A stretch of 64,000 nucleotides of DNA from a virus (lineage: Duplodnaviria > Caudoviricetes). Positions within the stretch are counted from its first letter, which is position 1; each line of letters starts with the position of its first letter. The notes beneath the pieces were generated by a model. The model did not search any database and was not told the DNA's origin. It saw nothing but the letters and a program-made list of their open reading frames with translations. Shown one piece after another: positions 1 through 64,000 of the stretch. Location: IMG/VR virus record IMGVR_UViG_3300045958_000007, positions 1-64,000 of that record; one strand, written 5' to 3'. The position numbers and the translations under genes are program-made.

Positions 1-363
1 GGCGACTCTTCCGGCGGTCCCACCGGCGCGCCGCCGGTTTCCCGCGCGATGCGGCGGAAATCGACCTGGGCCATCGCCCCGCGGACTGCGGTATCCAGCA
101 GCTCGCTGCTCATCCGATCGAGCTGCGCCTGGAGATCGTGCGCGGCGTCCTCGTCCCCGTCCTCAACTGCGGCGCTGAGGCGGCGCTGTAGTTCGGCGAT
201 ACGCGCCTGCTGTGCCTGTTGAACGAGCGCGGACGTGGGAGCCCCGGGGTTTGGCAGCGGCGACTCTTCCGGCGGTCCCACCGGCGCGCCGCCGGTTTCC
301 CGCGCGATGCGGCGGAAATCGACCTGGGCCATCGCCCCGCGGACTGCGGTATCCAGCAGCTCG
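1..363. repeat. Exact direct repeat of at least 105 bp (1-105 and 259-363), period 258 bp, in frame in the ejection gene
   Basis: ggcgactcttccggcgg...gtatccagcagctcg identical at both places; 258 = 86 codons. Confidence 0.95.
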
Positions 364-2717
364 TTGATCTGGCGGTCGTAGAATTCGCGCTCGGCGGCTG
401 TCTGCGCGGCCGCTCGCTCCTGCCGCAAATAGGCCAACTTCTCGCCGAACAGCGGATCCGCCTCGGGGGCCGGCGTTTCCTCGCCGAGTCCGGCGGTGAG
501 CGACGTGGGCGTGCGCAGGGTGCTCATCTCGCCCCGCGCCACGTCCGGCGCCGTGAGCGGGCCGGTGCCGGGGACCTGGCCCGGCAGCGCCGTTTCGGGC
601 ACGAAGTCGGTCCGCATGGTCCTGAGCCAATGCTGGACCGTGGGCCACTCTCCCGCGTAGCGGACCGTTCCGTCCTCGGCGGTGACCGCGATGCCGGCGA
701 AACGTCCCTGCTTGTACGGGACCAGGGTGTAGGGATCACCGTCGATGCGAATGGTGACCGGGTTGCGCGAGTTAGCGAGGTCCTCCCAGGATGCCGCCGC
801 GAGGTTCCGGCCGCTCTGCCGCAACGCCTCTGCCGTCTGTGCCGCGAATGCCGGCGACGGGGATTCCAGGCCGACGCCGGGCGCGGGCGTCTGCTGGCCG
901 GTGATCGGGGATCTTACCGTGGTCGCCTCGCGCGGGGCCGCAGGGAATACGGAGGCGGTCTCAATCCCGGCTTTCGCCGCGCCGGCGGCCGACATCCCTG
1001 CGAGGGCGAGGTTGGTGAAGGCTCCGACCAGGGCGTCCTCGGCCTGCTCCGGCTTCCCGGCCGCCTTCAGCCGATAGAAGTCCTGGATGCCCTTGGCGCT
1101 CTCTGCTCCCTGGTAGGCAGCGAAGCCACCCGGGACCGCAGCGCGCGCGCCGATATCGACCGCCTTGCGCAAAGTGGGGAGGGAATCGAGCAGCGCCTCG
1201 GCTTTCTCCGAGTTTGCGAGCGCAGCCAAGGCTTCGCCGCCGATCGCGCTCGCCAGGATGACGCCGGCGGTCTCCAGGTTGGCCTGCCCGGTTACCGTGT
1301 TCGCGACATTCTTGATGACGCTGAGGTTGACCGCGCCGAGGTTCGGGATGTAGACGGGGGTTTGGTAGTCCGCCTGGCTGACGGGGATCTTCGGAATCGG
1401 GCTGGTTTCGATGATGCTCTTGGCATCGGCGAGGGCGCTCGGGAGGTCCTGCTGGTACTGGCGGTAGAGCTGCCCGGTGCGCGATCGCGCCAGCACGTAA
1501 GGGGTATTGTCCTGGCCCGGGGGCGTGTAGGACTGATTGCTGAGACCGGCGGGCCGCGGCGCGGCCGGCGGCGGGTTCTGTGCCGTGATCTGCGCCTGCC
1601 GGATGGGCAGGTTGTGGAGCTCGGTCTGCTCGATCTGCTGGCGGTTATAGGCGTCGACCGCCTGTTGGTAGCGCGCGATCGAGGCCTGCACGCTGCCGAG
1701 CAGCGCGTTGTGCTGCTGGAGCCGCTGATTGAAGGCGTCGATATCCGCCTGGTCCGCGCTCATGGTGGAGTGGGTGGCGGGCAGGTTCAGGAGGTCGAGC
1801 CGCCGGCGCTCCTGGTTGAGGCTTTCGGTTTGGCTGCGCGCGTATGCCGCCAGCGTCTCGACGTTCTGGCGCATCAGGTCGAGCGTTTCTTTCGACGGGG
1901 CCGGCATCCCGGGAGGGGAGGCTGGCGCAGGTACTGACACGCTGGATACCGGGGTGGCGGAGTCGTCAGGGGCGAGCCGAAAGCCGTTGGTCTGCTTCCA
2001 GGTGTCCAGGTCGCGGTTGTATTGCTCGGCCGCCGCCTGTTGCTCGGGAGTGTAGTCGTCGTTCTCCTCCGCGATCTCCGCGCCCGGGTGCCAGGAGTCG
2101 GGACCTACGGTGCTGCGGAGGACATCGGGTAAGGCCGGGGGAGGCGTGGATTGCGGCCCTGGGGTGGGCTGTTGGGCGGGGCTGGCCGGCTCGTCGAGCG
2201 TCCAGCCGCCGCCGAGGGTTCCAGACGCAGGCGCGGCGGGATTTGCGTTGATCGCCTGCACGTAATCGCGCGTTTCCGGCGGCCACGGCTTGCCGGCGTC
2301 GACGTTGGCCGGTCCGAAGTTATACGCGGCGAGAGCCTTCGAGCGGTCGCCGCCGTAGCGCTTCAGCATCTGGCCGAGATACCGAACGCCGCCGTCCACG
2401 TTCTGTGCCGGGTCGCTCGGGTCCACGCCGAGGTCCTGCGCCGTGCCGGGCATGAGCTGCATGGGCCCGATCGCGCCCTTGGGCGACGTGCCGGACGGCT
2501 TATACCCGTTCTCCCGGTTGGCGACTCTCTGCGCTAGGTCCTCATCCACGCCGTACTTCTTGGCGGCGGCAGACACGAGCCCCTGGATATCCGCAGGGGT
2601 GTAGGCGTTCTGGTCGTCAAGTGTCCACCCGCCACCGAGGGACCCTTTTGAGGCCGGGGCGGTCGTGGGGGGAGAGGGATCGTCGAGCGTCCAGTCTTCG
2701 GAGAGATTTGTGGGCAT
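1..2717 (-). CDS. Large virion ejection (DNA pilot) protein with N-terminal lytic transglycosylase (SLT) domain; 3' end outside window
   Basis: Manual translation from ATG 2717 stays open to base 1 (>905 aa; absent from the ORF track because no stop). SLT motifs RENG, GAIGPMQLMPGTA, NVDGGVRYL, ALAAYNFG, ETRDYV. Follows two other ejection-type genes, as P22 gp7-gp20-gp16. Confidence 0.8.
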   Translation of the reverse strand, partial: MPTNLSEDWTLDDPSPPTTAPASKGSLGGGWTLDDQNAYTPADIQGLVSAAAKKYGVDEDLAQRVANRENGYKPSGTSPKGAIGPMQLMPGTAQDLGVDPSDPAQNVDGGVRYLGQMLKRYGGDRSKALAAYNFGPANVDAGKPWPPETRDYVQAINANPAAPASGTLGGGWTLDEPASPAQQPTPGPQSTPPPALPDVLRSTVGPDSWHPGAEIAEENDDYTPEQQAAAEQYNRDLDTWKQTNGFRLAPDDSATPVSSVSVPAPASPPGMPAPSKETLDLMRQNVETLAAYARSQTESLNQERRRLDLLNLPATHSTMSADQADIDAFNQRLQQHNALLGSVQASIARYQQAVDAYNRQQIEQTELHNLPIRQAQITAQNPPPAAPRPAGLSNQSYTPPGQDNTPYVLARSRTGQLYRQYQQDLPSALADAKSIIETSPIPKIPVSQADYQTPVYIPNLGAVNLSVIKNVANTVTGQANLETAGVILASAIGGEALAALANSEKAEALLDSLPTLRKAVDIGARAAVPGGFAAYQGAESAKGIQDFYRLKAAGKPEQAEDALVGAFTNLALAGMSAAGAAKAGIETASVFPAAPREATTVRSPITGQQTPAPGVGLESPSPAFAAQTAEALRQSGRNLAAASWEDLANSRNPVTIRIDGDPYTLVPYKQGRFAGIAVTAEDGTVRYAGEWPTVQHWLRTMRTDFVPETALPGQVPGTGPLTAPDVARGEMSTLRTPTSLTAGLGEETPAPEADPLFGEKLAYLRQERAAAQTAAEREFYDRQINELLDTAVRGAMAQVDFRRIARETGGAPVGPPEESPLPNPGAPTSALVQQAQQARIAELQRRLSAAVEDGDEDAAHDLQAQLDRMSSELLDTAVRGAMAQVDFRRIARETGGAPVGPPEES

Positions 2718-2747
2718 GGAGCGGAGTTGGAGGGAACGGAGCGCGGT

Positions 2748-4808
2748 TTACGGATTCACCTGCACCATCCGGCCGTTCTGCTTGCGCCATTTCGTGCCGT
2801 CCGGGCCGGTCGCCGTGCGGCCCTCGGGGATTCTGTCTGCGATCGCCTGGGGCGGGGGCGACGGTGCGCGACCGGGGGCGACGGTGCGGACTGGAGGAGC
2901 GGGGGCGGCGGCGGGCGCCGGCGCTCGGGCCCCGGACGCGGGCTGTCCGCCTAGCAAGGCTCTCATCGTGGCATCATCCTGCTGTCGCTTGTCGATGATG
3001 CTCTGCGTGTTCTGCGACCGCAGCGCCGCGCCCTGCTGCTTGACGAACTCCTGCCGGACCTGCTCTCTCTGCCCGGGGTCCATGTCCGGCCAATTCCGGT
3101 AACTGCCGTCCGGGTTGCGCTCGTCGAGGAACCGCACCGCATCATCGCCCGTTACCTTCTCGGGCGGGACGCCGCGGCCCTGCATGGCATCGATGGTGTT
3201 TGCCCGCACCTGCCCGATGGCCGTATTGAGGGCGGCCTTTGCCTGCGCACCGCCGGTGGACTTATCCGCCCGCTGCTGCGAGATATCCGCCAGCCGGTCC
3301 CGGATGGCGAGCAGGTCGTTCCGGTACTGGAGGGTATTCTGCGCGGTGATGTACTCGTTGGGGGTCTGTCCCACCTTGGCCGACTGATCCGCCACGGCTT
3401 TCGAGTCGAAGTTCGCCCCAATCTTCGGCGGGTCGGGGAATAGGGACTGTTCGAGCGGATGCAGCGCGTACTCCTTGGCATAGGCATCGCGCCCTTTGTT
3501 GGCCGCAGCGGTCATCCGCTGGGACACGTGCGCGAGTTGGTCCTGGTAGGCCTTCGGCCGCTTATCCGGGCTCTGGCTTGAAATCGATGCCAACTGCTCG
3601 GCGTCGGGCGTCCACGTCGAGATCCGGATTCCGTTTAGGATCGTGCTGGAGTCGCCGCTCGGGTCGAGCTTGGCCCGGTTTGCCCACCAGTCATTGACCG
3701 CCTGGAGCGCCTTCGGGTCGCCCGCCATCGCCACGTCGGCCAGGTAGTCCTGCTCCATTTTCTGCGCCAGGTCGGATTTCTTGGCCGCGATTTCGACGGC
3801 CTGCTGCTGCGCCTTCTGCCCGGGCTCCTGCAGCTTGGCGAGCTCGCTCGCGCCCATGTGCGCGAAAGCCGCCTGCCGGATCACGTCGTCGCCGGGGTAG
3901 CTTGGGTACTGCTGCTTCCAGTTGCCGTACTCCTGCGCGGAGATGAGGCGATCCCGCGCCAGTCCGTCGAGGAAGGCGTTGTATCGCTGGTCCTTGGCAA
4001 CCGGATCGTTCGCAATCTTGGGATCGCCGTTGATGGCCGAAAGGAACCCCATCGCGCGGTCGGCGATTTCGCCGTACTGCTTGCCGAGCGCGGCCCGCGT
4101 CTCGTCGTTCATCTTGTTGTAGGCCTGCTGCTGGCTCGCGATCGACTGCAAGTATTGCATCTGCGCCTGCGGAGAGAGGCCGTTCTGCGAGGCAATCTCA
4201 TAGGCCCGGCGCAGGGTCGGGGTGTTGAGGTTGACTGGAAACTGCACGGTCCCGGAGAAAGCAAGGGGCGGCGTGGTGGCCGTCCGCGGAGCTGCGGGGG
4301 CAGCCGGAGCGGCGGCGGGGGCCACCGCCGGGCCCGCTTGCAGGTTCGCCAGCGTAGGGGAGGCCGAATAAGGAGCCGCGGCTGCGGCCGGGGCGGAGTC
4401 CGATTTCAGCCCATAGGTGAGCGAGGCCGGGTTCTGATCCTCCTCCGGCGCGGGTGCCGGGGCGGCCGGGGCCGAGGGCGACGGCGCCGGCACGGCACTC
4501 GCGGGCGGGTTGGCGGAGGGGGCCGTGGAAGCAGCCGGTTGTGCCCCCCCGCCGGCGTACTCCTTCATGGCCTGCGTGTAAGCGGAGGCCTGGATGCGCG
4601 CGTCGTTGACCTGGCGCTGCATCTCCTGGGCCCGCAACTGCGCTTCGGTCGCCGCCGCCTGCTGCTGCTGGTAGACGAGCGGCGCGAGCTGCTGGCGCTG
4701 CGCGGTCTCGGCCTTGAGATTCTCGAGCGAGAGCATCTTGCCGTAGGCGTCGACCGGGTTCTCCACCTGCGGGGGCCGGTACATCAGAGGAATAGTCGCT
4801 GCACTCAT
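2748..4808 (-). CDS. Ejection/internal virion protein (gp20-like position)
   Basis: 686 aa, Q/A-rich helical with P/A linkers, between gp7-like and SLT-bearing genes; call by synteny. Confidence 0.55.
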   Translation of the reverse strand: MSAATIPLMYRPPQVENPVDAYGKMLSLENLKAETAQRQQLAPLVYQQQQAAATEAQLRAQEMQRQVNDARIQASAYTQAMKEYAGGGAQPAASTAPSANPPASAVPAPSPSAPAAPAPAPEEDQNPASLTYGLKSDSAPAAAAAPYSASPTLANLQAGPAVAPAAAPAAPAAPRTATTPPLAFSGTVQFPVNLNTPTLRRAYEIASQNGLSPQAQMQYLQSIASQQQAYNKMNDETRAALGKQYGEIADRAMGFLSAINGDPKIANDPVAKDQRYNAFLDGLARDRLISAQEYGNWKQQYPSYPGDDVIRQAAFAHMGASELAKLQEPGQKAQQQAVEIAAKKSDLAQKMEQDYLADVAMAGDPKALQAVNDWWANRAKLDPSGDSSTILNGIRISTWTPDAEQLASISSQSPDKRPKAYQDQLAHVSQRMTAAANKGRDAYAKEYALHPLEQSLFPDPPKIGANFDSKAVADQSAKVGQTPNEYITAQNTLQYRNDLLAIRDRLADISQQRADKSTGGAQAKAALNTAIGQVRANTIDAMQGRGVPPEKVTGDDAVRFLDERNPDGSYRNWPDMDPGQREQVRQEFVKQQGAALRSQNTQSIIDKRQQDDATMRALLGGQPASGARAPAPAAAPAPPVRTVAPGRAPSPPPQAIADRIPEGRTATGPDGTKWRKQNGRMVQVNP

Positions 4809-4820
4809 GAGGAATGTCTC

Positions 4821-5936
4821 TTACGCCCCGGGAACCGCGGGCACCGCGCTCAGGATGTCGGCCAGCGCGCCGCTCGGCGCCGCGAGCGCCGTGCCGGGGA
4901 TGAAGCTCGATGCCCCGTAGCTTGGCATCCAGAGCGATCCCGAGGAGTAGGGCGTGAACCCCTCGGGGGCCCCGCCGGTCGCCCCCATGCTGTTGAGACC
5001 TTGCATCATCCCTGCGCCCATGGCCGCGTTGCCGATGCCGCTGAGGGCGCCTGACCACGCATTCGCGCCGCCCATGATCCCGGCCGCCTGCGCGTTGGCC
5101 GCGCCGGTGCGGAAGTTGCCTGCCATCTGCGCACCCTGAAGTCCGGTGTTGCCGATGTACTCGTTACCCTGCATCGCGACGTTCGACTTGAGCCCGGCGC
5201 CCTGCAAATTGGTGTTGGCCGCGAGATTCGCAAGCGAGGTGAGCTCGCCGCCATAGATGCCGCCGGCCTGAATCGCCTGCTGGTTCGCGGTGGTGCCGAG
5301 TCCCGCGAGCGAGAGGTAGCCCTGCTGGTTGGTGTTGAACGTCGAGAGCGCGCGGTTGTAAGCGTTCTGGTAGCTGGTTCCGGCGAGGCCCTGCGCGTAG
5401 TTCTCGGTGGCCTTGAGCGCCGCCCCGGACTGCAGCATGCCCCGCGCCGCCTGCGAGTTGCCGAGGGCCTTCATGCCCTGCTGTAGCTGGAACTGATAGC
5501 CCGGGTCGTTCTGCAGCTCCTGCGGATTGAAGCTGAAGGTTCCGGCGGTCGATTGGAGCTTGTTGAGCCCGTAGGTTCCGGCGGCCTGATAGGGCTGGAG
5601 GCCCCCGGTCATTCCGGCGTAGATTCCGGCCTGCGCGGTACCGGCGTTCCCGATGGCCGTGTTGGCGGCGCCTACTCCGGTGTCGATCGCGGTATTGGCC
5701 TGCCCCATGCCGGCATAGCCGGCGTCAATTGCCTGCCCGGCGGCCTTGTCCACCGCGCCCGCCGCAGCCTGCCCGGCCGCGGCCTGCGCCTTCGCCGCCC
5801 GGCTGGCCGCCGACGATCCGATGATGCCTCCAATGAGGGAGGTGCCGGCCGAGATCGCCGAGAACGGGTCCATCAGGCGCACTCCGGCCGGATCGCCGAG
5901 GGGGAACATCTCGGCCAGTTGATTTTTCGTTAGCAT
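4821..5936 (-). CDS. DNA transfer/ejection protein (P22 gp7-like)
   Basis: G/A/Q-rich; N-terminal AISAGTSLIGGIIGSSAASRAAKAQ, DPGYQFQLQQG motif; ATG 5936 overlaps upstream stop (alternative ATG 5873). Confidence 0.65.
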   Translation of the reverse strand: MLTKNQLAEMFPLGDPAGVRLMDPFSAISAGTSLIGGIIGSSAASRAAKAQAAAGQAAAGAVDKAAGQAIDAGYAGMGQANTAIDTGVGAANTAIGNAGTAQAGIYAGMTGGLQPYQAAGTYGLNKLQSTAGTFSFNPQELQNDPGYQFQLQQGMKALGNSQAARGMLQSGAALKATENYAQGLAGTSYQNAYNRALSTFNTNQQGYLSLAGLGTTANQQAIQAGGIYGGELTSLANLAANTNLQGAGLKSNVAMQGNEYIGNTGLQGAQMAGNFRTGAANAQAAGIMGGANAWSGALSGIGNAAMGAGMMQGLNSMGATGGAPEGFTPYSSGSLWMPSYGASSFIPGTALAAPSGALADILSAVPAVPGA

Positions 5937-6406
5937 TTGGGTCTCTTCGCCCGCATCACCAGCAGGTCGTACAACTCTCCGTTTTTCGTGCCGGCATCCG
6001 GCACCGTTGCGCAACGCTCGAAGCCCGCGCGCAGCGCGAGCCGCAGCACGAGGCGGTTATAGGACGGCACCGGCCCGCGGATCTCCTCGTACCTCGTCGC
6101 GCCCCAGGCCCACGCAAGAAACTCCCGCACCAGCGCGACGGTCGAGCCCCATACCCGCGGCGCGCAGCAGATATGCACCTCGGCCACGCCCGAGCCGGCC
6201 CAGATCTCGGCCAGCAGAAACACCGCCGCGGCAGCTCCGGCGCCGTCGAAGGCGACGATCCAGTCCGCGCCGCGAACCGGCCCGACCGTCGCCAGCTCGC
6301 GCGGCCGGGCGCCGTCGTGGACCATGCGCCGGTAGCACTTCGGATCCGTGAGAATCGGGCGGATCAGGCTGTAGTCGGTCGAGCGCGCGAACCGGAAGCG
6401 CGGCAC
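5930..6406 (-). CDS. GNAT-fold virion assembly protein (P22 gp14-like)
   Basis: 158 aa with AEVHIC, PSYNRLVLRLALRAGF; directly upstream of gp7-like gene as in P22. Confidence 0.6.
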   Translation of the reverse strand: MPRFRFARSTDYSLIRPILTDPKCYRRMVHDGARPRELATVGPVRGADWIVAFDGAGAAAAVFLLAEIWAGSGVAEVHICCAPRVWGSTVALVREFLAWAWGATRYEEIRGPVPSYNRLVLRLALRAGFERCATVPDAGTKNGELYDLLVMRAKRPKC

Positions 6407-6409
6407 GGC

Positions 6410-7243
6410 TTAGTCGACGTCTCCGGTGTAGCGGTTCCAGCCGCTCCGTCCGCGGATCGGCATGATTCCGGGGTTCACGTCCATCTGCGGGGTCGGGGCG
6501 TTCATCGACTCGATCGCGGCGGCCGAGCGCAACGCCTCGGCGCGGGTGTCGTCAGTCACCGATGCCCCCTGCTCCTTGAAGACGCTCGCCAGGCGGACCG
6601 CGAGGTTATTGACGAACCAGTCTTCGTAGCCGTCCGGCCAACTCACCAGGTCGTTGACCGTGGCGAGTCTTGATAACGTCTGCCATGTGTACAGTTCGAG
6701 CTGGTCGGCCCCGGTGTCCTGCGTCCAGATGTAGACGTTGGCGGTCGGATAGGCGTAGTCGCAGTAGAGGACGGTGGGGACGCCGTTCGGAATATCCTGC
6801 AGCCGCATCCCCGCCCACTGCTGGTTGTCGAAGATCCGCATCGGCAGATGCACCGGCGCGGCGCCGCCGGGCTGCAGGAGCACGAGATTGGCGCGGTCGA
6901 TCGAGTCCGTCCCCGGGCGCACGCTCGTCCCGCTGGTCGAGATCAGGGTGCCGCCCGGCCCGAGCGTGTACTGCTTGACGCCCGCCTGGAGGTTGTACAG
7001 ATCGCTCCGCAGGCTATAGACCATCAGGCGGTTGGTATTCGCCTGCCCGATCATCAGGTTGCCCTGCCTGAGACAGTCGCCGAGCTGGTCCGGGCTTGGG
7101 GCCCGTGCGCCGGCATCGGCGAAGCGCGTCACCCCGGCGAGGCGCAACGCCATATAGAAGAGATCACTGACTTTCGTGCCCTGCGGCGCGGTGCCGGTTC
7201 CGCTACCCCCGCCACCCCAGAGAGAAGATCCGAAGGTGCCCAT
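6410..7243 (-). CDS. Head-tail adaptor, P22 gp4-like (paralog 1)
   Basis: VSDLFYMALRLAG, LQAGVKQYTLG, WPDGYEDWFVNNLAVRLA; aligns by eye with 9409..10104. Confidence 0.65.
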   Translation of the reverse strand: MGTFGSSLWGGGGSGTGTAPQGTKVSDLFYMALRLAGVTRFADAGARAPSPDQLGDCLRQGNLMIGQANTNRLMVYSLRSDLYNLQAGVKQYTLGPGGTLISTSGTSVRPGTDSIDRANLVLLQPGGAAPVHLPMRIFDNQQWAGMRLQDIPNGVPTVLYCDYAYPTANVYIWTQDTGADQLELYTWQTLSRLATVNDLVSWPDGYEDWFVNNLAVRLASVFKEQGASVTDDTRAEALRSAAAIESMNAPTPQMDVNPGIMPIRGRSGWNRYTGDVD

Positions 7244-9387
7244 TACTGCCCCATATCCAGCCAGACCGAGCCGTTGTAACAGAGGCTCACCACTCCGGTA
7301 GCCGCGTAGGCGTTGGCGATGTTGTTGGCGGGATTGAGGTGAGATTTGATCGCGAGCGCGGTGCCTCCGTTTAGCGCGAAGGTGTTGGAACCGGCCTGGA
7401 GGGTGTGGGCCAGTTGAACCTGTACGCAGACCCCCGGATAGAGGTTCGCATTTGTCAGGCTCCCTGCAATGGCGTTGGCCGAGCCCGACTCGGTGGCGAT
7501 GTAGTTCAGCGGGCGCCCGAAGGTCAGAGTGTTATTCGTCGCGTTCGGCACCGTCAACCACTTGTCCCCGCCATTGACGGAATAGATCAGGTTCGGCGTG
7601 GCGAAATCGGCGCACTCCCGGAACCCCGAAATGTTGTCCACTCTGAGGGTTTTGCACGCCTGGAACTGGCGGCCCTCGACGTCGATGCCGCCCACGGTGT
7701 TCTTGCCGGTTTCCAAAACGTGAACGCCATAGGAGGTGCTGGCGTTATCCGCCACCCCAACCCGATACGCCCACTGCTGATTTCCGTAGGAGTCCGACCC
7801 GAAAAACATTCCGGAGGGCCATACAAGATTGCTGTCTACCCCGTCGTCTCGCACCAGTCCGTTGAACTTGATGAAGTCGGCGCCATATACGCCGGTGATC
7901 GTCTGCCCGCTGAAGCTGCCGAAGCCCGTGCAAGCCGAGCCGGAGGGATTCTGAGCCGCCACCAGCACGTTGTTGGAGTCCAGGATAGAGAAGATCTGGA
8001 AACGGCCCGAGAGCTGCGACCATGCTCCCGTCCCGCCTGAGAGCCACATATACTCGTTCGCCTGCGAGAACTTATGGCCGGTAATCGTGAGCTGGCATTG
8101 GTTGCCGCTGGCTACGGCATTTGAAATCGTAAAGGTTGAAGTGCCGATCAGGTTAGAGGCGATCCACGGCTGATTAAAGATGATGCCGCCGGGGAAGTTT
8201 ACGTTGCCTGTCGTCGGCGTGAATTTGACCTGCGTGCCCGACGACCATCCCTCGATGGACACGTTATCGAACACCGAGGAATCCACGAACCGCAATTCCA
8301 TCGCTGCGTTCGTATTACTGCCAGAGCCCCGGATTTCGATGTCCCGCGCGTAGAGGCGCGCCACGTCGAAGCTATCGGCGTTCCAGGCGGCGGCGCCGAT
8401 CACCCAGGCCTGCGAGTTCGTCCCCGCCGGCGTGATGAGGATGTGCTCGAACGTCCCCGGGCCGGCGCCCGCCTGGTTGATGCCGGCCATATCGTAGGCC
8501 TGAATCAGGATCCCCTTTGATGTGCAGGAGTCGATCAGCAATCGCGCGAAGTAGTAGTCCTGCGGATGCTCCAGATCGAGGCACGTCCCCGCGGTTCCCG
8601 CTCCATCGAAAACCAGGTCGGTAATCGACGGGCCCGTCATCGGCCCGTTGAGCGTGAGCATGGTGCCGTTGGTGCTGCCGGCCCAGAGGATGTGACTCGC
8701 TCCGGAGACGGAGATCAGATCGCCCGAACCGCCCGCGCCCTGCAAGCGGATGTTGTTCGTGGTGGAGTTCGCGCTCGATGAGCCGTTCCCCATCGTGAGG
8801 GTGGAGGTAATTTTGTAAGTGCCTGGGGGGAAGTAGACCGTGCCGCCGCTAGTGGGCAGGGCATTGATGGTGCTCTGAATCGCCGTCGTATCGTCCGCCG
8901 TGCCGTTGCCCACGGCTCCGAAGGTCTTAACATTCAGCGCAATATTCGAGAGGTGTGTGCCGAGAGCAGTCTCGAGGGCGAGAGTCGCGGCCTTCAGGGA
9001 CTGCTGGTGCGCTGCGTCGATCAGAACCGACATCACGGCTCCGACCGCGTGGGACCGGGCCGACGTCCCCGCTACTCCTCTGGTGACGGTGAGGGCCTGG
9101 CCGTTCACGGCCGTTACCAGCATGTGCTCCCAGGCCGTGCATTTGGTCACGCCCGTCGCTACCTGCGTGGTCGAGTCGCAGATGGTGACGATCATGTTCA
9201 CGGCGAATCCGGTGCCGCTCGCGACGATCGCGACGTTATCCGTAGGGGCCATCGCGAGGCTGATCGTCGTCTGGACGTTATCCGCCGTGATGAACAGCGT
9301 TGAGTCGGTATCGAGGGACCCGGGGTAATTCGTGGTCTGCGCGGAGAGGCCGCAGGCAAAGAGGACTGCCAGAATAAGATTTCGCAT
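7243..9387 (-). CDS. Tailspike/depolymerase with pectate-lyase-like beta-helix and Sec-type signal peptide
   Basis: LNVKTFGAVGNGTADDTTAIQ...GGTVYFPPGTYKI beta-helix cap; N-terminus MRNLILAVLFACGLSA-Q. Confidence 0.8.
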   Translation of the reverse strand: MRNLILAVLFACGLSAQTTNYPGSLDTDSTLFITADNVQTTISLAMAPTDNVAIVASGTGFAVNMIVTICDSTTQVATGVTKCTAWEHMLVTAVNGQALTVTRGVAGTSARSHAVGAVMSVLIDAAHQQSLKAATLALETALGTHLSNIALNVKTFGAVGNGTADDTTAIQSTINALPTSGGTVYFPPGTYKITSTLTMGNGSSSANSTTNNIRLQGAGGSGDLISVSGASHILWAGSTNGTMLTLNGPMTGPSITDLVFDGAGTAGTCLDLEHPQDYYFARLLIDSCTSKGILIQAYDMAGINQAGAGPGTFEHILITPAGTNSQAWVIGAAAWNADSFDVARLYARDIEIRGSGSNTNAAMELRFVDSSVFDNVSIEGWSSGTQVKFTPTTGNVNFPGGIIFNQPWIASNLIGTSTFTISNAVASGNQCQLTITGHKFSQANEYMWLSGGTGAWSQLSGRFQIFSILDSNNVLVAAQNPSGSACTGFGSFSGQTITGVYGADFIKFNGLVRDDGVDSNLVWPSGMFFGSDSYGNQQWAYRVGVADNASTSYGVHVLETGKNTVGGIDVEGRQFQACKTLRVDNISGFRECADFATPNLIYSVNGGDKWLTVPNATNNTLTFGRPLNYIATESGSANAIAGSLTNANLYPGVCVQVQLAHTLQAGSNTFALNGGTALAIKSHLNPANNIANAYAATGVVSLCYNGSVWLDMGQ

Positions 9388-9408
9388 GGAATTGGGTGTT
9401 GGGTTGGT

Positions 9409-10104
9409 CTACTGCTGGCCTTGCGGCGCGGCCGGCTGGGGGTTCTGCGGCGCCGACATGGCATTCTGTTCGACGAGTGCCGCCTTGGCTTCCTGCGCCG
9501 CCGCCCATACCGCCTGCGCCAGCGAAGGCCTGCCCCACTGCGGGTGAAGATCCTTGGCGAGCAGCTTCACGAGCAGGCGGAGCCAGCCCTGCGGCATGTT
9601 CACGGTGTCGTTGACGGTCGCGAAGTTCGCGAGCGGGGTCCAGTACGCCAACTCAAGCGTGCCGGGGGTGTAGGAGGGCGGTGGAAACACCCGCACGTTG
9701 ATGAGCGGATACGCGGTGTCCGCGCCGACGATGGCCGGAATGGAGGTCTGCTCACCGAGCGCCTGTTTTGCCATCTCGCCGAACTCCGGCATCGAAAGCA
9801 CCCGGCCGCCGGAATGCAGGATGGTGCTGTAGTACGCGCGCCAGGCCGTGACTTTCATGGCGCGCAGGCCCCCGGCGGTGGAGAAGGTGCCCCCTGAGCC
9901 GAGAGTGTACCCGGTGACGCCCGCCTGGAGGCTGAACGCCTGCTCGACCTGGGTGGGGACGGTCAAGCCCTCGGCACTCAGCATGTCGAGGATCGGGTTC
10001 AGGCGGTTGTAGGCGTCCGTCTGCATCGCCGAGGTGATCGTCTCGGTGGGGGTGATGGTGCCGATGTCGATAAATGCGGTGTTGATGATGTCGCTGACTA
10101 GCAT
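9409..10104 (-). CDS. Head-tail adaptor, P22 gp4-like (paralog 2)
   Basis: LVSDIINTAFIDIG, LQAGVTGYTLGSGGT, ATVNDTVNMPQGW...LLAKDL. Confidence 0.7.
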   Translation of the reverse strand: MLVSDIINTAFIDIGTITPTETITSAMQTDAYNRLNPILDMLSAEGLTVPTQVEQAFSLQAGVTGYTLGSGGTFSTAGGLRAMKVTAWRAYYSTILHSGGRVLSMPEFGEMAKQALGEQTSIPAIVGADTAYPLINVRVFPPPSYTPGTLELAYWTPLANFATVNDTVNMPQGWLRLLVKLLAKDLHPQWGRPSLAQAVWAAAQEAKAALVEQNAMSAPQNPQPAAPQGQQ

Positions 10105-10114
10105 GGGGATGGCT

Positions 10115-10840
10115 TTAGCAACTGCTGGAGGTGAGCAGGCCGCCCGAGAAGGTTTCCGTACAGGTAGTGCCCGCGCTGTTCTTCATGGTCTGGCTGTGGG
10201 TGACCCCCGCCGCACCGCCGACGCTGAACCCGGTACTGGCGTTGATCGCGCCGGTGGCGTCGACCGGGTAGCCCGGCGAGGCGTTGCCTCCGAAGCCCAC
10301 GCGGCCCGTGGTGAGGTCCACCGTGAGGCTGCTGGTCCCCGGCCAGACGAACGTACTCCCGGCGGTCAATCCGTTGGCGTAGTCGATGCGGAACACGCTC
10401 CCGGACTTCATCAGCCGGGCGGCGGTGGTCGAGCGCGCCACGTAGGCGGCGCCGCTGTACTCCGCGTCCCAGAGCATCTCCTGGTCGTCCGCGGCCTCGG
10501 AAAGCAGGGCGAGTGCGCCCGCCGCGTTGGCCTGCAGCTTGATCTGGTTCACCCCCGGGGCCGCCGCCGGGTTCAGGTAGAGCGGCGACGCGCTGGTGAT
10601 GAGCCCTGTGCCGGAGGGCGTGAGCGTGACGTTCTGGTTGCTTCCGCCGGCGAGAATCGAGATTGCGCCCGACGACGCCGAGACGTGCGCCGGGGTGGCG
10701 TTCTCCATGAACACGAGAGCGTTGGGGATCGCGGCGTTGCCCCCGGTGAGCACCGGCGCGTGATTCGCCGCCAGCACCCCCAGTTGAACGCCGGCGAAGG
10801 CGGCGAACAAGACCGCCGCGAGAGTAAGGATCCGTCTCAT
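10115..10840 (-). CDS. Short fibre/needle-like protein with signal peptide
   Basis: ATG 10840 in ATGA overlap; MRRILTLAAVLFAAFAG hydrophobic leader; GRVGFGGNASPGYPVD fibre motif; ends CTETFSGGLLTSSSC. Confidence 0.55.
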   Translation of the reverse strand: MRRILTLAAVLFAAFAGVQLGVLAANHAPVLTGGNAAIPNALVFMENATPAHVSASSGAISILAGGSNQNVTLTPSGTGLITSASPLYLNPAAAPGVNQIKLQANAAGALALLSEAADDQEMLWDAEYSGAAYVARSTTAARLMKSGSVFRIDYANGLTAGSTFVWPGTSSLTVDLTTGRVGFGGNASPGYPVDATGAINASTGFSVGGAAGVTHSQTMKNSAGTTCTETFSGGLLTSSSC

Positions 10841-11358
10841 GCTGCCATCCCTGTGGTGTGCTGCCCGATTTGCACGTACTTGCCGCCCGAGAGCCGGAAG
10901 TGAAACGTCGTGATCGTGTTGGCGCTGGTGTCGATATCGGAGGAGACCCCCGAAAACCCGGTGCCCCAGAGGGGCGAGGGGGCGCCGCTGCCGTCCGGCC
11001 GCAGAATCACGTCGAGCGCGCCGGCGCCAGTCGTCGGGGCCTGAATCGTGGAGGACGTCGATTTGAGCACCTGGTCGATGAGCTGCGTCCCGAAAATCCA
11101 AACCCATCCCATCGAGGCCGGGGACTGCTTGACCTGCCACTGGTAGATCAGGCCTGTGTCGGTCTCGATCCAGAGGGTTCCGTTGGGAATCCCTTGCGTG
11201 TCGAGGGCCTTGCGCGATGCGCTCGTGCCGAACTGGACGATGCCCCCGCCGGTCGCGGCCGAGTCCCGCACCGCCTGATAGAAGAGGTACCAGTCCCGGC
11301 CGAAGAGCCCGTTTACGAGCGGCGGGTTCGATTGCTGCGGAACGATCGGAACGTCCAC
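10837..11358 (-). CDS. Tail protein at the gp26 (needle) position
   Basis: 173 aa directly after gp10-like gene; N-terminal PLV...RDWYLFYQAV; synteny. Confidence 0.5.
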   Translation of the reverse strand: MDVPIVPQQSNPPLVNGLFGRDWYLFYQAVRDSAATGGGIVQFGTSASRKALDTQGIPNGTLWIETDTGLIYQWQVKQSPASMGWVWIFGTQLIDQVLKSTSSTIQAPTTGAGALDVILRPDGSGAPSPLWGTGFSGVSSDIDTSANTITTFHFRLSGGKYVQIGQHTTGMAA

Positions 11359-11359
11359 C

Positions 11360-13513
11360 CTACGCTACCCCGGCCTCGTACTCGATATCGAGGTCGATCA
11401 GCATCAATTGATACTGGCCGGTGCCCGAGAGTCGGAATACCCGGTCGCGCGAGGCGCTGGTCCCGGCCCAGAAAACGCGCTGGCTGTAGGCTCCGGCCAC
11501 GCCGGCGCCGCCCGTCACCGGCGAAATCGGATAAACGAAGGTGTTGCCACGGTCGTCGGAGTAGTCCCGCGTGATGGTCGGCTGTATCGTCGCCGAGCTC
11601 GTGGTGCCGGTTGCCACCTCGAGCGTCATGCGTCCGAAAAACTGGAGGACGCCGGCGGCGTAGAAGTGCGGCAGGACGCGGATCCACTTCTTGTCTGCGC
11701 CGTTGTCGTCGAAGTAGTTGAGGTTCACCTCGTAGAAGCTGCCGGAGGCGAAGTCGCAACCAATATGCATCCCGGCCGGTCCCCACTCCGGGATGAAGGT
11801 GTGGAACCGCGGCACGTAAGACGCGAACGCCGATCCGGTCCAGGCCGCCCGCTGGTGCCAGATCGGCGTCCCCGCCTGTTGGCTCGCGGTTTCGTCGTAG
11901 ACGTATGTGTTCAACGCTCCCGGAAAGTTGATGACCCAGAACTGATGCCCGTCGTGGACTTCCGGGTAGGCGATCGCGCCCGATGGAGTATCGATCCCGG
12001 AGGCCCAGGCCGCCTCTTCGGCGTGCGTCGAGATGCGGGTCGGGGTGAAGCCGTCGATCCGGTACGCGATGGGCGTCCCGCGCGGGCTGCCCCCGAGGTA
12101 GTAAATCCTCTCGCTCATCGCCACCGGCGCGTAGCGCGCGACACTGCCCTCGCGAGCCGCCGCCCCGCTGATCCGCTGAAACGGAAACGTGGGGTCGCCG
12201 GTGTTCTGCCAGACTTCGCTTTCCTCGCTGCCGAAGATGTAGAGCTGCTCGTGGTCTGCGAGGACCGACTGGATGTAGTCGGGCGCCCCCTCTTTGGTCG
12301 CGAAATCGAGCGGGTCCCAGGTGGTGCCGTCGAAGGGGGCGGAGATGTTGAACTGGCCGCCGAGGTCAGCTCCCACCGCGGCGGTGTAGGTTACTCCCGT
12401 GAGCGTGCCCGGCGAAACGCTGACCAAGAGAAGAGTCGCACTTACGACATCGACCACCGTGTAGTTGAGCCCGGCAATCGTGATCTTCTGGGTTGGCACG
12501 ATCTCGTCGAACATGCTGCCGCTTACCCAGTTGACGGTCGTTCCCAAGGTGCTCACGGTGCCGCTCAAGGTCTGGAGCGTTGCCGTGAAGGCCGCGCCGG
12601 TCTGGGTGCCGGCGCCCCCGGTGAGCGTGATGCTCGTCGAGGAATTGACCGTCTGGATGTCGTATGCAATTCCGCTGATGACGATCTGCTGGCCCGCGAT
12701 CAGCCGCGCGAAGTTGTCCCCCGAGGTCCAGGTAACGGCCGTGCCGCTGGTCGACACGACGCCCCGGAGCTGCTGCGGCGGGCGCTGCACGATGAAATAG
12801 CTGTCGAGGTATGCCCCCGTTACCGCGGTCACGGGATCGCCGTAAGCGGCGGCGTAGGTCGCGCCCGTCTGCGTGCCGGCGCTCGCCCCGAGGGTGAGAC
12901 TGGTTGCGGAGTTCCAGGTGACGCTGTACGGCGTTCCGTCGATCAGGATGTAGCCGCCGTTCATGGACGACGGAAACTCATCCCCGGAGACCCAGGTAAC
13001 CGCCGTACCGGAGGTATTGACCGTGCCGCTGATCTGGAAGTGAGCGATGGCGGGGCCCGAGCCCTCATCGATGTAGGCGTAGCCGTTCTTGACGATCAAG
13101 AGCTGGTTGCCGTTGCCGAACATCTGCCCCGGGTAGCCGTCCGAGGTCGAGCCGGTAAGCTGCTGCTTGGTAATCATCGCCCCCGAGCCCGTGGAAGGGT
13201 TGCCCCCCACGTAAGAGCCGATGCCCAACTCCCACAGCCAGGAATTCCCGCCGGCAACGCCGTTGGAGTCGTCGGTGAGGACGAACAGCCGGCCTCCGCC
13301 CGACCAGGCTCCGCGGAAGACGTGCCCCGACGTGCTGCCGAGCGTGTTCACGTCGCCGATCTTGTGGTACCCGGGCGCGAATTCGAGGATGCCCTTGTTC
13401 TTGCCCTGCTCGTTGGGGTCGTCGATGAACTGCGGAATCAGGTTCATCGTCTGCTGGCAGGCAGCGGCCGGGTTGCGCAGGGTGTAGGACTGGCCGACTA
13501 AAGGGACTTTCAT
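11360..13513 (-). CDS. Tail hub/DNA stabilization protein, P22 gp10-like, with three inserted ~60 aa repeats
   Basis: MKVPLVGQSY..., TWDPLDFATKEGAPD, IFGSEESEVWQNTG, ISTHAEE, SDDRGNTF, QRVFW...SRDRVFRLS. Confidence 0.85.
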   Translation of the reverse strand: MKVPLVGQSYTLRNPAAACQQTMNLIPQFIDDPNEQGKNKGILEFAPGYHKIGDVNTLGSTSGHVFRGAWSGGGRLFVLTDDSNGVAGGNSWLWELGIGSYVGGNPSTGSGAMITKQQLTGSTSDGYPGQMFGNGNQLLIVKNGYAYIDEGSGPAIAHFQISGTVNTSGTAVTWVSGDEFPSSMNGGYILIDGTPYSVTWNSATSLTLGASAGTQTGATYAAAYGDPVTAVTGAYLDSYFIVQRPPQQLRGVVSTSGTAVTWTSGDNFARLIAGQQIVISGIAYDIQTVNSSTSITLTGGAGTQTGAAFTATLQTLSGTVSTLGTTVNWVSGSMFDEIVPTQKITIAGLNYTVVDVVSATLLLVSVSPGTLTGVTYTAAVGADLGGQFNISAPFDGTTWDPLDFATKEGAPDYIQSVLADHEQLYIFGSEESEVWQNTGDPTFPFQRISGAAAREGSVARYAPVAMSERIYYLGGSPRGTPIAYRIDGFTPTRISTHAEEAAWASGIDTPSGAIAYPEVHDGHQFWVINFPGALNTYVYDETASQQAGTPIWHQRAAWTGSAFASYVPRFHTFIPEWGPAGMHIGCDFASGSFYEVNLNYFDDNGADKKWIRVLPHFYAAGVLQFFGRMTLEVATGTTSSATIQPTITRDYSDDRGNTFVYPISPVTGGAGVAGAYSQRVFWAGTSASRDRVFRLSGTGQYQLMLIDLDIEYEAGVA

Positions 13514-13719
13514 CGGGGTCGGGGTTCGATCGCGGGCCTGAGCAAATCGAGGGGCCTCGGCTCAAAGTTCAGGTGCGGCCGTAGCCGATCAAGAATGGCC
13601 GCGCGGCGCTCGCGGGAAAACTGCCGCAGCATCCGGTCCAGATGCTCCTGGGTCGGCGCGTGCCTCCGCGCCGCGTACTGCGCCTTCATCTCGGGGGTGC
13701 GATGGGGGATCCGGGGCAT
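13510..13719 (-). CDS. Small basic hypothetical protein, paralog of 21523..21834
   Basis: LDRML...ILDRLRPHLNFEPRP; coupled to neighbours. Confidence 0.55.
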   Translation of the reverse strand: MPRIPHRTPEMKAQYAARRHAPTQEHLDRMLRQFSRERRAAILDRLRPHLNFEPRPLDLLRPAIEPRPR

Positions 13720-14244
13720 TTACTTCTGGCGCTTGCGCGGCGTTGCCGCCGCTTCGGCGGTATCGCCCTCGGCCGTGGCGGGCTGTTCCGGCTTCGCCGC
13801 GGCGAGCAGCTCGGCGCGCAGGTCTTCGATCTGCGCCGCGGCTTCCTTGGAGCGCAGCTTTTCGGCCGCTAGTTCCTTCTGCAGTTCCAGGATCTCCGCG
13901 ACCTTCTCGGCGCCGTAGTTCTCGAGCGCCCGGAGTTCGCGCTGCATCTCCCGCTGGAGATCGGCGTACTTCGCCTTCCACTCCTCGCCCGTCAATTCCT
14001 TGGGCGGGGCGGCCGGCGCCGGCGGAGGCGGCGGCGGAAACTTCGCGTACTCCGGCCCGAGGGCGGCGTCCTCTTCGGCGTTCTGGACGGTGACGGAGCT
14101 TCCGTCCTCGTGATACCGGGTGGCGGGATACGGCCGGTGCTTGTACGGCTCGGGCCGGCCAGGGCGGACCGGGGCGAGGACCGCACCGCGCATCTGCGGG
14201 GTAATGATGAGCCGGGTCTTCTGCTGAATAGGGGTATCGCTCAT
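13720..14244 (-). CDS. Hypothetical coiled-coil virion-module protein
   Basis: 174 aa; YPATRYH...VTVQNAEEDAALG then coiled coil. Confidence 0.55.
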   Translation of the reverse strand: MSDTPIQQKTRLIITPQMRGAVLAPVRPGRPEPYKHRPYPATRYHEDGSSVTVQNAEEDAALGPEYAKFPPPPPPAPAAPPKELTGEEWKAKYADLQREMQRELRALENYGAEKVAEILELQKELAAEKLRSKEAAAQIEDLRAELLAAAKPEQPATAEGDTAEAAATPRKRQK

Positions 14245-14261
14245 AACTTTTGCAATAACGG

Positions 14262-14304
14262 AAAAATCGGGGCGGCGGCGCCTCGAAACGGGAGCCGCCG
14301 CCCC
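14262..14304 (-). terminator. Intrinsic terminator after coat/decoration genes
   Basis: 11-bp stem ggggcggcggc/gccgccgcccc followed on minus strand by a T5 tract. Confidence 0.75.
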
Positions 14305-14329
14305 ATGGCTGAGGAGGAGAGAAGGGGCC

Positions 14330-15283
14330 TCAGTAAACCAGCATCACGGGCCCAACGCTGGCCGTGAAGGTCGTAGTCGGAGTGATCGCGGCCAGGGTGC
14401 CGAACGTGCCCGTCTGCGAGCCCGTCCCGTAGTTGGTGGGGGCGCCGGCGGTGGCGTAGGCCTGGAACGTGTCGGTGGTGCCGTTCCCCTGGAGCGCGAT
14501 GAAATAGGTCTGCGGACCCACCACCCGCACCGTCGAAGTGAAGTTGATGCATTGGTACTTCGAGGCGGTGGCGGTGGTAGTTCCGGCGGTGGCGGTATTC
14601 GCGATCAGGGCTCCCGAGGAGTCGTAGAGCGCGAAAATCCACTTATCGGTGGCGACCGTCGCACCGTTCAGCACGCACGCGCCCGTGAGGGTCGCATCGT
14701 TGCCGATGTTGAGCTGGGAGAACCAGATCTTACCGGCCACGTCGGTCACGGAGGCGTTACTGATGGCGGTCGGCGGAACGAAGGTGGAGAACGCGGTAAA
14801 CGGCTGCGTCTGGAGCTCCGGCAGGTGGCCGTGCTGCCACGCGCCGGCCACGCAATAGTTCCAGTGGCCGGTGCGGACGTTGAGCCGCGGGTTGTTGACG
14901 AGCGCCGAGGCGGTGCAGGCGCCGGAGGCGTCGTTCGGGCCGTTGTCGAAATAGCCCGGAGGCCCGAAGTAGACGAGTTCGCCGACGAGGTGCGCGGTAC
15001 GCATGCTGCCGTTCTGGCCGCGGCGGACGGTCCAGATGTTGCCGGTGACGTTGGCGACGACTTCCATGTATTCCCGGCCCACGAAGAGGCCGGTCATGAC
15101 CTGGTTGTTGGTGCCGAGAGCCGCAACGCTGATGGTATTGGGCGAGCCGCCGGTGGAGGCCGAGAGCACGATCATGGTGTCCTTGGCCGACATGGGGGAG
15201 GCGATGGTGACCTGCGGGGTGACTTCCTGCGCGAACGCGAAAGCCACCAGCAGAAGAGTGGAGGCAATCAGTTTTTGAAGCAT
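14330..15283 (-). CDS. Probable capsid decoration/accessory virion protein with Sec signal peptide
   Basis: First gene after coat; MLQKLIASTLLLVAFAFA-QEV; module EYMEV...TVRRGQNGSMRTAHLVGELV shared with tailspike N-terminus. Confidence 0.6.
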   Translation of the reverse strand: MLQKLIASTLLLVAFAFAQEVTPQVTIASPMSAKDTMIVLSASTGGSPNTISVAALGTNNQVMTGLFVGREYMEVVANVTGNIWTVRRGQNGSMRTAHLVGELVYFGPPGYFDNGPNDASGACTASALVNNPRLNVRTGHWNYCVAGAWQHGHLPELQTQPFTAFSTFVPPTAISNASVTDVAGKIWFSQLNIGNDATLTGACVLNGATVATDKWIFALYDSSGALIANTATAGTTTATASKYQCINFTSTVRVVGPQTYFIALQGNGTTDTFQAYATAGAPTNYGTGSQTGTFGTLAAITPTTTFTASVGPVMLVY

Positions 15284-15357
15284 GTTGATGGGTTTTCCTT
15301 TTTAGCTGGATGGGGAGGCGGCTAAACGCCGCCGCCCCGTCTTTGGTTTCGCGGGAA

Positions 15358-16614
15358 TTAGCCGCAGATGCGCACGCCCCAGTCGCCGCGCTGCGCAACC
15401 CAGCCGAACATGATGTCGCAGCGGGTAGCAAAGATGTCGTTCACGATGTCGTACTGGGACACCGTGCGGATCGACATCCCGGTGGCGGGATCGGTGGCGC
15501 GCTTCGCCATCTCGACCGCGCGGGGCAGGTCGAGCGGCACGCAGGCCCAGGCGTAGGCTTCCTTGTGGAAGGCCATCGCCTGCGGGGTCAGCGTTCCGGC
15601 GGTGCCGAACAGGGTCAACGCCGCGCCGGAGAGCGGAGTCGTGTTGCAGGTGGCATACGGATTCGGCAGGCCGTTGTTGTTGGTGCCGACCGCGATCGCC
15701 GGGTAGATGGGCACCACGCCGTTGCCCGAGCCGTCCGCGTTCACCGGAGCGGTGACCACGAACTGCCGCAGATCGCTCAGGGTGTCGCCCGAAACCGGGT
15801 TCACCGCGTAGATCGGGGTGCCCCCGACGCCGAGCGTGAACACGTCGCCGGCGTTATAGACGTTCTGCGCGTTGGGGGTGAGGCCGTTGATGACGAGGGC
15901 GCTGCCGGTCTGGCCCGCGCCGTTGACGACCGGGGTGCCCGCGCCCGAGCCGATCGTGTGGGTGCGGATGTTCTGGGCGAGCAGCCAGTCGAAGCCGGCG
16001 CCGGTGCCCATCCGCCCTTTGAGGTACTGCTTTTTGATCTGCTCCGAGCTCTGGAACAGGCCTTTCAGGGTATCGATGATCTGGGTCTGGAACTTCGACG
16101 CGATCACCATGTACCGCTGCTCGTCGATCGGCGCCGAATTGCGGTCCAGGGCCTCGAGAGCGGAGAGGTACGTCTGGAAGGCGGTCGAGCCGTTGGGCAC
16201 GCTGCCGGGGGTGCCGACCACGTTCGGAGTAGCCTGGTAGGCCACGGTGAGGCCGACCACTTCGGCGGCGTTCGACAGCGCGATCGCCGCGCCTTCGATG
16301 TAGCGTTCGCCGATGCGGTCGATCGAGAGCGTCTGTTCGGCCGAGGTGAAGCTGAAAGCGGTGTGCTTGCGCTGGTTGATGACCAGCGGGATTTTCCGCT
16401 CTTCGACGTCCTGGATGACCAGGTTGGCGCCGTCGACGGCAGCGAATCGCACCGGATCCCGGAGCGAAAGGGTGTCGCCGATCTTGGCGCCCGGTTTGGC
16501 GAAGTGCTCGGACCAGTCTTCGTGGTGAACGGCTTTGGCAAAGCCGAGGTTGTTTTGGAAGCGCCGCAGCAGTTCGTTGGTGATGATCTGCGGCGTAAGA
16601 ATCGTATTGGACAA
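15358..16614 (-). CDS. Major capsid protein, P22 gp5-like
   Basis: 418 aa; MSNTILTPQIITNELLRRFQNNL, KIGDTLSLRDP, AFHKEAYA, TRCDIMFGW. Confidence 0.9.
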   Translation of the reverse strand: MSNTILTPQIITNELLRRFQNNLGFAKAVHHEDWSEHFAKPGAKIGDTLSLRDPVRFAAVDGANLVIQDVEERKIPLVINQRKHTAFSFTSAEQTLSIDRIGERYIEGAAIALSNAAEVVGLTVAYQATPNVVGTPGSVPNGSTAFQTYLSALEALDRNSAPIDEQRYMVIASKFQTQIIDTLKGLFQSSEQIKKQYLKGRMGTGAGFDWLLAQNIRTHTIGSGAGTPVVNGAGQTGSALVINGLTPNAQNVYNAGDVFTLGVGGTPIYAVNPVSGDTLSDLRQFVVTAPVNADGSGNGVVPIYPAIAVGTNNNGLPNPYATCNTTPLSGAALTLFGTAGTLTPQAMAFHKEAYAWACVPLDLPRAVEMAKRATDPATGMSIRTVSQYDIVNDIFATRCDIMFGWVAQRGDWGVRICG

Positions 16615-16620
16615 GGGGAC

Positions 16621-17733
16621 TTACCTTTTCTTGAGCTGCGCCTCCCGCGCTTTGACCCACTTGGCGTAATCGTTGGCGTCCTGGTCCGACATGGGATCGG
16701 CTTGAGGGGCTAATGGTCTTCCGCCGAGGTGGGCGGGAGGGCGCGAGGCGCGCGATGGCTGTTGTTTCGGTTGCGGTTTTGGGGCAGGCTTCGGCGCTGC
16801 GGCTCCGGGCTTGGCGGCGCCCTTATCGGCGGCGGCGCCCTTGGCGGGCGGCGCAATCCGGGTGCGGATCTCTCCGAGCAGCATGCCGGCGCGGGCGAGG
16901 GCGACCCCCCATTCGCGCTCGTTGGTGGCGAGCGTCGAGCGGGCGATCTTCTCGGACTCCTCCGGGTGCTGGCCGAGGTAGTAGGCGATCTCGGTGCCGG
17001 CTTCCGGGTCCATGCGCATCACGGACTCCATGGCGGCCGAGATCTTCACCGCGGGATTGGCAACGACCTCGTTGTAATCGGCAAACCTTGCGGCGGCGCG
17101 ATTCCATTCGGCCTGCGCGGAAGTCCGCGCGTGCTCTTCCTCGAGGGCCTGCTTCTGCTTCGCCAGGGCGGCGGCTACCTTGCGCTCGGTGAGCGCCTGG
17201 TTGTAGGCGTCGAGCGCCTCCTCGTACTGGTCCCAGGCGGATTTCTCGTCGGTGTCCTCGAAGTCCCGTAGCATCGGGCGGGCGAGCGGCTTGTCCGCCT
17301 CCTCGTCCACTGTTTCCGTGGAGGACGCTGCTTCCTCCGTAGCTTCCTCTCCCTCCTCCCCTCTGGTGAGGGCATCGAGGCGGGATTGGAGCTCCGCGAT
17401 TGTGCCGGTCAGCTTCCGCATGCGCCGGGCGAGGCGCTTATCCTTCTCGGGCTCCTGTTCCTGGGCGGCCTGTACTTCTTCCTGCTCCGCTTCTCCCCCG
17501 GGCTCCGACTCCGTGGCGCTTTGGCCCTCCCGGATTTCTTCTTCTTCCTCGGAGGACTCGGATGGCGGCGTGACTCTGGCGCCCGCCGCGGGCGCTTCTT
17601 CTTCCTGCTCTTCGGCCTTCGCCGGCACCTCGCCGGTCTCGCGGAAAGCCACGAAGGATTCGTAATCCTCCGGGATCTCTACATAGTCCTGGTCGGTCTG
17701 GGCGACGAGGGCGTCAGTTAGTTCGGACTGCAT
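16621..17733 (-). CDS. Scaffolding protein
   Basis: Acidic N-half, PLARPMLRDFE, C-terminal DYAKWVKAREAQLKKR; directly upstream of coat. Confidence 0.75.
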   Translation of the reverse strand: MQSELTDALVAQTDQDYVEIPEDYESFVAFRETGEVPAKAEEQEEEAPAAGARVTPPSESSEEEEEIREGQSATESEPGGEAEQEEVQAAQEQEPEKDKRLARRMRKLTGTIAELQSRLDALTRGEEGEEATEEAASSTETVDEEADKPLARPMLRDFEDTDEKSAWDQYEEALDAYNQALTERKVAAALAKQKQALEEEHARTSAQAEWNRAAARFADYNEVVANPAVKISAAMESVMRMDPEAGTEIAYYLGQHPEESEKIARSTLATNEREWGVALARAGMLLGEIRTRIAPPAKGAAADKGAAKPGAAAPKPAPKPQPKQQPSRASRPPAHLGGRPLAPQADPMSDQDANDYAKWVKAREAQLKKR

Positions 17734-17813
17734 GCGTTTGGGTGTTTCTCCAATGCGGGGATGTTCGCGGCGTACAAAGCCCACCGCTGGGCGGGTACTG
17801 CTGAAGTCGTGAG

Positions 17814-19299
17814 TTATGCGGCCTGGGCAATCTCAGGCGGAGGTGCGCAAGGCATGATCGAGCGTGCAATAAGCAAGCGCCGCAACAAGCGGCACGACGC
17901 CATTTCCCAATGCGCGTAGTCGGTCGACGCGAGAGCCTCCATGCTCGTCCACCCGACCGGCACGCCCATCAGATGCTCGACAAATCGCGGGTTCAAGATC
18001 CGGGGCGAGCAGGAGCAGCCGACGCCATGCTCCGAGGTCGGCGGGGCCGGGAGGGAAAACCGGGATATATCCTGTTTCAAACAATGCCGGCGTTTCGGCG
18101 ATCCCGCGCTTTCGGCCTCCTGCGCGGTGGGCGTCGACCACTGCCCTGCCGTCTCGCAAAGCGGCCTCGCGTTCCTGCGCTTGATCTTGTCCGTGACGGC
18201 TGAACGGTAGTCCTTCGCCTGCGGAGTCGGCCATTCCTTCACATGCCACTGCAGGTTGCCGCCCCGGTGTTTGGCCGTGTTCGGCCTCTGCGGGCCGCTC
18301 ATCGCTCCGACCGTATGGGTTGGCCAGAACCGCGCCTGCTGATCCAAGCCCTGCTCGTCCCTGCGCTCGCCGCCCCGCGAGCGAAATGAATCGGTGGCCG
18401 GGGTCTGCCAGCGCATCACCTGTTTGGCGAATTCCCCGCCGCCCCCGGCCGTCTTCCCGCGCTTGTCGGTGTTCTGGAAGCCGTGCGGAGTTTTCCAGGT
18501 TGCCGCTTCCTCCGCCAGAATCTTGCCGCCCGTTCCCGGCTTCCGCGTGCTCATCCGCACTCCCTGCGCCGTAACCGTAGGCCAGGTTTTCGCGGCCATC
18601 GCTAACGGCACCCCGCAGCCGTTGCCGTTGTAGCCTTTGGCTTTCATGGCGGCTTTCCGCTTCAGCCACGTCTCGGGCTGCTCGCCGTCCTGCGAGATGG
18701 CCGCGTCCGGGCTGGGCCAGGTCCGCGCCGCGCCCGTCAGCGAATCCTGCGCCCCCGGATGATTCCCGGCGCTCTCCGCGTCCTCCGCCCTCGCGCTCGG
18801 CCAGGCAGAAGAGCCGCCGGGCGCCGGTGGGGGCCCCCGACTTCTGCCGCCGTAAAGAGTCCCGCCGCGCACCTGTAACCCAGGCGTCGTAACTCGCACG
18901 CGACTTCAAAGAATCCGAGTCGAGCATGGGCGTCCACGTTTTCGAGGAAGACCCTCCCGGGCTGGCATTCCCGGATGATCCGGGCGACGTGCGGCCAGAG
19001 GTGGCGCGGGTCCTTTTCGGCCCGCTGTTTTCCGGCGCAACTGAACGGCTGGCACGGGTAGCCCGCGCAGAGGATATCGACCTTTCCCTTCCAGGGGCGG
19101 CCGTCGAACGTCTTAACGTCGCTCCAAATTGGCGCAGGACGGAGGGATCCGTCTTCAAAGCGCGCAACCAGCCTTTGCGCGACAGTGATTTCCCTTTCCA
19201 CGTAGCAGACGGTTCTAACTTCGCCGCAAGCGAGTCGTAATCCGAGGTCGATGCCGCCGTATCCGGCGCAGAGGGAGAGGACGGTAGGTATATCCACAC
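17814..19299 (-). pseudogene. Alternative-frame methyltransferase beta chain (motif IX-like), split by the same extra base
   Basis: GTG 19299 MWIYLP... joins ...GGSSAWPS...LNPRFVEHLMGVPVGWT after removing one base (494 aa). Confidence 0.6.
17833..19297 (-). pseudogene. C5-cytosine DNA methyltransferase alpha chain (motifs I-VIII and X) split by one extra base near 18819-18821
   Basis: GTG 19297: LSLCAGYGG, AGYPCQPFS, LENV, GGPHRR then +1 shift to RLFCLAE...RLRALGNGVVP; removing one base gives 487 aa. Confidence 0.8.
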
Positions 19300-19307
19300 G
19301 GGTTCGG

Positions 19308-21542
19308 TTATGCGGCCTGGGCGGCTTGCGGCCCAGCCGGTTGCTGCGCCTGCGCCTGTTGCGCGGCCTGCTGCTGGTCAAATTGCTGCTGTTGCTGTTG
19401 CTGCTGCTGTTCGTGCTGTTGCTGGGCCTGCTGCATCTGCTGCGCCTGCTGGAACTCCCGCTCCTGCCCGGCGGCGTCGGCCGCGATGGTGAGGTTGGCG
19501 TGCTCCAACTCGGCGCGGAGATCGAGCGCGTGTTTGACCCCGGCGTGATCGAGTTGCGCGAGCTGCGTCATCTGCGCGCTCTTGGCCGTGGTCTCGGCCA
19601 CCTGGAGCCGGGTCCGGTTGTTCTCGGTGTTCATCCGCTCCTTCGACTCGATATCGAGCATCTTGCCCTTGAGTAGCTGGAGCAATTGCTGGTTTTCGAC
19701 CGTGAGCGCCTGGATCAACTGCTGCCCCTGCTGGAGCTGCGCCTGGATGGCCGGCGGGATGGCGTGCTCGTCCTCGTCCTGCAGGTTGGCCGGGAGCATC
19801 TTCTTCAGGCGCTTGGCGATCCGGTCGGCGCCGGGGAAATCGGAATTCTCGAAGTAGATGTCGGCGACGAGTTGCATCAACTGCGGGTTGCCCTGCGCCA
19901 GCGCCATCAGGGTGTCGCGCGTCTCCTGCCGCGCCGACGTATAGCTGGGCCCCTGCTCCACGGTGACGTCGTACTTGCCGACGTCGAGGCGATGGTGCTT
20001 GGTGCGGCCGTCCTGGTCGGTGAACGGGGCATTGACCCTGATTACCCGCTGTTTCTGGTCCTCCCCGATGATGCGGATTTCGCGGGCCGTATCGTACTTC
20101 TTGGGGATGAGGTCGAGGAGGATGCGTCCGGCGCGCTTGAGGGCGCGCGCCAGGTTGTCCATGAAATGAAAATTGGAAACGTCCCCCTGCTTCTGCAGCT
20201 TGCCCACGGCAACGCCGGAGAGGTCCTCCTTGACCGCGCCGAGCGAGGGGTCGAAGTATCCGGTCGAGGCCTTGATGTCGTCCGCAGCCGCCGCGGCACC
20301 GATCGAGAGGGCCTGCACCGGCGGGTCGAAGGTCCGCCATTGGGGCTCGGGCGCCAGCTTGTCCCCCACGGCCACGGCGTCATATTCGAGATAGGCCGCG
20401 TTGTCGCTGTTTGCGCGCTGCCAGTCCTTGCGTTTCGTTTTGAACTGGCCGACCGCCCCTACCCATTTCGGTTTGGGGGCTAAGGCGATGGTTTCGGCTT
20501 CCATCGTCTTGTAGAAGTTGAGGAGCTGCTGCGGATCGCGGGCGAACCGCGTCATCGAGAAGATGCGGCGCTCGCCCCGCACGATCATCTCGAGGCCGGT
20601 CACCATCACGATGGGGATGGTGGAGCCGTCCCACGGGGTCGGCTCCTCGAGCACCTGCGCGCCGTTGATGATGTACTGGGTTACCTGCGGGATCGAGACC
20701 GTGCGCTCCAGGATCTCGCCGTCCGGGCCGGTGGCCCAGTCCATCGCCTCGATATCGGCGTCGGTGAGGCCGTCCTTCTCCTTGAGGTCCTCCAGGTATT
20801 CACGGTGAAGGGTTCCGTCCTCTTCGCGGCGCATCCGGAGGGTCTTTTGGACTTCCTGGACCTCCCAATACTCCGCGACGAGCCGCGAGGTGGCGTCCAT
20901 CCACCCCTCGTTTTCGAGGTCGGTGGCGAATTCGTCGGACAGGTCCGAGGCGTCGGGGCCGAAGCGCGCTTCAAAGGCGTCATTGGCGAAACGCTCGAGC
21001 ACGAACCCCCACTTGGCATCGGAGCGGTCGGGCTTCCGCGCATAGCAATCGAGGTAGATCGAAAACGGATCGTCGACCGTGACCGTCTTGAGGTCCTGGT
21101 CGAAGCTCTCGTTGTCGGTGTACTCGGAGGTGTAGCGCCAGTAGCCGAAGCCGCAGCCGGCGGCGTAGAACAGGGCCGTGTCGTAGGCCTGCTCCGCGTC
21201 CGAGTCGTACTCGATATGGCGGATCAGCCCCTGCAGGACCTTGGCGGTGTCGGGGTCGCCTGCCGAGTCCACCGGGTTGACCCGGATGGCCGGCTTGTTC
21301 TGGCGCGCCTGGTTGCCGAGTTGGGTAACCGGAGGCAGGACTTTGTTGAAGACGAGGCACGGCCGCGGCGAGGGGCCGCGCTCGCGATCACGCTTCACCT
21401 TCTGGTCCCACTGCTGGCCGGCGAGAAACTCCAGGTCGATGAGCGCCTCCCGCCTGATTTCCTGCTCGGCGGCGACGGCCTGCTGATATCTTTTCCGGGC
21501 TCTCTCGAGGACTTGCCGGTACTTACTCTGGTTGAGCGGCAT
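19308..21542 (-). CDS. Portal protein, P22 gp1-like
   Basis: DLEFLAGQQW, RPCLVFNKV, RHIEYDS, DPQQLLNFYKT, FHFMDNLARAL; Q-rich C-terminal barrel. Confidence 0.9.
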   Translation of the reverse strand: MPLNQSKYRQVLERARKRYQQAVAAEQEIRREALIDLEFLAGQQWDQKVKRDRERGPSPRPCLVFNKVLPPVTQLGNQARQNKPAIRVNPVDSAGDPDTAKVLQGLIRHIEYDSDAEQAYDTALFYAAGCGFGYWRYTSEYTDNESFDQDLKTVTVDDPFSIYLDCYARKPDRSDAKWGFVLERFANDAFEARFGPDASDLSDEFATDLENEGWMDATSRLVAEYWEVQEVQKTLRMRREEDGTLHREYLEDLKEKDGLTDADIEAMDWATGPDGEILERTVSIPQVTQYIINGAQVLEEPTPWDGSTIPIVMVTGLEMIVRGERRIFSMTRFARDPQQLLNFYKTMEAETIALAPKPKWVGAVGQFKTKRKDWQRANSDNAAYLEYDAVAVGDKLAPEPQWRTFDPPVQALSIGAAAAADDIKASTGYFDPSLGAVKEDLSGVAVGKLQKQGDVSNFHFMDNLARALKRAGRILLDLIPKKYDTAREIRIIGEDQKQRVIRVNAPFTDQDGRTKHHRLDVGKYDVTVEQGPSYTSARQETRDTLMALAQGNPQLMQLVADIYFENSDFPGADRIAKRLKKMLPANLQDEDEHAIPPAIQAQLQQGQQLIQALTVENQQLLQLLKGKMLDIESKERMNTENNRTRLQVAETTAKSAQMTQLAQLDHAGVKHALDLRAELEHANLTIAADAAGQEREFQQAQQMQQAQQQHEQQQQQQQQQFDQQQAAQQAQAQQPAGPQAAQAA

Positions 21543-21834
21543 GGGGGAGGGGTTCGGGCTCGGCCGGCACAACAACGGGCGCGCACTCGTGCGCCTTGCC
21601 GGCTCCGCCCGCGGCGCCGCAGAACGGGCACTCGTCGGTCATCGGCCGGGGGGTAAATCTCAGGTACGGCCGCAGGCGATCAATCATGAGGCGGCGCGCT
21701 TCGGGCGCGGCTCCTTCGAGCAGGCGGTCGAGCATCTCCGGCGTGAAAATGGCGTTCGCCATCAGGGCGATGCGGCGGTCGTCGCGGCGCTCCTGGGGCG
21801 AGAGTTTGCGGGGGCGGGTGAAGCGGTGGCTCAT
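21523..21834 (-). CDS. Small protein with CPFC...H.C motif, paralog of 13510..13719
   Basis: LDRLL...MIDRLRPYLRFTPRP; ATGA-coupled start. Confidence 0.55.
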   Translation of the reverse strand: MSHRFTRPRKLSPQERRDDRRIALMANAIFTPEMLDRLLEGAAPEARRLMIDRLRPYLRFTPRPMTDECPFCGAAGGAGKAHECAPVVVPAEPEPLPHAAQPE

Positions 21835-22067
21835 GCGGCGGGGTCGAACGAGACCCATTGAGTCGTGATGAGGCCGCGGCCTACTGGGAACATTCGCAGG
21901 ACTAAGCTGAAGTGGCGCGTCTCTTCCCGGTCCGTGGCGATGTTGTATGTGGTCATCCGCCGATGGATCGGCAGTCGCAGCACTAGCCGCCGCCAGACCT
22001 TGCGGCCGAAATGATGGTCGGAACGCCTCTCGGAGACGTAGGTGCACGGTGCGTATTTGGGTGTCAT
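21831..22067 (-). CDS. Hypothetical protein
   Basis: 78 aa, stop overlaps next ATG. Confidence 0.45.
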   Translation of the reverse strand: MTPKYAPCTYVSERRSDHHFGRKVWRRLVLRLPIHRRMTTYNIATDREETRHFSLVLRMFPVGRGLITTQWVSFDPAA

Positions 22068-22094
22068 GGATTGGGGGCTATCTTCGGGGCCGCC

Positions 22095-22304
22095 TTACTC
22101 CATCTCGTCGAGGAACCCCGCCAGGGTCTCGGCCAGGGCGGCGACCGCGGCGCGGTCCAGGCGGCAGCACGGCACCAGTTCGTCGCCCCACTCGACCACC
22201 GAGGCGTGGCTGAGGATCAGGGCGACGGTTTGCACTCCGTCCTCGCCGTCCCCGCTGTCGAGCTGTACCTCGACCACGGGATTGTCGGGTTGCTCGTCGG
22301 TCAT
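22095..22304 (-). CDS. Acidic hypothetical protein
   Basis: 69 aa, coupled start. Confidence 0.5.
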   Translation of the reverse strand: MTDEQPDNPVVEVQLDSGDGEDGVQTVALILSHASVVEWGDELVPCCRLDRAAVAALAETLAGFLDEME

Positions 22305-22591
22305 GCTGCTGGTCCGAGGTTCAGATCGCGCGTAATGGCGGGTGCCGGGTTCTTATCCGGCTCGCGCCATTCGGCGTTGCGGATGCGGTTCAGGTGAGTC
22401 AGCATCTTGCGTGGATCCGAGAACACGAACGGCACCGGCTTGGGGCCGTGCGTCATGTTGTGCTGCACCTGGAACCCGCCGCCGCCGAGTTTCTGGATAT
22501 GAACGCTGGCGATCTTCGGCGCCGAGACCTTGATCGGCTTCGGCATGGGGATCACTACCTTGGGGACCTTCGGAACACCCGCTATTTTCAT
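22301..22591 (-). CDS. Basic hypothetical protein
   Basis: ATG 22591 in ATGA overlap; K/P-rich N-terminus. Confidence 0.5.
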   Translation of the reverse strand: MKIAGVPKVPKVVIPMPKPIKVSAPKIASVHIQKLGGGGFQVQHNMTHGPKPVPFVFSDPRKMLTHLNRIRNAEWREPDKNPAPAITRDLNLGPAA

Positions 22592-23064
22592 GACCGCATC
22601 CTGTCGAGACCCTGGACCTGCTTTCCCTTGTGCGCCGCGGCCACCAGCCGGATCAGCGCCGGCGAGGCCATCGGGGCGCGCTTCGGGTCCGGTCTCCAGA
22701 GATTGCAGCAGCCGCCCGGGTCGATCCGGCCGGCCGTGTCGCCCGGCGAGCGCCGGTTCACGCGCTCGCAATCGAGCTTTGAGATCGAAAAGTGTTCGCA
22801 ACGCTTGCAGGAGAAGCCGCCGGGGTTCTCCATGTAGCCGAGCTGGCCTTTATTGAACAGGCCGAGCCACGGGACGGCGATCCGCGATTCCCCGTGGGCG
22901 AAGTAGTTGCAGCTTCCGGCGTTCGCCGAGACGGGCGCAGAGCGGCCGTACCACGCGCACCCGAGCCTGCCATTGGGGAGCGCCTTCGTCATGGTGCATT
23001 CGCCGCAGCGATATTCCACGCCGGGCCGGTACTGGTAGCCGGCCTCCGCCTTCGAGATCTTCAT
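22588..23064 (-). CDS. Tandem HiPIP-like Cys-cluster protein
   Basis: Two GY....CxxC...C...C repeats, second ending IDPGGCCNLW. Confidence 0.55.
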   Translation of the reverse strand: MKISKAEAGYQYRPGVEYRCGECTMTKALPNGRLGCAWYGRSAPVSANAGSCNYFAHGESRIAVPWLGLFNKGQLGYMENPGGFSCKRCEHFSISKLDCERVNRRSPGDTAGRIDPGGCCNLWRPDPKRAPMASPALIRLVAAAHKGKQVQGLDRMRS

Positions 23065-23067
23065 TGT

Positions 23068-23268
23068 TCAGTCGGCGCGCATCCTGGCGAGTCCCTGGAG
23101 CTTTGCGCGGTGCTTGCGCTCCATGGCTTCGCCTTCGGCGGTGACCTGGTTCCCGTGCATGGCGCCGATTTTGTTGAGCGTCCCGTACACCGCGTGATCG
23201 AGGGCGCGGCCTTTCTTGCCCTTCGCGCGGTACTCCCGGCGTAGCTTATCTTCGAGAAAATTGGGCAT
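23068..23268 (-). CDS. Small basic hypothetical protein
   Basis: 66 aa, tightly packed in operon. Confidence 0.55.
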   Translation of the reverse strand: MPNFLEDKLRREYRAKGKKGRALDHAVYGTLNKIGAMHGNQVTAEGEAMERKHRAKLQGLARMRAD

Positions 23269-23271
23269 GGC

Positions 23272-25014
23272 TCATCGGCACCCCACCAGCGCATTAGGCA
23301 GCGGAAACAGGCATGGCGTTGGCCCGGGAATCGTGGACAGATTCGTAGGCTCGGATGGATTCCAGCTATACGGCGCGTTGCCGCTGATGCCAGGAATGCG
23401 GAAGGTTAAAGCGTAGTTCCGCATCGAGTCGCCGTTCCAGTTGTTCCCGGCCGAGTCCCCGACATTGCCGCGAGGTCCATTTTGCGGACCGGCATAGCCG
23501 ATGCCGCTGTCCAGTTTCCAGTCGGAATAGCTGGTCCCGGTTGAGCCGTAAGCGGCCGTAATGTTCAAGCTGACGCTGGTACCGCCCCCATAGCTGGTAA
23601 CGGTGCCGGTCATGTAGTTGGCCGGGTTCGCGGTCGAGTAGCAGTAGATGTAATCGCCAGCCCCGAAGCCGGAACTGGCGTTCGGGATCGCGAAGGTTTG
23701 GGAGCCTGTCTGGTCTGGATTGTTGGAGGTGGCACTTGCGGCGGCGCAAACGCCCGTCGAACAGTGGCCGCTTGGCGACGTCCATGCATAGCGCAACTCA
23801 AAGGTTTCGGTTGCGGCCGGCGTCCCCGACAGCGTAATTCGGACCGTATCGTTGGTTGCCCCCTTTAGGGCCACCGATGAAATGGTGAAGCCGCCTGCGC
23901 CGGTGTCCGTCAACTCGAAACCATAGTTGCCGTCCGGCAGCGCGGCCACATTGGTCGTATCGAGCACGAGCGGCAGCGTTGGTACCCAAAACTGCACGTC
24001 GATGTACTGGCCCGTGACCGTAATGGAACGCGGCGCAAACGGCTTCCAGCCCAGGTGCTGATACGTGACTCGCGCCAGAGCGGCGCCCTCGATGGCGCCT
24101 TGCTGCCGATATCCCACGGCCGTCTTGTGTACGCCATCAGGCCCATAGGCATAGGGGTAGTCAGGTCCAAAGCAGAAAATTGTCCCGTCCGAATAATGGT
24201 CAAGACACGCCTGAAACTGACCTACCGGAACACCATCCCCGCTGGTTGACGCTGTTGGCGTGCTACGGACGGAGCCGCCCAGTGAGGCAGAAGCCCAGGA
24301 CGACTTCTGCCAGATGAACAACGGCACCAGCCCGGTCTGACTCAGAACCGAGTTAAGCGAGGTCTGGTAGTCGGACTGAAGCTGAACCATGTCGGCCTCA
24401 TAGGTCGAGTAGGTGGTCGAGCCGTTCATTTCGCTTTCGCCCTGGTTATAGGAGACGGCCGGCGTGTAGAACTTCTTGCCCAGGCCGGTGGCAATCTGTT
24501 GGGCGCCCCACGCGCCCGAACTCGTTATGCCATCGTTCGGAGTTAGGTTGCCCACGGCGTCGTTAAATTCACAGTTCGGCGAACCCGGCGTGCCGCCTGT
24601 GCAACTGGTGGCGCCCTTTTTCAGGATCGCGTAGGACGCTCCCGGCCATCCGTAATCGTCGGTCGCGCAAACCCGACCCGTTGCCGTGTTGTATTGGTTG
24701 CACATCGAAGTCGCCGGGCTTTCCAGCGACGGGGGTGTGAGGCCGTTCCAGGTCTTGGGGACCAATGTGGTGAACGACGTATTCCCCCACGGATACAGGC
24801 CGTTGGAGGGATACATCATGAGACTGCCGTAAGCCGATCCCGACGTGCAGTTTGCATACCCGGTCGAGCTACAGTAGCCCGCCCAGCCCACGGACAGCGA
24901 TTGCCCGTACCGGACAATCCAGATGATGTAATTGCCGGCGGCGTGGGCGACACCGATCCATGCGAAGGCCAACAGAAGAAAACAGAGGGCGTAGTACGCA
25001 AAAGTGCGCTTCAC
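23272..25014 (-). CDS. Exported SGNH-type (sialate O-acetylesterase-like) hydrolase
   Basis: Signal MKRTFAYYALCFLLLAFAWIGVAHA-A; GQSL, NQGESE, DGVH catalytic blocks; several Cys pairs. Confidence 0.7.
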   Translation of the reverse strand: MKRTFAYYALCFLLLAFAWIGVAHAAGNYIIWIVRYGQSLSVGWAGYCSSTGYANCTSGSAYGSLMMYPSNGLYPWGNTSFTTLVPKTWNGLTPPSLESPATSMCNQYNTATGRVCATDDYGWPGASYAILKKGATSCTGGTPGSPNCEFNDAVGNLTPNDGITSSGAWGAQQIATGLGKKFYTPAVSYNQGESEMNGSTTYSTYEADMVQLQSDYQTSLNSVLSQTGLVPLFIWQKSSWASASLGGSVRSTPTASTSGDGVPVGQFQACLDHYSDGTIFCFGPDYPYAYGPDGVHKTAVGYRQQGAIEGAALARVTYQHLGWKPFAPRSITVTGQYIDVQFWVPTLPLVLDTTNVAALPDGNYGFELTDTGAGGFTISSVALKGATNDTVRITLSGTPAATETFELRYAWTSPSGHCSTGVCAAASATSNNPDQTGSQTFAIPNASSGFGAGDYIYCYSTANPANYMTGTVTSYGGGTSVSLNITAAYGSTGTSYSDWKLDSGIGYAGPQNGPRGNVGDSAGNNWNGDSMRNYALTFRIPGISGNAPYSWNPSEPTNLSTIPGPTPCLFPLPNALVGCR

Positions 25015-26102
25015 TGGATCACCAAGTCCACCACGACGACCACGTTGGCGTTAGTCGTGTAAGTGCCCGGCAGAAGCCCAATGTCCAGGGTTTGGCCTGC
25101 GGTCACGGCCTGATTGAGCCCAGACACATAGCCTTGCACTTCGGCGCTACCCGGCATGTTGCCGGTAAACAGATTCACCAGCGTCCCGTTGCCGCAGTTT
25201 CCGGTGTTCCCTGCCACGCAAATTGCAATTTGCGTGTTCCCCCCGGGCGAGGTTGAACCGGCGCTATTGAGCAGATTATAAGTAGCGGCCTTGATCGTCC
25301 CTGTCTTCGGCGAAACGATGGAATAGGTACTGCCGTTGCTCCCCGTGGACGCGCTATTCGGGTACATGGCGGCAAAAACGTAGGTAGACGTGTTGCTGGC
25401 CAGCGTAGAGTTGTGCAGATCCATGTGAACAACGGTCTGGCCCGTGCCGCCGCTCTGCTGCGTCCATGCGTTAGCGGAGCCGCATTCGTAGATGTTTTGG
25501 CCCGCGGTGGCGTCGGTAGCAAAGTAAAGCTGACCCTGTGTACAAGTTCCCGGCATGGCGGCAGTAGTCCCCTTTTGGACCGGGAGTGTCGTTGCCGCGC
25601 TCATGTCCTGCGTGGTGCCGGAGCTGTAGGTGTTGCTTGTGGTAGTGCTGACGTTGCCCGTGCCGGCCGGTCCCTGCGGGCCTGTCGCGCCCGTCGCGCC
25701 AACTGGCCCCATACTGCCGGTCGAAATCGAGCACGTCCCCGAAGTAGAGGCGCTGAACGTGATGGTGGTGACGTTGGCGCTCGTCGCCACGACAGACGAA
25801 ACCGAAGTAGACGCGCCCGAGGAGCCCAGCTCATTCCCCGAGGTGTCATAGCAGGCGACCCACGGCTGGCTCGTCCCGAGGTTGTGAGTGGCGGCCAGAG
25901 TCGTACCGGACGCGAAGGTGCATCCTGTCGTCCCGGTTCCCCCGGTGATGGAGCACGTCGCCGGCGCGGTAAAAGAAACCGTCGCGGGAGTACTCCCGGT
26001 CCCGCCGCCGCCGCTGCCCCCGGTGACGACGGGCGGGGCTACTGGCACCTGAGCGAGTGCAACGCTCGCGAGGCACGTACCCAACACCAGGGCGCGAATC
26101 AT
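25011..26102 (-). CDS. Fibre-like protein with signal peptide and short collagen-like segment
   Basis: MIRALVLGTCLASVALA-Q; THNLGTSQPWVACYD module; GPVGATGATGPQGPAG; CTQGQLYFATD...YECGSANAW. Confidence 0.65.
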   Translation of the reverse strand: MIRALVLGTCLASVALAQVPVAPPVVTGGSGGGGTGSTPATVSFTAPATCSITGGTGTTGCTFASGTTLAATHNLGTSQPWVACYDTSGNELGSSGASTSVSSVVATSANVTTITFSASTSGTCSISTGSMGPVGATGATGPQGPAGTGNVSTTTSNTYSSGTTQDMSAATTLPVQKGTTAAMPGTCTQGQLYFATDATAGQNIYECGSANAWTQQSGGTGQTVVHMDLHNSTLASNTSTYVFAAMYPNSASTGSNGSTYSIVSPKTGTIKAATYNLLNSAGSTSPGGNTQIAICVAGNTGNCGNGTLVNLFTGNMPGSAEVQGYVSGLNQAVTAGQTLDIGLLPGTYTTNANVVVVVDLVIQ

Positions 26103-26587
26103 TTCTCCCTCCAGACCAGGGTGATGTTTGCGGTTCCCGTGATCGAGGAAATCGTCACGGTGTAATTGGCTCCTGTCCCGGCTCCCGCTCCGAAAGACAG
26201 CTTGGAGAGGTCCAGGTTGATCGTGTTCGGCGCCGAAGCGAGGTGGGTGATGCCGCCGATCGCCGTCCCCGCCCCTACGTTCGATGCGGTCCAGACCGTG
26301 GCACTCGCCGGAGGACCTCCGGGCGGCAGCGCGGCCGCCGTGCCGGCGGTTGCGGTCGCGGCCGAGCCGTTGACCGATTGCGTGATGTTGCAGGTGACCG
26401 AGCAGTAGACCACGGCGGTTTCGAGCTGCAGGAGTTTCCCCCCACTCGCCGGCTGCTGGATCGTGAAGCTGGTCCCGGCGGCGGTGAGGTTGACGTCGCC
26501 AGTTGTGGCCGAGTAGCGATACTGCGCCAGCGCGCAGGCGGGCAGAAGACAGAGCAGCAGAGCGATGCTGCGAAGCGGGAATTTCAT
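26099..26587 (-). CDS. Exported beta-rich protein
   Basis: MKFPLRSIALLLCLLPACALA-QY; CSVTC. Confidence 0.6.
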   Translation of the reverse strand: MKFPLRSIALLLCLLPACALAQYRYSATTGDVNLTAAGTSFTIQQPASGGKLLQLETAVVYCSVTCNITQSVNGSAATATAGTAAALPPGGPPASATVWTASNVGAGTAIGGITHLASAPNTINLDLSKLSFGAGAGTGANYTVTISSITGTANITLVWREK

Positions 26588-26599
26588 AGGGAGGGGGAC

Positions 26600-26665
26600 C
26601 TTTGGAAACCTAACGGCGGATCTTTGGCAACTTACGGGCGAACCTTTGGCAACTCAGGGCGCAAC
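26600..26665. repeat. Three imperfect tandem 22-bp repeats
   Basis: ctttgg(a/c)aac units starting at 26600, 26622, 26644. Confidence 0.75.
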
Positions 26666-26970
26666 AGCGCCCGGGTCAGCCGGGCGAAAATGCCGCGCGG
26701 GCGGCGCGGGGCCGCAATCGCTACCGGCTCGACCTTCGCCGGTGAGTACTTCCGTTCAAACACCTCGCGCGGATTGAGGTAGGTATAGCCGTCCGCCTGG
26801 ATGACCACGTAATCGCCCGGCTTCGGCTGGATCCGCGCGAGCATCCCCGGCGTAGCCAGGAAGGTCCGATCGTTCTCCGTAACGATCAGAACGTGATCGT
26901 CATGGGCGGGTTGCCCCACTCTCGCGATGCGGAAGGCTTCGACCTCGATAGGCTTGGCGCGATACTTCAT
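26632..26970 (-). CDS. Conserved phage hypothetical protein
   Basis: MKYRAKPIEVEAF...PGDYVVIQADGYTYLNPREVFERKY; ATGA-coupled start. Confidence 0.65.
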   Translation of the reverse strand: MKYRAKPIEVEAFRIARVGQPAHDDHVLIVTENDRTFLATPGMLARIQPKPGDYVVIQADGYTYLNPREVFERKYSPAKVEPVAIAAPRRPRGIFARLTRALLRPELPKVRP

Positions 26971-27380
26971 TCGGCTTCGGCGGCCCCCTCGCGGGAAATG
27001 ACCTCGAGAGACGCGACCGCCGGATGCCGATCGAGCGCGCCCAGGACCTTCTCGGCATGGCCGGCATAGCGCACCCGGAAGCGCACGGTTATCACCTCGT
27101 GGGATGTTTTTCGCAGGATGTATCCGTCCATCGGCGCGTCGTACAGGACCTCCCAGCCGGGCCGCACCCGGACCACCAGGCCGCAGCCCGCGCCGCCCGA
27201 CCCGAGGAGCTGGTTGTTGCCCCAGAGGATGTATTCGTGGTCCTTGGCGTGGGCGGCCCCGTAGCGCACCGCCTCGAGACCTTCCGGGATTCCGGGGATC
27301 TCCGGGGCGGCGGGCGCCGGTGGGACGCATCCGGGCTTGCCGCAGTTGGGGGTACGGATCTCAGGCGTGCACCAGCACAT
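26967..27380 (-). CDS. Hypothetical protein with N-terminal CWCTP...CGKPGC motif
   Basis: 137 aa, coupled on both sides. Confidence 0.55.
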   Translation of the reverse strand: MCWCTPEIRTPNCGKPGCVPPAPAAPEIPGIPEGLEAVRYGAAHAKDHEYILWGNNQLLGSGGAGCGLVVRVRPGWEVLYDAPMDGYILRKTSHEVITVRFRVRYAGHAEKVLGALDRHPAVASLEVISREGAAEAE

Positions 27381-27851
27381 TTATGCCGTCGCCTCCACCT
27401 TCGCCAGCGCAAACTGCTCCTCGTTGAACAGGAGATAGCGTTCGCCATCGAGCATGAGGGCGCAGTCGCCGTTTACCTCGACGCCGTTGCGGCTCGTCGG
27501 CCGGCGCGGCACCAGGATTACGTCTCCCGGCGCGGTGTGCATCGGCACCCGGCTCTCGCCGGTCTGCTCCCACTCCCGCGAGCCGCACGCGCCGCACTCC
27601 CCGAACCCCGAGTTGCGGCGGTTCAGCAGAAACCGCTTTTCGGCGCCGCAGCTCCGGCACTTCCCGTGAATCAGCCGGTCGCCGGGCCCGACCGCCACTA
27701 CCTCGGCCAGAAAGGTATCCCCGGAATCGCCCGGCCGGTCCGCCCGAATGGCATCGCAGCGCGGCAGGAACAGTACCGCGGAATAGGTATCGAGCGGCTT
27801 TGCCAGAATCATGTCGTCGAGCAGCCGCAGGCGTTCGATGGTCTTACTCAT
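27381..27851 (-). CDS. groES: GroES/Cpn10-like co-chaperonin with CxxC-CxxC insertion
   Basis: LDDMILAKP, EVVAVGPG, VPMHTAPGDVILV, DGERYLLFNEEQ. Confidence 0.75.
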   Translation of the reverse strand: MSKTIERLRLLDDMILAKPLDTYSAVLFLPRCDAIRADRPGDSGDTFLAEVVAVGPGDRLIHGKCRSCGAEKRFLLNRRNSGFGECGACGSREWEQTGESRVPMHTAPGDVILVPRRPTSRNGVEVNGDCALMLDGERYLLFNEEQFALAKVEATA

Positions 27852-28151
27852 TTACTCATTCGCTCCCCTTGCTTTGGTTGTTCTTGGCGCCGCCACGCGC
27901 GAGGCGTACCGGCTATCCCGGAAGTAGCCGCCGTGGGCGGCGTCCTGGGGCCGCGTGATGGACTCGCGGCGCAGGTGTGGCGGCAGGGCGTTCGCCGCCT
28001 CGGCGCCGGCGAGGCGCGGCGGGGCGGCCTGGATCCGCTCGCCCAGGCGGAGCCCATAGTCCGGGTCGTTCTGCAAATCGCAGGCGTCGGCGGCGGCATC
28101 GAGCGACCGATAGAGCGCGCGCAGCGCCTTGGTGTCGGCGATCGCCTTCAC
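27852..28151 (-). CDS. Hypothetical protein
   Basis: 99 aa, coupled. Confidence 0.5.
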   Translation of the reverse strand: MKAIADTKALRALYRSLDAAADACDLQNDPDYGLRLGERIQAAPPRLAGAEAANALPPHLRRESITRPQDAAHGGYFRDSRYASRVAAPRTTKARGANE

Positions 28152-28387
28152 GCGGCCATCGAAGACAGCGAGTGCAGCCGGGCCGGGTTCAGCTTCATCC
28201 CCGGATACAGGCGGTGGACCTTGGCGCGGATCCGCTTCGCTACGGGCTTGCCCGAGGAGCGCGCGAGCGCGTCCTTGGCGTGCTCCTCATCTTCCAGCGG
28301 ATAGCTGCCGGAACCGGGCGCTTTTTCCGGGATGCCGAACAGCTTTTTGGGGATTCTCTTGCGCTCCTCGGCGGTGAGCTTCGCCAT
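28148..28387 (-). CDS. Small basic protein
   Basis: MAKLTAEERKRIP...YPLEDEEHAKDALAR. Confidence 0.6.
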   Translation of the reverse strand: MAKLTAEERKRIPKKLFGIPEKAPGSGSYPLEDEEHAKDALARSSGKPVAKRIRAKVHRLYPGMKLNPARLHSLSSMAA

Positions 28388-28389
28388 GG

Positions 28390-28740
28390 CTATTCCTCTT
28401 CGCCTTCGCCTTCGCCTTCGTCCTCGTCGTCGTCCATGTCGTCGTCGTCGCCGGCGCCGGGCTTGATGCCGTAGCTCTTCGCCACATGGTCGAGCATGTC
28501 CTGGCCGTCCTCGTGGGGCGTGCCGTTGCCGTCCTCGCGGAAGTCCGGGAGGTAGCGGCCGGCCTTGTCCGCCGCGGCCTGCTCGGCGGGAGCCGGCTTG
28601 CGGAAGGTGCGGGTGATGAAGGCCTGCCCGCCGGCGCTGTTCTTGGCCGGGTGGATCTCCATGTGGTGAATCTCGCCCTTCGCGGTGTTGCGCAGCCCGG
28701 CGAGGGGCTTGGTCTTGGGAGGTGCTGCTTTCTTTTGCAT
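28390..28740 (-). CDS. Hypothetical protein with acidic tail
   Basis: ATG 28740; D/E-rich C-terminus. Confidence 0.55.
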   Translation of the reverse strand: MQKKAAPPKTKPLAGLRNTAKGEIHHMEIHPAKNSAGGQAFITRTFRKPAPAEQAAADKAGRYLPDFREDGNGTPHEDGQDMLDHVAKSYGIKPGAGDDDDMDDDEDEGEGEGEEE

Positions 28741-28774
28741 CGGGTTTACTTGCCTGCGGTCTGGCGCGCTCGCT

Positions 28775-30307
28775 CTAGCCGCGCATCCAGCCGGAACTGC
28801 CGTACATCGAGCCGGCGAACTCGTCCATCTCGTCGTCGTCGTCGCCACCCTCGGGTTCGGGCGGCGCTACCGGCTGCGCGAAGGTGAGGGCCAGGGCGTC
28901 GGCGTCGTCGGGGCTCGCGATGCCGCGCTCCTTCATGTCTTCCTTGGACTCGATCACCAGCTTGGAAGACTGGTTGATGTGGTAGCCCGGCCCGGTGAGC
29001 TGCAGCGCCAGGTCCTCCTCGTCGGGAATCGCGCCGCGGAGCAGCCAGTCCTTCATCTGCGCCCACATATAGGCGCGCCAGTTGAATTGGTGGGGGTCCG
29101 GGCTCCGGCCCCCGAAATTCACTTCAAAAACATTGTTGAACCCCAGCGCCTTCAGCCGTTCGTAGATGGCCGCGCCGAATGCCGAGTCGATGAACAGGGC
29201 CGCGATCTTGCGGCCCGGCCGCTGGTCCCGCAGCAGTTCCGCCGCGACTCCGACCAATACGCTGCGGTCGCGTCCCTGCTCGCCGGTAATCCGCACCGGC
29301 GCGATCGAGCGGGCATCCAGGCCGCGGCGAAATCGGATCACGTTCCACGCCGCTCCCCCGCCCGACACGTCGAAGCCCGCGATCAGGGGCTCGTCCTTCA
29401 GGGCTTGGGCTGCGCGCTTGCGGGCGTCGTTCACCCGGCCGTTGTCGATAAACTGGAGCTCGTCGGCCAGGGGCGGCTGGCCGAGCACCCGAACCCGCAC
29501 GAAATCGCTGTCGATCCCGTACTGCTGGATCCACTTCTCGATCAGCGGCTTGTTCGCAAACCGCGAAGTGCGGGAGTCGACGGAGTGCCGGATCCAGTCG
29601 TCTTTCTCCGAGCCGAAGCAGACGCGGTGAAAAGCGCCCGAGTTGCGCACCGGCTGGCCCCAGGCGAACCACATGGGCTCCCCGTCCGTGAGACCGCCCT
29701 TGGCCGTCTCCCAGATCGCATCCGGGACTTCGGAGGCCTCGTCGAAGAGGTACCAGCTCGTCGAATTCTTGGCGTGCTGGCCGGCGAAGGACTGCGCATT
29801 CTCGGCCTTGCAGGTCTGCGCCAGGATCTTCCAGGTTTCGGGGTCGGTCTTCGCCTTGATCGAATCCGCCCCGATATCGAACCAGCCTCTCACCATCAGG
29901 AGCTTCGTCCATCGCCGGATGGCGGCCCAGGTGCGGCTCTCGAGCTGGGTGTAGGTGCCGGCCGTGACGGTGCCGATCGAATAACGCCGGGTCGAGAGGA
30001 TCCAATTTGCGATCCACGCGCCCATCGAAGACTTGCCGGTGCCGTGGCCGGAATTTTCGGCCAACTGGATCGGCATTACGGGGTCGCGGCCGTTGAACCC
30101 ACGTTTCCGGACTTCCTCGCCGAGATCCCGGAGAAATCGCGCCTGGTTGTCGTCGGGCCCGGTCTCGTGCTCCAGCTCGCCGGGCTCGCCCCACGGGTAC
30201 GCCCAAATCACGAACCGCAGGGGATCGTCGTAGAACCGCCGGCGGATGAACTGGTAATCGTCCTCGCTGAACCGGACTTCAGGCGCTTGGCTTCTTTTCG
30301 CTTGCAT
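28775..30307 (-). CDS. terL: Terminase large subunit
   Basis: Walker A SGHGTGKS, Walker B LFDEAS, nuclease GFDVSGGG and SPDDADALALTF. Confidence 0.92.
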   Translation of the reverse strand: MQAKRSQAPEVRFSEDDYQFIRRRFYDDPLRFVIWAYPWGEPGELEHETGPDDNQARFLRDLGEEVRKRGFNGRDPVMPIQLAENSGHGTGKSSMGAWIANWILSTRRYSIGTVTAGTYTQLESRTWAAIRRWTKLLMVRGWFDIGADSIKAKTDPETWKILAQTCKAENAQSFAGQHAKNSTSWYLFDEASEVPDAIWETAKGGLTDGEPMWFAWGQPVRNSGAFHRVCFGSEKDDWIRHSVDSRTSRFANKPLIEKWIQQYGIDSDFVRVRVLGQPPLADELQFIDNGRVNDARKRAAQALKDEPLIAGFDVSGGGAAWNVIRFRRGLDARSIAPVRITGEQGRDRSVLVGVAAELLRDQRPGRKIAALFIDSAFGAAIYERLKALGFNNVFEVNFGGRSPDPHQFNWRAYMWAQMKDWLLRGAIPDEEDLALQLTGPGYHINQSSKLVIESKEDMKERGIASPDDADALALTFAQPVAPPEPEGGDDDDEMDEFAGSMYGSSGWMRG

Positions 30308-30896
30308 CGAACTCGGCGAGCCGTTTCTCGGCGGCTTCGAGCCTGCGCCCGAGGATTACGGAAAGGTTGATCGTCTGCGTCTGCTGCGGCGCCTTCCACT
30401 GCCCGCGCTCGATGGCGGCCTGCTGCAGGATGGCCCGCATCTCGGCCGACGTCGCGTTGTCGATCGCGTATTCCGGCACGGGCTCCGATACCCGGTTGCC
30501 CCGCTCGTCGACGCGGGTCTCCATTTTGTACGTGACCGTGACGAGGCCGGAATCGCCGCCCGGGACGGCCGCCATACCCTCGCTGTCGCCGCGCTTCTCG
30601 ATCGCGCGCTTCAGCCGCAGGTAGTGGTCCTGCAGCTCGCGCATGCGCCAGTCCGGATCCGCCACTCCTTCGGTCCGCGCATCGCGCCTCCAGTCCTCGG
30701 CGTACTCCTGGACCTTCTTTTGAAAGGCCGGATCCGCTTTCCACCGCCGGAGGGTGCGGTCCGTGACCCCGATCTTGGCCGCGATCGCCTCGGAGGTGTC
30801 GCGGGCCTCGGCCAGCAGGCGGGCTGCGTACACCTGCTGCTCGGTGAGCTGCTCGGAGGGCGGCACCGGGGGAGCCGGCGTGTTCGATTCGCTCAC
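30279..30896 (-). CDS. terS: Terminase small subunit (HTH)
   Basis: IAAKIGVTDRTLRRWKADPAF HTH; overlaps terL start. Confidence 0.75.
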   Translation of the reverse strand: MSESNTPAPPVPPSEQLTEQQVYAARLLAEARDTSEAIAAKIGVTDRTLRRWKADPAFQKKVQEYAEDWRRDARTEGVADPDWRMRELQDHYLRLKRAIEKRGDSEGMAAVPGGDSGLVTVTYKMETRVDERGNRVSEPVPEYAIDNATSAEMRAILQQAAIERGQWKAPQQTQTINLSVILGRRLEAAEKRLAEFDASEKKPSA

Positions 30897-31162
30897 GGGA
30901 GCCGGGATCTATGGCAGAACGGGCAACTGCGGTCCTCGCTCGCCCGCCATTGGGCGCGCGTCGAGGTCACTCCGCAGCGGAAGCAGACGATCAGGTCCGC
31001 GTCCTCGCCTTCGGGCTGGTCGGAGTCGCCGCCGTACAGCACCGCCAGGCAGCCGACCTGTACCCATTCGGGGGCGGCCAGGTCGACCAGGAGGCGCAGC
31101 CGCGCGCGCGCCTCGCGAACTGAATGAGTGAGCGGCGGAGCCTTTACTTCGGGCGTCGTCAT
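30893..31162 (-). CDS. Zinc-ribbon hypothetical protein
   Basis: CFRC...CPFC. Confidence 0.5.
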   Translation of the reverse strand: MTTPEVKAPPLTHSVREARARLRLLVDLAAPEWVQVGCLAVLYGGDSDQPEGEDADLIVCFRCGVTSTRAQWRASEDRSCPFCHRSRLP

Positions 31163-31350
31163 CAGCCCTCGATCGACTCCGGTAGCCGGATGGCGAACGG
31201 ATTTTCATGGGCGCCCGAGAGATTAACGGCAACCGCCGGTGCCGGGCGCTTGGGGCAGAAAACGGCGTGCTCGCCGCGGCCAAAGACGCAGGCCTCGCAG
31301 GCCGATCCGGTGTCGTTTTTATACGGTCTCGAAACGATTTCGTGCTTCAT
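31162..31350 (-). CDS. Small Cys/His protein
   Basis: CEAC...H...C; ATGA-coupled. Confidence 0.45.
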   Translation of the reverse strand: MKHEIVSRPYKNDTGSACEACVFGRGEHAVFCPKRPAPAVAVNLSGAHENPFAIRLPESIEG

Positions 31351-31976
31351 TTTTCCTTGAGCGCCATCCGTAGGGTGCTCCGCTTGACGCCGAGGTCGCG
31401 GGCGATCGCGTTCCAACTCCAGCCCTGCGCCCGCAGCTCGAGGGCGCGCCCGCGGGGAAAGATCTTGCGCGGGCGTCCGCAGGGGCGATCCTGCTTGGAT
31501 TTGGAGCGGCGGTCCCGGCCCTCCCCGACCCTGCCGGCGGCGTAGTCGCGGCGGTACTGGTCAACGCCCGCCTGGACGCGCTCGATAATCAGGTCGCGCT
31601 CGAATTCCGCGAGCACCGCCAGAATGTGCATCAGCAGCTTCGCCATGGGACTGCGCTTATCGGTGTCGATCCCCTGCGTGGGGGCGATGAAGCGGATCCC
31701 GAGGCTATCGAGCTCCTGGACTTTTTCGACGAACTCGGCGAAGGAGCGGCCGAAACGGTCGATCTTCCAGACCGCCACCACGTCGAACTTGCGCAGCCGC
31801 GCATCCTCGAGCAGCCGCTTTTGCGCCGGGCGCCGTCCGCCCGCCTTGCCCGAGGCCTTCTCGACGTACTCGATGGTGTCCCAGCCGTGCCGGGCGGCCA
31901 GCGCGCGCAGCTCCTGAAGCTGCATCTCGCAGTGTTGATCCTTGGTCGAGACGCGGGCGTAGAGAGCGGCCGTCAT
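31347..31976 (-). CDS. Small serine recombinase (resolvase/invertase)
   Basis: YARVSTKDQ, VWKIDRFGRS, AEFERDLIIERVQAG, GRPRK plus C-terminal HTH. Confidence 0.9.
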   Translation of the reverse strand: MTAALYARVSTKDQHCEMQLQELRALAARHGWDTIEYVEKASGKAGGRRPAQKRLLEDARLRKFDVVAVWKIDRFGRSFAEFVEKVQELDSLGIRFIAPTQGIDTDKRSPMAKLLMHILAVLAEFERDLIIERVQAGVDQYRRDYAAGRVGEGRDRRSKSKQDRPCGRPRKIFPRGRALELRAQGWSWNAIARDLGVKRSTLRMALKEK

Positions 31977-32458
31977 TGGGCTGTTGCTGCTTCAATCACC
32001 CATCGGACCTTGGGGCCGACCGGATACCTCGCGGCCCGCGGCCGTTTGGGGCGGTTCCAGGGCCGGCCTTCGGTCATGCCGTCCGGACGCATGCCGATGG
32101 CGCACAGGCTGGATCCGCTTTCCTCGGGCATCGTATAGGTCACCATGCGGGTGTAGCCGAGCGCCCGCGCCGCGCGCCAGATCGCGCCGTAGAGCATCGA
32201 ATTGGCGTTCTTGGCGCCGTCCGTGCAGGTGCGGCTGACTTCGATGGTGCGGCCGTCGCATAGCGCCTTCGCTACCGGATTGCCCGCGATCGCCACCCCG
32301 CGCAGACCGCCCCGCGGACCGCAGACGCCTACCGCAAAGCGATGCGCCTGCCGTCCTCCGTGGTGCCGGTGGTGGCGCTCGACGAAGCGGTTGGCGTCCT
32401 TGAGGGATACCGGGACCAGGCGCAGCGCCTGGGCCGGGCGGCTGGCGGAAGGACTCAT
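31973..32458 (-). CDS. XF1762-like GNAT-fold protein
   Basis: ANRFVERHHRHH, EVSRTCTDG, NSMLYGA, GYTRMVTYT..EESGSSL. Confidence 0.7.
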   Translation of the reverse strand: MSPSASRPAQALRLVPVSLKDANRFVERHHRHHGGRQAHRFAVGVCGPRGGLRGVAIAGNPVAKALCDGRTIEVSRTCTDGAKNANSMLYGAIWRAARALGYTRMVTYTMPEESGSSLCAIGMRPDGMTEGRPWNRPKRPRAARYPVGPKVRWVIEAATAQ

Positions 32459-33399
32459 GCGGCGCGCTTGGCCTCCGCGAATTTCGCAAGCCGCTCATGG
32501 GACATCGCGACGTACTCGGGGTTCAACTCGATCCCGACGTAGCGGCGTCCGTGCTCGAGCGCGACCAGGCCCGTGGTCGCCGCGCCGTTGAACGGATCCA
32601 GCACCACGTCGCCCGGCCGGCTTCCCGCGAGGAGGCAGGGCTCGACCAGCGCCGGCGGGAAGGTGGCGGAGTGGGCGCCCTTGAACGGCCGCGTATTGAT
32701 GCTCCAGACCGTGCGGCGGTTGCGGCCGGAGCCGTCGTCCTCCCACGGAATGCCGGTTCCGAGGTGGTTATTGGGCCGCGTAGGCGTGTCCGTGCCGCGC
32801 CCGCGCTCGTACCGCGCTAGCGTGTCTGCTTTGAGCGGTTCCTTGACCGCCGCGTGGTCGTAGTAGTAGCGCCGGCTCTTGGTGAGCAGGAACAGATACT
32901 CATGGCTGCGCGTCGGCCGATCCGTAACCGACTCGGGCATCGGGTTGCCTTTCGACCAGATGATGTCGGAGCGCAGATACCACCCGTCCGCCTGGAGGGC
33001 GAATGCCACGCGCCACGGAATGCCAACCAGGTCCTTGGGCTTCAGTCCCTCGATCGGCATCCGGTTCGGCTGGAACGTCGGGATGCCGGCATGGGGATTC
33101 TTTGAGTCCGGGTGGGTTTTGCCGGCTTTGCCGCCGCCCGTCGCATAACAGTCGCCGAGGTTGAGCCAGAGCGTGCCGTCGTCCTTGAGTACTCGCCGCA
33201 CTTCGCGGAAGACATCGACGAGCCGGGCGACATACTCCTCGGGGGTCTTTTCGAGCCCGAGCTGCCCGTCGACGCCGTAATTTCTCAACCCCCAGTAGGG
33301 GGGCGAGCTGATGCAGGTCTGCACGGATGTCCCGCGCATTCCTCGCAACCCGGCCAGGGCATCGCCCGTGAGAATCTCGTATCGCGACCTTCCCCTCAT
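32455..33399 (-). CDS. N4/N6 DNA methyltransferase (beta class)
   Basis: SSPPYWGLR, HSATFPPAL, VLDPFNGAATTG; ATG 33399 in ATGA overlap. Confidence 0.9.
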   Translation of the reverse strand: MRGRSRYEILTGDALAGLRGMRGTSVQTCISSPPYWGLRNYGVDGQLGLEKTPEEYVARLVDVFREVRRVLKDDGTLWLNLGDCYATGGGKAGKTHPDSKNPHAGIPTFQPNRMPIEGLKPKDLVGIPWRVAFALQADGWYLRSDIIWSKGNPMPESVTDRPTRSHEYLFLLTKSRRYYYDHAAVKEPLKADTLARYERGRGTDTPTRPNNHLGTGIPWEDDGSGRNRRTVWSINTRPFKGAHSATFPPALVEPCLLAGSRPGDVVLDPFNGAATTGLVALEHGRRYVGIELNPEYVAMSHERLAKFAEAKRAA

Positions 33400-33662
33400 C
33401 TCTCCTGCTCGCATTTCTCTTCCAGCCGGCGAAACGCCTTCCGCACCTTCTCCCACCGCTTTTGATCGAAGATGCCGGCGTTCAGGGTCTCGGCAAAGCT
33501 GTTCCACTGCCTCGTGAAGTCCTGCCAGAGGGCGTAACCGGCATCGCTTTCGGGCGACTTCTGAGCAATCGCCGCGGCGGGGACGGCCGCCGAGAGCGCC
33601 ATCGCCCGGAGAAGCCGGCGGCGGGTTTGGATGGAAAGGCTCATCGGCGGTTTGTTCGGCAT
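33396..33662 (-). CDS. Small protein with twin-arginine (Tat)-like signal
   Basis: TRRRLLRAMALSAAVPAAAIA-QK; GAGG RBS before ATG 33662. Confidence 0.55.
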   Translation of the reverse strand: MPNKPPMSLSIQTRRRLLRAMALSAAVPAAAIAQKSPESDAGYALWQDFTRQWNSFAETLNAGIFDQKRWEKVRKAFRRLEEKCEQER

Positions 33663-33735
33663 ACAACCTCGCGGCGCGGTATGCCAGCGCCTTGTCGGGC
33701 GGACTCGGGCTGCAGGGGAGAGCAGCCGGGTCGGC

Positions 33736-33993
33736 TCAATCAAGCTCATCGAACTGAAGTGTGGTCAGACGGTCCTCGTCGGGCACCCAATGCGCCGGGG
33801 TGCTGGGTAAGAGCGGGCTCCGGAGCGGCTCGCCGAGCGCGCTCCCTCGCGCGATGCTCGGCCGTGCGTAGTAGGCGCGCTCCGCCGCACCGTGGTTGGC
33901 GTCGAAGATTTCAGCCCATCGCGCGCAGTCGCACCGGCGGAGGCCACATGGACAGCCACCATCCAGAGCGGGCGCCAGAGCGGTTGCTGCCAT
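33736..33993 (-). CDS. Cys-rich small protein, paralog of 35030..35281
   Basis: CPC...CDCARWAEIFDANHG...YY. Confidence 0.55.
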   Translation of the reverse strand: MAATALAPALDGGCPCGLRRCDCARWAEIFDANHGAAERAYYARPSIARGSALGEPLRSPLLPSTPAHWVPDEDRLTTLQFDELD

Positions 33994-33995
33994 AG

Positions 33996-35030
33996 TTATG
34001 CCGCGAGGCGGCGCTCCGCGATCGCTAGATATGCGGGCTCGCGCTCGATCGCGACAATTTCTTTCCAACCCGCGCGGCGGGCGCCCAGAACCTCGGAGCC
34101 CGACCCGGCGAACGGCACCAGCAGCCGGGCGTCGGGCGAGGGCGGCAGAATCAGGCGCGCCAGATACTCGCACAGCTTCACCGGCTTTACCGTGGGGTGC
34201 GTGTTGCCTTCGCCGCGCTCTTTCTTACTGGCCTTGGCGCAGTAGAAGAAGCGGCTTGCCCCGCCGGCGTCGTTTTTCCAACCTGGCGGGCATTGGTGGC
34301 CGTTGAACTTCCCCCAGGTGTTGCGTGTCTTGTCGGCATGCCGCCGATCCGGAAAGCCGCCGGAGTGCAGGGTGCCGGTCTGCGCGTCCAGCTCGGCCGC
34401 AGATTGGGGATCCAGGATGACGTTCGCCGGCCAGCGGCCGGAGTCGTGCCGCGCGCTGCGGTATTCCTGCCGGCCCGGCGAGTCAATGAACCCTGGTTTG
34501 CAGTTGCGGTTACTGCTGCCCCACACCCCGTTTCCCTTCGGCCCGGGGATGCGGCAGGTGTTGATTGCGAGCGGTCGCTTTTTGCCCGGCTTCCACGCCA
34601 GCGTAATCGGCTCCCATGCGGGTTTCAGGTTGCCGCCCTTGGGAAACCCCTGCCCGTAGAGCCAGCAGAGCGTATCGCCGATCAGGAAACCCGCGTCCTC
34701 TAGCGCGCAGGCCAGGCGGTGAAAGGTCCGCGGTCCGCCGAAGGCCAGCAGCGGCGCGCCGGGCTTGAGCACGCGGAGAACCTTGGCCCAAACCTCCGGG
34801 CCCGGTACGCGATCATCCCACCTCATGCCCATGAACCCGCCGGGACCGTTGCCGGCGCCGATCCGCGCACGCCCTGCCGGATGCCGCAGATTGATCGAAC
34901 GAACCCCGCTGCCACCTTGCTTATTCGCCGTGAGGCCATACGGCGGATCGCAGAGGCAGGCATCAAATGATCCCGCCGGCATCGCGCGCAACGCCTCGGC
35001 CACCTCGCCCGCTACAATCCTGGTGCTCAT
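33996..35030 (-). CDS. N4/N6 DNA methyltransferase (beta class)
   Basis: CDPPYGL, LKPAWEPI, HPTVKP, LVPFAGSGS. Confidence 0.9.
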   Translation of the reverse strand: MSTRIVAGEVAEALRAMPAGSFDACLCDPPYGLTANKQGGSGVRSINLRHPAGRARIGAGNGPGGFMGMRWDDRVPGPEVWAKVLRVLKPGAPLLAFGGPRTFHRLACALEDAGFLIGDTLCWLYGQGFPKGGNLKPAWEPITLAWKPGKKRPLAINTCRIPGPKGNGVWGSSNRNCKPGFIDSPGRQEYRSARHDSGRWPANVILDPQSAAELDAQTGTLHSGGFPDRRHADKTRNTWGKFNGHQCPPGWKNDAGGASRFFYCAKASKKERGEGNTHPTVKPVKLCEYLARLILPPSPDARLLVPFAGSGSEVLGARRAGWKEIVAIEREPAYLAIAERRLAA

Positions 35031-35281
35031 CAATCACTCCCCCGGCCGAGCGACGATAGCGGCGACTGCGGATGGATCGCGCGCGGGCTGTAGTAATCCC
35101 GCATGGTCTCCCCGTGGTTGCGCTCGAAAATCTCGTCCCATTTCGCGCACTCGCATCGCTCCCGGCGCCCGCACCACTGGCACCGCGGCGCCGTCTTGTC
35201 CTCTTGCGTGGCGGCGCGCTCGTAGTTCGCGCGCCGGTGGCAGTTGCGGCAGATCCCGCAGGAACACCGGGGAACCTTCAC
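35030..35281 (-). CDS. Cys-rich small protein
   Basis: GTGA-coupled start; CSCGICRNC...CQWC...CECAKWDEIFERNHG...YY. Confidence 0.55.
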   Translation of the reverse strand: MKVPRCSCGICRNCHRRANYERAATQEDKTAPRCQWCGRRERCECAKWDEIFERNHGETMRDYYSPRAIHPQSPLSSLGRGSD

Positions 35282-35754
35282 CGGGGCCGTCGTCTCCGCT
35301 TTGGGCGATGGCGGCAGCTCCGGCGCTGCGCGCCCATAGCGGCAGCCGCCGGCTTTTCGTTGGCCTCCGCCGGAGCGGCCGGTGCGGTCTCGCGGGCCGC
35401 GCTCGCCAGGCTCACGGCCACGGGCAGCAGGTAGCGCCGCGCAAACTGGTCCAGTTCGAGCCCGAGCTCGGCGACCGGCAATTGAAAGTCGACGTAGATC
35501 GGACTCTTGCGCCCCACCGGGAAGATGACTGCCGCGAACGCCACCAGGTCGTTCTTTTCCCCGGCGCCGTAGACCCATTCGAGGTGGAGCGCCGCCTTCT
35601 TCGCGTGGTCGATCGCGCTGGCGTAGCCGCCGATTTCGAGGTCGCGTTCGCCGGTGCCGGGGCTGTACATCTCGGGCGTCCGGCCGCCGTCCTTCTCGAA
35701 TTCCGCCTCGAGGAGCCGCAGACACTCGAATGCGATGTGCGCGCCTTTCAGCAT
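35278..35754 (-). CDS. Hypothetical protein
   Basis: ATG 35754 overlaps upstream stop. Confidence 0.5.
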   Translation of the reverse strand: MLKGAHIAFECLRLLEAEFEKDGGRTPEMYSPGTGERDLEIGGYASAIDHAKKAALHLEWVYGAGEKNDLVAFAAVIFPVGRKSPIYVDFQLPVAELGLELDQFARRYLLPVAVSLASAARETAPAAPAEANEKPAAAAMGAQRRSCRHRPKRRRRPR

Positions 35755-36011
35755 CCGTTGAAAAGGTTCTCCATGCGCCCCACCGAGGGGTGCGCGCCGC
35801 GGCGCTGGGTGAAGTTCAGGAGGCTCGAGGATTTCTCGGCGCACCGCTCGGCGGCTTCGCGGATCTCAAACAGAAGGGGCCGGTTGGGGGCGTCCGCCGG
35901 AAGGGCGCCGATATAACGATCGATTCCGGTGAGGATGATGGTGAGCTCGTCGTTGAAGTCTTTCGCGCCGGCGGAGGCCACCGCGTTGATCCAGTCCGCC
36001 TGACTGCTCAT
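35748..36011 (-). CDS. Stand-alone HisKA/DHp-like domain lacking the phospho-His
   Basis: TAATG-coupled start; GAKDFNDELTIILTG...LFEIREAAERC...SLLNFTQRR. Confidence 0.6.
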   Translation of the reverse strand: MSSQADWINAVASAGAKDFNDELTIILTGIDRYIGALPADAPNRPLLFEIREAAERCAEKSSSLLNFTQRRGAHPSVGRMENLFNGC

Positions 36012-36250
36012 TACTTCTTGAGGCCCGCGGACACCATGAACATCGTTCCGATGGCCCCGCCCAGCAGGAGCACCAGCATCCCGAGACCCGTCATCATCAT
36101 GGTTTTGAGCGAGTCCAGCTTGCCGTCCATCCTGACGATCGCCTCCTCGTTCTTGCCGATTTGCTCGTGCAGGTTTTCGATTTTCGCGCCGTGCTCCGCC
36201 ACTCGGCTGGCGAGGGGATTTTCGGCGGAGATGGCGGTCGGGCTGGTCAT
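36011..36250 (-). CDS. Holin-like protein (coiled coil plus C-terminal TM, XhlA-like)
   Basis: 79 aa; heptad segment then TGLGMLVLLLGGAIGTMFMV. Confidence 0.5.
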   Translation of the reverse strand: MTSPTAISAENPLASRVAEHGAKIENLHEQIGKNEEAIVRMDGKLDSLKTMMMTGLGMLVLLLGGAIGTMFMVSAGLKK

Positions 36251-36434
36251 GGCGCATTACCGGGGCGGCCCTACGCTGGGATAGCGGCGGGCAAGGAAGG
36301 TTCGGGGCGGAGATCTTTTACCAACGGCGTCGGCTCCGGCTCGTGGGGGCAACCGTCGTCGGCCATGCGGTCGAGTTCGTGTTCTTGCTGAGGGCTGTCT
36401 TCGGCCACGCGATTTGCTGCCGCTGGGAACGCGG

Positions 36435-37082
36435 TTACTGGTTGACGCAACTGCCCGAGACCGCGGCGTTGACTACCCGCTGGATGTCGACGAGGCCGAA
36501 CGTGGATCCACTGCTGAGGCTCTTCAGGCTACCGACACCGCTGACTACCTGGGACACTGCCGCCACTACGTCGAGCGCGTTGGTTGCGCCGTCGCCGTTC
36601 AGATCGCAGGGGGAGAGCAGGGGGATGTTGACCGCCGGGCCCGCGGCCGTGGCGACGGCGCTTCCGGCGAGTGACGCCGATAGGGTGTTGGTCAAGGTGA
36701 ACGAGGGGCCCGTGGTGTTGGCTGAGGTGAACGGGCTGATGGGCGCTACCGGCACCGCGACGGTGGCCACCACGCCGTCCGCCAGGGTGTTGCTGTTGAC
36801 GCCGTAGAGGACGCAGGTGGTCGTCTGCTGCGCGTTGGCGCCACACTGCACGGTTTTCTGGGCGGCCGTCGCCGCCGGTCCGGCGGTGACCGTGGCGCCG
36901 GACGGAACGGTGAAACTCCACTCCGACGCCGCGATGTTCTGGCCGGCCGAGCCGGCGAGGTTGATGCTGACGGTAGCGGTCTGCCCCGGCCGCGTGGCCG
37001 GCGCGGATACGCCGAGGCTGGGCCCGCTCTGCGCGATCGCGAGCGAGGCCAGCAAGAGGGTCATCAGGAGGATTCTCTTCAT
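36435..37082 (-). CDS. Exported cohesin-like plus dockerin-like protein
   Basis: MKRILLMTLLLASLAIA-Q; AGPAATAAQKTVQC; CDLNGDGATNALDV EF-hand-like loop. Confidence 0.65.
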   Translation of the reverse strand: MKRILLMTLLLASLAIAQSGPSLGVSAPATRPGQTATVSINLAGSAGQNIAASEWSFTVPSGATVTAGPAATAAQKTVQCGANAQQTTTCVLYGVNSNTLADGVVATVAVPVAPISPFTSANTTGPSFTLTNTLSASLAGSAVATAAGPAVNIPLLSPCDLNGDGATNALDVVAAVSQVVSGVGSLKSLSSGSTFGLVDIQRVVNAAVSGSCVNQ

Positions 37083-37414
37083 GCTGCTTTGTTTCTCAGG
37101 CTTTCGTGGTGAACCCACAGCGCCACCGCCACCCGGTTCGGAAGCTCCAGCTTCGTCATGACGGCGTGCATGTACTGTTTGACCGTCCCGGGGGTGAGGT
37201 GCAGGCGACTACCGATTTCCTTGTTTTGCAGGCCCTGCCCCACCAGGAGCGCGACCTGCCGCTGGCGGCTGGTAAGCTCTCTCGATGGAGGACGGTGCTT
37301 CTTCAGCGCCGGGCCCTTGCAGTCCGGGCAGACCCGGGCGCTCTCGGTGCGAAACTCCCTCCCGCAACGGCTGCAGGTGCGGGCTTCCAGCACGGCCGGG
37401 AAATTCTGACTCAT
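37079..37414 (-). CDS. LuxR-type HTH regulator with N-terminal zinc ribbon
   Basis: CSRC...CPDC; LTSRQRQVALLVGQGLQNKEIG...TVKQYM...KL. Confidence 0.8.
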   Translation of the reverse strand: MSQNFPAVLEARTCSRCGREFRTESARVCPDCKGPALKKHRPPSRELTSRQRQVALLVGQGLQNKEIGSRLHLTPGTVKQYMHAVMTKLELPNRVAVALWVHHESLRNKAA

Positions 37415-37423
37415 GGCCCGGGG

Positions 37424-37771
37424 TTACAGGTTTTGCGGGTCGAAACCCAGGCCGCGAATCCGCATGTTCAGCCGCGCCGCGCGGTTGAGCAGCTCGTCGC
37501 GCTCGAGCGCCATGCCTTCGGCCGAAATGCGCCGCGCGTCGTCGGAGGCGTCTTTTTCCCGCTCCAGGCGAGCGTTGATCCCCATCAGTTCCGCGCGTTG
37601 AGCGGCGAGGATAATGGCGTCCTTGGAAAGGCGTTCAAAGCCTTCCGTCAGGGCGCGGTTGCGCTGCTCGACGCCGGCGAGCGACTGCTTCAGTTGGCCG
37701 TTTTCGGCCGCGAGGTCGCGGTTTTCCTTCTGGATCCGCTGCTGCGTTCGTTTGCTGAAAATGCTCGTCAT
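37424..37771 (-). CDS. Coiled-coil hypothetical protein
   Basis: 115 aa heptad-rich. Confidence 0.55.
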   Translation of the reverse strand: MTSIFSKRTQQRIQKENRDLAAENGQLKQSLAGVEQRNRALTEGFERLSKDAIILAAQRAELMGINARLEREKDASDDARRISAEGMALERDELLNRAARLNMRIRGLGFDPQNL

Positions 37772-37783
37772 GAACTCCCCTTT

Positions 37784-38197
37784 TCAGATTTCGAGCGTCG
37801 AGTGGATGGCCTCGACCGCTTCCCGAATGACTTCCACCCTGGCCTGCAGCCGCGTGAGGCGCACTCCCATGGGCGACACTGCCGGGCCTGGCGCGGTCTT
37901 CTCGCCGGTGTTCGGCTGCGGGTTCGCCCGCACTACCTCGAGGCGGCTCCCCAGCCTTTCAACGGCTTCCCCAAGGGCGTCGATCTCCTTCTCTACGCGC
38001 TCGGCGATCTCGGGAATTTCGAGCGTCCGCTTCGGGTGTTGCAAGTGGATGGGCTCGCCGGCCGGGAAAGTGGTTTTGAGAATCCGGCGCGGATCGTTCA
38101 CGATGCCCACTTCCTGCTCGGGTGCCGTGTTGTGCTTGGCGGCTTCGGCCCGCTGCCATTCCTCTTGTGCGCGCTTATATTCTCGAAAGTCAGTCAT
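37784..38197 (-). CDS. Hypothetical protein
   Basis: ATG 38197 coupled to nusG stop. Confidence 0.5.
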   Translation of the reverse strand: MTDFREYKRAQEEWQRAEAAKHNTAPEQEVGIVNDPRRILKTTFPAGEPIHLQHPKRTLEIPEIAERVEKEIDALGEAVERLGSRLEVVRANPQPNTGEKTAPGPAVSPMGVRLTRLQARVEVIREAVEAIHSTLEI

Positions 38198-38775
38198 CAC
38201 GCTGCTTTTCTCCCCTGAAACTCCGGCCGCGCCGGCGCCGACATCGCCGGCATCATGACTTTCACTGGCTCCCTCGCGATGGGCTCTAACATCGCCACGT
38301 CCACCTCGGCCGAAATCGACCGCCGCAGCATGGTGACGCTGACGATCACCCGCGCGGAATTCTTCGCGTACACAACGAAACCTTCGAGGCCCGCGAGCGG
38401 CCCGCGCACGACTCGCACTCGATCGCCGGCGCTGACAAAAGCGCAGGACTCGACCGCCTTTACCAGGGGTGTGTTTACGATCCGGCGGACCGCCGCGACC
38501 TCGAACTCGGAAAGGGCGACCGGAGACCGCCCGCACCCTACGATGCTTACCACTTGCGGAATCTCGATCACCGGCCGCGCATGAAGCAGCTCAAACCTTG
38601 CGAAGCAGTAGCCCGGGAAAAACTTGCGTTCGATGGTGCGGGCTCCGCCCTTGCGCGAGGGGTCCTTGCGCTCCTCTACCAGGTGCGGATAGAAGGCATC
38701 GATTCCCTCCCGGCCGAGTTTGTCGACCACGAGGCGTTCCTGGGCGGAGCGGCAGTGTAGGGCGTACCAATCCAT
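38197..38775 (-). CDS. nusG: NusG/RfaH-family transcription antiterminator
   Basis: MDWYALHC...E, FFPGYCFARF, IPQVVSIVG, KOW GDRVRVVRGPLAGLEG. Confidence 0.85.
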   Translation of the reverse strand: MDWYALHCRSAQERLVVDKLGREGIDAFYPHLVEERKDPSRKGGARTIERKFFPGYCFARFELLHARPVIEIPQVVSIVGCGRSPVALSEFEVAAVRRIVNTPLVKAVESCAFVSAGDRVRVVRGPLAGLEGFVVYAKNSARVIVSVTMLRRSISAEVDVAMLEPIAREPVKVMMPAMSAPARPEFQGRKAA

Positions 38776-38867
38776 CGGCGGATGGCCTTCGGCCCCTGGA
38801 TGCGGAAGCCCGCATCATCGAAACAGGGGCACACCGGCCAAACCACCAGCCGGAAAAACGGAACCGT

Positions 38868-39347
38868 TCAGGCGGCCTGGGCCGCGGTCGCCTTCACGAC
38901 GGCGCTGATATCGCGCGCGCCGCTCAGGGACTCCTTCACAAAAGCCTGCTGTTCGGCTGCCGGCACATGCTCATCGAGCAGCTTGAACGTGTATTTCAAC
39001 TTCGCCTTCAGCGTCTCCAGGCCGAGGGCCTTCTCGAGCGCCGCAAATGCCTGCTGTGGGCTGACGACTTCCCGCTTTTTCTCGCAGGCCGTCAGATCCA
39101 CCCAATACTCGTTACCCTCGGCCCGGATCGGGGCCTTCGGGTCGGAATCCTTGTAGTGCGCCCTGATCTCGCCCTTGAGCCTGTCCAGCTCGTCGAGCCA
39201 GGGCTTGTTCCGCGCGTACTCCGCCAGCAGATATCCGCAGCGGTCCAGCTTCCGCCGGAAATCCGCCTCGGCATCGGCCGGCACCGCCGGTTTCGGTTGC
39301 CCGAGCGGGACTGCGGGGGCCGGCTGATGTCTCTTCAATTTCCCCAT
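38868..39347 (-). CDS. Hypothetical protein
   Basis: 159 aa, protein-like composition. Confidence 0.6.
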   Translation of the reverse strand: MGKLKRHQPAPAVPLGQPKPAVPADAEADFRRKLDRCGYLLAEYARNKPWLDELDRLKGEIRAHYKDSDPKAPIRAEGNEYWVDLTACEKKREVVSPQQAFAALEKALGLETLKAKLKYTFKLLDEHVPAAEQQAFVKESLSGARDISAVVKATAAQAA

Positions 39348-39353
39348 CGCCGC

Positions 39354-39509
39354 CTATGCCGCCGCGTCCGGGGTGAGCCACCCCAACACCAGAGTCTCGA
39401 GGTCCTTCACGCGGCGCCGCAGCGCCTGGAACTCCTCGGCGATGCGCTCCTCGCGGGTCGGCTGCTGCTGCGGCCTTGCGCCCTTCACCAGAATCAGCCG
39501 TCGGTTCAT
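39354..39509 (-). CDS. Small hypothetical protein
   Basis: MNRRLILVKG...EEFQALRRRVKDLE. Confidence 0.45.
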   Translation of the reverse strand: MNRRLILVKGARPQQQPTREERIAEEFQALRRRVKDLETLVLGWLTPDAAA

Positions 39510-39567
39510 GATCGGTACAGGACGATGGTAATGTCTGATCTGGTACATTTCAACGCTACAATGGGCT

Positions 39568-39598
39568 AGGTTTTCCTGGTATAGGAGCAGGAAAACCT
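39568..39598. promoter_or_regulatory. Operator-like inverted repeat between divergent genes
   Basis: aggttttcctg-N9-caggaaaacct, perfect 11-bp arms. Confidence 0.6.
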
Positions 39599-39643
39599 GG
39601 TACTTCGGCCAGTTTTCCGGAGGAAGACAAGGAATTCGGGCCC

Positions 39644-39976
39644 ATGAAATCGTCGTCGTCGTCCCCCGCCCGGCGGATGGAGCCAGTGTGGTTCTCACGC
39701 CGCGAACGCGAAGTATTATCCCTGCTCTGCCGCGGCTGGTCGAATAAGCAGATCGCCGCCAGGATCGAGATCTCGGTCGGCGGGGTCCGCTTCCACCTCA
39801 CCACGTTGCTCCGCAAGCTCCGTCTCCAGGACCGCACCGAGATGATCCTCTGGTGCCTCCAGCATCCCGAGGACGTCAGCCGCGGGCGCACCGAGGACCC
39901 ACGCCTCCACCCGGTCGGCTGCGCGTGCGGGGGCGCCTGTTGTTCGGCGATGCAGTTGATCGGCAAGGCCGCATAG
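39644..39976 (+). CDS. LuxR-type HTH regulator with C-terminal Cys cluster
   Basis: FSRREREVLSLLCRGWSNKQIAARIEIS...FHLTTLLRKL; CACGGACC. Confidence 0.8.
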   Translation: MKSSSSSPARRMEPVWFSRREREVLSLLCRGWSNKQIAARIEISVGGVRFHLTTLLRKLRLQDRTEMILWCLQHPEDVSRGRTEDPRLHPVGCACGGACCSAMQLIGKAA

Positions 39977-40123
39977 CCGGCCGGTTGGCAGGCTGGCAAC
40001 TCCGCCGGAGTGCGTGTATATCCTCCAGCCAACCAGCCAGCCGCGCATGAGCTAACGCCCTAAAGAAAGTAAACCCGTAAGGCGCGCGAAACGGCCGATT
40101 GGCGTCGGTTTCGGGGGCGCCGG

Positions 40124-40233
40124 TGCAGAACTCCAGGACTCGGGCATGCAGACCTCCAGGTCTGCGTGAATGCAGACCTCCAGGTCTCGGCTATGCAGAC
40201 CTCCAGGTCTGCATCGATGCAGAACTACAGGAC
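40124..40233. repeat. Five palindromic iteron/operator-like repeats, 23-24 bp period
   Basis: tgcaga(a/c)ct(c/a)cagg at 40124, 40147, 40171, 40194, 40218; A-tract follows near 40280-40295. Confidence 0.9.
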
Positions 40234-40297
40234 ACAGGGAAGAGAAAGGAAAGAGAACGGAATCTGACTTATGCAGGCAAATAACTAAAAAAAAAGG

Positions 40298-40327
40298 TTG
40301 ACGTTGGTACGAGGCAGTACGCATTAT
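40298..40327 (+). promoter_or_regulatory. Sigma70-type promoter
   Basis: TTGACG-N18-CATTAT after an A-tract. Confidence 0.6.
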
Positions 40328-40334
40328 GTGGGAG

Positions 40335-40628
40335 ATGGCTGCTAACAAGAGCCCCGAAAAGGGGGGCCTCGCCCGCTGGGAGGGGTCGACGCCGGACGAG
40401 CGCACCGAAGAGATGAGCCGGGTTGCGAACAGGGGATGGACGAAGGCGCGCCGCAAGGAACGCTCCGACCTGATGAAGAGGTTTTGGGCTGGAGTGTCCG
40501 CGGAGCGGGCGGAACGCGCTGCTGCTGCTGCTGCTGCGGCGGCTGGTGGAAGCGCGCCGCCAGGCGCACGCCGAGCGCGTACATCCGCGGCTACTGCGGA
40601 ACGCGACGAGGAGAGGGCTTCCTCCTGA
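40335..40628 (+). CDS. Small basic KGG-repeat-like protein
   Basis: KGGLARW...TPDERTEEMSRVANRGW...ERSDLMKRFW. Confidence 0.55.
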   Translation: MAANKSPEKGGLARWEGSTPDERTEEMSRVANRGWTKARRKERSDLMKRFWAGVSAERAERAAAAAAAAAGGSAPPGARRARTSAATAERDEERASS

Positions 40629-40637
40629 GCGATGCCG

Positions 40638-41567
40638 TCAGAGCCCAATCATGGCGGCGGCGTTCACTTTGAAGATTTCGGTGCGCCGGTAGTATTTTCG
40701 GAGTGCCTCCATGCTTCGATGCCCCGTCTGCGAGGCGATGAGGAATTCGCCAACGCCTGCATTGGCGGCCGTGGTCACGAACCCGGCGCGCAGGCTGTGA
40801 CTGCCGTAGCCGGTGGGATCGATGCCGACGCGGCGCAGCGATTCCCGCACTACCTTGGTCACGGCCTCGTCGCTCATCGGGTTCCGGTATCGGCCGCCGG
40901 TGACGGGCCGGAACAGCGGACCGGGATCCGGCCCCCGCACCTCGATCCATCGCTCGAGTGCGCGCACGGGGCAGGTCGCCGGATCGGAGCCGAAGGGCAG
41001 TCCAACCAGTCGCCCCTTTCCCGCGCGGTCCTGCTTTTCCCGCCGGATACTGAGGACGACGCCGGAGTCCGTGATCTCCACATCCTCGATTTGCAGCGAC
41101 ACGAGACTCGACCGGCGCAACGCCGACGCAAACCCTACCGCCAGGATGGCGCGGTTGCGGATCGCGATCGCGGTATCCTCGCCGGCGAGATCGCGGCACA
41201 CCAACCGGAGCTGCTCGATTGTGAGCGCCTTCATCTGACGGGGCCGCTCGGCGCGGATGCGGCTGGCGGCGGTCATCAGCCGCCACGTCGAATCAGCCAT
41301 GGGGCTCGCGAGGCCGGCGCGCTTGTGGTGAAACACCACGCTCGCCGCGCGGCGCCGCACCGTGCTGACCTTTTTCCCCTGCTCCAGTTGGTCCGTGAGC
41401 CAGAGCGAGATGGTTTCGTGCGAGGCGGGGAGCGGCGCGAGGTTATAGCGCCCGCACCACTCTTCAAAGATCCGCCAATCGTAGCGGTAACCTGCGAGCG
41501 TGTTGGGCGCGAAGGTACTTTCGCTAAGTCGGTCCCGTGCCGCGTACAGTTGCGGGAGAGGTGTCAT
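40638..41567 (-). CDS. Tyrosine recombinase, Cre-like
   Basis: N-terminal SAM-like domain (NTLAGYRYDW), RNRAIL...ALRRSSL, HSLRAG, QTGHRS...YY. Confidence 0.9.
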   Translation of the reverse strand: MTPLPQLYAARDRLSESTFAPNTLAGYRYDWRIFEEWCGRYNLAPLPASHETISLWLTDQLEQGKKVSTVRRRAASVVFHHKRAGLASPMADSTWRLMTAASRIRAERPRQMKALTIEQLRLVCRDLAGEDTAIAIRNRAILAVGFASALRRSSLVSLQIEDVEITDSGVVLSIRREKQDRAGKGRLVGLPFGSDPATCPVRALERWIEVRGPDPGPLFRPVTGGRYRNPMSDEAVTKVVRESLRRVGIDPTGYGSHSLRAGFVTTAANAGVGEFLIASQTGHRSMEALRKYYRRTEIFKVNAAAMIGL

Positions 41568-41615
41568 CCCGAAACCTTATCGGCAATTTTGCGGGCGAGG
41601 TTAGCAGGGAATTTT

Positions 41616-41648
41616 GGTTGGGCTACAAATCAGGATTGTAGTACAACC
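41616..41648. other. Candidate lox-like recombination site
   Basis: ggttgggctacaa-atcagga-ttgtagtacaacc; 13-bp arms (11/13 match), 7-bp asymmetric spacer, 48 bp upstream of recombinase start. Confidence 0.45.
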
Positions 41649-41990
41649 CCGATCCGGAGCAATACCAGCTTCCAAGGCCTGGGCCAAGCGGACAGGGCAC
41701 CCCCGGTGCCGGGAAAAGGCTCACTGAAGGTCTGCCATTAACATTCTTGGTCGGAGCGTTTTTGTTAGACCTTCTGCAAGCTGAACAATGACCACCGGGA
41801 GGTGTTACCTGCCCTCCAGTGTAAAGCCTTCCCAGTGGGTCATTCAAGTTAAAAAGACCTAGCCTTTTGGGGGAGGTGCTGTTTTGATTCAGTTACAGCG
41901 GGACACGAGACGCAGATACACACCCGGTACTCATACAACAATTCACCGATTCTTCTCCCTTTATTCCCTCCCTGTGGGCGGAGGCGTTCT

Positions 41991-43298
41991 ATGAGCGCCC
42001 CCAGCCCGATTAGACCTCGAAAAAAGCACGGCGCGGCCACCGGCCGGAAGCCTTGGGTCAAACCGCCCGGCCAGCGGAAGAGCGGCGATCCCAAGGGTAC
42101 CTACGCGCTGTTCAAGTGGGAGCAGGTATTTGAGGCGTTCCGGGAGAATGACTGGCGGGTGATCGGACTGGCGCTCCTGCCGGACCTGACCCGGATTTCC
42201 GCCTCGGCCGGCGTGATGTCCATCCTGGGATGGGTGGCGGCCCACACCACCGGAGGGGTTTACGGCCTGCGCGGGAGCCGCGTTCTCCTGCACAAGAAGG
42301 GCGGCCGGACCAAGTTCTCCTGCACCCTCACCACGGCGGATTTCCACAAGCTGTGCGGTCGCCGCTTTTCCCGGCGGTACATCCTCAAGGTCGTCTCCTA
42401 CTGCCTGGAGCAGGGCTTTCTGCTCCAGCGGGGGGAGACCGGCGAGGCGAAATACCAGTACGCGCTCGACCTCGAGCGGATCCAAAACGCCCCCACCGCG
42501 GAGCCCGAACCGGGCGAAGATGAGGCGAAAAATGAGGGCCAAAATGCGAGTTTTCGGGCTTCGGACGGATCGCGCGACCTCCACGGTGGAGAAGGCACAT
42601 CGGATCAATGGTTTACGGATGAAAACGGAGGCGGTGATGGAGCGAATGAAAAGCGAATGCTATGCAGAACTCCAGGACCGAAATCGAACCTGCTTTTGCC
42701 GGGCAACTGGCTCCGGCTGGGAAGCTCCATGGATGCCGCCGGCCACGAAGTAGCGGGCATCGATGTCCAGTCCGACCACCCCGTCAATGTTACCGCCTAT
42801 CTGGACGCCAAGGGGGACATGAAAATCAGAATTTCGCTTCCCCCGGCCGAGGCCAAGGCGGAGCCCATCAGGGAAATCCCTGAGCAGGCGGCGCCGCAGG
42901 AATCCCCCGGGGAAGGGCCGAAACTACCCCCCACCCCGGCACCCGCTGATCCCGTCCCGGGCATGCGCCGGGACCAGTTACTCCTCGGGCTGGCCGACCG
43001 GAATCTGCGGGTCACCCCCGCCTACGCGGATAAGGTTCTGGCTGGGTATCTTCCGGATGCGTCCGTGGGGCACCTCCTCGCCACGGTGGACCAGGAGATA
43101 GCCAACGCCAAGGCCAAAGGCAAGACGTTCGTAACGAGCTGGCTCCCGCACACGGCCAGACAGGCGGCGGCCTCGTGGCCTACCGTGGCCGCGAGACCGC
43201 CGCAGGGTCGGGGCTATCAGCCGAGCGAGAGGGAGAAGCGCCTCGCCAACGAAGGCCGGCGGGCCAAGGGACTGCCGGAGAGGGACTATGAGACCTGA
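41991..43298 (+). CDS. Putative replication initiator
   Basis: 435 aa first gene of operon; HTH-like FSRRYILKVVSYCLEQGFL; carries one copy of the 40124 repeat; function inferred. Confidence 0.45.
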   Translation: MSAPSPIRPRKKHGAATGRKPWVKPPGQRKSGDPKGTYALFKWEQVFEAFRENDWRVIGLALLPDLTRISASAGVMSILGWVAAHTTGGVYGLRGSRVLLHKKGGRTKFSCTLTTADFHKLCGRRFSRRYILKVVSYCLEQGFLLQRGETGEAKYQYALDLERIQNAPTAEPEPGEDEAKNEGQNASFRASDGSRDLHGGEGTSDQWFTDENGGGDGANEKRMLCRTPGPKSNLLLPGNWLRLGSSMDAAGHEVAGIDVQSDHPVNVTAYLDAKGDMKIRISLPPAEAKAEPIREIPEQAAPQESPGEGPKLPPTPAPADPVPGMRRDQLLLGLADRNLRVTPAYADKVLAGYLPDASVGHLLATVDQEIANAKAKGKTFVTSWLPHTARQAAASWPTVAARPPQGRGYQPSEREKRLANEGRRAKGLPERDYET

Positions 43299-43965
43299 CG
43301 AGCACCCCCTGACCCCGGAAGTCGCGGCGAGTGTGGTGGACGCGCTCGCCAGCTTCCGGTACTACCCGCAGAATCCTAAGTACGACTCGCTGATGCGGGA
43401 TCTCATTGACGATATGTGCCCCTCGGCCGAGGCGGCGGTCTGGGTAGTCAAGCGGGCGTTTCGGCTGTGGAACGGCGAGTGGAAGGGGCCGCAGGAGCTG
43501 CGCGCGATCCTCTGCTCCAAGTACTCTCCCGCCGATGGCGAGACAGTCTACTCCCAGCTCAAGGAGTTTCGCGCCGGCATTCCGCCGGAGAATCCCGTGC
43601 CCGGGCCGGTGCGCGCCGCCCTCCCGCCAGGGCGGGCGTATAGCGCCGATCCGCAGATGGAGGTCGCTGCGGAGCAGATGGTGGGTGCCGTCGCGCGTAA
43701 AGTGCGCGAGTTGCCGGAACTCTCCGCGGAGGACGCCGAGCGGGCCCGCAAGTTCGGTGTGGCGCTGGAGGAGGTTCTGACTGCGCCCGAAGATCGGGAG
43801 CCGCTGCCCGCTCCCCGCAAGCCGCCCCGGCAGAGCCGATTCGTGCGGTTGAGCCATGACGAAGAACACGCTCCGCTGCCCCCGGGTTCCTACCGGCGCA
43901 TCACGCAGGAGGATATAGACCGCGCCGTCCGCGAGCTGCGCGAGAAGAGAGGAGGCCCGCAGTGA
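43288..43965 (+). CDS. Replication-module protein (helicase-loader position)
   Basis: 225 aa overlapping initiator stop; synteny only. Confidence 0.4.
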   Translation: MRPDEHPLTPEVAASVVDALASFRYYPQNPKYDSLMRDLIDDMCPSAEAAVWVVKRAFRLWNGEWKGPQELRAILCSKYSPADGETVYSQLKEFRAGIPPENPVPGPVRAALPPGRAYSADPQMEVAAEQMVGAVARKVRELPELSAEDAERARKFGVALEEVLTAPEDREPLPAPRKPPRQSRFVRLSHDEEHAPLPPGSYRRITQEDIDRAVRELREKRGGPQ

Positions 43966-44189
43966 TTTCGGTGCCGCCGCAGAAGATGACGGTGCAGCAG
44001 CTCGAGAGCCGGGTCCGCTTCCACGAGTCGACGGCGGAGATGTTCGCGCGGGTAGGCGAGGAAAGGATGGCGGCGGAATTCCGCGAGCTGGCGGCGACGT
44101 ACCGGCGCGAGTTGGGGCGCCGCGGGAACGAGGACTCCGCTGTTTTGGTTTCTCTCCGCTCTCCGGACGGAGACGACGCACCGCTGTAG
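43962..44189 (+). CDS. Hypothetical protein
   Basis: 75 aa, GTGA-coupled. Confidence 0.5.
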   Translation: MISVPPQKMTVQQLESRVRFHESTAEMFARVGEERMAAEFRELAATYRRELGRRGNEDSAVLVSLRSPDGDDAPL

Positions 44190-44329
44190 GCGCGCTACAG
44201 CAGGCCAGATGCGGGGCCGGGCCGCATCCCCATCAGTTTCACCGGAGCAGATACCAAGGGCGTGATCGAAGTTGGGACCGCCGCTCTCACCCGTCGTGGG
44301 GCGGCGGTTCCCAGCGGGAGGCTTCGACA

Positions 44330-44632
44330 ATGGCGACGAAGAAGAAAGGCGGGAGCGCAGAGCCCCGGGTCATCAAGACGGACCGGCACGGATTTGTCCG
44401 CTGCCGGGTTTGCGGCTGCACAGAGATAGATGCGTGCGCCAACGGTTGCGGGTGGGTGGACGAGGACCTCTGCATCACTTGTAACAATGCGGTGCTGGCG
44501 GTAGGGGACTGGATGGAGAATGCGCGCCGGCCGACGTGGGCGGGGCTGCGCCGCGAGGTGGACCGGCTGCTGCAGTTGGGCCGAGGCCGGGCGATGGCGG
44601 CGCGGAGCGGGGGCGGCCATGGCCGCGAGTAA
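44330..44632 (+). CDS. Zinc-finger phage protein
   Basis: CRVCGCT...AC..GCGWV..DLCITC. Confidence 0.65.
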   Translation: MATKKKGGSAEPRVIKTDRHGFVRCRVCGCTEIDACANGCGWVDEDLCITCNNAVLAVGDWMENARRPTWAGLRREVDRLLQLGRGRAMAARSGGGHGRE

Positions 44633-44903
44633 GCTGGTCCCTGACGTCGATCCCCTCCTGGTTACGAAACAGGTATGGGTGGTCCAGGTCGCGCTCGACT
44701 TCGTGCGCCAGATCCATCCGCAAACCGTAGCGCGGATGCCGTGGTGGGATCGGGCGATGGCGCGGATCTGGATCGAGCGCGCAATCTCCTACTCGCCGGC
44801 TCCGGGCTCGGTGCCGGAGCTGGAGCCGCTGATCGCGGCGCTCGAAGTATTGGACGGGGCGGATCGGGGAGTAGCGGCGGAGGCGGGAAGTGCCCGCGGC
44901 TGA
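44619..44903 (+). CDS. Hypothetical protein
   Basis: ATG 44619 overlapping upstream gene. Confidence 0.45.
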   Translation: MAASKLVPDVDPLLVTKQVWVVQVALDFVRQIHPQTVARMPWWDRAMARIWIERAISYSPAPGSVPELEPLIAALEVLDGADRGVAAEAGSARG

Positions 44904-44907
44904 GAGA

Positions 44908-44942
44908 GTAATTTTATTACCCCGGCCGGGTAATAAAATTAC
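44908..44942. repeat. AT-rich 35-bp near-perfect palindrome
   Basis: gtaattttattaccc-cggcc-gggtaataaaattac. Confidence 0.95.
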
Positions 44943-44979
44943 CGCCGCCCGCCGCGGGCAGGCGTGCAAGGGGTCGATT

Positions 44980-45588
44980 TTAGACGGCGTGCATGGCTTG
45001 CACGGCCGCCGGAACAACCTTTTGCGCGGACCCGCGGAGCGCCGCCAGGTCCTCCGGGAAAATGCGCCAGCTCGACCCGGGGCGGGCGCGCTTCTCGCCG
45101 TCGCGCCGGATCGGGGCGTCCTGGATCGCCGGCAGTACCCCGGCGTGGATCATGCGCAGGATGGTCGCCGGGGCGAGCCCGCGCGCCGCGGCGGCCTCGT
45201 CGACCGTCAGCGCCTTGGTGAGCACCGGGCCATTGGCCGCGGGCTTGTGCGCGAGCAGGGCGGCGAGCGCCGCAGTAACCAGTTCGCCGGCGGGCATGCT
45301 CTGCAGGGCCTGCACGGGCTCGACGTTCGCGCCATGCTCGCCATGCCCGGCATGCTCGCCATCGCCGGCCTGCGCGGCGGCGGCCTCCTCGGGGTGGTCC
45401 CGCTCGTACTTCACGCGCTCGACGTCGCCCGCGTGGATGCGCTTCACCATCTGGTTGGTGCTGGAGTCTATCTCCAGCTTCGTGCGCAGTTTGCCGCGCT
45501 CTGCCATGGCGAGCACGCTGCGCGGTTTAATGCCGAGGATCTCGGCGGCGGCTTCCTTGCTGATGTATTCGACTTGAGTAGCTTCCAC
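44980..45588 (-). CDS. Double excisionase/MerR-type HTH protein
   Basis: YISKEAAAEILGIKPRSVLAMAERGKL and LTVDEAAAARGLAPATILRMIHAGVLPA. Confidence 0.7.
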   Translation of the reverse strand: MEATQVEYISKEAAAEILGIKPRSVLAMAERGKLRTKLEIDSSTNQMVKRIHAGDVERVKYERDHPEEAAAAQAGDGEHAGHGEHGANVEPVQALQSMPAGELVTAALAALLAHKPAANGPVLTKALTVDEAAAARGLAPATILRMIHAGVLPAIQDAPIRRDGEKRARPGSSWRIFPEDLAALRGSAQKVVPAAVQAMHAV

Positions 45589-45701
45589 TGTTTTGGTCTC
45601 CGTGTGGTGCCGCTACACCTGCTGTGGTGTGCATGCACTCCTTGCAGACCTTACCATCGACACCCGCTGTTACTCCAGATAAATCGAGAGGAGAGATCGC
45701 A

Positions 45702-45938
45702 GTGACGTACACACGGCAGGGGGATCGCGTCACCCTCGAAATGTCGCGCGACGATTTTGACCGGCTGACTCTAATGCTCGGGTTTGCGCTGGGCGGCGCA
45801 CTCCGAGACAGCGATCGCCGTCAGTTTTATGCCTGGCTTGCGTTTGTAAACGAGCTCAACGCGACGAACCCTGATTTCACGCCGTATGAGATCCCGGAAG
45901 AGTTTCGGTCCGCCCAACAACCGGAGGAGCGGCCGTAA
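45702..45938 (+). CDS. Hypothetical protein
   Basis: GAGGAG RBS then GTG 45702. Confidence 0.5.
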   Translation: MTYTRQGDRVTLEMSRDDFDRLTLMLGFALGGALRDSDRRQFYAWLAFVNELNATNPDFTPYEIPEEFRSAQQPEERP

Positions 45939-46267
45939 TGCTCGCCAGATTGCAGTACGCCGAGGGCGGCCCGTCGCTCGAAGTCAGTTTGGTCTACGTC
46001 TGGGACCGGGAGACCATGCTCCCGCGTCTGATGTCCAACTCAAACGGGGAGAAGGACGCCATGCGGAACGACGTATGGGCGCTGCTCGACCGCGAGCCCG
46101 CGGTTGATCGCGTGGTGCTGGTGCGGTCGGGCCTCACCGTATTCTTCCTGATGCGCCGGCGTGGCTCCTGGTTCGACGTCACGGGTAGAGCCGTGGTGAT
46201 CCGCATGGCCCCGCGGAGCGAAGCCGCAGCCGGCGGCGCGGCGGCGCGAGCCAGGGAGGCGGTATGA
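45938..46267 (+). CDS. Hypothetical protein
   Basis: TAATG-coupled, 109 aa. Confidence 0.5.
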   Translation: MLARLQYAEGGPSLEVSLVYVWDRETMLPRLMSNSNGEKDAMRNDVWALLDREPAVDRVVLVRSGLTVFFLMRRRGSWFDVTGRAVVIRMAPRSEAAAGGAAARAREAV

Positions 46268-46397
46268 AGGACCGCGAACCGATACCGTGTCGGTGCCGCC
46301 GATGCGGGTCTCGCCGGGTATTCCAGAGCGCAGTGTGGACGTGGCGCTGTGCCGCGTGTGGGGCGGCCAATTACCGTAGAAAGCTGCGGAAGTACGT

Positions 46398-46769
46398 ATG
46401 AAGATCGCGGGCATGAAGTTCCTCACCGGCGCCCGGCTGCTGTGGCGCGAACTCGACTGGCGGAAGCAGCTCGTCATCGAAGCCCTCGCCGTCATGTGGG
46501 CCAACGTCGCGTGGGTCGATGGCCTACACCTCTGGCAGATGATCTCGAAGACCCGCGCGGCCGAGCTGGGCTTTTGCGGGGGCACGCTGGCCGGGCTGCT
46601 CCTCATGACCGCGTGGTATTGGCGCCGCCTGCGGCCTCGGATTCTCGCTGAACTGGTGGAGGCCTCATCAGGGCTGGCGAGCCGTGCAAGCCGTGCAGAA
46701 TCGACACCATCGACGCCTTGCGCGGTCCGGCGGGGCGGTTTCGGGGCGAGGGGGCGGCGGGGGCGGTGA
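46398..46769 (+). CDS. Two-TM membrane protein
   Basis: LVIEALAVMWANVAWV and GFCGGTLAGLLLMTAWYW. Confidence 0.45.
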   Translation: MKIAGMKFLTGARLLWRELDWRKQLVIEALAVMWANVAWVDGLHLWQMISKTRAAELGFCGGTLAGLLLMTAWYWRRLRPRILAELVEASSGLASRASRAESTPSTPCAVRRGGFGARGRRGR

Positions 46770-47056
46770 GCATCAACGATCAGATCCGGGAGCTCCGGGC
46801 GGCCGGCTTCCGCCCGGTGCGCCGTACCGTCTGGCTGGCGCCGTGGGGCGGCACCTTCCTTACCCCGCACGGGGCGTGGGATTCGATGCAGGCCAACCGG
46901 GAGCGCGCAGACCGTGCAAGGGCTGCAAAATCGACGGCATGCAAAGCCTGCGCGGCCGGGTCAACTTCCGATACGTTTCCATTATCGGAAGTCAGAAATG
47001 CCCCCCATCCCGGGAACCCTCCCGGTAACGTAGAGGAGAATCCGATATGCCGGTAG
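46766..47056 (+). CDS. Hypothetical protein
   Basis: GTGA-coupled; WLAPWGGTFLTPHGAW. Confidence 0.4.
   Translation: MSINDQIRELRAAGFRPVRRTVWLAPWGGTFLTPHGAWDSMQANRERADRARAAKSTACKACAAGSTSDTFPLSEVRNAPHPGNPPGNVEENPICR
46964..46992. promoter_or_regulatory. Operator-like inverted repeat with a third half-site at 47201-47210
   Basis: acttccgata-N9-tatcggaagt. Confidence 0.5.
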
Positions 47057-47595
47057 CGGCTACCTGGGCGCGCCGTATCGCGCAGATTCGCAAGGAGGTC
47101 GAGGCCTATTCCGTGGACCTTTCTCGCCGCGACGTGGAACGGATTTTCCGCGTGGGCGAGACGCAGGCGCTTGGGATCATGAGCGCGGCGGGAGGACGAT
47201 TATCGGAAGTCCGCGGGAAGATACTGGTGTCCCCCGAATCGCTCCTGGCCTACCTGAAGTACGGGCGGGCGGGGCAGGAGGCGGAGCGCGAGGCGGCGCG
47301 GCAGCAAAAGGTCGCGCAGCAAGTCGCCGAGATGGATGCGCGCCACCAGGAGGAGCCCCCGCTACTGGTTACAACCGTTCCGCGGCCGGTTGCCCGCGAG
47401 ATCGACCGCGGGGGCCTAGAGCACCCGCCTGCCGGCATTACGATCGAGCCGGGCCGGATCGAGATCCGGTTCGACGGGGCCGTCGACGCACTCGACAAAC
47501 TGAAGCGGCTGGCACTCCTGATCGCGCTGCATGAGGCGGAATTTGCCAAGTGGGCGGATGAGCAAGCCGAAGCGGGAAAGAGGAGGGCAGGGTAA
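47047..47595 (+). CDS. Hypothetical, possible DNA-binding protein
   Basis: LSRRDVERIFRVGETQALGIM HTH-like segment. Confidence 0.5.
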   Translation: MPVAATWARRIAQIRKEVEAYSVDLSRRDVERIFRVGETQALGIMSAAGGRLSEVRGKILVSPESLLAYLKYGRAGQEAEREAARQQKVAQQVAEMDARHQEEPPLLVTTVPRPVAREIDRGGLEHPPAGITIEPGRIEIRFDGAVDALDKLKRLALLIALHEAEFAKWADEQAEAGKRRAG

Positions 47596-47596
47596 G

Positions 47597-47947
47597 GTGA
47601 CTCCGGAACGCTCAGTTGCCTCGCGGGCTTCCTTTCGCGTGGCCCAGTTGGTCGCCGCGGCGTGGGAGGCCGCCAAGCGCGCGAGCGACCCGATCTCGGC
47701 AAGCGGCGTCTACCAGCACGAGCTCCTGCAGGCCTTCAACCAGTCCGAGGTGCGGGCTGGCTACTGGGATGCGCTGGTGGCGAACGAGTGGAACCTGATT
47801 CACTGCCCGGCAATCGAGGACGGCAGCCGATGGTGGGTCGTCAAAGTCGAAGCGACGGGAGAGGATCACATCGTCGGCCGCGGCAAGACCCCCGGGGAAG
47901 CGATGGATGCCGCTATGGCGAGGCCGGAATGGAGGCAGGAAGGATGA
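47597..47947 (+). CDS. Hypothetical protein
   Basis: GTG 47597; ends PEWRQEG. Confidence 0.5.
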   Translation: MTPERSVASRASFRVAQLVAAAWEAAKRASDPISASGVYQHELLQAFNQSEVRAGYWDALVANEWNLIHCPAIEDGSRWWVVKVEATGEDHIVGRGKTPGEAMDAAMARPEWRQEG

Positions 47948-48600
47948 CCGGCTACGCTTCCAATACCCGTACCCGCCGTAACCTTGACGCGCTCCGCCGC
48001 GCGAGTTGGCGAATTCTTTTGACGCCCGACAACCCGACCCCGCCGGATGATCTGCTCTTCGGCATCGACAACGGCGCATGGACGGCCCACCGCCAGAACC
48101 AGCCATTCGACGAGGCCGCGTTCGGCAGGCTTGTAGAGCGCCGCGGATCGTTCGCTGATTTTGTGGTGATACCCGACATCGTAGCGGGCGGGATGCGGAG
48201 TCTCGAATTCTCCGTCGCGTGGTTGCCTCGGCTGCGCGGCGTTCGCCGGCTGCTCCTACCCGTTCAGAACGGCATGAGCGTCGAGGAAGTTTCAGCGGTC
48301 CTTCGGGACTGGTCAGGCGTGGGGCTTTTCCTGGGTGGCGACACCGAATGGAAGCTCGCCACGATGTATCAGTGGGGGATGCTGGCCTGCGCGGCGCGCC
48401 GGTACTACCACATCGGGAGGGTCAACACGGCACGGCGGATCAGGCTTGCGGCTGAGGCCGGAGCAGATTCGTTTGACGGCACGAGCGCCACCATGTTTTC
48501 CTGCACGGTCCCGCTGCTTCAGGCTGCTAGATCGCAGCCGAGCCTATTGGTTCCGTCGATGGCTCTGGGAGCAGCCCCGGAATGGAGGCAGGAAGGATGA
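47924..48600 (+). repeat. 24-bp exact direct repeats (47924-47947, 48577-48600) bracketing the TGT-like gene
   Basis: ccggaatggaggcaggaaggatga in both copies. Confidence 0.95.
47944..48600 (+). CDS. TGT/DpdA-like TIM-barrel protein (possible base-exchange DNA modification)
   Basis: IDNGAW, IPDIVAGG, LFLGGDTEWK, HIGRVN, DSFDGTS. Confidence 0.6.
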   Translation: MTGYASNTRTRRNLDALRRASWRILLTPDNPTPPDDLLFGIDNGAWTAHRQNQPFDEAAFGRLVERRGSFADFVVIPDIVAGGMRSLEFSVAWLPRLRGVRRLLLPVQNGMSVEEVSAVLRDWSGVGLFLGGDTEWKLATMYQWGMLACAARRYYHIGRVNTARRIRLAAEAGADSFDGTSATMFSCTVPLLQAARSQPSLLVPSMALGAAPEWRQEG

Positions 48601-49720
48601 GCGCGATACCCGTGCTGCGCGACGAGCGCGAGATTCAACGTGCGCACGACATCCTGGAGGCAGTCGTCCGGGGCGAGGTGAACGTGTCCGTTGATGACGA
48701 GAGCCGTGCGCACATATTCGGCGCCCTGGACGTGCTGTGCTGGGTCCTGCACCATGACCACAACCACACCTTCCCCTCCAATCTGGCCCGAATCGAGCGC
48801 GCGATGGAGAGGGCCGGCTACGTGCTGCGGGAGCGACTCCAGTGACGGCGACCGAGCCCACTCCAGCACCGCGCAGCGTTTCCTTTATTCCGCAGTGGAG
48901 GATGGTGAAGCGCGGCCACGTATGGCATTGTCGGAACCTGCTGGATCAAACGCATGCCGTGGTGGGCTTCGTGCGCTTCAGCTACGACGGGTGGGACGGC
49001 TACGTGATGACGGGAAAGAAGTGGCCGGATGCCGAACGCTGGATCGATAACCGCGGCGGCCGTAAATTCTGGGAGGCGCGGCGGGCGGTCGAGCACGCGA
49101 TCCGGAGAGAACGACAGGAGGAGGGGATCATTTGATGCCACGGAAGCCAGGGCCGCCGCTCGGCGGGGAGGTGAACCCGGAGCAGGGAGTGCTCGCGGAG
49201 GTGCGGGAGCATTGGTACAAGATAGCCGGCATCCTGCTCTACAAGCTGAACAAGGCGCAGGGGCGCGGCGTCTCTGAGGAGGTCGACATCACCATCGACG
49301 ACCTGCAGCGGTTCGCGCGGCTGTTCGGCGATGAAATGCCGGCGGTGGTGTACTACCCGAGCGACGACGTGATCCGGCTGTGGCTGTTGCCGGAGTCCGA
49401 AGCGCGCAAGAAAGCGAGGCAGTGAGGTGAGCAACCCCAACATCCAGGTGGAAGTCACCGACATGCGGGAGATCCACTGTTTCCGGCTGGTCTTGAACGC
49501 CGCGGCCTCGGCCGATGATCCCGAGCGGCGCCCAATCGAGATCATGCTACGCGCCACCGACCTGGTGGACCTGATTCACAAATGCTCCGAGGCGCTCTGC
49601 GACTGGCAGGCGCAGACGTCCCGGTATTTGCTGGACAGGTATAGGCAGGTACTGACCAACGACGACAGGGCACCGGCAAACGCCCAGCCGAGTCCGTCGA
49701 CGACGGGGGGACAGGACTGA
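48597..49720 (+). other. Four coupled small hypothetical CDS (48597..48845, 48842..49135, 49132..49425, 49427..49720)
   Basis: Overlapping start/stop chain, protein-like translations. Confidence 0.55.
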
Positions 49721-49721
49721 G

Positions 49722-51062
49722 GTGCGCGCGCTCCTCCTCCATCTCGACGGCAAGCTGCCGAATCTCGCTTTGATGCGGATTGCCGCGCATCATCGCTCGC
49801 TTGGCGACGACGTGGAACTGCGGCGGCCCCAAAACCCCAGGATGATCGAGCGCGGGCTCTGGGATGCTCCGGACCGGGTATATGCAAGCCTAGTTTTCCG
49901 ACGAACGATCCCCCTGGCGTTGCGGTTGAAAGAGGTTTACCCCGACGCGATTCTGGGCGGAACGGGTTGGGACCGGCGCGTCAGGCTGGAGCAAGTGGGT
50001 ATCGAGACACCGAATCTCGACTACAGCGTTTATCCGGGCTATGCGCACTCGATCGGGTTTACGCAACGCGGGTGCCGGATGAGCTGCGAGTTCTGCGTTG
50101 TGCCGGCCAAAGAGGGAAGGCCACGCCCGGAAACATCAGTCCGGAAGATCTGGCGTGGAGAGCCGTGGCCGCGGCACCTTCTGTTGCTCGATAACGATTT
50201 CGGTGGCCTGCCTGGCTGGCGCGAGAACGCCCGTCAGATTATCGAGGGCGAGTTCAAGGTGTGCTTTTGCCAAGGCATCAACGCGCGGCTGCTAAATGAA
50301 GAACTGGCCGAGGCGCTGGGCGCGATGAAATGCACCGATGACGACTTCAAGGAGCGGCGCATCTACACCGCCTGGGACAGCCGCCGCGATGAGAAGATCC
50401 TTTTCCGTGGGCTCAACTGGCTGGTGGCCGCGGGTTTCCGTCCCGACGACATCATGGTCTACATGCTCATCGGCTACTGGCCGAACGAGACCGTTGAAGA
50501 TTGGGAATACCGCCGGGGCAGGCTTCGGGATTTCGGATGCAGGCCCTTCCCGATGGCTTATATTGACAGCACCACCACGCCCGATGAGGCGAAGCTGCGC
50601 CACGGCTTCCAGCGGTGGGTGATTCGGCGCGACGACCTGAAAATGTCATGGGCTGAGTTCATGGGTGCCGGCTTCCGGCCGGAGAAGGTGAGACGGTGCG
50701 CCGAGTTACCGATTTTGGAAGTGCCAATGACGGGTGAGCGCGTGAGCCCTTACGGTCACCATTGGCGCACGGTGCTCAGGCCCGAGACTCTCGCCCGGGA
50801 CTGCTACGAGTGCGTCCGCTGCGGGGTCGGCGATCGCCCGCGGGGGCTGCGCACGGCGCTCGAGGTGGCGCACCTGGACGGCGACGTGACGAACAATGCC
50901 CCGGAGAACCGCGCTACGCTCTGCAATACGTGCCACAAGGCGCACGACCATGAGGCCTGGTGGCCGAAGTTCCAGGCGTGGCTGCTCGCGGAGCGGGAGC
51001 GGAAGATCGACGCGGCCGACGCGCGGCGGCCGATTCTGGAGTACTTGAGGGAGGCGGTGTAG
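49722..51062 (+). CDS. Phage radical SAM protein with in-frame C-terminal HNH nuclease domain
   Basis: PNLALM, RGCRMSCEFCVVP (CxxxCxxC), LLDNDF; then CVRC...EVAHLDG...NNAPENRATLCNTCHKAHD. Confidence 0.8.
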   Translation: MRALLLHLDGKLPNLALMRIAAHHRSLGDDVELRRPQNPRMIERGLWDAPDRVYASLVFRRTIPLALRLKEVYPDAILGGTGWDRRVRLEQVGIETPNLDYSVYPGYAHSIGFTQRGCRMSCEFCVVPAKEGRPRPETSVRKIWRGEPWPRHLLLLDNDFGGLPGWRENARQIIEGEFKVCFCQGINARLLNEELAEALGAMKCTDDDFKERRIYTAWDSRRDEKILFRGLNWLVAAGFRPDDIMVYMLIGYWPNETVEDWEYRRGRLRDFGCRPFPMAYIDSTTTPDEAKLRHGFQRWVIRRDDLKMSWAEFMGAGFRPEKVRRCAELPILEVPMTGERVSPYGHHWRTVLRPETLARDCYECVRCGVGDRPRGLRTALEVAHLDGDVTNNAPENRATLCNTCHKAHDHEAWWPKFQAWLLAERERKIDAADARRPILEYLREAV

Positions 51063-51064
51063 GG

Positions 51065-51292
51065 GTGAGGAACGAGTTACTGGAAAGAGCCGCGGCAGTG
51101 ATGCTCCAGCACGTCGGTACCGTTCTCTGCCCCAAGTGCAACGAGCCGGTGAAAATCTGGGCCGAGCCGGGCGAGAAGCTGATTCGCGCGGGGGCGCCGC
51201 GGTGCCCTGAGTGCAAGACGCAGCTCTACGATCAGGCGCGGGAGTTGCTCGGCCCGGCGGCAGCGTCGCCCCCGGCACCGGCGGGGTCCTGA
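51065..51292 (+). CDS. Zinc-ribbon protein
   Basis: CPKC...CPEC. Confidence 0.5.
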   Translation: MRNELLERAAAVMLQHVGTVLCPKCNEPVKIWAEPGEKLIRAGAPRCPECKTQLYDQARELLGPAAASPPAPAGS

Positions 51293-51497
51293 AGCTCCAG
51301 GCAGGCGCGCCAGACCCAGAGGATTAGCGCCAGCTCCGGGAAGAATACGCGAAGGCCGAGGTGCTCTCCGAGTTCGTCCGCCGGCATGACATAGCCGGGG
51401 CTCCCATCGGGTATCCCGAGGAACTTCCCATAGCCGTAGCGATCGACAAACCGGACCGTGGTGCCCGGGGGCAGTGGGGTGCGAATCAAACCCCTAC

Positions 51498-51773
51498 CTA
51501 CCCCGCGGCCATGGCCTTCTTCTTCGCCGCTGCCCACCGCTTCCGCTGCGCGGCGGCGATGCGGGCGCGCCCCTCCGGGCTGATGCGCGAACGCTTGCGC
51601 CGCAGGGCAGGAGCAGCCACAACCCCGACCATCTCGGACCCGTTGCGGGTTTGGACGCGGGCTCCGATCCGCCGCTTCAGTTCCGCTATCTTTCGGTTGA
51701 TCGTGGCGAGTTCCAACTCGTAGCCGAGTAAGGCGGCATAGAGAAGGTCGTCGTTGCGCTCCGGAGTGGGCAT
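51498..51773 (-). CDS. Coiled coil plus basic tail, nucleoid-protein-like
   Basis: LELATINRKIAELKRRIG; RISPEGRARIAAAQRKRWAAAKK. Confidence 0.6.
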   Translation of the reverse strand: MPTPERNDDLLYAALLGYELELATINRKIAELKRRIGARVQTRNGSEMVGVVAAPALRRKRSRISPEGRARIAAAQRKRWAAAKKKAMAAG

Positions 51774-51845
51774 ACGGTCATCATACCGCCCGAGTGTGTG
51801 GATTCGAGCAGTACTGCGGATGGTTTCGCTCCTACAATCGATGCC

Positions 51846-52193
51846 ATGGCAGGAGAAGCTTTGACCATCCCGAGCGGGACGCGGACCGGCAACACGAACG
51901 CCCGCGGTTACCGCCTACAATGCGGCCGGGTGACCATTTCGGGCCCGACCTTTCAGGAAGTGCGCGAAGCCTGCGCCGAGATCGCGGGTGCGAGCGGCGG
52001 CGAGTGGGGAACGAATGCCAGAGGCTCGATGACCGGGACCACCGGGAACACCGGGACCGGCAGCCGGCGCACGCTGACGGCCGCGCACCGGAAAAAGATC
52101 AGCCAGGCGCGGAAGCGCCAGACCGCGCAGACCGCGCAAACCCAGCAGGGGCAAGGCGCGCAGCCGGCCAAGACGCGGACCGCTGGCGCATAA
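51846..52193 (+). CDS. Small protein with basic NUMOD3-like tail
   Basis: RRTLTAAHRKKISQARKRQ; TACAAT 13 bp upstream of the ATG. Confidence 0.5.
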   Translation: MAGEALTIPSGTRTGNTNARGYRLQCGRVTISGPTFQEVREACAEIAGASGGEWGTNARGSMTGTTGNTGTGSRRTLTAAHRKKISQARKRQTAQTAQTQQGQGAQPAKTRTAGA

Positions 52194-52247
52194 TAGAAAG
52201 CGCCTGCATGGCGAAATGACGGGGGCCGCGCTGGGAAGATGGGCACC

Positions 52248-52463
52248 TTACCCGCCGCCCCCGTCTCCGCGCTTCGGGTGACGGCGGCGCCACTCGGCGC
52301 GCGCGGCCTCGAGCTGCACTCGAAATGTCTCCCGGGTAGAGCCGTGGACCGCCATGTAGTGCGCGGCGCAGCCATAGCGGATAAGCTGCCGATCCGTCAT
52401 GGCGGCGAGGCGCTCGCGAAGCGCGCCCAGGTCCAGGCCCTCCTCTCGCGTGAAGGCGTACAT
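52248..52463 (-). CDS. Small hypothetical protein
   Basis: LRERLAAMTDRQLIRYG...QLEAARAEWRRR. Confidence 0.5.
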   Translation of the reverse strand: MYAFTREEGLDLGALRERLAAMTDRQLIRYGCAAHYMAVHGSTRETFRVQLEAARAEWRRRHPKRGDGGGG

Positions 52464-52509
52464 AGCCGTGCCCCGGCTCCCACGATACGATAAGGGCAGG
52501 AGCCCGTGT

Positions 52510-52917
52510 TTGACCCGCCGTAAGCTGTTCTCTGCCCTCGTTGGCGCCCCCGCTGCAATACCCGCAAAACCGGCGCCGCCGCCCAAGTTCGCCGTGCGGG
52601 AGTCCGGGTTTTGCGTGTGCGGCGGAGCCATGATCGCGCACGGCAGTTCTCTCGAGGGGACGGAGTATTTCTCCTGCACCCGTCCGGACTGTCCGCAGTA
52701 CGACGTACCCCTGAAGCCCCCACGCATGGAGACGGAGCGCGCCGATCCGCGCGTAGTGCAGCGGGTACGGGCCCGGGAAGCGGCGGGGCAGAGGCAGGCG
52801 GATCTCGACCGCCCGCACGGTCTCTATGACTGGGTGCGCAGGCGTTACTGGCACGCGGCCAGGGGCGAGTGGGTGGATGCGGCCCCGTTCGACACCGCGA
52901 GGCGGCCAAAGGCGTGA
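52510..52917 (+). CDS. Protein with Tat-like N-terminus and Cys cluster
   Basis: TTG 52510: TRRKLFSALVGAPAA; CVC...C....C. Confidence 0.45.
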   Translation: MTRRKLFSALVGAPAAIPAKPAPPPKFAVRESGFCVCGGAMIAHGSSLEGTEYFSCTRPDCPQYDVPLKPPRMETERADPRVVQRVRAREAAGQRQADLDRPHGLYDWVRRRYWHAARGEWVDAAPFDTARRPKA

Positions 52918-53276
52918 AGGTCTACAACCGCGCCGATTTCTTGACGCTGCCCGAGGGGGTGATCTTCTGCAGCGGCCCCCAATGGGCCTTCGGCAACCTC
53001 CGGGTGAAGGGCGAATCGCTCCTCCGGTCTAACGATTTCGTGTGCCTGGAGCTCCAGTGGATCGACTCGCGCGACAGCGGCGAGGCGGTGGACCGGCTGG
53101 ATGCGATGCTCCAGGCGGGCGCGAGCTACCCGATGAACGGCGACTACGGCCGCGACGGGTGCTTCGCCGACGAGGAGGTGTTCCTGGTGTGGGAGCGGGC
53201 CGACCTGGAGCGGCTCATGCAGTACTGCGAACGCGCGATTGAGGCGACCGCCGGGCGGCCGGTGGCCGGCGCTTGA
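52914..53276 (+). CDS. Hypothetical protein
   Basis: GTGA-coupled start. Confidence 0.55.
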   Translation: MKVYNRADFLTLPEGVIFCSGPQWAFGNLRVKGESLLRSNDFVCLELQWIDSRDSGEAVDRLDAMLQAGASYPMNGDYGRDGCFADEEVFLVWERADLERLMQYCERAIEATAGRPVAGA

Positions 53277-53438
53277 TTTCCCTGCAACTACACCCCGACG
53301 ACCGCATCGTGTGCGAGCGGTGCCTCCAGGAGCCGGCCGCCTGCGATTGTGAAGATGGGCCCGGAATCAGCCGCCGGTGGAAGCCGCTCGGAGAGGTGCT
53401 CGCGGCGAGGGACCGCGCCCGCGCGGCGAGGGAGAGCC

Positions 53439-53672
53439 ATGGCAAACCAGTTCATTCCGGTGGTGACGATTGCGCACGAGGTCTACCTGAGTGCGATCGC
53501 CAACGGGGCGACGCGGGCGAAGGCCCTGGACCTGGCTCGGAGGTTCGCCGGCTCTCACTGCCTGGCCCGCGGCGGAGCGCATAGGTTCTCCGACGACGAG
53601 ATCCGGCTCGGGGTCTGCGATTGCGAGGGTTGCCGAGCCTCCCGCAGCCTCCCCGAAAGGCCCGCACCCTGA
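53439..53672 (+). CDS. Small protein with coat-like N-terminus
   Basis: RBS agggagag; MANQFIPVVTIAHEVY. Confidence 0.5.
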   Translation: MANQFIPVVTIAHEVYLSAIANGATRAKALDLARRFAGSHCLARGGAHRFSDDEIRLGVCDCEGCRASRSLPERPAP

Positions 53673-53800
53673 CCCCTCCCTGCGCCTGGCCGTTTCGTCC
53701 TGGGGCGTCCTGGAGCCCGAAAGGTGGCTAAATTTCGGCGAGAGGCAGGAAAATGGACGTTATGGCCGATTTCACGCGCGCTACTGGTGGGAGTCGAAGA

Positions 53801-54073
53801 GTGAACCGTCGCGGATTTCTCGCCCTGCTCGCCGGCGCCGTCCTCGATCCCGAGCGGCTGCTTTGGCGGCCGGGAGCAAGGCTCATCTCCATCCCCGCCC
53901 CGGCCCCGGCGCCGGCGCGGATTCAGGTTTGCGAGATTCTTACGCCGGAGGTGATCTCCTCCGAAGTCCTCCGCATGATCCAGGCGCACCTGATCGACAT
54001 GAGCCGGATCAACTTCCACTTCCACCGGGATGCGTTCGCGTTCGTCAGCGAGCCGCTCGGGGACCGCTGGTGA
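53801..54073 (+). CDS. Tat-like leader fused to two coat-protein-like segments
   Basis: MNRRGFLALLAG; ILTPEVISSEVLRMIQAHL; FHRDAFAFVSEPL. Confidence 0.7.
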   Translation: MNRRGFLALLAGAVLDPERLLWRPGARLISIPAPAPAPARIQVCEILTPEVISSEVLRMIQAHLIDMSRINFHFHRDAFAFVSEPLGDRW

Positions 54074-54238
54074 CCCGCGGGGAGCAAGGGCTGGCTCCTC
54101 TGGCTCGTCGTCTTATGCGGCTGGTTGGTGCTCTCGATCGCGTTCGGCCTGTCTGACGGGCCAGTGACGGGCCTGATCGCGGCCGGCGTCGGGATCGTGC
54201 TGTGGGCGTTCATCTCGCTCATGGCCCATTTCGGCTGA
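54070..54238 (+). pseudogene. Two-TM membrane protein with apparent +1 frameshift (G run 54079-54082)
   Basis: GTGA start; removing one G gives MTRGSKGWLLWLVVLCGWLVLSIAFGL...GIVLWAFISLMAHFG. Confidence 0.5.
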
Positions 54239-54257
54239 ATTGCGATAATTCACTTAT

Positions 54258-54860
54258 ATGGGCTCCGACCTTTCCGCCCCGCTTCTGCAGGTAATCCGCA
54301 AGCTCCAGCAGACACCGACCAAGGGCGAGGCCTCCCGTATCAAGCGGCGTTTCGCCAATGCAACCGACGCGGTGGCGGTGGTGTGCGATGTATCGCCCTC
54401 GATGCTCGACACCATCGGGAGCTACGACCTGCGCAAGTGGGACCAGCTCAGGATTGCGCTGGCGGACGTGTATCTCGGGTTTCCGGGCATCCATGTGATC
54501 GCCTTCGGGTCTTACGTTCGGAAGATTGCCGCGCTCGCCGAGCTGCCCGCGGGCGGCGCGCTCGGCGGCAGCACCAACATGGCGGCGGCGATCCAGGCGG
54601 CGGCGGAACTGAAGCCGCGGAAAACCATCATCATTTCGGACGGCCTGCCGGATTCGACGACGCTCGCGCAACAGGAGGCCGAGGCCATGACGGGCGCGAT
54701 CAGCGCCATCTACTGCGGGCCCGAGGGACATCCCGGCGCCGAATTCTTGTACGGCCTGGCGCGGATGTCCGGAGGCCGCGGCGTGGTGTGGGAAGGACGC
54801 GAGGCCTTGACGGGCGTGGTGCGCAACCTCCTGGCGGCGCCGGCCGCCGCGCAGCAGTAG
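54258..54860 (+). CDS. VWA-domain protein
   Basis: MIDAS DVSPS, GGSTNM, IISDGLPD, GLARMSGG. Confidence 0.85.
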   Translation: MGSDLSAPLLQVIRKLQQTPTKGEASRIKRRFANATDAVAVVCDVSPSMLDTIGSYDLRKWDQLRIALADVYLGFPGIHVIAFGSYVRKIAALAELPAGGALGGSTNMAAAIQAAAELKPRKTIIISDGLPDSTTLAQQEAEAMTGAISAIYCGPEGHPGAEFLYGLARMSGGRGVVWEGREALTGVVRNLLAAPAAAQQ

Positions 54861-54865
54861 GGGAA

Positions 54866-55438
54866 ATGGATCTCGGGCTCAAAGCACTCGACGACGACCA
54901 ACTGATCGAGCTGCTCGGCCAATGCTGCAACGAGCTGGCCGAGCGCGATCCCGTGGTGCGCGACCTGGCGCAGAGCGCCATCTTCGGTGAGGCCGAAAAG
55001 CTGCGGCTCATGAAGGAGAGCGCCAAGGAGGCCGTCGAGGAGGCGCGGAGCGAGTACATCGAGGATCTCCATCGCGAGGTCGGCGCCGAGGTGCGGCGGG
55101 CGGTCCAGGCCGGCGAAATCCGGCTACTGAGCCCGGCCGAGGAATCGCGCGAGGTGGCGATCGGCGACCTGGAGACGCGGGTGAAGTTGCTCGACGAGGA
55201 GATTTCGACCCTGGAGGACGAGGACGACCCCGAGGCGCTCTTTCGCCTGCGGTATGCCAACGGGTATCTGGAGGCCGATGTGCGGCTGGGCGGCTTTGAG
55301 CAGCGCCGCTACCGGGTCGAACTGAGCGAGAGCCAAATGTCGGTGTTCGCCGGGAGCATCCTGCAGGGTCTCAAGCGGCGACCGGCTGACGGCGCAACTC
55401 GTCCAATCTTTCGGCCAGGGCTTGTCGCGCCTTGGTAG
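54866..55438 (+). CDS. Acidic helical hypothetical protein
   Basis: ATG 54866 just after VWA stop. Confidence 0.55.
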   Translation: MDLGLKALDDDQLIELLGQCCNELAERDPVVRDLAQSAIFGEAEKLRLMKESAKEAVEEARSEYIEDLHREVGAEVRRAVQAGEIRLLSPAEESREVAIGDLETRVKLLDEEISTLEDEDDPEALFRLRYANGYLEADVRLGGFEQRRYRVELSESQMSVFAGSILQGLKRRPADGATRPIFRPGLVAPW

Positions 55439-56027
55439 CGAGCGCCAGCCGCCGGCTTGGCCTGGGTTTCCGCTCGATGCCCTGTGTGAAGCCGAAGAGC
55501 ACAGAGTAGCGCGTCCTCCATGTGTCGATTAGGGGGTCATAGGCCTGGATGACGCGCACCGATAGATTCGCACCGGTGCAGCGGGAAGCGCCGTCATGGC
55601 TAAGTGCCGCTGGCAAATCCAGCTCGCCGGTGACCAGTTTGGAGCCGAATTTCCACCCTTTCGTGATGCGCGGCAGGAAGTGTTGCCGCACCATCGGGCC
55701 GAGGCGCCGCCAGGTGAAGCTCAGGATGCCGTCGGAGGGGTCCGAATCCACGTCCACGCAGAAATTGTGGAGCGCCACCATCTCGAAAGACGTGCTCCCC
55801 ATGATCTCCGGGAACGATGGCGGGGTGTTCTCCCACGGGGCGAAGTCGACGCGGAAAGGCCGAGGGATGCGGACGTGGGCGAAGGACGAAAAGGGGGATC
55901 CCGGGGCCGCGCCGGTGATAAAGCCCCGCTCGACCACGATCATCGCCCCGTAGTTCGCGAGCTCGTCGCCGAGTACGCGGCAGAATTCGTGCGCGATGGT
56001 CTGGGGGGTGAGACGGGCGGCCGGCAT
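55371..56027 (-). CDS. Internally deleted major-capsid-protein paralog
   Basis: LTPQTIAHEFCRVL N-terminus; LDLP...LSVRVIQAYD...TRYSVLFGF aligns ungapped with coat C-terminus. Confidence 0.75.
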   Translation of the reverse strand: MPAARLTPQTIAHEFCRVLGDELANYGAMIVVERGFITGAAPGSPFSSFAHVRIPRPFRVDFAPWENTPPSFPEIMGSTSFEMVALHNFCVDVDSDPSDGILSFTWRRLGPMVRQHFLPRITKGWKFGSKLVTGELDLPAALSHDGASRCTGANLSVRVIQAYDPLIDTWRTRYSVLFGFTQGIERKPRPSRRLALATKARQALAERLDELRRQPVAA

Positions 56028-56214
56028 TCCTGGGGTTCGTTCGCCTCGGGAGCTGCAAGCATTCGCGTTTATCTCCCGCGGCCAGCTAACAGGTTAGCAG
56101 CCAGTGTTTGCGCTCGCCGGGGTGCTCGGGGCAGGGGGTGGGGTTGGGCTCGCCGCCGGAGTTTGCCGCCGTGACGGCAGAAGGTATCGAAGTCGGGGAC
56201 GGCGGGGCGGTTGG

Positions 56215-56517
56215 TCATTTGCTCTCCTCGGCCTTCGTTCTTGCGGCGAACGCCGCCCCGCCCAGCTTCGCGATCGCCCGCCGGCGCCGCGGCGAGACCT
56301 TCATGCGCGCGCCCTGGCGCAGGTTCGGGTCGGCTCGCCAGCACCCGCAGGAAACGGTATTGCCCGCGATCAGGTTCTTGCTCGATACCAGCTTGGCGTT
56401 GCCGCACTCACAGGAGCACGGCCAGCAGGCGCGGCCGTTGCGGATGACCGGCTCGGCGTGTCTTGAGATGGTGAGGCGGCCGAAGGTTCGGCCGCGCAGG
56501 TCGGTAACGGCTCCCAT
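56215..56517 (-). CDS. Homing-endonuclease-associated Cys domain without nuclease domain
   Basis: DLRGRTFGRLTI...WPCSCECGN...L.AG.TVSCGC then basic RRRAIAKLGG. Confidence 0.65.
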   Translation of the reverse strand: MGAVTDLRGRTFGRLTISRHAEPVIRNGRACWPCSCECGNAKLVSSKNLIAGNTVSCGCWRADPNLRQGARMKVSPRRRRAIAKLGGAAFAARTKAEESK

Positions 56518-57301
56518 GCCTTATCGCTCGATTCCCGCCGCACGCAGAGTGCGGTGCGCGTCGGCCACCTGTCTGGCAGTGGGCGGATAGCAGTCGATGG
56601 GCCGCGCGTCCTGCGCGAGCTCGGCGGCGTCCAGGATTTCCTGCGCCTCGTAGATCTCTTGGTCCGTTGGCTTGGGCTGCATGCTTGTCCTTTCCCCGGC
56701 GTTCCGTAGCCGGGCCCGGTGACCAACCGGACGCCCCGCAACCACGCGGAGACCACGCGGTTACCTGCGGGGCTTGGACTTGGGTTTGCGCGCCGCGGCT
56801 TTGGCGGCCTGCTCTTCCTGGTGCTGGCGGCGGACCGCCAGCCACATGATTTGGTCGTAGCTGGCGGTGTAGCGCGTCCTGGTGCCCTTCGGACGGATCT
56901 CCAGGTGCCGAGGGTGCAGGGAGACGATCAGAGCCCGTCCACGGTCAAATACGGCCGATTCGCGGGTCACGGGTTTGTCGAGGCGGGTCATAGCTCACCT
57001 CCCGAGAGAATACAGAACTCCTCGGCGAACTCGCGCGCCTTTTCCGTGGCGTCATCCGTCACGGCAACCTCGTACCGCCAGCCCGAGGGGCTTGCGATCA
57101 CCTCCAGGTTGACGTACTCGCCGCGTACCTGAGCCTCCGGGTGCTTCTCGGCGATGGATTGCAGGGCTGCTATGACTTCGGCGATGGGCATCATTCCCGG
57201 CCCTCCTCTCGCGCCGCCGGGCGCGCTCCGACCTGCCGAAGCTCATCGGGAGTCAGGGGCGCGGCGCGGCGAGCGATCAGCCGCGCCTGCTCGATCAGGT
57301 C

Positions 57302-57541
57302 CATCGTCTCATCTCCTCTCGTGAGCTATCGGTCAAATGGTCTGCGTCCAAGTTCGTCCAGCCCGAGTTGCCGCGCCTCGGCGGCGATGGAGCGCGAAAT
57401 CGGCGTGCAGTTGTCATACTGCACGGTAAAGACCTCGCTCCCGCTGTAGCTGGTGACGCGCGGATTGCGATTCAGGTGCCGCTGGACCATCTCGCTGGCC
57501 TTAACTTCGATTTCCATCGTCATCGTCTCATCTCCTCTCGT
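57302..57541 (-). repeat. 21-bp direct repeats containing RBS and start codon (57302-57322, 57521-57541)
   Basis: catcgtctcatctcctctcgt in both; minus strand reads acGAGAGGAGatgagacgATG. Confidence 0.9.
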
Positions 57542-58247
57542 TGGGCTACCGGGGTTCATGTGGCCTCCAGTGACCGTTCCGACCCCCTCGATTTCTCTCG
57601 TCGCGCCGATGCGGCACCGCGCCGCAGCGAACACATCCTCTATTGGCCGATCCACGAGGGAGGAGAATCCAGGCGAGCGCAGGCGGTAGAGCGGCTGCGG
57701 TTTGCCGCCCTCCGCCCCCAGCCCGCAATACGCACAGTTGAGCCGGTCCAGTGTCATTGGTCGGCCTCCTGGTCCAGCGGCTCCTCCCCCTCGCAATCGT
57801 CGCCCTCGTCGTAAATGTACTCGGCCTGAATCCCGCAGGCCTCCAGCACGTCGCGCAGGTCGGAGCCGCTCAACATGCCGGGATACTCGAATCGGAACGT
57901 CTGCCCGTTGACCGCGACCGTAACCTCATCGTCGGTGGAGCAGATGCGGACGCCGGTGTTCGCCATCTACTTGCCCTCCAGTTCCGTCTCGACCGCTGCC
58001 GCCAATTCGGCGTTCCGGGCGCGCACGTAGTTGTAATCATTGGTCCCGTCGTTAGGGCGCTCCAGCCAAGTCCGCACGCGATCCGTGCCCGGCTCGTGGT
58101 AGACCACGATATCGGCACTCGGATCAATTGCTGCGATGGCTTTCTCGGCGCGCTCGCGAGCGGCACTTTTCAGCTCGCGACCTTCCCAGACTCTGATGAA
58201 GTAACTCACGTTTTCTCCTTCGCCGCGTTGGTTGCGCGGCTGAGGAG

Positions 58248-58277
58248 ATTATGCGCTCACGGCCTCATTGAAGTCAA
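58248..58277 (-). promoter_or_regulatory. Sigma70-type promoter
   Basis: TTGACT-N18-CATAAT on minus strand. Confidence 0.65.
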
Positions 58278-58922
58278 CAGAAGATCGCGGGAATCGTCAG
58301 GAATCGTCAGATCCCGCTCCACCACGTAGAAGTATTTCGCGTCCGGGGGCGGCCCTTCGGAGGCGTACTCGATCTTGGTGGCCTTCGAGCCGGTCATCTC
58401 CATAGCGAGCTGGCCCGCTCGCAGGTCGGGAATCCCAAACTCCTGGCCTGGCGCGCGCGCCGCTCCGCGTTTGCGGCACAACGCTGGCGGAATTCCTCGG
58501 CCCCGATCTCGCGGCGCACCACATAGCGGATGCCAGCGATCAGAATCACCTCGTTGGGCTCGAGGCGCTTGCTCGCCGCGATCGTGCAGCCGGCCGGAGC
58601 GAGGCCGTGCTCCTGCATGATCTCGCGGAGGCGTTGCTCTGGGCTCATGCTTTCATCATGGCTCACCGCCCCCCTCGCCCCGAAAAAACCGGACGGCGCC
58701 GGCGGACGGAGCGTGTTTTTTTCGCGCCGCGGCACCTGTCCACGAATTCCCGTGCAGAGTCGTGGTTATCTCTGCCCTTACGAGTGTTTTCAGTGATTTA
58801 GCCCTGGGCATGGGCAAAAAACATATGTTTTCCGCCTACTCATTCCGGGCCGCGTAACTCCTTTCGTTGCGTGTCCGCCATGTCCGGTTACCGAGAGGTT
58901 TTTTGCCCACCCCATAGACGCG

Positions 58923-58958
58923 AAAAGGCCCGCCACCGCGCGGGGGCGATGGCGGGCC
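58923..58958 (-). terminator. Intrinsic terminator
   Basis: ggcccgccat/gtggcgggcc stem plus TTTT on minus strand. Confidence 0.7.
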
Positions 58959-59606
58959 AAGCAGCGGAAACGTCGAATACGCTTCCCTATCTTACCGGGT
59001 CAGCAGAAGGATCGTCAGCAGCTCGCCGGCGAGCGCCGCGGCCAGCAGCCACCAGAAGCGCCGCCGCCAGCGCACGGTATCGCGGTAGGGCGAGAGGCCG
59101 CCGTGGTCGCGGAGGAACTGGCGGAACTTGATCTCGGTTCGCCAGTCGTCCATAACCTCACTCATGAGTTGCGGCCCCCTCAATCCGCTCGAGCGCCGCG
59201 TCGGGGTGCCATTTACCCGCAGCGTCCTCCCACCCAACCGTGAACAGACGCGGTTCGGTCTGCTGATATACCCAGGTCATAGCCTACCCTCCAGCATAAA
59301 GGCCAGCGCGAGAAAGAAGAGGATCAGGAGAAAGCCGCCGATCCCTTCCCGCAGGGCTTGGATATCGTCCTTGCGGAGCATCATCTTATGCCACCTCCTG
59401 AAAGTCAGCCGCGGCCGTTGCCGCCGGCACCATGTAGACCACGCGGGCCCGGCGCACCTGCCAGACGCGCACCTCCAGGCCCGTCGCCCGGGCCGTCTCT
59501 TCGGCCACGCCCTGCGCGCGGTCGAGGTGCTTCTCAAACCCCACCGCGGCGGGCGCGCCGTTCGGGTGGATGACGTGGATGGAAAAACCGGAGGGCCTGC
59601 GCATGG

Positions 59607-59984
59607 TCAGTCCTCCTCCGGCAGCATGATCGTGATTACGGGCTCGCCGTCGTCGCCGGGCCCGCAGACCGCCTTGAGCGTGACGAGACGGCGCTGCCGC
59701 TCCTTCATGATGAAGCAGACGCGGTAGAGGATTTCGGTACCGCCGCGCCGCATCTCCACGCGGAGCATCCAGAGCACATCCCACAGCCGCCCAGCCTCCG
59801 ACTGGCCGAGGCGAACGCTGCGCGGGTCGGGCGTTACGTACCCATCCCAGACCGTGCGGGTGATGGCGACGGGGAAGCGGATACCCGCCTCCCGTGCCGT
59901 TTCGCTGACGTCGACCAGCGTGCCGTCAGCGAGGGCATCGGCCCGCGTATAGGCGTAGATGACTTCGCCAAAGAGGTTGTCCAT
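59607..59984 (-). CDS. DUF6573-like protein
   Basis: VIYAYTRADALADGTLVDV...PVAITRTVW...GRLWDVLWML...ITIMLPEED. Confidence 0.7.
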   Translation of the reverse strand: MDNLFGEVIYAYTRADALADGTLVDVSETAREAGIRFPVAITRTVWDGYVTPDPRSVRLGQSEAGRLWDVLWMLRVEMRRGGTEILYRVCFIMKERQRRLVTLKAVCGPGDDGEPVITIMLPEED

Positions 59985-59986
59985 GG

Positions 59987-60760
59987 CTACTTCACCTCCA
60001 CATAGGTTCCGCCGGCCAACTCCGCGCCGGGGATCTCGGTGCCCGCCTTGAGGTCCGCCTTCGCCCGCGTCTTGTCCACTTCCGCGCGCGGCGACTTCAC
60101 CGCGTCGAGCACCTGCGCCCGGACGTCCAGGTCCAGAGAATCGACCATCAATTCCCACGTCTCCGCCGGAAGCGTTACGGTCACCCGCTTGTACTTGGCC
60201 GGGATCGCCGCCTCGTCTGTCACGTTGAGGCTCTTGTCGCATCCGTGCAGCCCGAGCGTGAGAGTGCGTCCCTCCAGCTTCTTGCGCTTGCCCTTGGGGT
60301 CGGTGCCGAGGGTCTCGATGATCCGGGTGATGTAGCCGTCCAGCCGGTCGAGGGCGCGCTCGTAGAGTTCCTGGCGCTCGGTGAGCCGCTGCCGCTCGGA
60401 TTTGGCGACGGCGATTTGGGAAACCAGATGCAGCCGGAACTGGCCCACGCGATCGCGTTTCTCAACCACCTGAGTCAGCGTCTCCCGCAGTTCGATCTCG
60501 TACTGCTGCTCCATCTCGGCGGAGACCGCCTCCTCGGTGTCGAGGAGGGCGGCCAAGTGCATTTCGAGGTCGTACAGCGTCCGCGCCACGGGCGGCGCCG
60601 GGGGCTCCGCGGCGGCAAGGCGGGTGGTCGATCCGCCCGCCTCCTTCACCTTCTGCTCGAAGCTCTGGGCGTCCGTCTCGGTCTCGAAGCGGTACACCTG
60701 ATGGTCCGGGGTCTCGATCACCACCGGCCCGTGCGGCACTACAGCGAGTGGGGTAGCCAT
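59987..60760 (-). CDS. Siphovirus Gp157-like protein
   Basis: RTLYDLE, IPAKYKRVTV, VDKTRAKADLKAGTEIPGAEL. Confidence 0.75.
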   Translation of the reverse strand: MATPLAVVPHGPVVIETPDHQVYRFETETDAQSFEQKVKEAGGSTTRLAAAEPPAPPVARTLYDLEMHLAALLDTEEAVSAEMEQQYEIELRETLTQVVEKRDRVGQFRLHLVSQIAVAKSERQRLTERQELYERALDRLDGYITRIIETLGTDPKGKRKKLEGRTLTLGLHGCDKSLNVTDEAAIPAKYKRVTVTLPAETWELMVDSLDLDVRAQVLDAVKSPRAEVDKTRAKADLKAGTEIPGAELAGGTYVEVK

Positions 60761-60763
60761 GGT

Positions 60764-61873
60764 TTATGCCACCTCCTTGTTCGCGTTCGCAATCGCTTCC
60801 AGGTGGAAGTACAGGTCGGCCGCTTTCTCCGGGGCGCCGGGCGTCCGGTTGTCGATGGCGTTGCGGATGTCCTGGAAGTTCCGCCAGCCGTACCGCTCCA
60901 GCTCCGCCCGCCAGACGGACTCGCCGACGCGCTCGCGCATCCCCTTGAACGCCTCCGCGAGGTCCAGCATGGTTTTCCACGGGCCTTTGCGCTGCAACGG
61001 TTGCCGCCCCTCGACCTTCTGCTTGGCGACATACGCGGCGGCCGACGAGCCGGGCCGGTAGCCGCCGGTGTCGATCACCTCCTCGGGCGGGGTGAAGTCC
61101 TCCATGTCCTGGCTGAAGAACTCGCTCGCCGAGGTGGCGTTCTTGGTGCCGCTGATCTTCGCGCGCTTGAGCGCCATCTTGAGCACGGTATTGACGCAAT
61201 CGAAGATATCGGGGTTGGGTTTGCGCCCGGTCTGCTGGCTGGTGATTTGCGGGTCGTCGAGGGCGAAGGTAGCGCCGCAGCCGCCCACCTTTCGCCAGCA
61301 GTACCACTCATCGCGGTCCTTCGATTTCCGGATGTTCTCCTTGTGGCAGGCCGGGCAGGTGCGCTCGGCCTGCCGCCAACGGTATTTCGACTCCCAGGAC
61401 GTGCAGGAGCCCATGCCCTCGCCGATCAGGAAGTCCCCGCGGAACACCCGGCAGTGAATCTGGTAATAGAAAAACGGCTCGCCCGCGTGGCGCTCGCCGC
61501 TCCAGTCCTCCTCCTTTTCGAGGAATGCAAACTGCGGCGTCAGCCCGAACAGGTTGAGCAGCTTTTCGGCGCCGGGCTCGAAGAGCATGGGCCGGTCCGC
61601 GCCGGGGATCTTGCCGTAGTCCACGCCCTCCACCATCAGGCTGGTCATCGCATCCTGGATGGCCTTGCGCCGCACGAGGGCCTGCTGAATATCCATCACC
61701 GGCATGAACCGGCTTACCTCGCCGGCGCCGCCGGGGACCAACGCTCTGCTATCCTCGATGCTGTTGGAGTGGCTCGAGATGGTCCCGCTGTCTTGAGTCG
61801 CAACCGGGACGGGTGCGCTAACACCCGTCCCCGGCTCTTGGTATCTTCCGTTCGGCTTTCCAAATAAAGGCAT
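60764..61873 (-). CDS. Probable single-strand annealing/recombination protein
   Basis: DYGKIPG...GAEKLLNLFGL, GSCTSWESKY, NTVLKMALKRA...ASEFFSQDMED; adjacent to Gp157; strong RBS. Confidence 0.55.
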   Translation of the reverse strand: MPLFGKPNGRYQEPGTGVSAPVPVATQDSGTISSHSNSIEDSRALVPGGAGEVSRFMPVMDIQQALVRRKAIQDAMTSLMVEGVDYGKIPGADRPMLFEPGAEKLLNLFGLTPQFAFLEKEEDWSGERHAGEPFFYYQIHCRVFRGDFLIGEGMGSCTSWESKYRWRQAERTCPACHKENIRKSKDRDEWYCWRKVGGCGATFALDDPQITSQQTGRKPNPDIFDCVNTVLKMALKRAKISGTKNATSASEFFSQDMEDFTPPEEVIDTGGYRPGSSAAAYVAKQKVEGRQPLQRKGPWKTMLDLAEAFKGMRERVGESVWRAELERYGWRNFQDIRNAIDNRTPGAPEKAADLYFHLEAIANANKEVA

Positions 61874-61887
61874 CTGCCTTTCTCCTT

Positions 61888-62073
61888 TCAAATGTGGGCT
61901 AACAGGTCGGCTACGAACTCCTCCGGCACGTCCACGCCCTCGACCCGGTAGGCGGGATCCTGGAGGTACTCATCAAGCAGGTGTTCGGCCTGCGCGCGGG
62001 CTTGCTCGCGGGGGCATGCCCCGGCCGCCAGCAGCCCGGTCATGATGAGCGCGATTGCTTCCTCGCGGAACAT
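61888..62073 (-). CDS. Hypothetical protein
   Basis: 61 aa, coupled. Confidence 0.5.
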   Translation of the reverse strand: MFREEAIALIMTGLLAAGACPREQARAQAEHLLDEYLQDPAYRVEGVDVPEEFVADLLAHI

Positions 62074-62327
62074 TAGAACGGACGCCCCTCCTCTCCTCCG
62101 GCCGCAATGGCGCGCTCGACCGCTTCCAAACCACCAGCCGCCTCGATCTCTTCGGCTAGTTCCTCGTCACTGACGCAGACGGCGTGAGTGGCTCCGGGCA
62201 CCGTCGCCCCTACCTCGGGCTCCGGTTCCGGTTCCTGGGCTTCGTACTCGGCCTCGCCGTGGGTGGGGCCGTCATAGTAGTTGTCGTAGTAGTCTTCGCT
62301 GTACATTAGCGTCCCTTTCCCTTTCAT
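62073..62327 (-). CDS. Acidic hypothetical protein, first early-left gene
   Basis: Y/D/E-rich. Confidence 0.5.
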   Translation of the reverse strand: MKGKGTLMYSEDYYDNYYDGPTHGEAEYEAQEPEPEPEVGATVPGATHAVCVSDEELAEEIEAAGGLEAVERAIAAGGEEGRPF

Positions 62328-62349
62328 CGGGGTCTTCTACTTAACCCTG

Positions 62350-62414
62350 ATGCTAACGTAGCAGCGGTGCCACAGTCAAGCGAAAACATGCTTACCCAGG
62401 AGCGGTGCTATAAT
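62350..62414. promoter_or_regulatory. Back-to-back divergent promoters with agcggtgc direct repeats
   Basis: Minus: TTGACT(62379)-N18-TAGCAT; plus: TGcTATAAT ending 62414; agcggtgc at 62363 and 62401. Confidence 0.7.
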
Positions 62415-62422
62415 CCGCAATC

Positions 62423-62659
62423 GTGGCAAAGAAGAACCCAGCGGCGGTGCAACTCGGCAAGCTGAGGAAGGAGAAAGGGCCGCCGCTCAACGAGGTTGGA
62501 CGGCTCGGGGGGATTGCCAGAAAAGAGAAGCTGTCAGAGGAAGAGCGGAAATCCTCCGCGAGCCGCGCAGGAAAACGAAGCGCGGCGAAACTCACCGCCG
62601 CTGAACGCAAGAGACGGGCGCGTGCCGCCGCAGCGGCTAGGTGGGAGAAGAAGGCGTGA
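62423..62659 (+). CDS. Small basic KGG-repeat-like protein at the repressor position
   Basis: VGRLGGIARKEKLSEEERKSSASRAGKRSAAKLTAAERKRRARAAAAARW. Confidence 0.65.
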   Translation: MAKKNPAAVQLGKLRKEKGPPLNEVGRLGGIARKEKLSEEERKSSASRAGKRSAAKLTAAERKRRARAAAAARWEKKA

Positions 62660-62924
62660 CCATCCTCCGGTTGGCGGTTATGGCCGTCGTGGCTATCTGG
62701 GGTGGGGCCATAGCAATCGCCATGCTCGTAACCCCGATTTCCAAGTCCCGGGCGGCAAGCAGCAGTTCGCGCCTTCGGGATGCCCTGCCTGCCGGAAACC
62801 GTTCGACACGTCGCTGCCGCGCAACGTCGATGCGATTCGCGATGCCTTCCGTTCGATTCCAGAGGACCTGCGGGATCTGGTGAGCTTCCAGGTTGACGCG
62901 GGGCCTGCCGAGGAGCGGAGATGA
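62656..62924 (+). pseudogene. N-terminal TM protein with CxxC, apparent one-base deletion in C run 62732-62735
   Basis: Adding one C gives MTILRLAVMAVVAIWGGAIAIAMLVTPDFQVPGGKQQFAPSGCPACRKPF... Confidence 0.4.
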
Positions 62925-62936
62925 TCGACGCCCCCC

Positions 62937-62980
62937 AAAATACACAAATGGCCGGCCCTCCGCGCGGGAAGGCCGGCCAT
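62937..62980 (-). terminator. Terminator after lysis genes
   Basis: atggccggcc/ggccggccat stem, T-rich tail on minus strand. Confidence 0.65.
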
Positions 62981-63137
62981 GATGGAAGGCTTTGCGAAAT
63001 TCGGTCGCTGACTCTCCTAAAGAGGTTCTTTCGAGAGTAGCGTGTTACGCCGCGATAGAGGAATCGGCGGACTCTTTGAACCCTAGGCGCGCCCTGCGTG
63101 CATCAACCGCCGACCCTTCGATTTCGCATCGGTGAGA

Positions 63138-63746
63138 CTAGGACCGAATCAGTCGATCCCCCGCCCGATAGGCGTCGGCGAACGCCTCCAGGCCGTGACT
63201 GCCGCCGTTCACCAGGCGCCGGGCGGTCCCCAGGTCGGCGGCGGCGAGCGCCGCCCGGATGCGCGGCTCCTTGGCCTTGAGGAAGCTCGCGAGCAGCCGG
63301 GCCGCGATTACCGGATCGTTCGCCAGATCCGGGCTCGCCACCAGGTCCACCCCGATTGCGGCGCCGTGCTGCTGGTAATTCGCGCGGCCGGTCAACTGGA
63401 CGAAGCCCCGGCCGCGGAACCGCTCGCCGTCCGGAGCCCCGCGGTTGCCGAGATCGGGGCGCGAGTCGTACAAGTCGAAGGGATGCGCCGGAGCCAGCGG
63501 GGCGCCGGGCTCCTGGCGAACGAGCGCCTGGCCCGCCGGCGACGTGTTGAACCGCGAGATGCCCTCGCTCACGGGCTCGAATGCCGAGGCCTCGGCCCGA
63601 ATGGTGCCGAGCGCCATCAGGAGCATACTCCGGTCGCCGAGCTGCGCGTCCGAGAGCGCCTGCAGGACGTGCGGCAGGTTCGCCTCGATATTGCGCAGCG
63701 GGGCGCCGGGGAACATCGGAGCGACCAGCGCGGCCGTGACGGTCAC
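63138..63746 (-). CDS. GH19 (chitinase-like) endolysin
   Basis: LGTIRAEAS, RFRGRGFVQLTGRANY, ARRLVNGGSHGL. Confidence 0.9.
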   Translation of the reverse strand: MTVTAALVAPMFPGAPLRNIEANLPHVLQALSDAQLGDRSMLLMALGTIRAEASAFEPVSEGISRFNTSPAGQALVRQEPGAPLAPAHPFDLYDSRPDLGNRGAPDGERFRGRGFVQLTGRANYQQHGAAIGVDLVASPDLANDPVIAARLLASFLKAKEPRIRAALAAADLGTARRLVNGGSHGLEAFADAYRAGDRLIRS

Positions 63747-63955
63747 CGCAACGCCTCCGCGTACTCGCCGAGGGCATCCGCGTAGTCCCGGAGCGCCGCA
63801 CAGAGTGCGTCCTTACTCCGGTTGCCCTCGCACGCGACCAGGAGGGTAGTGATGGTCGCCTCTGCGCAGCCGCTATCGCGCAGGCGCCCGGCGAGCCGCT
63901 GGGCCGCTTCGTCGAGGCGGTCCGCCGCCCGGTTGAACCGTTCGCCGTCCATCAT
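63743..63955 (-). CDS. Hypothetical protein
   Basis: 70 aa coupled to endolysin start. Confidence 0.45.
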   Translation of the reverse strand: MMDGERFNRAADRLDEAAQRLAGRLRDSGCAEATITTLLVACEGNRSKDALCAALRDYADALGEYAEALR

Positions 63956-64000
63956 CTATTGCTTCCTCCGGTACATGAGGTAGCCGGACCAGAGCAGGGC
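63956..64000 (-). CDS. C-terminal end of a probable membrane (holin-like) protein
   Basis: ALLWSGYLMYRRKQ-stop immediately before next ATG. Confidence 0.35.
   Translation of the reverse strand, partial: ALLWSGYLMYRRKQ

Follow-up and report, generated by a model that had tools for sequence, protein, structure and literature searches.

Tailed-phage particles are built in the cytoplasm, which raises the question of why several late genes of the phage studied here, including a tailspike gene, encode leaders of the secretory type. The window analyzed is a stretch of 64,000 nucleotides, whose contig is circular and represents an uncultured P22-like podophage of about 72.7 kb. The phage is probably temperate and, judged from sequence comparison, its host is a soil Acidobacteriota bacterium of the Bryobacteraceae type. 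The late genes and hairpins described below lie on the minus strand.

Leaders on late proteins

A sequence-only reading had proposed seven leaders; all seven are present, and the ORFs translate as it described. Every one of them consists of one to three K/R residues, a hydrophobic run of 12-20 residues and small residues at -3 and -1; a simple sequence rule for leaders was applied to these and to the other late proteins alike. Gln at +1, which it assigned to five of them, was found in 7243-9387, 14330-15283, 25011-26102, 26099-26587 and 36435-37082. The 23272-25014 gene starts with GTG and has Ala at +1. The AxA leader assigned to 10115-10840 stands only in part: it is the least canonical of the seven and lacks the A-x-A cleavage site followed by Gln, but the N-terminus of its relatives is of the K/R-plus-hydrophobic kind. 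An eighth leader protein (193 aa) is encoded at 64150-64731, just beyond the 64,000-nt window.

The division of the late proteins into leader-bearing and leaderless ones was borne out under this rule, the coat, portal, scaffold, both adaptor-like, gp10-like, needle-like and ejection proteins all scoring leaderless. They include the P22-type major capsid protein (15358..16614; phrog_283, E = 1e-62), the scaffold (16621-17784) and portal (19308-21575) of a segment that also holds a DNA methyltransferase region (16621..21575; phrog_156, E = 3e-124, phrog_8865 and phrog_363), and the gp10-like tail hub (717 aa), which is followed by the needle-like 173-aa protein (10837..13513; phrog_578, E = 3e-59). 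The needle-like N-terminus recurs in the related loci L007, L008, L033 and L034. The small and large terminase subunits (28775..30896; phrog_7344, phrog_2 and phrog_5902) are leaderless as well. All parts needed for DNA retention in the head lack leaders, which occur only on peripheral, last-added kinds of protein. The phage leaders match those of a host-type Bryobacteraceae genome, +1 Gln included: in the MAG compared, a contig of which carries a coat gene 63% identical to that of the phage, 8 of about 13 exported CarboxypepD_reg proteins have a predicted cleavage site between A/G/S and Q.

Conservation of the leaders and the cysteine signature

Among homologues of the protein encoded directly after the coat gene (hereafter the post-coat protein), 86 of the 88 with at least 250 aa passed the leader rule, as did all 28 homologues of the tailspike N-domain. 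Position -1 is A/G/S in 70/70 sequences of the post-coat alignment, and +1 is Gln in 68/70 of these and in 28/28 tailspike N-domain relatives. The leader sequences vary, yet 83/86 and 28/28 homologues, respectively, retain the charge, the length of the hydrophobic run, small residues at -3 and -1 and Gln at +1; because of this conservation, the leaders are more than chance. Conservation of the mature proteins starts exactly at the +1 Gln.

The cysteine content pointed out earlier also holds: the mature leader proteins contain 43 Cys in 2628 residues, compared with 15 in 8153 residues of 14 leaderless late proteins (odds ratio 9, Fisher p = 1.8e-15). In the post-coat protein, Cys123 and Cys144 are either jointly present or jointly absent (57 vs 13 sequences), while Cys203 and Cys245 occur in 66/70 and 65/70 leader forms and are both missing from 24/24 leaderless relatives with the same domain. 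In the tailspike N-domain, the invariant Cys70 and Cys83 flank a loop of variable length. Since the leaders are conserved and host-like, the +1 Gln is essentially invariant, Cys is enriched and one Cys pair comes and goes with the leader, export and oxidative folding of the leader proteins are well supported by several independent sequence statistics. A host secretion signal on the tailspike, the decoration-like protein and several late proteins of fibre-like or sugar-acting type implies folding outside the cytoplasm, and the leader-bearing parts would thus almost certainly fold outside the compartment in which tailed-phage particles are built. Export and disulfide bonding as proposed in the sequence-only reading therefore find support, but its treatment of the seven proteins as one class was wrong.

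Virion-type and sporadic leader proteins

The set looks mixed, with three virion-type proteins in fixed gene order (post-coat, tailspike and 241-aa fibre-like) and five sporadic cargo proteins. The modular tailspike (7243..9387; 714 aa) gave hits to PF12708 (E = 5e-14) as well as to four PHROG families of tail spikes. It consists of a 16-residue leader, an N-domain (residues ~17-150), a helical neck and a putative pectate-lyase-type beta-helix, for which the Pfam and PHROG matches are confined to residues 39-221 and the full model is poor. Gln17, Cys70 and Cys83 are the invariant residues of the N-domain. Its 28 homologues are 48-72% identical over the N-domain and differ in the length and family of their C-termini, all of them being leader-bearing; a conserved N-domain with swapped C-domains resembles the pattern of virion-attached receptor-binding proteins. 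Two leaderless adaptor paralogues with 28% identity to each other, one of 231 aa without Cys (9409..10104; PF24175 SU10_adaptor, E = 7e-8, and phrog_12985) and one of 277 aa (6410..7243; phrog_12985, E = 2e-17), enclose the tailspike gene, and the order adaptor, tailspike, adaptor occurs in three phages, namely this one, L033 and L034. In this genome, the searches brought up neither a spike nor a side fibre without a leader.

The post-coat protein (14330..15283; 317 aa) comprises an 18-residue leader, a small beta-barrel N-module (~21-114) and a CBM-like beta-sandwich (160-317). Its gene comes right after the coat gene both here and in every relative examined (L002-L005, L007-L010, L033 and L034); in L010, where the post-coat protein (P0116) is only 33% identical, the coat stop and the post-coat start even overlap. 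In the AF2 model (pLDDT 86), the C-domain resembles the cement protein gp25 of cyanophage A4 (9jwb_Z; Z 16.3, rmsd 2.8 A over 147 residues) and also matches phage fibre tips. The profile of the N-module matches those of 8vjh, a minor tail protein, and 8rk3, a tip protein of the gpJ type. Some other proteins encoded in Acidobacteriota genomes contain the module but no leader, and one of these starts like a tail fibre. The module that the tailspike and the post-coat protein had been said to share was confirmed by hhalign (probability 97.9%, E = 4.6e-13), although plain BLASTP detects it weakly (E = 0.12). The post-coat gene is flanked by GC-rich hairpins. One, with a U run, directly follows it (14245..14329; dG -36.5 kcal/mol, z -2.9) and is also found in L007, L033 and L034; the other lies between the coat and post-coat genes (15284..15357; dG -25.8 kcal/mol, z -3.0), only 27 nt from the post-coat start codon, and is likewise found in relatives.

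The third virion-type candidate, a small fibre-like protein of 241 aa (10115..10840), has a long hydrophobic N-terminus, and its start overlaps the needle-like stop; one public annotation places the start ten codons downstream. Four relatives (P0300-P0302 and L033:15300-15911) have a K/R-plus-hydrophobic N-terminus ending in G-(A/S), followed by N-x-Q-P, and in L033 the gene again follows the needle-like gene. No leader-bearing large fibre besides the post-coat protein was seen in L007 and L009, in which the receptor binder may be a leaderless central fibre.

The remaining five proteins (esterase, collagen-like, 162-aa, dockerin-like and 193-aa) appear to fit better as free exported enzymes or surface proteins. 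The SGNH-type carbohydrate esterase (23272..25014; 580 aa; phrog_4201, E = 1e-48) has its catalytic domain directly behind the leader, with the GQSLS motif beginning about 12 residues past the leader, and 13 Cys in its mature part. Among its 2007 relatives, many are bacterial-type exported proteins, and 67 of the best 150 passed the leader rule. The 363-aa protein (25011..26102) has, by its translation, 8 mature Cys and a short collagen-like G-X-Y run; its Atlas neighbours are viral collagen-repeat proteins with scores under 0.9, so the collagen link is only a lead. A 162-aa protein (26099..26587, from translation), without a match in the family searches, is the first in this overlapping three-gene cluster, which is missing from relatives where the terminase is directly followed by the portal. 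The 215-aa protein (36435..37082), whose translation shows 4 Cys and a dockerin-like D-L-N-G-D-G motif, is encoded outside the structural block, overlapping the stop of a LuxR/GerE-type regulator gene and downstream of a NusG-like factor.

Proposed two-compartment assembly, rival readings and known systems

The eight late-strand genes with host-type Sec/signal-peptidase I leaders would, by virtue of these leaders, yield products that cross the inner membrane and form periplasmic disulfides, the core being the virion-type trio of a lectin- or cement-like post-coat protein, a modular tailspike and a small fibre-like protein. Coat, portal, adaptors, gp10-like hub, needle and ejection proteins would form DNA-filled, plugged particles in the cytoplasm; at lysis, holin lesions would join cytoplasm and periplasm, allowing the pre-folded, oxidized appendages to bind the particles, while the remaining five leader proteins would act free on the envelope or slime layer. 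The sequences show the leaders and how well these are conserved, the disulfide signature, folds of virion type and the order of the genes; export itself and attachment to the particle we infer. We consider joining at lysis plausible, just short of an even chance. P22 heads without tailspikes are stable, and adding tailspike in vitro renders them infectious; the Dec protein of phage L binds capsids that are already complete. On the other side, we know of no described tailed-phage assembly pathway in which any part is periplasmic. The two hairpins that bracket the post-coat gene might delimit a transcription unit of its own, and CBM-like and beta-helix domains equally suit free exported lectins or enzymes, both of which also speak against joining at lysis, as does the apparent lack of a leader-bearing large fibre, other than the post-coat protein, in L007 and L009.

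A reading that we hold to be a real though lesser prospect is that all eight proteins are exported and none enters the particle. Such a late secretome would cut or de-acetylate slime or O-antigen and bind sugars, and might free progeny, strip receptors from debris and infected cells or block superinfection, the conserved N-domains serving trimerization or envelope anchoring. The esterase, with its start right past the leader and its likeness to many enzymes that bacteria export, fits this, as does the absence of the 23272-26587 cluster from relatives; moreover, a tailspike fold is also reported for exported enzymes of bacteria, such as Pantoea WceF (PMC7949094), and Q-rule proteins of Porphyromonas phages have been read as host modifiers (PMC10367356). 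However, the phage would then be left without spike or side fibre. The tailspike gene is nested between adaptor genes in three phages, and the post-coat gene stays fixed beside the coat gene across relatives, even at 33% identity of its product (P0116 of L010, overlapping the coat gene there). Both N-modules are, in addition, domains of phage structural proteins, and leader proteins are annotated as MS-detected in the virions of two cultured phages.

The alternative offered by the sequence-only reading, lysogen surface proteins, suits the sporadic genes and fits the conserved ones poorly; that the leader genes serve lysogenic conversion, as morons which the prophage expresses to alter the lysogen surface, seems improbable to us. 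The phage does look temperate (tyrosine integrase, 40638-41567), a related prophage in L009 is adjacent to host genes, the post-coat gene has a hairpin on either side, GC content falls to 0.61 across 24-26 kb and the dockerin-like gene is beside regulators. On the other hand, the tailspike and 241-aa genes overlap or nearly abut their neighbours, with gaps of -4 to 21 nt that leave no room for their own promoters; the post-coat start codon is only 27 nt from its hairpin, consensus promoter scans remained at chance level, and the presence of the post-coat gene in every relative examined is unlike the patchy distribution of morons. Still more doubtful is a reading in which the hydrophobic N-termini play no part in export, being mis-called starts, bypassed by an internal start giving a cytoplasmic form, or serving on the cytoplasmic side as a membrane anchor or a handle for assembly. 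The later public start of 10115-10840, the nearly invariant tailspike Met46 as a possible second start and a host showing no Shine-Dalgarno pattern by which to judge starts would allow this, but leader features kept in 83/86 and 28/28 homologues despite sequence variation, and conservation beginning exactly at the +1 Gln, argue against it, and the Cys excess and leader-tracking Cys pair are hard to explain in cytoplasmic proteins.

Joining at lysis can be set beside several known systems. A precedent is offered by the GenBank records of Cellulophaga phages phi18:3 (gp085-087, NC_021794) and phi10:1 (gp091-094, NC_021802), which contain proteins with clear leaders ending in A/G before Gln, annotated as structural 'based on experimental MS/MS proteomics analysis', one phi10:1 protein being a pectate lyase. 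As here, large late proteins of fibre or pectate-lyase type bear host-type Sec leaders with +1 Gln, leaders are missing from the head, portal and internal proteins, and the phi18:3 leader genes are clustered close to the terminase and away from the head genes, like 23272-26587. Unlike here, the host belongs to the Bacteroidota and there is no leader-bearing capsid-adjacent protein; BLAST found no similarity between these phages and ours. MS detection in purified phages is compatible with co-purifying proteins. No discussion of the Cellulophaga leaders was found in print, with Holmfeldt et al. 2013, which we take to be the source paper of the MS/MS annotation, lying outside the search.

The Q-rule proteins of Porphyromonas gingivalis phages also copy the host leader style, with cleavage exposing Gln, but these proteins, of unknown function and read as host modifiers (PMC10367356), differ from the virion-type domains seen here, and the Q-rule was described as Bacteroidetes-specific (PMC5837995), whereas the host here is of the Acidobacteriota type. 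Lambda Lom and Bor and signal-peptide endolysins are likewise Sec substrates among late genes, without virion-type modular architecture and with a patchy occurrence in contrast to the fixed gene order found here. The podophage-encoded auxiliary cement protein gp25 of cyanophage A4 (9jwb chain Z), which sits on the capsid surface via an N-terminal anchor (PMC12002296), shares the CBM-like beta-sandwich of the post-coat protein (Z 16.3); the likeness is one of fold, from a predicted model, at 12% identity, and gp25 has neither a leader nor the N-terminal beta-barrel. The same type of sandwich also tips many phage fibres. The tailspike has no sequence match to the head-binding domain of P22 gp9, but shares with gp9-type tailspikes and podophage fibre anchors a conserved N-terminal domain, exchangeable beta-helix enzyme domains, a gene placed among adaptor and hub genes and, presumably, attachment as a last assembly step independent of DNA retention; what sets it apart from gp9 is a leader predicted to be cleaved, together with an invariant Gln at +1 and, within the anchor domain, a Cys pair of disulfide type.

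Genome organization and host of the phage

The virus record is 72,928 bp long (~66% GC), its first 64 kb forming the window, and no tRNA genes were found in it. Its ends overlap, positions 72802-72928 repeating 104-230 and positions 1-105 repeating 259-363; the true genome is therefore a circle of ~72.7 kb. A P22-like gene block forms one long run on the minus strand, comprising the small and large terminase subunits (28775-30896), portal (19308-21575; phrog_156), scaffold (16621-17784; phrog_8865), coat (15358-16614; phrog_283), a gp10-type hub (11360-13513; phrog_578), a needle-like protein (10837-11358), two SU10-type adaptor paralogues with 28% identity (9409-10104 and 6410-7243) and ejection proteins (2748-6014). 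The P22-type coat, portal, scaffold and gp10-type hub stand in the order usual for P22-like podoviruses, and records of relatives list PF11651, PF16510 and PF11134. Three adaptor paralogues (64-70% identity) lie in tandem at 6095-8263 of the related locus L002. The long minus-strand block is headed by the genes of a NusG-like factor (38197-38775) and of a zinc-ribbon-containing regulator of the LuxR/GerE type (37079-37414). The ORF at 27381-27851 has no match in Pfam or PHROGs; a gene at a similar position in the related locus L007 has a faint Cpn10 match on record, and in the Cellulophaga phage phi18:3 two genes annotated as GroES lie close to the structural genes that bear leaders.

The ORF running from 2717 to 231 continues in frame across the circle junction into 72928 to 65741 (locus L046, G000:C1:65741-72928). 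The joined protein of ~3,220 aa contains no Cys, carries a lytic transglycosylase at its N-terminus and is presumably an ejected internal protein; apart from this transglycosylase domain, no endolysin was recognised. A 65-aa ORF (63956-64000 in the window, running to 64153) looks like a holin gene; its product contains two hydrophobic segments and ends in a basic tail. The nearest coat genes (63% identity) belong to IMG/VR contigs and to one contig of a peat-derived Bryobacteraceae metagenome-assembled genome (MAG), which points to a host in the Acidobacteriota. A tyrosine integrase gene, together with a related prophage adjoining host genes (L009), suggests that the phage is temperate.

Leaders and cysteine content of the late proteins

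A sequence-only reading had proposed that seven late ORFs carry Sec signal peptides and that outer virion parts are exported, disulfide-bonded and added at or after lysis. We defined a leader as a hydrophobic window preceded by K/R, with no acidic residue and with small residues at -3 and -1. All seven ORFs, which lie on the minus strand at 7243-9387, 10115-10840, 14330-15283, 23272-25014, 25011-26102, 26099-26587 and 36435-37082, translate as originally written and were picked out by this rule, as was an eighth (64150-64731) just past the window end. The coat, portal, scaffold, adaptor, hub, needle and ejection proteins are leaderless by this rule, none of them being flagged. All eight proteins have the basic n-region and the h-region of ~8-20 residues expected of Sec substrates of signal peptidase I, with small residues in positions -3 and -1, and the Gln at +1 claimed for five of the seven is indeed present there and in the eighth protein as well (6/8). 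The initial observation is hence confirmed and extended. The weakest leader is that of 10115-10840, which has a long hydrophobic run and Asn at +1, and whose public gene call begins ten codons later; its four relatives show the same type of N-terminus and the same junction.

The leaders are conserved within families. The 317-aa protein encoded directly after the coat gene (the post-coat protein, 14330-15283) has 127 relatives; among the 88 of at least 250 aa, 86 satisfied the leader rule and in 83 Gln stands after A/G/S at the expected position. An alignment of 70 full-length members showed Ala at -3 in 52, A/G/S at -1 in all 70 and Gln at +1 in 68. Similarly, the N-terminal 150 residues of the tailspike (7243-9387) have 28 relatives, all of them with a leader and with Gln17 invariant; when aligned, they show A/G at -1 in 27 and Gln at +1 in all 28. 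Leader sequences diverge freely among homologues while their character is kept, which is how working signal peptides evolve, and this conservation is our main argument that the leaders are real.

Other origins of these N-termini fit the data poorly. Mis-called starts would not keep leader character across families, and chance hydrophobic N-termini arising from high GC are disfavoured because only these ORFs passed the rule and the homologues agree. Lipoprotein and Tat leaders were rejected, since no lipobox is present, homologues do not retain the leader Cys, and none of the eight has a Tat-type twin-arginine motif. Processing by a prohead protease, which has been proposed to remove leaders from capsid proteins of Porphyromonas phages, was rejected as well: this phage has a scaffold, no protease was found and the coat protein is leaderless.

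Cysteine content follows the same division. The mature parts of the eight leader proteins contain 43 Cys per 2628 residues (1.64%), against 15 per 8153 (0.18%) in fourteen leaderless late proteins (odds ratio 9, Fisher p 1.8e-15), and the Cys of the leader proteins occur in even numbers and close together in sequence. Within the post-coat family, 57 members have both Cys123 and Cys144 and 13 have neither, while Cys203 and Cys245 occur in 66 and 65, respectively, of the 70 leader-bearing members. A leaderless family of ~192 aa (P0085-P0114) is ~50% identical to the post-coat protein in the C-terminal CBM-like domain; in 24 of 24 sampled sequences, the places of Cys203 and Cys245 are taken by Q/S/A/R and Q/R. 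This family has no Cys, and its own conserved N-terminus differs from that of the post-coat protein; one member (L011, 10001-10582) follows a NusG-like gene in a phage-like contig, with no coat gene adjoining it. The tailspike N-domain has two invariant Cys, Cys70 and Cys83, between which lies a loop of variable length. This signature is good evidence that the leader proteins fold in an oxidising compartment, and export with oxidative folding is, as far as sequences can predict it, well supported.

The Bryobacteraceae MAG with the related coat gene provides a view of host leaders. Cleavage of the A/G/S|Q type was predicted in 8 of its ~13 leader-bearing CarboxypepD_reg proteins, and the phage leaders look like these predicted host leaders. 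As Gln directly follows the predicted cleavage site in most of the exported MAG proteins, a habit resembling the Q-rule may exist outside Bacteroidetes, to which the paper describing that rule confines it (PMC5837995). A glutaminyl cyclase of the PF05096 family was not found in the MAG (3.1 Mb, incomplete), the search covering that family alone.

Candidate virion parts and other leader-bearing proteins

The tailspike has a pectate-lyase-type beginning of a beta-helix (PF12708 and PHROG tail-spike matches), and its family of 28 proteins combines a conserved N-domain with exchangeable C-domains of 447-886 aa. A beta-helix enzyme domain behind a conserved N-domain is the architecture expected of a tailspike, and binding to the particle is putative. 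Its gene lies between the two adaptor paralogues in this phage as well as in the related loci L033 and L034. AF2 modelled the whole tailspike poorly (pLDDT 49.6), and the model was left out of the fold search; a complex prediction of both adaptor paralogues with tailspike residues 17-150, run without controls, gave a score of 0.00 and no verdict. Against cultured phages, tblastn matched the tailspike over the beginning of the beta-helix only. The module said to be common to the tailspike and the post-coat protein was borne out when the two profiles were compared (probability 97.9%, E 4.6e-13). Other proteins encoded in Acidobacteriota genomes, possibly of phage origin, carry this module with no leader in front, and one of them starts like a tail fibre. 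The 241-aa protein encoded at 10115-10840 is fibre-like and follows the needle-like gene both here and in L033; an IMG/VR scan with it returned no relatives. Between its post-coat and adaptor genes, L033 encodes a 104-aa protein (8417-8731) in which a collagen-like G-X-Y run comes immediately after an N-terminal membrane-type helix.

For the post-coat protein, a confident AF2 model was obtained (pLDDT 86). Residues 160-317 form a CBM-like sandwich which, among solved structures, is matched best by gp25 of cyanophage A4 (9jwb_Z; Z 16.3, rmsd 2.8 Å over 147 residues), an auxiliary cement protein that forms trimers on the capsid threefold axes (PMC12002296); sandwiches of this type also tip many phage fibres. 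Residues 21-114 form a small beta-barrel with profile matches in the PDB to a minor tail protein and a gpJ-type tip protein, and with fold matches to parts of several virion structures. The gene directly follows the coat gene in every relative examined, the most distant having 33% post-coat identity, and in the related locus L010 the coat stop and the post-coat start overlap. The modelled fold and the gene position together mark the product as a candidate capsid decoration or cement protein, with putative binding to the capsid lattice; no match to it was found in cultured phages by tblastn. Hairpins that are kept in relatives lie on both sides of the gene, the second followed by a U run. These cut both ways, as they could bring about a high joint expression of the coat and post-coat proteins or delimit a separate transcription unit. 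A terminator-like hairpin downstream is what a moron would have, yet the gene is present in every relative and there is no room for a promoter. Scans for promoter and terminator consensus sequences stayed at chance level. In the related prophage L009, the post-coat flanks (9908-10000 and 11024-11131) hold tandem short repeats of the GACGACT/GACTGAC type and not simple hairpins.

The cluster at 26587-23272, which encodes a 162-aa protein, a 363-aa protein with a collagen-like run and a putative 580-aa SGNH-like esterase, has a patchy distribution and lower GC; it was not found in relatives whose terminase directly precedes the portal. In the esterase (23272-25014), a GQSLS motif that is conserved in relatives begins right after the leader. 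This protein matches phrog_4201 (E 1e-48), had no Pfam, NCBIfam or PDB sequence match (the PDB searched by phmmer) and no relatives in an IMG/VR scan, and its 2007 relatives include many ordinary exported bacterial proteins; it is a putative SGNH or sialate-O-acetylesterase-like carbohydrate esterase. The protein at 36435-37082 has a dockerin-like motif and is encoded beside the LuxR-type regulator and the NusG-like factor, outside the structural block; its ORF overlaps the stop of the regulator gene. The eighth protein (64150-64731; 193 aa) contains no Cys, has no family match and is encoded between the giant protein and the small holin-like ORF.

Possible routes of assembly and comparison with known phages

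Morphogenesis of tailed phages is regarded as wholly cytoplasmic. In model phages, the tailspikes of P22 and the phage L protein Dec are the last parts to be added, and their addition can be carried out in vitro. In the present phage, the proteins needed for head building and DNA retention are all leaderless and poor in Cys, leaders occur only on the last-added kinds of parts, and no leaderless spike or side fibre is encoded in the genome, which leads us to favour the following order of events. The three conserved leader proteins would be exported, oxidised and trimmed to Gln; holin lesions would then merge the cytoplasm and the periplasm, and the exported proteins could bind finished particles, while the sporadic leader proteins would stay free and work on the envelope or slime as enzymes or binders. 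The proposal of the sequence-only reading accordingly stands in part: export agrees with the leaders, their conservation and the Cys signature, but the joining of outer virion parts to the particle at lysis is plausible, at slightly less than even chances, for only three of the eight proteins, and the other five are better read as free exported proteins.

In its full form, assembly would occupy two compartments. A DNA-filled, plugged particle would be completed in the cytoplasm; the tailspike, the small side fibre and the capsid-surface lectin would pass through Sec and acquire a Gln N-terminus, possibly cyclised, and disulfides in the periplasm; and docking would be confined to the brief time between the opening of holin lesions and the break of the outer membrane, or would coincide with that break, a trait that may be common to phages of at least Acidobacteriota and Bacteroidota. 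We put this forward tentatively. Its chief rival, a late secretome that never joins the particle, seems to us somewhat doubtful, though it must be taken seriously; such a role was given to the function-unknown proteins with Q-rule signal peptides in a study of Porphyromonas phages, which read them as host modifiers (PMC10367356). That study was the only one found in the literature on phage Q-rule signal peptides, and the paper on Tunturi viruses, which are cultured Acidobacteriota phages, contains no proteomics and does not mention signal peptides (PMC11924767).

If receptor-binding and capsid-surface parts are indeed made in the periplasm, such phages would possess appendages stabilised by disulfides, and possibly capped at the N-terminus, that suit harsh soils, and their host range would depend on the Sec, disulfide and signal-peptidase machinery of the host. 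Periplasmic folding would then be needed to express such tailspikes for enzymology or engineering, and the Cys-rich depolymerases of some uncultured phages would be explained. Even the modest reading describes phages with a late secretome that remodels the sugar coat of the host. Furthermore, the host-type leaders suggest that the rule of Gln after the signal peptide extends past Bacteroidetes.

The closest precedent comes from cultured Cellulophaga phages, which differ from this phage in having no BLAST similarity to it; with 23 proteins of the present phage as queries, tblastn found no match in phi18:3. According to GenBank records, gp085, gp086 and gp087 of phi18:3 have plain leaders ending before Gln, whereas its portal, capsid-type and internal proteins have none, and gp091-094 of phi10:1, including a pectate lyase and a tail fibre, likewise have leaders before Gln. 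All seven proteins carry the annotation 'annotation based on experimental MS/MS proteomics analysis', so that, with co-purification being possible, the records list proteins with leaders among those detected in purified particles from two cultured phages.

Follow-up and report, generated by a model that had tools for sequence, protein, structure and literature searches.

To our knowledge, two-component signalling usually relies on a kinase and a regulator, and HPt domains, Spo0B and ChpT are the only free phosphotransfer modules. Spo0B and ChpT are kinase-derived four-helix-bundle dimers that do not autophosphorylate and act between receiver domains. DivL is a histidine pseudokinase, and the Bacillus anti-kinases Sda and KipI are small proteins that bind the DHp region of kinases. 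The latter two have been reviewed (PMC10730256). RocA is another histidine pseudokinase (PMC7028121), and RetS inhibits GacS by DHp heterodimerisation, disrupting the DHp dimer of GacS (PMC8498467). Within HisKA domains, an acidic residue at His+1 defines kinase activity, and a Thr or Asn at His+4 is needed for phosphatase activity (PMC3510030). Our full-text literature search returned no paper describing a free-standing DHp family or a phage-encoded DHp.

The phage gene analysed here, P0001, encodes a stand-alone DHp-like protein of 87 aa at 35748..36011 on the minus strand of the window (the whole 64,000-nucleotide stretch of DNA analysed). The source record is a 72.9-kb IMG/VR virus genome rated complete by CheckV, with ~66% GC and with portal, terminase and tail genes. 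The sequencing runs listed with the P0001 stretch are soil-metagenome DNA only, none of them RNA. GC3 is 0.84 in the P0001 frame, and the codon-position profile shows high GC3 moving to another frame precisely at 36011 and 35754, the ends of the gene. Thus, the 87-aa ORF and its boundaries are real and not a chance ORF of a GC-rich genome. The translational coupling on both sides that had been noted before is also present: upstream, in TAATG at 36011, the TAA of the preceding gene shares one nucleotide with the ATG of P0001, and downstream, in ATGCTGA, the next ATG (35754) lies inside the P0001 stop region. Stops flank the frame, and the ORF is indeed free of sensor and ATPase domains. P0001 therefore lacks the covalently attached HATPase_c catalytic domain of a whole sensor kinase; HATPase_c is also absent from the adjoining genes, with no other match in the 72.9-kb phage genome.

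Sequence comparisons confirm that P0001 is homologous to the HisKA-type DHp of PAS hybrid kinases of the CckA type, and its likeness to the kinase H-box and second helix far exceeds chance. Searching 1.84 billion representatives with phmmer gave 200 matches at E<=1e-3 (best 3.7e-24), and the full-length matches are PAS-HisKA-HATPase_c(-REC) kinases aligned exactly over the HisKA stretch (E 1e-7 to 1e-4). With the profile of the family described below (alignment A1), the sole PDB match is the DHp-CA of CckA (5idj, E 3.5e-11), and the alignment spans the DHp into the first CA element, to chain residue 88. The same Caulobacter structure is the best PDB match to the single sequence, with Lys17 opposite the His of AHDFNN (the 5idj H-box reads AHDFNNLLT in the alignment). 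The two best NCBIfam matches are CckA equivalog models at DHp positions (E 1.2e-4 and 7e-3). Together with the kinase alignments, these profile matches bear out the preliminary description of a stand-alone DHp domain.

The search with Pfam HisKA (PF00512) that it recommended gave a divided result: P0001 itself falls below the gathering threshold, with no match even at E<=10, and 12 of the 97 family members match on their own (best 4e-10). We attribute the miss to the weakness of the model for this subfamily, because bona fide kinase relatives reach 27.7-37.4 bits against a cut-off of 26.9. PHROGs holds no match for P0001, and tblastn against 50,697 phage genomes returned only chance rIIA matches (E 0.7-0.9).

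An AF2 model based on the family alignment (pLDDT 93.6) predicts a hairpin with helices at residues 4-36 and 44-70 and a short helix at 80-85. The first helix (35904..36002, minus strand), placed by the model and the 5idj alignment, contains a degenerate H-box, A-K17-D-F-N-D-E-L-T. The second (35802..35882, minus strand) carries R56-C57, K60 and an LLNF..RR end, as seen in the model, in column statistics and in the predicted trans contacts 22-56, 22-57 and 22-60. It is followed by a conserved tail with G72, P75, E81, L83 and the helix at 80-85 (35757..35801, minus strand; 5idj profile alignment, conservation and model), which corresponds to the DHp-CA linker plus the first CA element of kinases. 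Foldseek against the PDB ranks 5idj second (TM 0.64, rmsd 1.7 Å, 33% identity) at a non-significant E of 0.59. The top match is a phyllogen (E about 0.6), and with a two-helix query the search is not discriminating.

P0001 is predicted to form a homodimeric four-helix bundle. With the family alignment, the homodimer prediction scored 0.71 against 0.01 for the best control and so passed the dimer-score mark, which is reached by 20 of 30 proteins solved as one-chain pairs and by one of 23 solved as single chains. Across the dimer runs at least 94% of the contacts agree, and the partner pLDDT does not fall below 76. Since DHp dimers are well represented among solved structures, resemblance to them may account for part of the pass, which is not proof that this copy dimerises. 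Both helices form the predicted interface, in which residue 22 touches residues 53, 54, 56, 57 and 60 of the other chain. Lys17 lies outside this interface and would therefore be exposed, as the phospho-His would be.

Judged by its relatives, P0001 is a member of an unannotated family of mini-DHp proteins that stand alone, and is not an isolated phage invention. The family (alignment A1) comprises complete genes of ~80-135 aa that encode a DHp and a short tail only, as does P0001. The best relatives are ~100 complete proteins of 80-136 aa, up to 61% identical, headed by P0002 (86 aa, 61% identical, E 3.7e-24). The first 30 phmmer matches all have 86-153 aa, relatives overall have 76-153 aa, and full-length kinases start at about E 1e-7. 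Eighty of the 97 short homologues start with M and the others with V or L, and their C-terminal tails are varied. These starts, together with genomic open frames of 90-153 aa, show complete small genes and not kinase fragments. All members with a public name are called "hypothetical protein". A word-index search at near length found P0001 itself as its sole match, and with profile A1 it gave at least 13 matches.

Five Bryobacterales genomes searched with the family profile contain one short copy each (123-143 bits), and their full kinases, 6-31 per genome, come only after a gap of ~60 bits, at <=66 bits. In species-representative genomes, a pattern scan recovered 39 mini-DHp loci, all in Bryobacterales, Solibacteraceae or Terriglobia MAGs except for one labelled Limnocylindrales, where the synteny is the same. 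Of the 39 loci, 20 have tsaD as the next gene downstream in the same orientation, which places these copies in the chromosomal core and not in a prophage. The idea that the phage itself cut the domain from a host kinase is therefore not borne out, because a mini-DHp family already exists, single-copy in Bryobacterales chromosomes.

The spread of the family is patchy: at least 7 of 61 sampled Bryobacterales genomes carry it at E<=1e-20, and among the candidates scored in 120 other genomes across the phylum no mini-DHp appeared at that threshold. A metagenome scan yielded 22 mini-DHp loci. The acceptor site is His in nearly all of them and Gln or Ala in the few others; P0002 and another close relative, P0004, were absent from these 22 and were each seen on single short contigs (1-2 kb). 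HPt domains, short stand-alone ones included, are encoded in all five host genomes, which rules out the mini-DHp as a substitute for missing HPt proteins. A host mini-DHp would likewise not be the sole such node in these cells.

The stand-alone members differ from kinases around the acceptor site and at the predicted interface. We compared 50 kinase DHp domains with 97 stand-alone members, numbering positions as in P0001. The motif around the site is L-A-G-G-V-A-H-D-F-N-N-L-L-T in the kinases and A-V-A-A-A-A-[H/x]-D-L-N-D-E-L-T in the stand-alone proteins. Position 22 is hydrophobic in 45/50 kinases and Glu in 79/97 stand-alone members, position 60 is Leu in 42/50 and Lys in 50/97, position 57 is Ala or Ser in kinases and Cys in 74/97, and position 72 is varied in kinases and Gly in 80/97. 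The family signature (N20, E22, L23, T24, R56, C57, K60, G72, E81, L83) is present in P0001 at all ten positions; W59, found in 47/97 members, is Glu in P0001. Positions 22 and 60 co-vary: the pair is E/K in 43/97 stand-alone proteins and acid/base in at least 53, whereas it is hydrophobic/hydrophobic (L/L or other) in ~45 of the 50 kinases, and the lone kinase with E22 also has K60. Lying at predicted trans contacts, the Glu22/Lys60 signature suggests that partners come from the family itself and not from among full-length kinases. The kinases, too, conserve Arg56 (46/50), which contacts residue 22 in trans. A family HMM from which P0001 and its two nearest kin had been left out gives it 104.8 bits, and a kinase-DHp HMM gives it 78.2 bits. 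For the sisters, P0002 and P0004, the kinase model gives only 52-54 bits, so P0001 is the more kinase-like, and it keeps the kinase-like residues F19, E49, I50, E59 and F67.

The phospho-acceptor position is occupied by Lys17 (codon AAA, 35961..35963, minus strand), so the replacement of His by Lys noted in the preliminary description is real. The acceptor His is present in 49/50 kinases and 52/97 stand-alone members (Fisher p 2e-9). The acidic residue at His+1 is retained in P0001 (Asp18), and His+4 is Asp21 instead of Asn or Thr; this position is Asn in 48/50 kinases and, among the 97 stand-alone members, Asp in 54, Asn in 23 and Glu in 14. Among species-representative genomes, 35 of 37 readable copies keep the His, and the two exceptions (L032 and L033, both tsaD-linked) have Arg. 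The nearest kin of P0001 have Thr (P0002) and Asn (P0004) at the site. In a poorly resolved tree P0001 groups with these two (support 97 for P0001/P0002), near P0006 (Lys) and two Arg-bearing chromosomal copies. His-less members, 45 of the 97 representatives, are scattered through the tree, consistent with many separate losses, and sit on contigs of about 1-7 kb. Homologues are thus not consistently without the His, as had been envisaged; nor are those that retain it fragments of kinases. By analogy, the near-universal His of the chromosomal copies suggests that the host mini-DHp is a phosphotransfer node of the Spo0B/ChpT type.

In the phage, P0001 lies in a minus-strand module headed by a NusG-like antiterminator (38197..38775; PF02357, 5e-15; phrog_6386, 1.6e-23). 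This gene is followed by coiled-coil ORFs of 138 and 115 aa, to which no family was assigned, by a Zn-ribbon/LuxR-type HTH protein, a secreted 227-aa protein, an XhlA/hemolysin-like membrane protein of 79 aa (36011..36250, minus strand; phrog_1193, E 2.5e-5) and P0001. After P0001 come an orphan ORF, a Cys-rich ORF, a DNA methylase, a second Cys-rich ORF, a second DNA methylase, a Mom-like gene, a resolvase, and the small and large terminase genes. The intergenic stretch 36251-36434 folds no better than shuffled sequence (z +1.6), and promoter and terminator scans gave background scores there. The coupled orphan ORF (35278..35754, minus strand) encodes up to 158 aa; its 3' end is uncertain, as the coding frame changes near 35340. 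It has no match in Pfam, PHROGs or NCBIfam and no relative in viral contigs. We considered it as a partner domain and rejected it, given the lack of a family and of viral relatives and atlas scores of <=0.78.

In three IMG/VR records (L041, L042/L043) the antiterminator-to-packaging module likewise has a mini-DHp gene after the NusG-like gene, and this copy retains the His. Their NusG-like genes are 46-49% identical to that of the P0001 phage, and the mini-DHp is followed by a methylase gene in one of these related phages and by a resolvase gene, 48% identical to that of the P0001 phage, in the other. Because these records share both gene and context, the mini-DHp was not captured recently but is an accessory gene passed down in a phage lineage. 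As the related copies keep their His, its loss is not a general phage strategy. An IMG/VR scan with the His-less subset found only L042/L043 again and gave no sign that His-less members are mainly viral, and pattern scans of IMG/VR with the single protein or with P0001/P0002/P0004 gave no match. A prophage-like region in the Bryobacterales genome G004 encodes a TerL 56% identical to that of the phage; the remaining module genes used as queries, from the NusG-like antiterminator to the resolvase and including P0001, have no match there. From the distribution of the family and this TerL, we infer that the phage infects Bryobacterales.

Our preferred explanation, held tentatively and at somewhat less than an even chance, is that P0001 acts by binding alone at the host mini-DHp node. 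P0001 is a phage-borne mini-DHp, predicted to fold as a helical hairpin and to dimerise into a four-helix bundle; on the host side, some Bryobacterales (Acidobacteriota) have a single such gene on the chromosome. As part of this explanation, the family derives from the HisKA domain of CckA-type PAS hybrid kinases, cut just past the DHp-CA linker. With Lys17 the protein would take no phosphate at the canonical site, and with Asp21 it would lack phosphatase action of the HisKA type; because of these two residues it would have to work by stoichiometric binding. The likeliest target would be the host mini-DHp, through mixed dimers sharing the Glu22/Arg56/Lys60 interface, or else the partner of the host mini-DHp. 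In either case the host node would be blocked or rewired during infection, with P0001, which matches the interface and has neither acceptor His nor phosphatase Asn, serving as a poison subunit or a partner sink. The most specific version is that Bryobacterales have a phosphorelay node made of a single-copy free-standing DHp, that phages carry versions of it, and that the His-less, phosphatase-dead P0001 is a poison subunit that shuts the node; this we regard as unlikely. Several observations count against the preferred explanation. Related phages keep the His, only the small fraction of sampled Bryobacterales genomes given above (at least 7 of 61 at E<=1e-20) carry a mini-DHp, and P0001 is more kinase-like than its sisters. 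Two chromosomal copies have Arg, and nearly half of the representatives (45/97) have no His; given these, a poison subunit is not needed if the family works without phosphorylation.

The preliminary description had cast P0001 as a decoy unable to be phosphorylated, which would form heterodimers with host kinases or sequester response regulators; the action of RetS on GacS would be a parallel. The part of this that stands is a stand-alone DHp homologue that has lost its His; the family signature, in contrast, favours pairing within its own family. Several facts speak for the kinases as targets: P0001 is homologous to the DHp of PAS-HisKA-HATPase-REC kinases, of which each Bryobacterales genome searched has 6-31 at the threshold used, it scores ~25 bits above its sisters on the kinase-DHp HMM while retaining the kinase-like residues, it shares the conserved Arg56 with them, and inhibition by DHp-DHp heterodimers has a precedent (PMC8498467). 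However, Glu and Lys replace the hydrophobic 22/60 pair of the kinases at the predicted trans contacts, P0001 scores 27 bits higher with the stand-alone profile, the phage inherited a ready-made mini-DHp gene and did not excise it from a kinase, and with dozens of kinases per host a single decoy would need broad specificity. We therefore consider action on full-length kinases improbable, and the host's own mini-DHp is the more likely object of the mimicry. It is just as improbable, in our estimate, that the family acts independently of phosphate (for example as an adaptor or regulator of a conserved partner), that the phage simply adds the same activity, and that K17 reflects neutral drift. 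The many separate losses of His would agree with this, as would the two tsaD-linked chromosomal orthologues with Arg, the variation of the site (K, T, N) in a P0001 clade that is otherwise ~50-60% identical, and the earlier loss of the H+4 Asn in most members (Asp 54 and Glu 14 against Asn 23). The 35 of 37 genomic copies and the other phage copies that keep the His suggest instead that it is under selection in most lineages.

That P0001 is a decaying or functionless passenger taken from the host is very unlikely. Its closest relatives are rare, P0002 and P0004 being confined to single short contigs, and the related prophage in G004 is without the whole module; yet the frame is intact with strong coding GC3, the signature residues from E22 to L83 (E22, L23, T24, R56, C57, K60, G72, E81 and L83) are all kept, the AF2 model has high confidence, and its place in the module is conserved in phages with NusG-like genes of only 46-49% identity. 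We give hardly any credence to a role in a lysis cassette together with the upstream XhlA-like membrane protein. Although P0001 is translationally coupled to that phrog_1193 'hemolysin' gene and its location between antiterminator and terminase resembles lambdoid lysis regions, the protein is without a membrane segment, no lysin signature is seen in the downstream ORF, the next gene in L041 and L042 is a methylase or a resolvase, and chromosomal members of the family adjoin tsaD.

Whatever the target, the analysis reveals a conserved, unannotated family that consists of the DHp hairpin only, is single-copy in a subset of Bryobacterales, is also carried by a phage lineage and has lost its His repeatedly. 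If the phage copy antagonises the host copy, as in the explanation we prefer, this would be a small, naturally occurring case in which a mimicked subunit interferes with signalling, and the first viral interference with two-component signalling by mimicry of a DHp subunit. The exchange of Leu/Leu for Glu/Lys would then be a natural recoding of dimerisation specificity, and the Glu22/Lys60 interface code would insulate the node from the many kinases of the cell. If there is no antagonism, the family would still be a new group of small proteins and would mark the host range of phages that infect poorly cultured Acidobacteriota of soil.

Among described proteins, P0001 is closest to the CckA-like HisKA DHp (PF00512; 5idj, Caulobacter), with which it shares the hairpin and predicted four-helix dimer, the A-x-D-F-N and LL.F..RR motifs and the CA linker. 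Unlike CckA-like kinases, it has no CA/ATPase, sensor or receiver domain, has Lys for the phospho-His and Asp for the phosphatase Asn, displays the family-specific Glu22, Cys57, Lys60 and Gly72, and scores below the Pfam threshold. Spo0B and ChpT offer a possible model for the His-bearing host mini-DHp, although each of the two has retained an acceptor His together with a CA-like alpha/beta domain at the C-terminus, neither of which P0001 has, and none of the searches made gave a sequence match of P0001 to either. With RetS-GacS, DivL and RocA it would share DHp-mediated contact without phosphotransfer from the regulator, and degenerate catalytic or acceptor residues; RetS, DivL and RocA are, however, large multidomain cellular proteins, whereas P0001 is an 87-aa phage domain whose interface signature differs from that of the kinases related to it. 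Sda and KipI, in turn, are not DHp homologues, whereas P0001 is one and would act by mimicry or subunit exchange.

The start of the module bearing the gene for the free-standing DHp protein (mini-DHp) is marked by a NusG/RfaH-like gene (38197-38775, minus strand; PF02357 plus KOW, phrog_6386 antiterminator). The encoded protein is conserved at 46-49% identity between this phage and three related IMG/VR records that carry a mini-DHp gene, with counterparts at positions 1-519 of L041 and 2871-3371 of L042. The module also encodes a 227-aa protein with an apparent signal peptide (36435-37118, minus strand), for which the one match is weak: its residues 171-184 hit a dockerin-type model (PF00404, E 0.095).

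Small Cys-rich ORFs on the minus strand, at 35030-35281 and 33736-34002, precede the two genes for N6/N4 DNA methylases, which lie at 33996-35033 and 32455-33666, respectively. Both ORFs contain the motif CG.R.RC.CA.W.EIF..NHG...R.YY (17/29 identical, E 7e-11) and are a paralogous pair. No family was found for them in Pfam, PHROG or NCBIfam; they may be methylase-associated zinc-binding proteins. The two methylases, a Mom-like DNA modification protein (31973-32458, minus strand; phrog_1384, 6.6e-28) and a serine resolvase/invertase (31347-31976, minus strand; PF00239, 1.4e-38) make up a dense DNA-modification block, and the small terminase lies directly downstream of the latter two genes.

In the Bryobacterales, the chromosomal mini-DHp gene is followed directly on its 3' side by tsaD (t6A synthesis) in 20 of the 39 loci from the scan of species-representative genomes; where the spacing was measured, in three loci, the two genes are 0-20 nt apart. 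In locus L002, for example, mini-DHp occupies 5001-5288 and tsaD 5308-6384. A divergent gene pair encoding proteins of ~620 and ~730 aa is often located upstream. One locus, L012 (DATNFO010000029.1), is labelled Candidatus Limnocylindrales (Chloroflexota) and has the same synteny as the Bryobacterales loci (mini-DHp, tsaD and flanking genes); this contig is probably mis-binned.

Helix 2 of the stand-alone family carries Cys57 in 74 and Trp59 in 47 of the 97 aligned members (alignment A1; numbering of the phage protein). Since it falls within the predicted dimer interface, Cys57 may have a redox or ligand role. Among the kinase DHp domains used for comparison, Cys at position 57 is rare (3/50), and Trp at position 59 is absent from their common residues.

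Follow-up and report, generated by a model that had tools for sequence, protein, structure and literature searches.

We report that a small accessory gene of a soil phage with a complete 73-kb genome encodes a 90-residue protein that belongs to a very large family of short proteins, in which a nearly invariant leader is joined to a variable tail. In roughly one member in five, as judged from profile and alignment scores, the tail was copied long ago from part of a P22-type coat protein and has diverged since then while still under selection. The stretch of DNA analysed here, referred to as the window, comprises 64,000 nucleotides (positions 1 to 64,000 of IMG/VR record IMGVR_UViG_3300045958_000007, a member of the Caudoviricetes), and all coordinates refer to it. 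The record itself is a complete genome of 72,928 bp obtained from soil that carries only one member of the family.

Neither the family nor its design was found in Pfam, PHROGs, NCBIfam, PADLOC, PDB, 50,697 GenBank phage records or the open literature that we searched. A design that occurs in thousands of phage lineages, and that combines a putative export-type handle with selected copies of the phage's own capsid pieces, would imply a widespread and still unknown step in phage biology that makes use of structural-protein mimicry. This step could be assembly control, phage-phage competition or the handling of host sensors of capsid proteins. The leader, being short and nearly invariant, lends itself to direct tests and to searches for all members of the family. 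The 90-residue member adds two features of its own, as it is one of two tails among 237 that join non-adjacent coat motifs and it has an in-frame membrane ORF behind its stop codon.

Identification of the gene and its features

The preliminary description of this DNA had proposed a 90-codon ORF, and this ORF is confirmed as a real gene by its GTG-to-TGA frame, by a Shine-Dalgarno-like site and by a GC content at the three codon positions (0.67/0.50/0.79) that follows a coding pattern (Table 1). As 168 of 238 relatives begin two residues ahead of the twin arginine of the leader, GTG 53801 is the likely start and the upstream ATG at 53753 an unlikely one. A profile of the leader scored 66.7 bits (E 6e-20) at this ORF and no higher than 7.7 bits (E 0.18) elsewhere in the 73-kb genome. 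Searches around the gene revealed no promoter-like site and no convincing terminator. The protein had no match in PHROGs, PADLOC or NCBIfam, and its best hits among PDB sequences, at E values of 0.2-1, are chance matches (EGFR and ribosomal protein L10a).

Table 1. Positions of the leader-plus-coat-piece gene, its parts and the head genes discussed in the text
Feature	Position	Strand	Remarks
Leader-plus-coat-piece gene	53801..54073	+	GTG start, TGA stop at 54071-54073; 90 aa; start fits the family norm
GGGAG, Shine-Dalgarno-like site	53789..53793	+	7 nt upstream of GTG; read from the sequence
Conserved leader, residues 1-32	53801..53896	+	alignments, synonymous-codon spread, profile search
Leader twin arginine (RR)	53807-53812	+	residues 3-4
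Leader 11-residue Ala/Leu/Gly stretch	53813-53845	+	
Leader motif DPERLLWRPGARLISIP	53846-53896	+	
Pro/Ala-rich linker, residues 33-45	53897..53935	+	modelled as coil
Segment 1, residues 46-64, copy of coat N-arm helix	53936..53992	+	10/19 identities to coat 5-23
Segment 2, residues 74-86, FHRDAFAFVSEPL	54020..54058	+	resembles coat motif FHKEAF..PL; colinear alternative exists
Two-helix hydrophobic ORF, same frame after TGA	54074..54238	+	54 codons; GC3 0.91 vs 0.59 and 0.50 in the other frames; Kyte-Doolittle 2.5
Major coat protein, P22 type with I-domain	15358..16614	-	418 aa; PF11651 E 4.7e-32, profile positions 3-423
Coat N-arm motif	16546-16602	-	
Coat motif FHKEAYAWACVPL	15532-15570	-	
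Head scaffolding protein	16621..17784	-	PHROG head scaffolding, E 1.9e-10

A large family with a selected leader

A homologue search yielded 62 close relatives, all of them short, which share only their first ~33 residues and have unrelated C-terminal parts. When a profile was searched against 1.84 billion representative sequences, 3,426 clusters were recovered at E ≤1e-3 and 2,180 at E ≤1e-10. Among the best 150 of the 3,426 clusters the proteins are 50-224 aa long with the leader at or near the N-terminus, and the 5-95% length range of the family is 77-153 aa. The leader was found in longer proteins only as two weak matches, of 159 and 203 aa. For the invariant residues of the leader all synonymous codons are used (5-6 for Leu, 4 for Pro, 4 for Gly and 5 for Arg in the 57 genes for which DNA was available), which indicates that it is the peptide sequence of the leader that is conserved rather than a DNA or RNA element. 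Purifying selection on the leader is strong, and in the sole pair of closely related genes suitable for measurement it acts on the tail as well, with dN/dS values of 0.03 for the leader and 0.08 for the tail.

Nearly all occurrences of the family are in uncultured soil phages. We located 75 family loci on IMG/VR viral contigs and five further contigs among bacterial genomes representing 185,579 species, all five from metagenome-assembled genomes (assigned to Bryobacteraceae, Terrimicrobiaceae, Armatimonadota and Rugosimonospora); the 50,697 GenBank phage records gave no match. The identity of the tail changes quickly between related phages. Additionally, four loci (L034, L038, L067 and L069) hold two family members each, some of them in tandem, with different tails; in L067, for example, an I-domain-like piece stands beside a copy of the N-arm. 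Such pairing of members that carry different tails suggests sets of complementary pieces.

Tails derived from the coat protein

The Pfam coat model lacks the sensitivity needed for tails of 20-60 residues, giving a match to only one of 67 at an E value of 0.33, and we therefore used a profile of our own that was built from 119 coats and controlled with shuffled sequences. At a threshold of at least 8 bits, 50 of 237 tails matched this P22-type coat profile compared to 0.1 expected from the shuffles. Of the matching tails, 19 fall on the coat N-terminus, 25 on the I-domain region and 5 on the C-terminus. Likewise, 141 real 18-residue windows reached at least 5 bits as opposed to 0 of 4583 shuffled ones, and tblastn searches showed that tails match the coat genes of other loci. 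In the case of the L036 and L046 tails, the coat of the same phage was the best match among 126 coats.

In L054 (4971-6853, plus strand) there are three neighbouring mini-genes, each with a piece of the coat. The first combines the family leader with a C-terminal coat piece, the second (within 5641-6048) has no leader and carries KIGDTITLRPPARF, and the third (within 6287-6853) has a copy of the coat N-arm behind a different twin-arginine-like start, MSRRIFFGVLGG, that is without DPERLLW. The tail of the family member P0242 appears to hold a piece of the coat spine helix (profile positions 93-124) followed by the N-terminal strand IGD..R.P.RY (positions 29-58), which is not the native order; the second of these two coat matches is weak at 4.1 bits.

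The tail of the 90-residue protein

Like the coat-matching tails of its relatives, the tail of the 90-residue protein matches pieces of the phage coat. The preliminary description had reported two segments resembling regions of the resident coat that lie about 330 residues apart, and both its counts and this distance proved correct: the ten identities of segment 1 are as listed in Table 1, and segment 2 aligns to coat residues 349-361 with 6/13 identities and four conservative replacements. In a BLASTP comparison of the tail with the resident coat, segment 1 plus its extension gave an E value of 9e-5 and segment 2 one of 0.018. On the 119-coat profile the whole tail scored 11.7 bits in a colinear alignment to positions 4-46, and segment 1 alone 6.7 bits (positions 4-23). 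Segment 2 alone scored 5.7-6.0 bits at positions 331-346, the site of the FHKEAF..PL motif. The protein as a whole does not match the Pfam model P22_CoatProtein (PF11651), only ~45 of its residues being coat-like; it is derived from that family rather than a member of it and does not have the full HK97-type fold with P, A and I domains.

The resemblance of segment 2 to the coat is real. None of 1000 shuffles reached its score of 6.0 bits (the highest was 4.2), and none of the 4583 shuffled 18-residue windows reached 4 bits compared to 5.7 for segment 2. The pattern FH[KR][ED]A[FY] occurs three times in tails, once in the unrelated tail P0278, against an expectation of 0.001. The two-motif architecture, on whose presence in homologues the preliminary description had made its reading depend, recurs in the nearest relatives, L005 and P0312, and in the analysis of 18-residue windows the 90-residue member and L005 are the only ones of 237 tails that combine two separate coat regions. 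A low-depth related contig differs at window positions 54011-54018 by three non-synonymous changes, N71H, F72I and H73R, that cluster immediately ahead of FHRDAF and leave FHRDAF itself identical.

How segment 2 came to its place is a separate matter. The preliminary description regarded the two segments as spliced, which stands as the better-scoring placement of segment 2 but falls short of proof, as a gapless colinear alignment to coat residues 24-47 is the alternative. The tail could thus be a plain colinear copy of coat residues 4-47, containing the N-arm and the F-loop and cut at IGD, with the likeness to FHRDAF..PL due to chance or convergence and no splice at all; we give this origin nearly an even chance, and regard splice and colinear origin as about equally probable. 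In its favour, the gapless BLASTP alignment spans coat residues 5-47, the spacing from L23 to G46-D47 is identical, F38-A39 match, and ~19 other tails of the N-arm type are colinear through IGD..R.P.RF. Furthermore, in L005 and P0312 the FH motif comes after the N-arm and precedes the IGD strand, with a spacing to IGD of exactly 12 residues, an order that could not be produced by deleting the middle of the coat and hence argues against a true splice. However, the colinear extension barely beats its shuffles (28/1000 and 111/1000 reach it), and the shuffle results for positions 331-346 and the excess of the FH pattern, including its occurrence in P0278, count against this origin.

Whichever origin applies, the copy is old. 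The resident coat is only an average match to the tail, ranking 33rd of 116 coats, with 10 identities in segment 1 as compared to 11 for the best other coat and 6 as compared to 8 in segment 2; we consequently rejected a recent origin of the tail from the resident coat. The coat-invariant residue E14 is retained in the tail as E55, but the invariant R18, N21 and F25 have been replaced by M, A and D, respectively, and the near-invariant F19 by I.

Structural models of the coat and of the tail

An AlphaFold2 model of the coat (pLDDT 84) was matched by Foldseek to the Sf6, CUS-3 and P22 coats at TM scores of 0.65-0.77 (for example, Sf6 5l35 at E 1e-24 and P22 8i1v at TM 0.77). This model places a helix at residues 8-21 in the N-arm and strands at 342-350 and 355-358. 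In P22, the N-arm (residues 2-30) is a helix that binds the C-terminal helix-loop-helix of the scaffolding protein via D14, E15 and E18, and residues 346-357, right after the I-domain, belong to the A-domain (PMC9965877). According to the P22 domain map, the two coat pieces would therefore correspond to the N-arm helix and to the first A-domain strand after the I-domain. Since these are parts of different domains, the contiguous capsid "epitope" that had been suggested for the two segments is unlikely, a judgement based on the P22 domain map and on the secondary-structure elements of the coat model rather than on coordinates. The AlphaFold2 model of the 90-residue protein shows the tail as one long helix (residues 49-81, pLDDT 93-96 over residues 50-70) behind a leader of low confidence. 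Compared to the P22-type coat N-arm (PF11651; residues 2-30 of P22 gp5), segment 1 keeps the predicted helix and the pattern LTP..I..E.L..L..L. It differs in being part of a free-standing piece of ~45 residues that is fused to a leader; this piece lacks R18, N21 and F25 and does not form an HK97 fold by itself.

The leader and bacterial Tat signals

The ~33 N-terminal residues common to the family consist of a twin arginine within M-N-R-R-G-F-L, a stretch of Ala, Leu and Gly and then the motif DPERLLWxPGxKLISIP. The preliminary description had called this leader Tat-like, a reading that sequence comparison supports for the family but that is weak for the 90-residue member. Across the family the twin arginine is invariant, RRxFL is present with F6 conserved in at least 90% of members, and the twin arginine is followed by 11-16 residues of which Ala makes up 31%, Leu 22% and Gly 15%; only 6% of members have charged residues there. 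The Pfam model TAT_signal (PF10518) matches 18/67 members and NCBIfam TIGR01409 matches 16/67, the best E value being ~2e-4, so about a quarter of the family scores on both models. The family thus shares with bacterial Tat signals an RR within RRxFL near the N-terminus and a moderately hydrophobic Ala/Gly/Leu stretch. It differs from them in that the leader is far more conserved, has the extra DPERLLW-containing motif and a very short n-region, and lacks an AxA cleavage site.

In the 90-residue protein itself, the leader has every residue of the family pattern (RR, an 11-16-residue Ala/Leu/Gly stretch, DP[ED]xLLWxPG and KLISIP), and residues 2-8 (N-R-R-G-F-L-A) agree with the twin-arginine consensus S/T-R-R-x-F-L-K. 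However, its leader does not match PF10518 or TIGR01409 at E values up to 1-10, its hydrophobic stretch of 11 residues belongs to the shortest class in the family and lies below the ~12-20 residues expected of Tat signals, and no conserved AxA site follows the hydrophobic region, the sole APA-R in this member being 24 residues downstream. The named protein-language-model neighbours nearest to the protein are Tat substrates, which we treat as a lead only. The phage record does not contain tatC.

That the leader provides the membrane tether that had also been put forward is unlikely. Besides the shortness of the hydrophobic stretch, the hydrophobicity of family leaders in a 19-residue Kyte-Doolittle window has a median of 1.0, and no leader reaches 1.6. 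With no leader at the hydrophobicity level of a transmembrane segment, the leader is not expected to act as an anchor. The 17-residue motif is the best-conserved part of the leader and lies outside the Tat consensus, and a search of 596 Gb of bacterial genomes matched its pattern in only 13 stretches. As this motif is foreign to bacterial Tat signals, the leader may have another partner.

Genomic context

The gene is part of a block of plus-strand genes that are unknown or DNA-related, and the head module (portal, scaffold and coat) lies on the minus strand at a distance of 32 kb. Its downstream neighbour is a weakly VWA-like gene. An ORF of 446 aa at 49722-51062 (plus strand), 2.7 kb upstream, encodes a radical SAM domain (PHROG 9298, E 4e-45; CxxxCxxC) fused to a C-terminal HNH nuclease domain. 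In the head module, a C-5 cytosine DNA methyltransferase is located between portal and scaffold (17814-19381, minus strand; Pfam E 4e-27 for 18737-19381), and the overlapping long ORFs in this region suggest a split or frameshifted gene.

No gene neighbour is conserved across the related loci, and the radical-SAM gene had no match in the 79 loci compared. Proximity to head genes is frequent, as ~16/55 relatives lie within 1 kb of a large terminase or portal gene (rough binomial probability 4e-6 against an expectation of 8%). In L036, L019 and L076 the stop and start codons of the family gene and the terminase or portal gene overlap. The orientation relative to portal or terminase varies, being convergent in L012, L046 and L042 and divergent in L073, which looks like insertion at module borders. 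Neither a PADLOC match nor a defence context was found for the 90-residue protein gene.

Possible functions

We tentatively favour a reading, to which we give somewhat less than an even chance, in which the 90-residue protein is an N-arm mimic that competes for the ligand of the N-arm while its leader engages a conserved host machine. Speculatively, the tail would imitate the coat N-arm helix and could compete for the scaffolding protein, for an adjacent coat subunit or for some host protein by which the coat is recognised. The leader would then couple the bound ligand to the host machine, most probably the Tat translocon. This reading has to contend with the loss of R18, F19, N21 and F25, which fits a mimic poorly, with the average rank of the resident coat, and with the frequent proximity of relatives to terminase and portal genes, which could point to head assembly. 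Two other small proteins, CpmB of SaPIs and Sid of P4, are known to influence capsid assembly by taking up an interface that a head protein normally uses. Unlike the 90-residue protein, they are satellite-encoded, their function is proven, they lack an export-type leader and they are not made of coat fragments.

An alternative that we consider unlikely is that the leader is a cytoplasmic docking peptide for the portal, the terminase, the scaffold or the procapsid interior, which would make the protein a minor head-assembly factor or an internal head protein. The clustering of relatives near terminase and portal, including the overlapping stop and start codons, is what such a role would predict, and a docking function also suits the motif outside the Tat consensus, the short hydrophobic stretch and the missing cleavage site. 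However, the variable orientation of the neighbouring genes, the 32 kb that separate the gene from the head genes in this phage and the combination of RRxFL with an Ala/Gly-rich stretch, a specific Tat signature, speak against it. The internal proteins of T4 with their capsid-targeting sequence, and likewise RiPP precursors, share with the family a conserved N-terminal peptide followed by a hypervariable C-terminal part. They differ from it in that there is no linked maturase or prohead protease here and in that the tails, of 30-160 residues, come from structural proteins.

A broader version of the N-arm mimic, which we regard as less probable still, is that a Tat-type handle joined to mimics of virion interfaces forms a general device common to thousands of uncultured phages. 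Such a device would capture proteins that bind these interfaces, for example a host capsid sensor or the assembly protein of a rival phage, and either export them as Tat "hitch-hikers" or park them at the translocon; a leaky UGA-C stop might also give some of the molecules a two-helix membrane anchor in this phage.

The preliminary description had itself suggested an exported or tethered capsid epitope within reach of incoming virions or of immune sensors in the membrane. That such an epitope acts on them as a decoy is in our judgement improbable. The leader is of an export type, the tail is coat-derived, and its quick turnover between related phages is as expected of arms-race genes. Moreover, CapRel, Lit and Pif are bacterial defences that are triggered by capsid proteins. 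The known capsid sensors are cytoplasmic, however, and infection does not bring the coat into the periplasm. The two pieces come from different coat domains, the leader is too weakly hydrophobic for an anchor, and PADLOC and the neighbouring genes give no indication of defence. The T4 Gol peptide with Lit, the major capsid protein with CapRel, and DSAD1, which contends with the tail tube for DSR2, are capsid-derived triggers or trigger-site competitors of bacterial immunity. They resemble the present case in that a host sensor can be engaged by no more than a short stretch of a capsid protein, or by a protein that competes for the site of such a stretch, but they act in the cytoplasm and none is a phage gene that joins a piece of the phage's own coat to a leader. 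We know of no sensor for the P22-type coat of this phage.

Two further readings are very improbable, namely that the gene is what is left of a duplicated coat gene decaying without a function, or that it encodes the precursor of a RiPP-like product which the nearby radical-SAM enzyme matures. In their favour are the shortness and divergence of the fragments, the radical SAM-HNH gene close by and the arrangement of RiPP precursors, in which a variable core likewise follows a conserved leader. Against them, the leader (and, in the one measurable pair, the tail) is under strong purifying selection and the members number thousands with a constrained length; the lack of linkage between the two genes in other genomes led us to reject a radical-SAM maturase.

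An in-frame membrane ORF behind the stop codon

Directly behind the TGA of the 90-residue protein gene, the same frame continues as an ORF for two strongly hydrophobic helices (Table 1). It has no ATG, GTG or TTG before the TTG at 54125, and no in-frame membrane ORF was present behind the stops of 56 related genes from the loci. The ORF may be expressed by stop-codon readthrough, giving a membrane-anchored form of 146 aa, or from an unusual start. Genome-wide recoding of TGA was considered and rejected, as TGA ends 12 of 31 confident genes. The context of the stop is TGG-TGA-C, and the TGA is also present in a second assembly. A low-depth variant contig has a 1-nt deletion at 54086, within the ORF.
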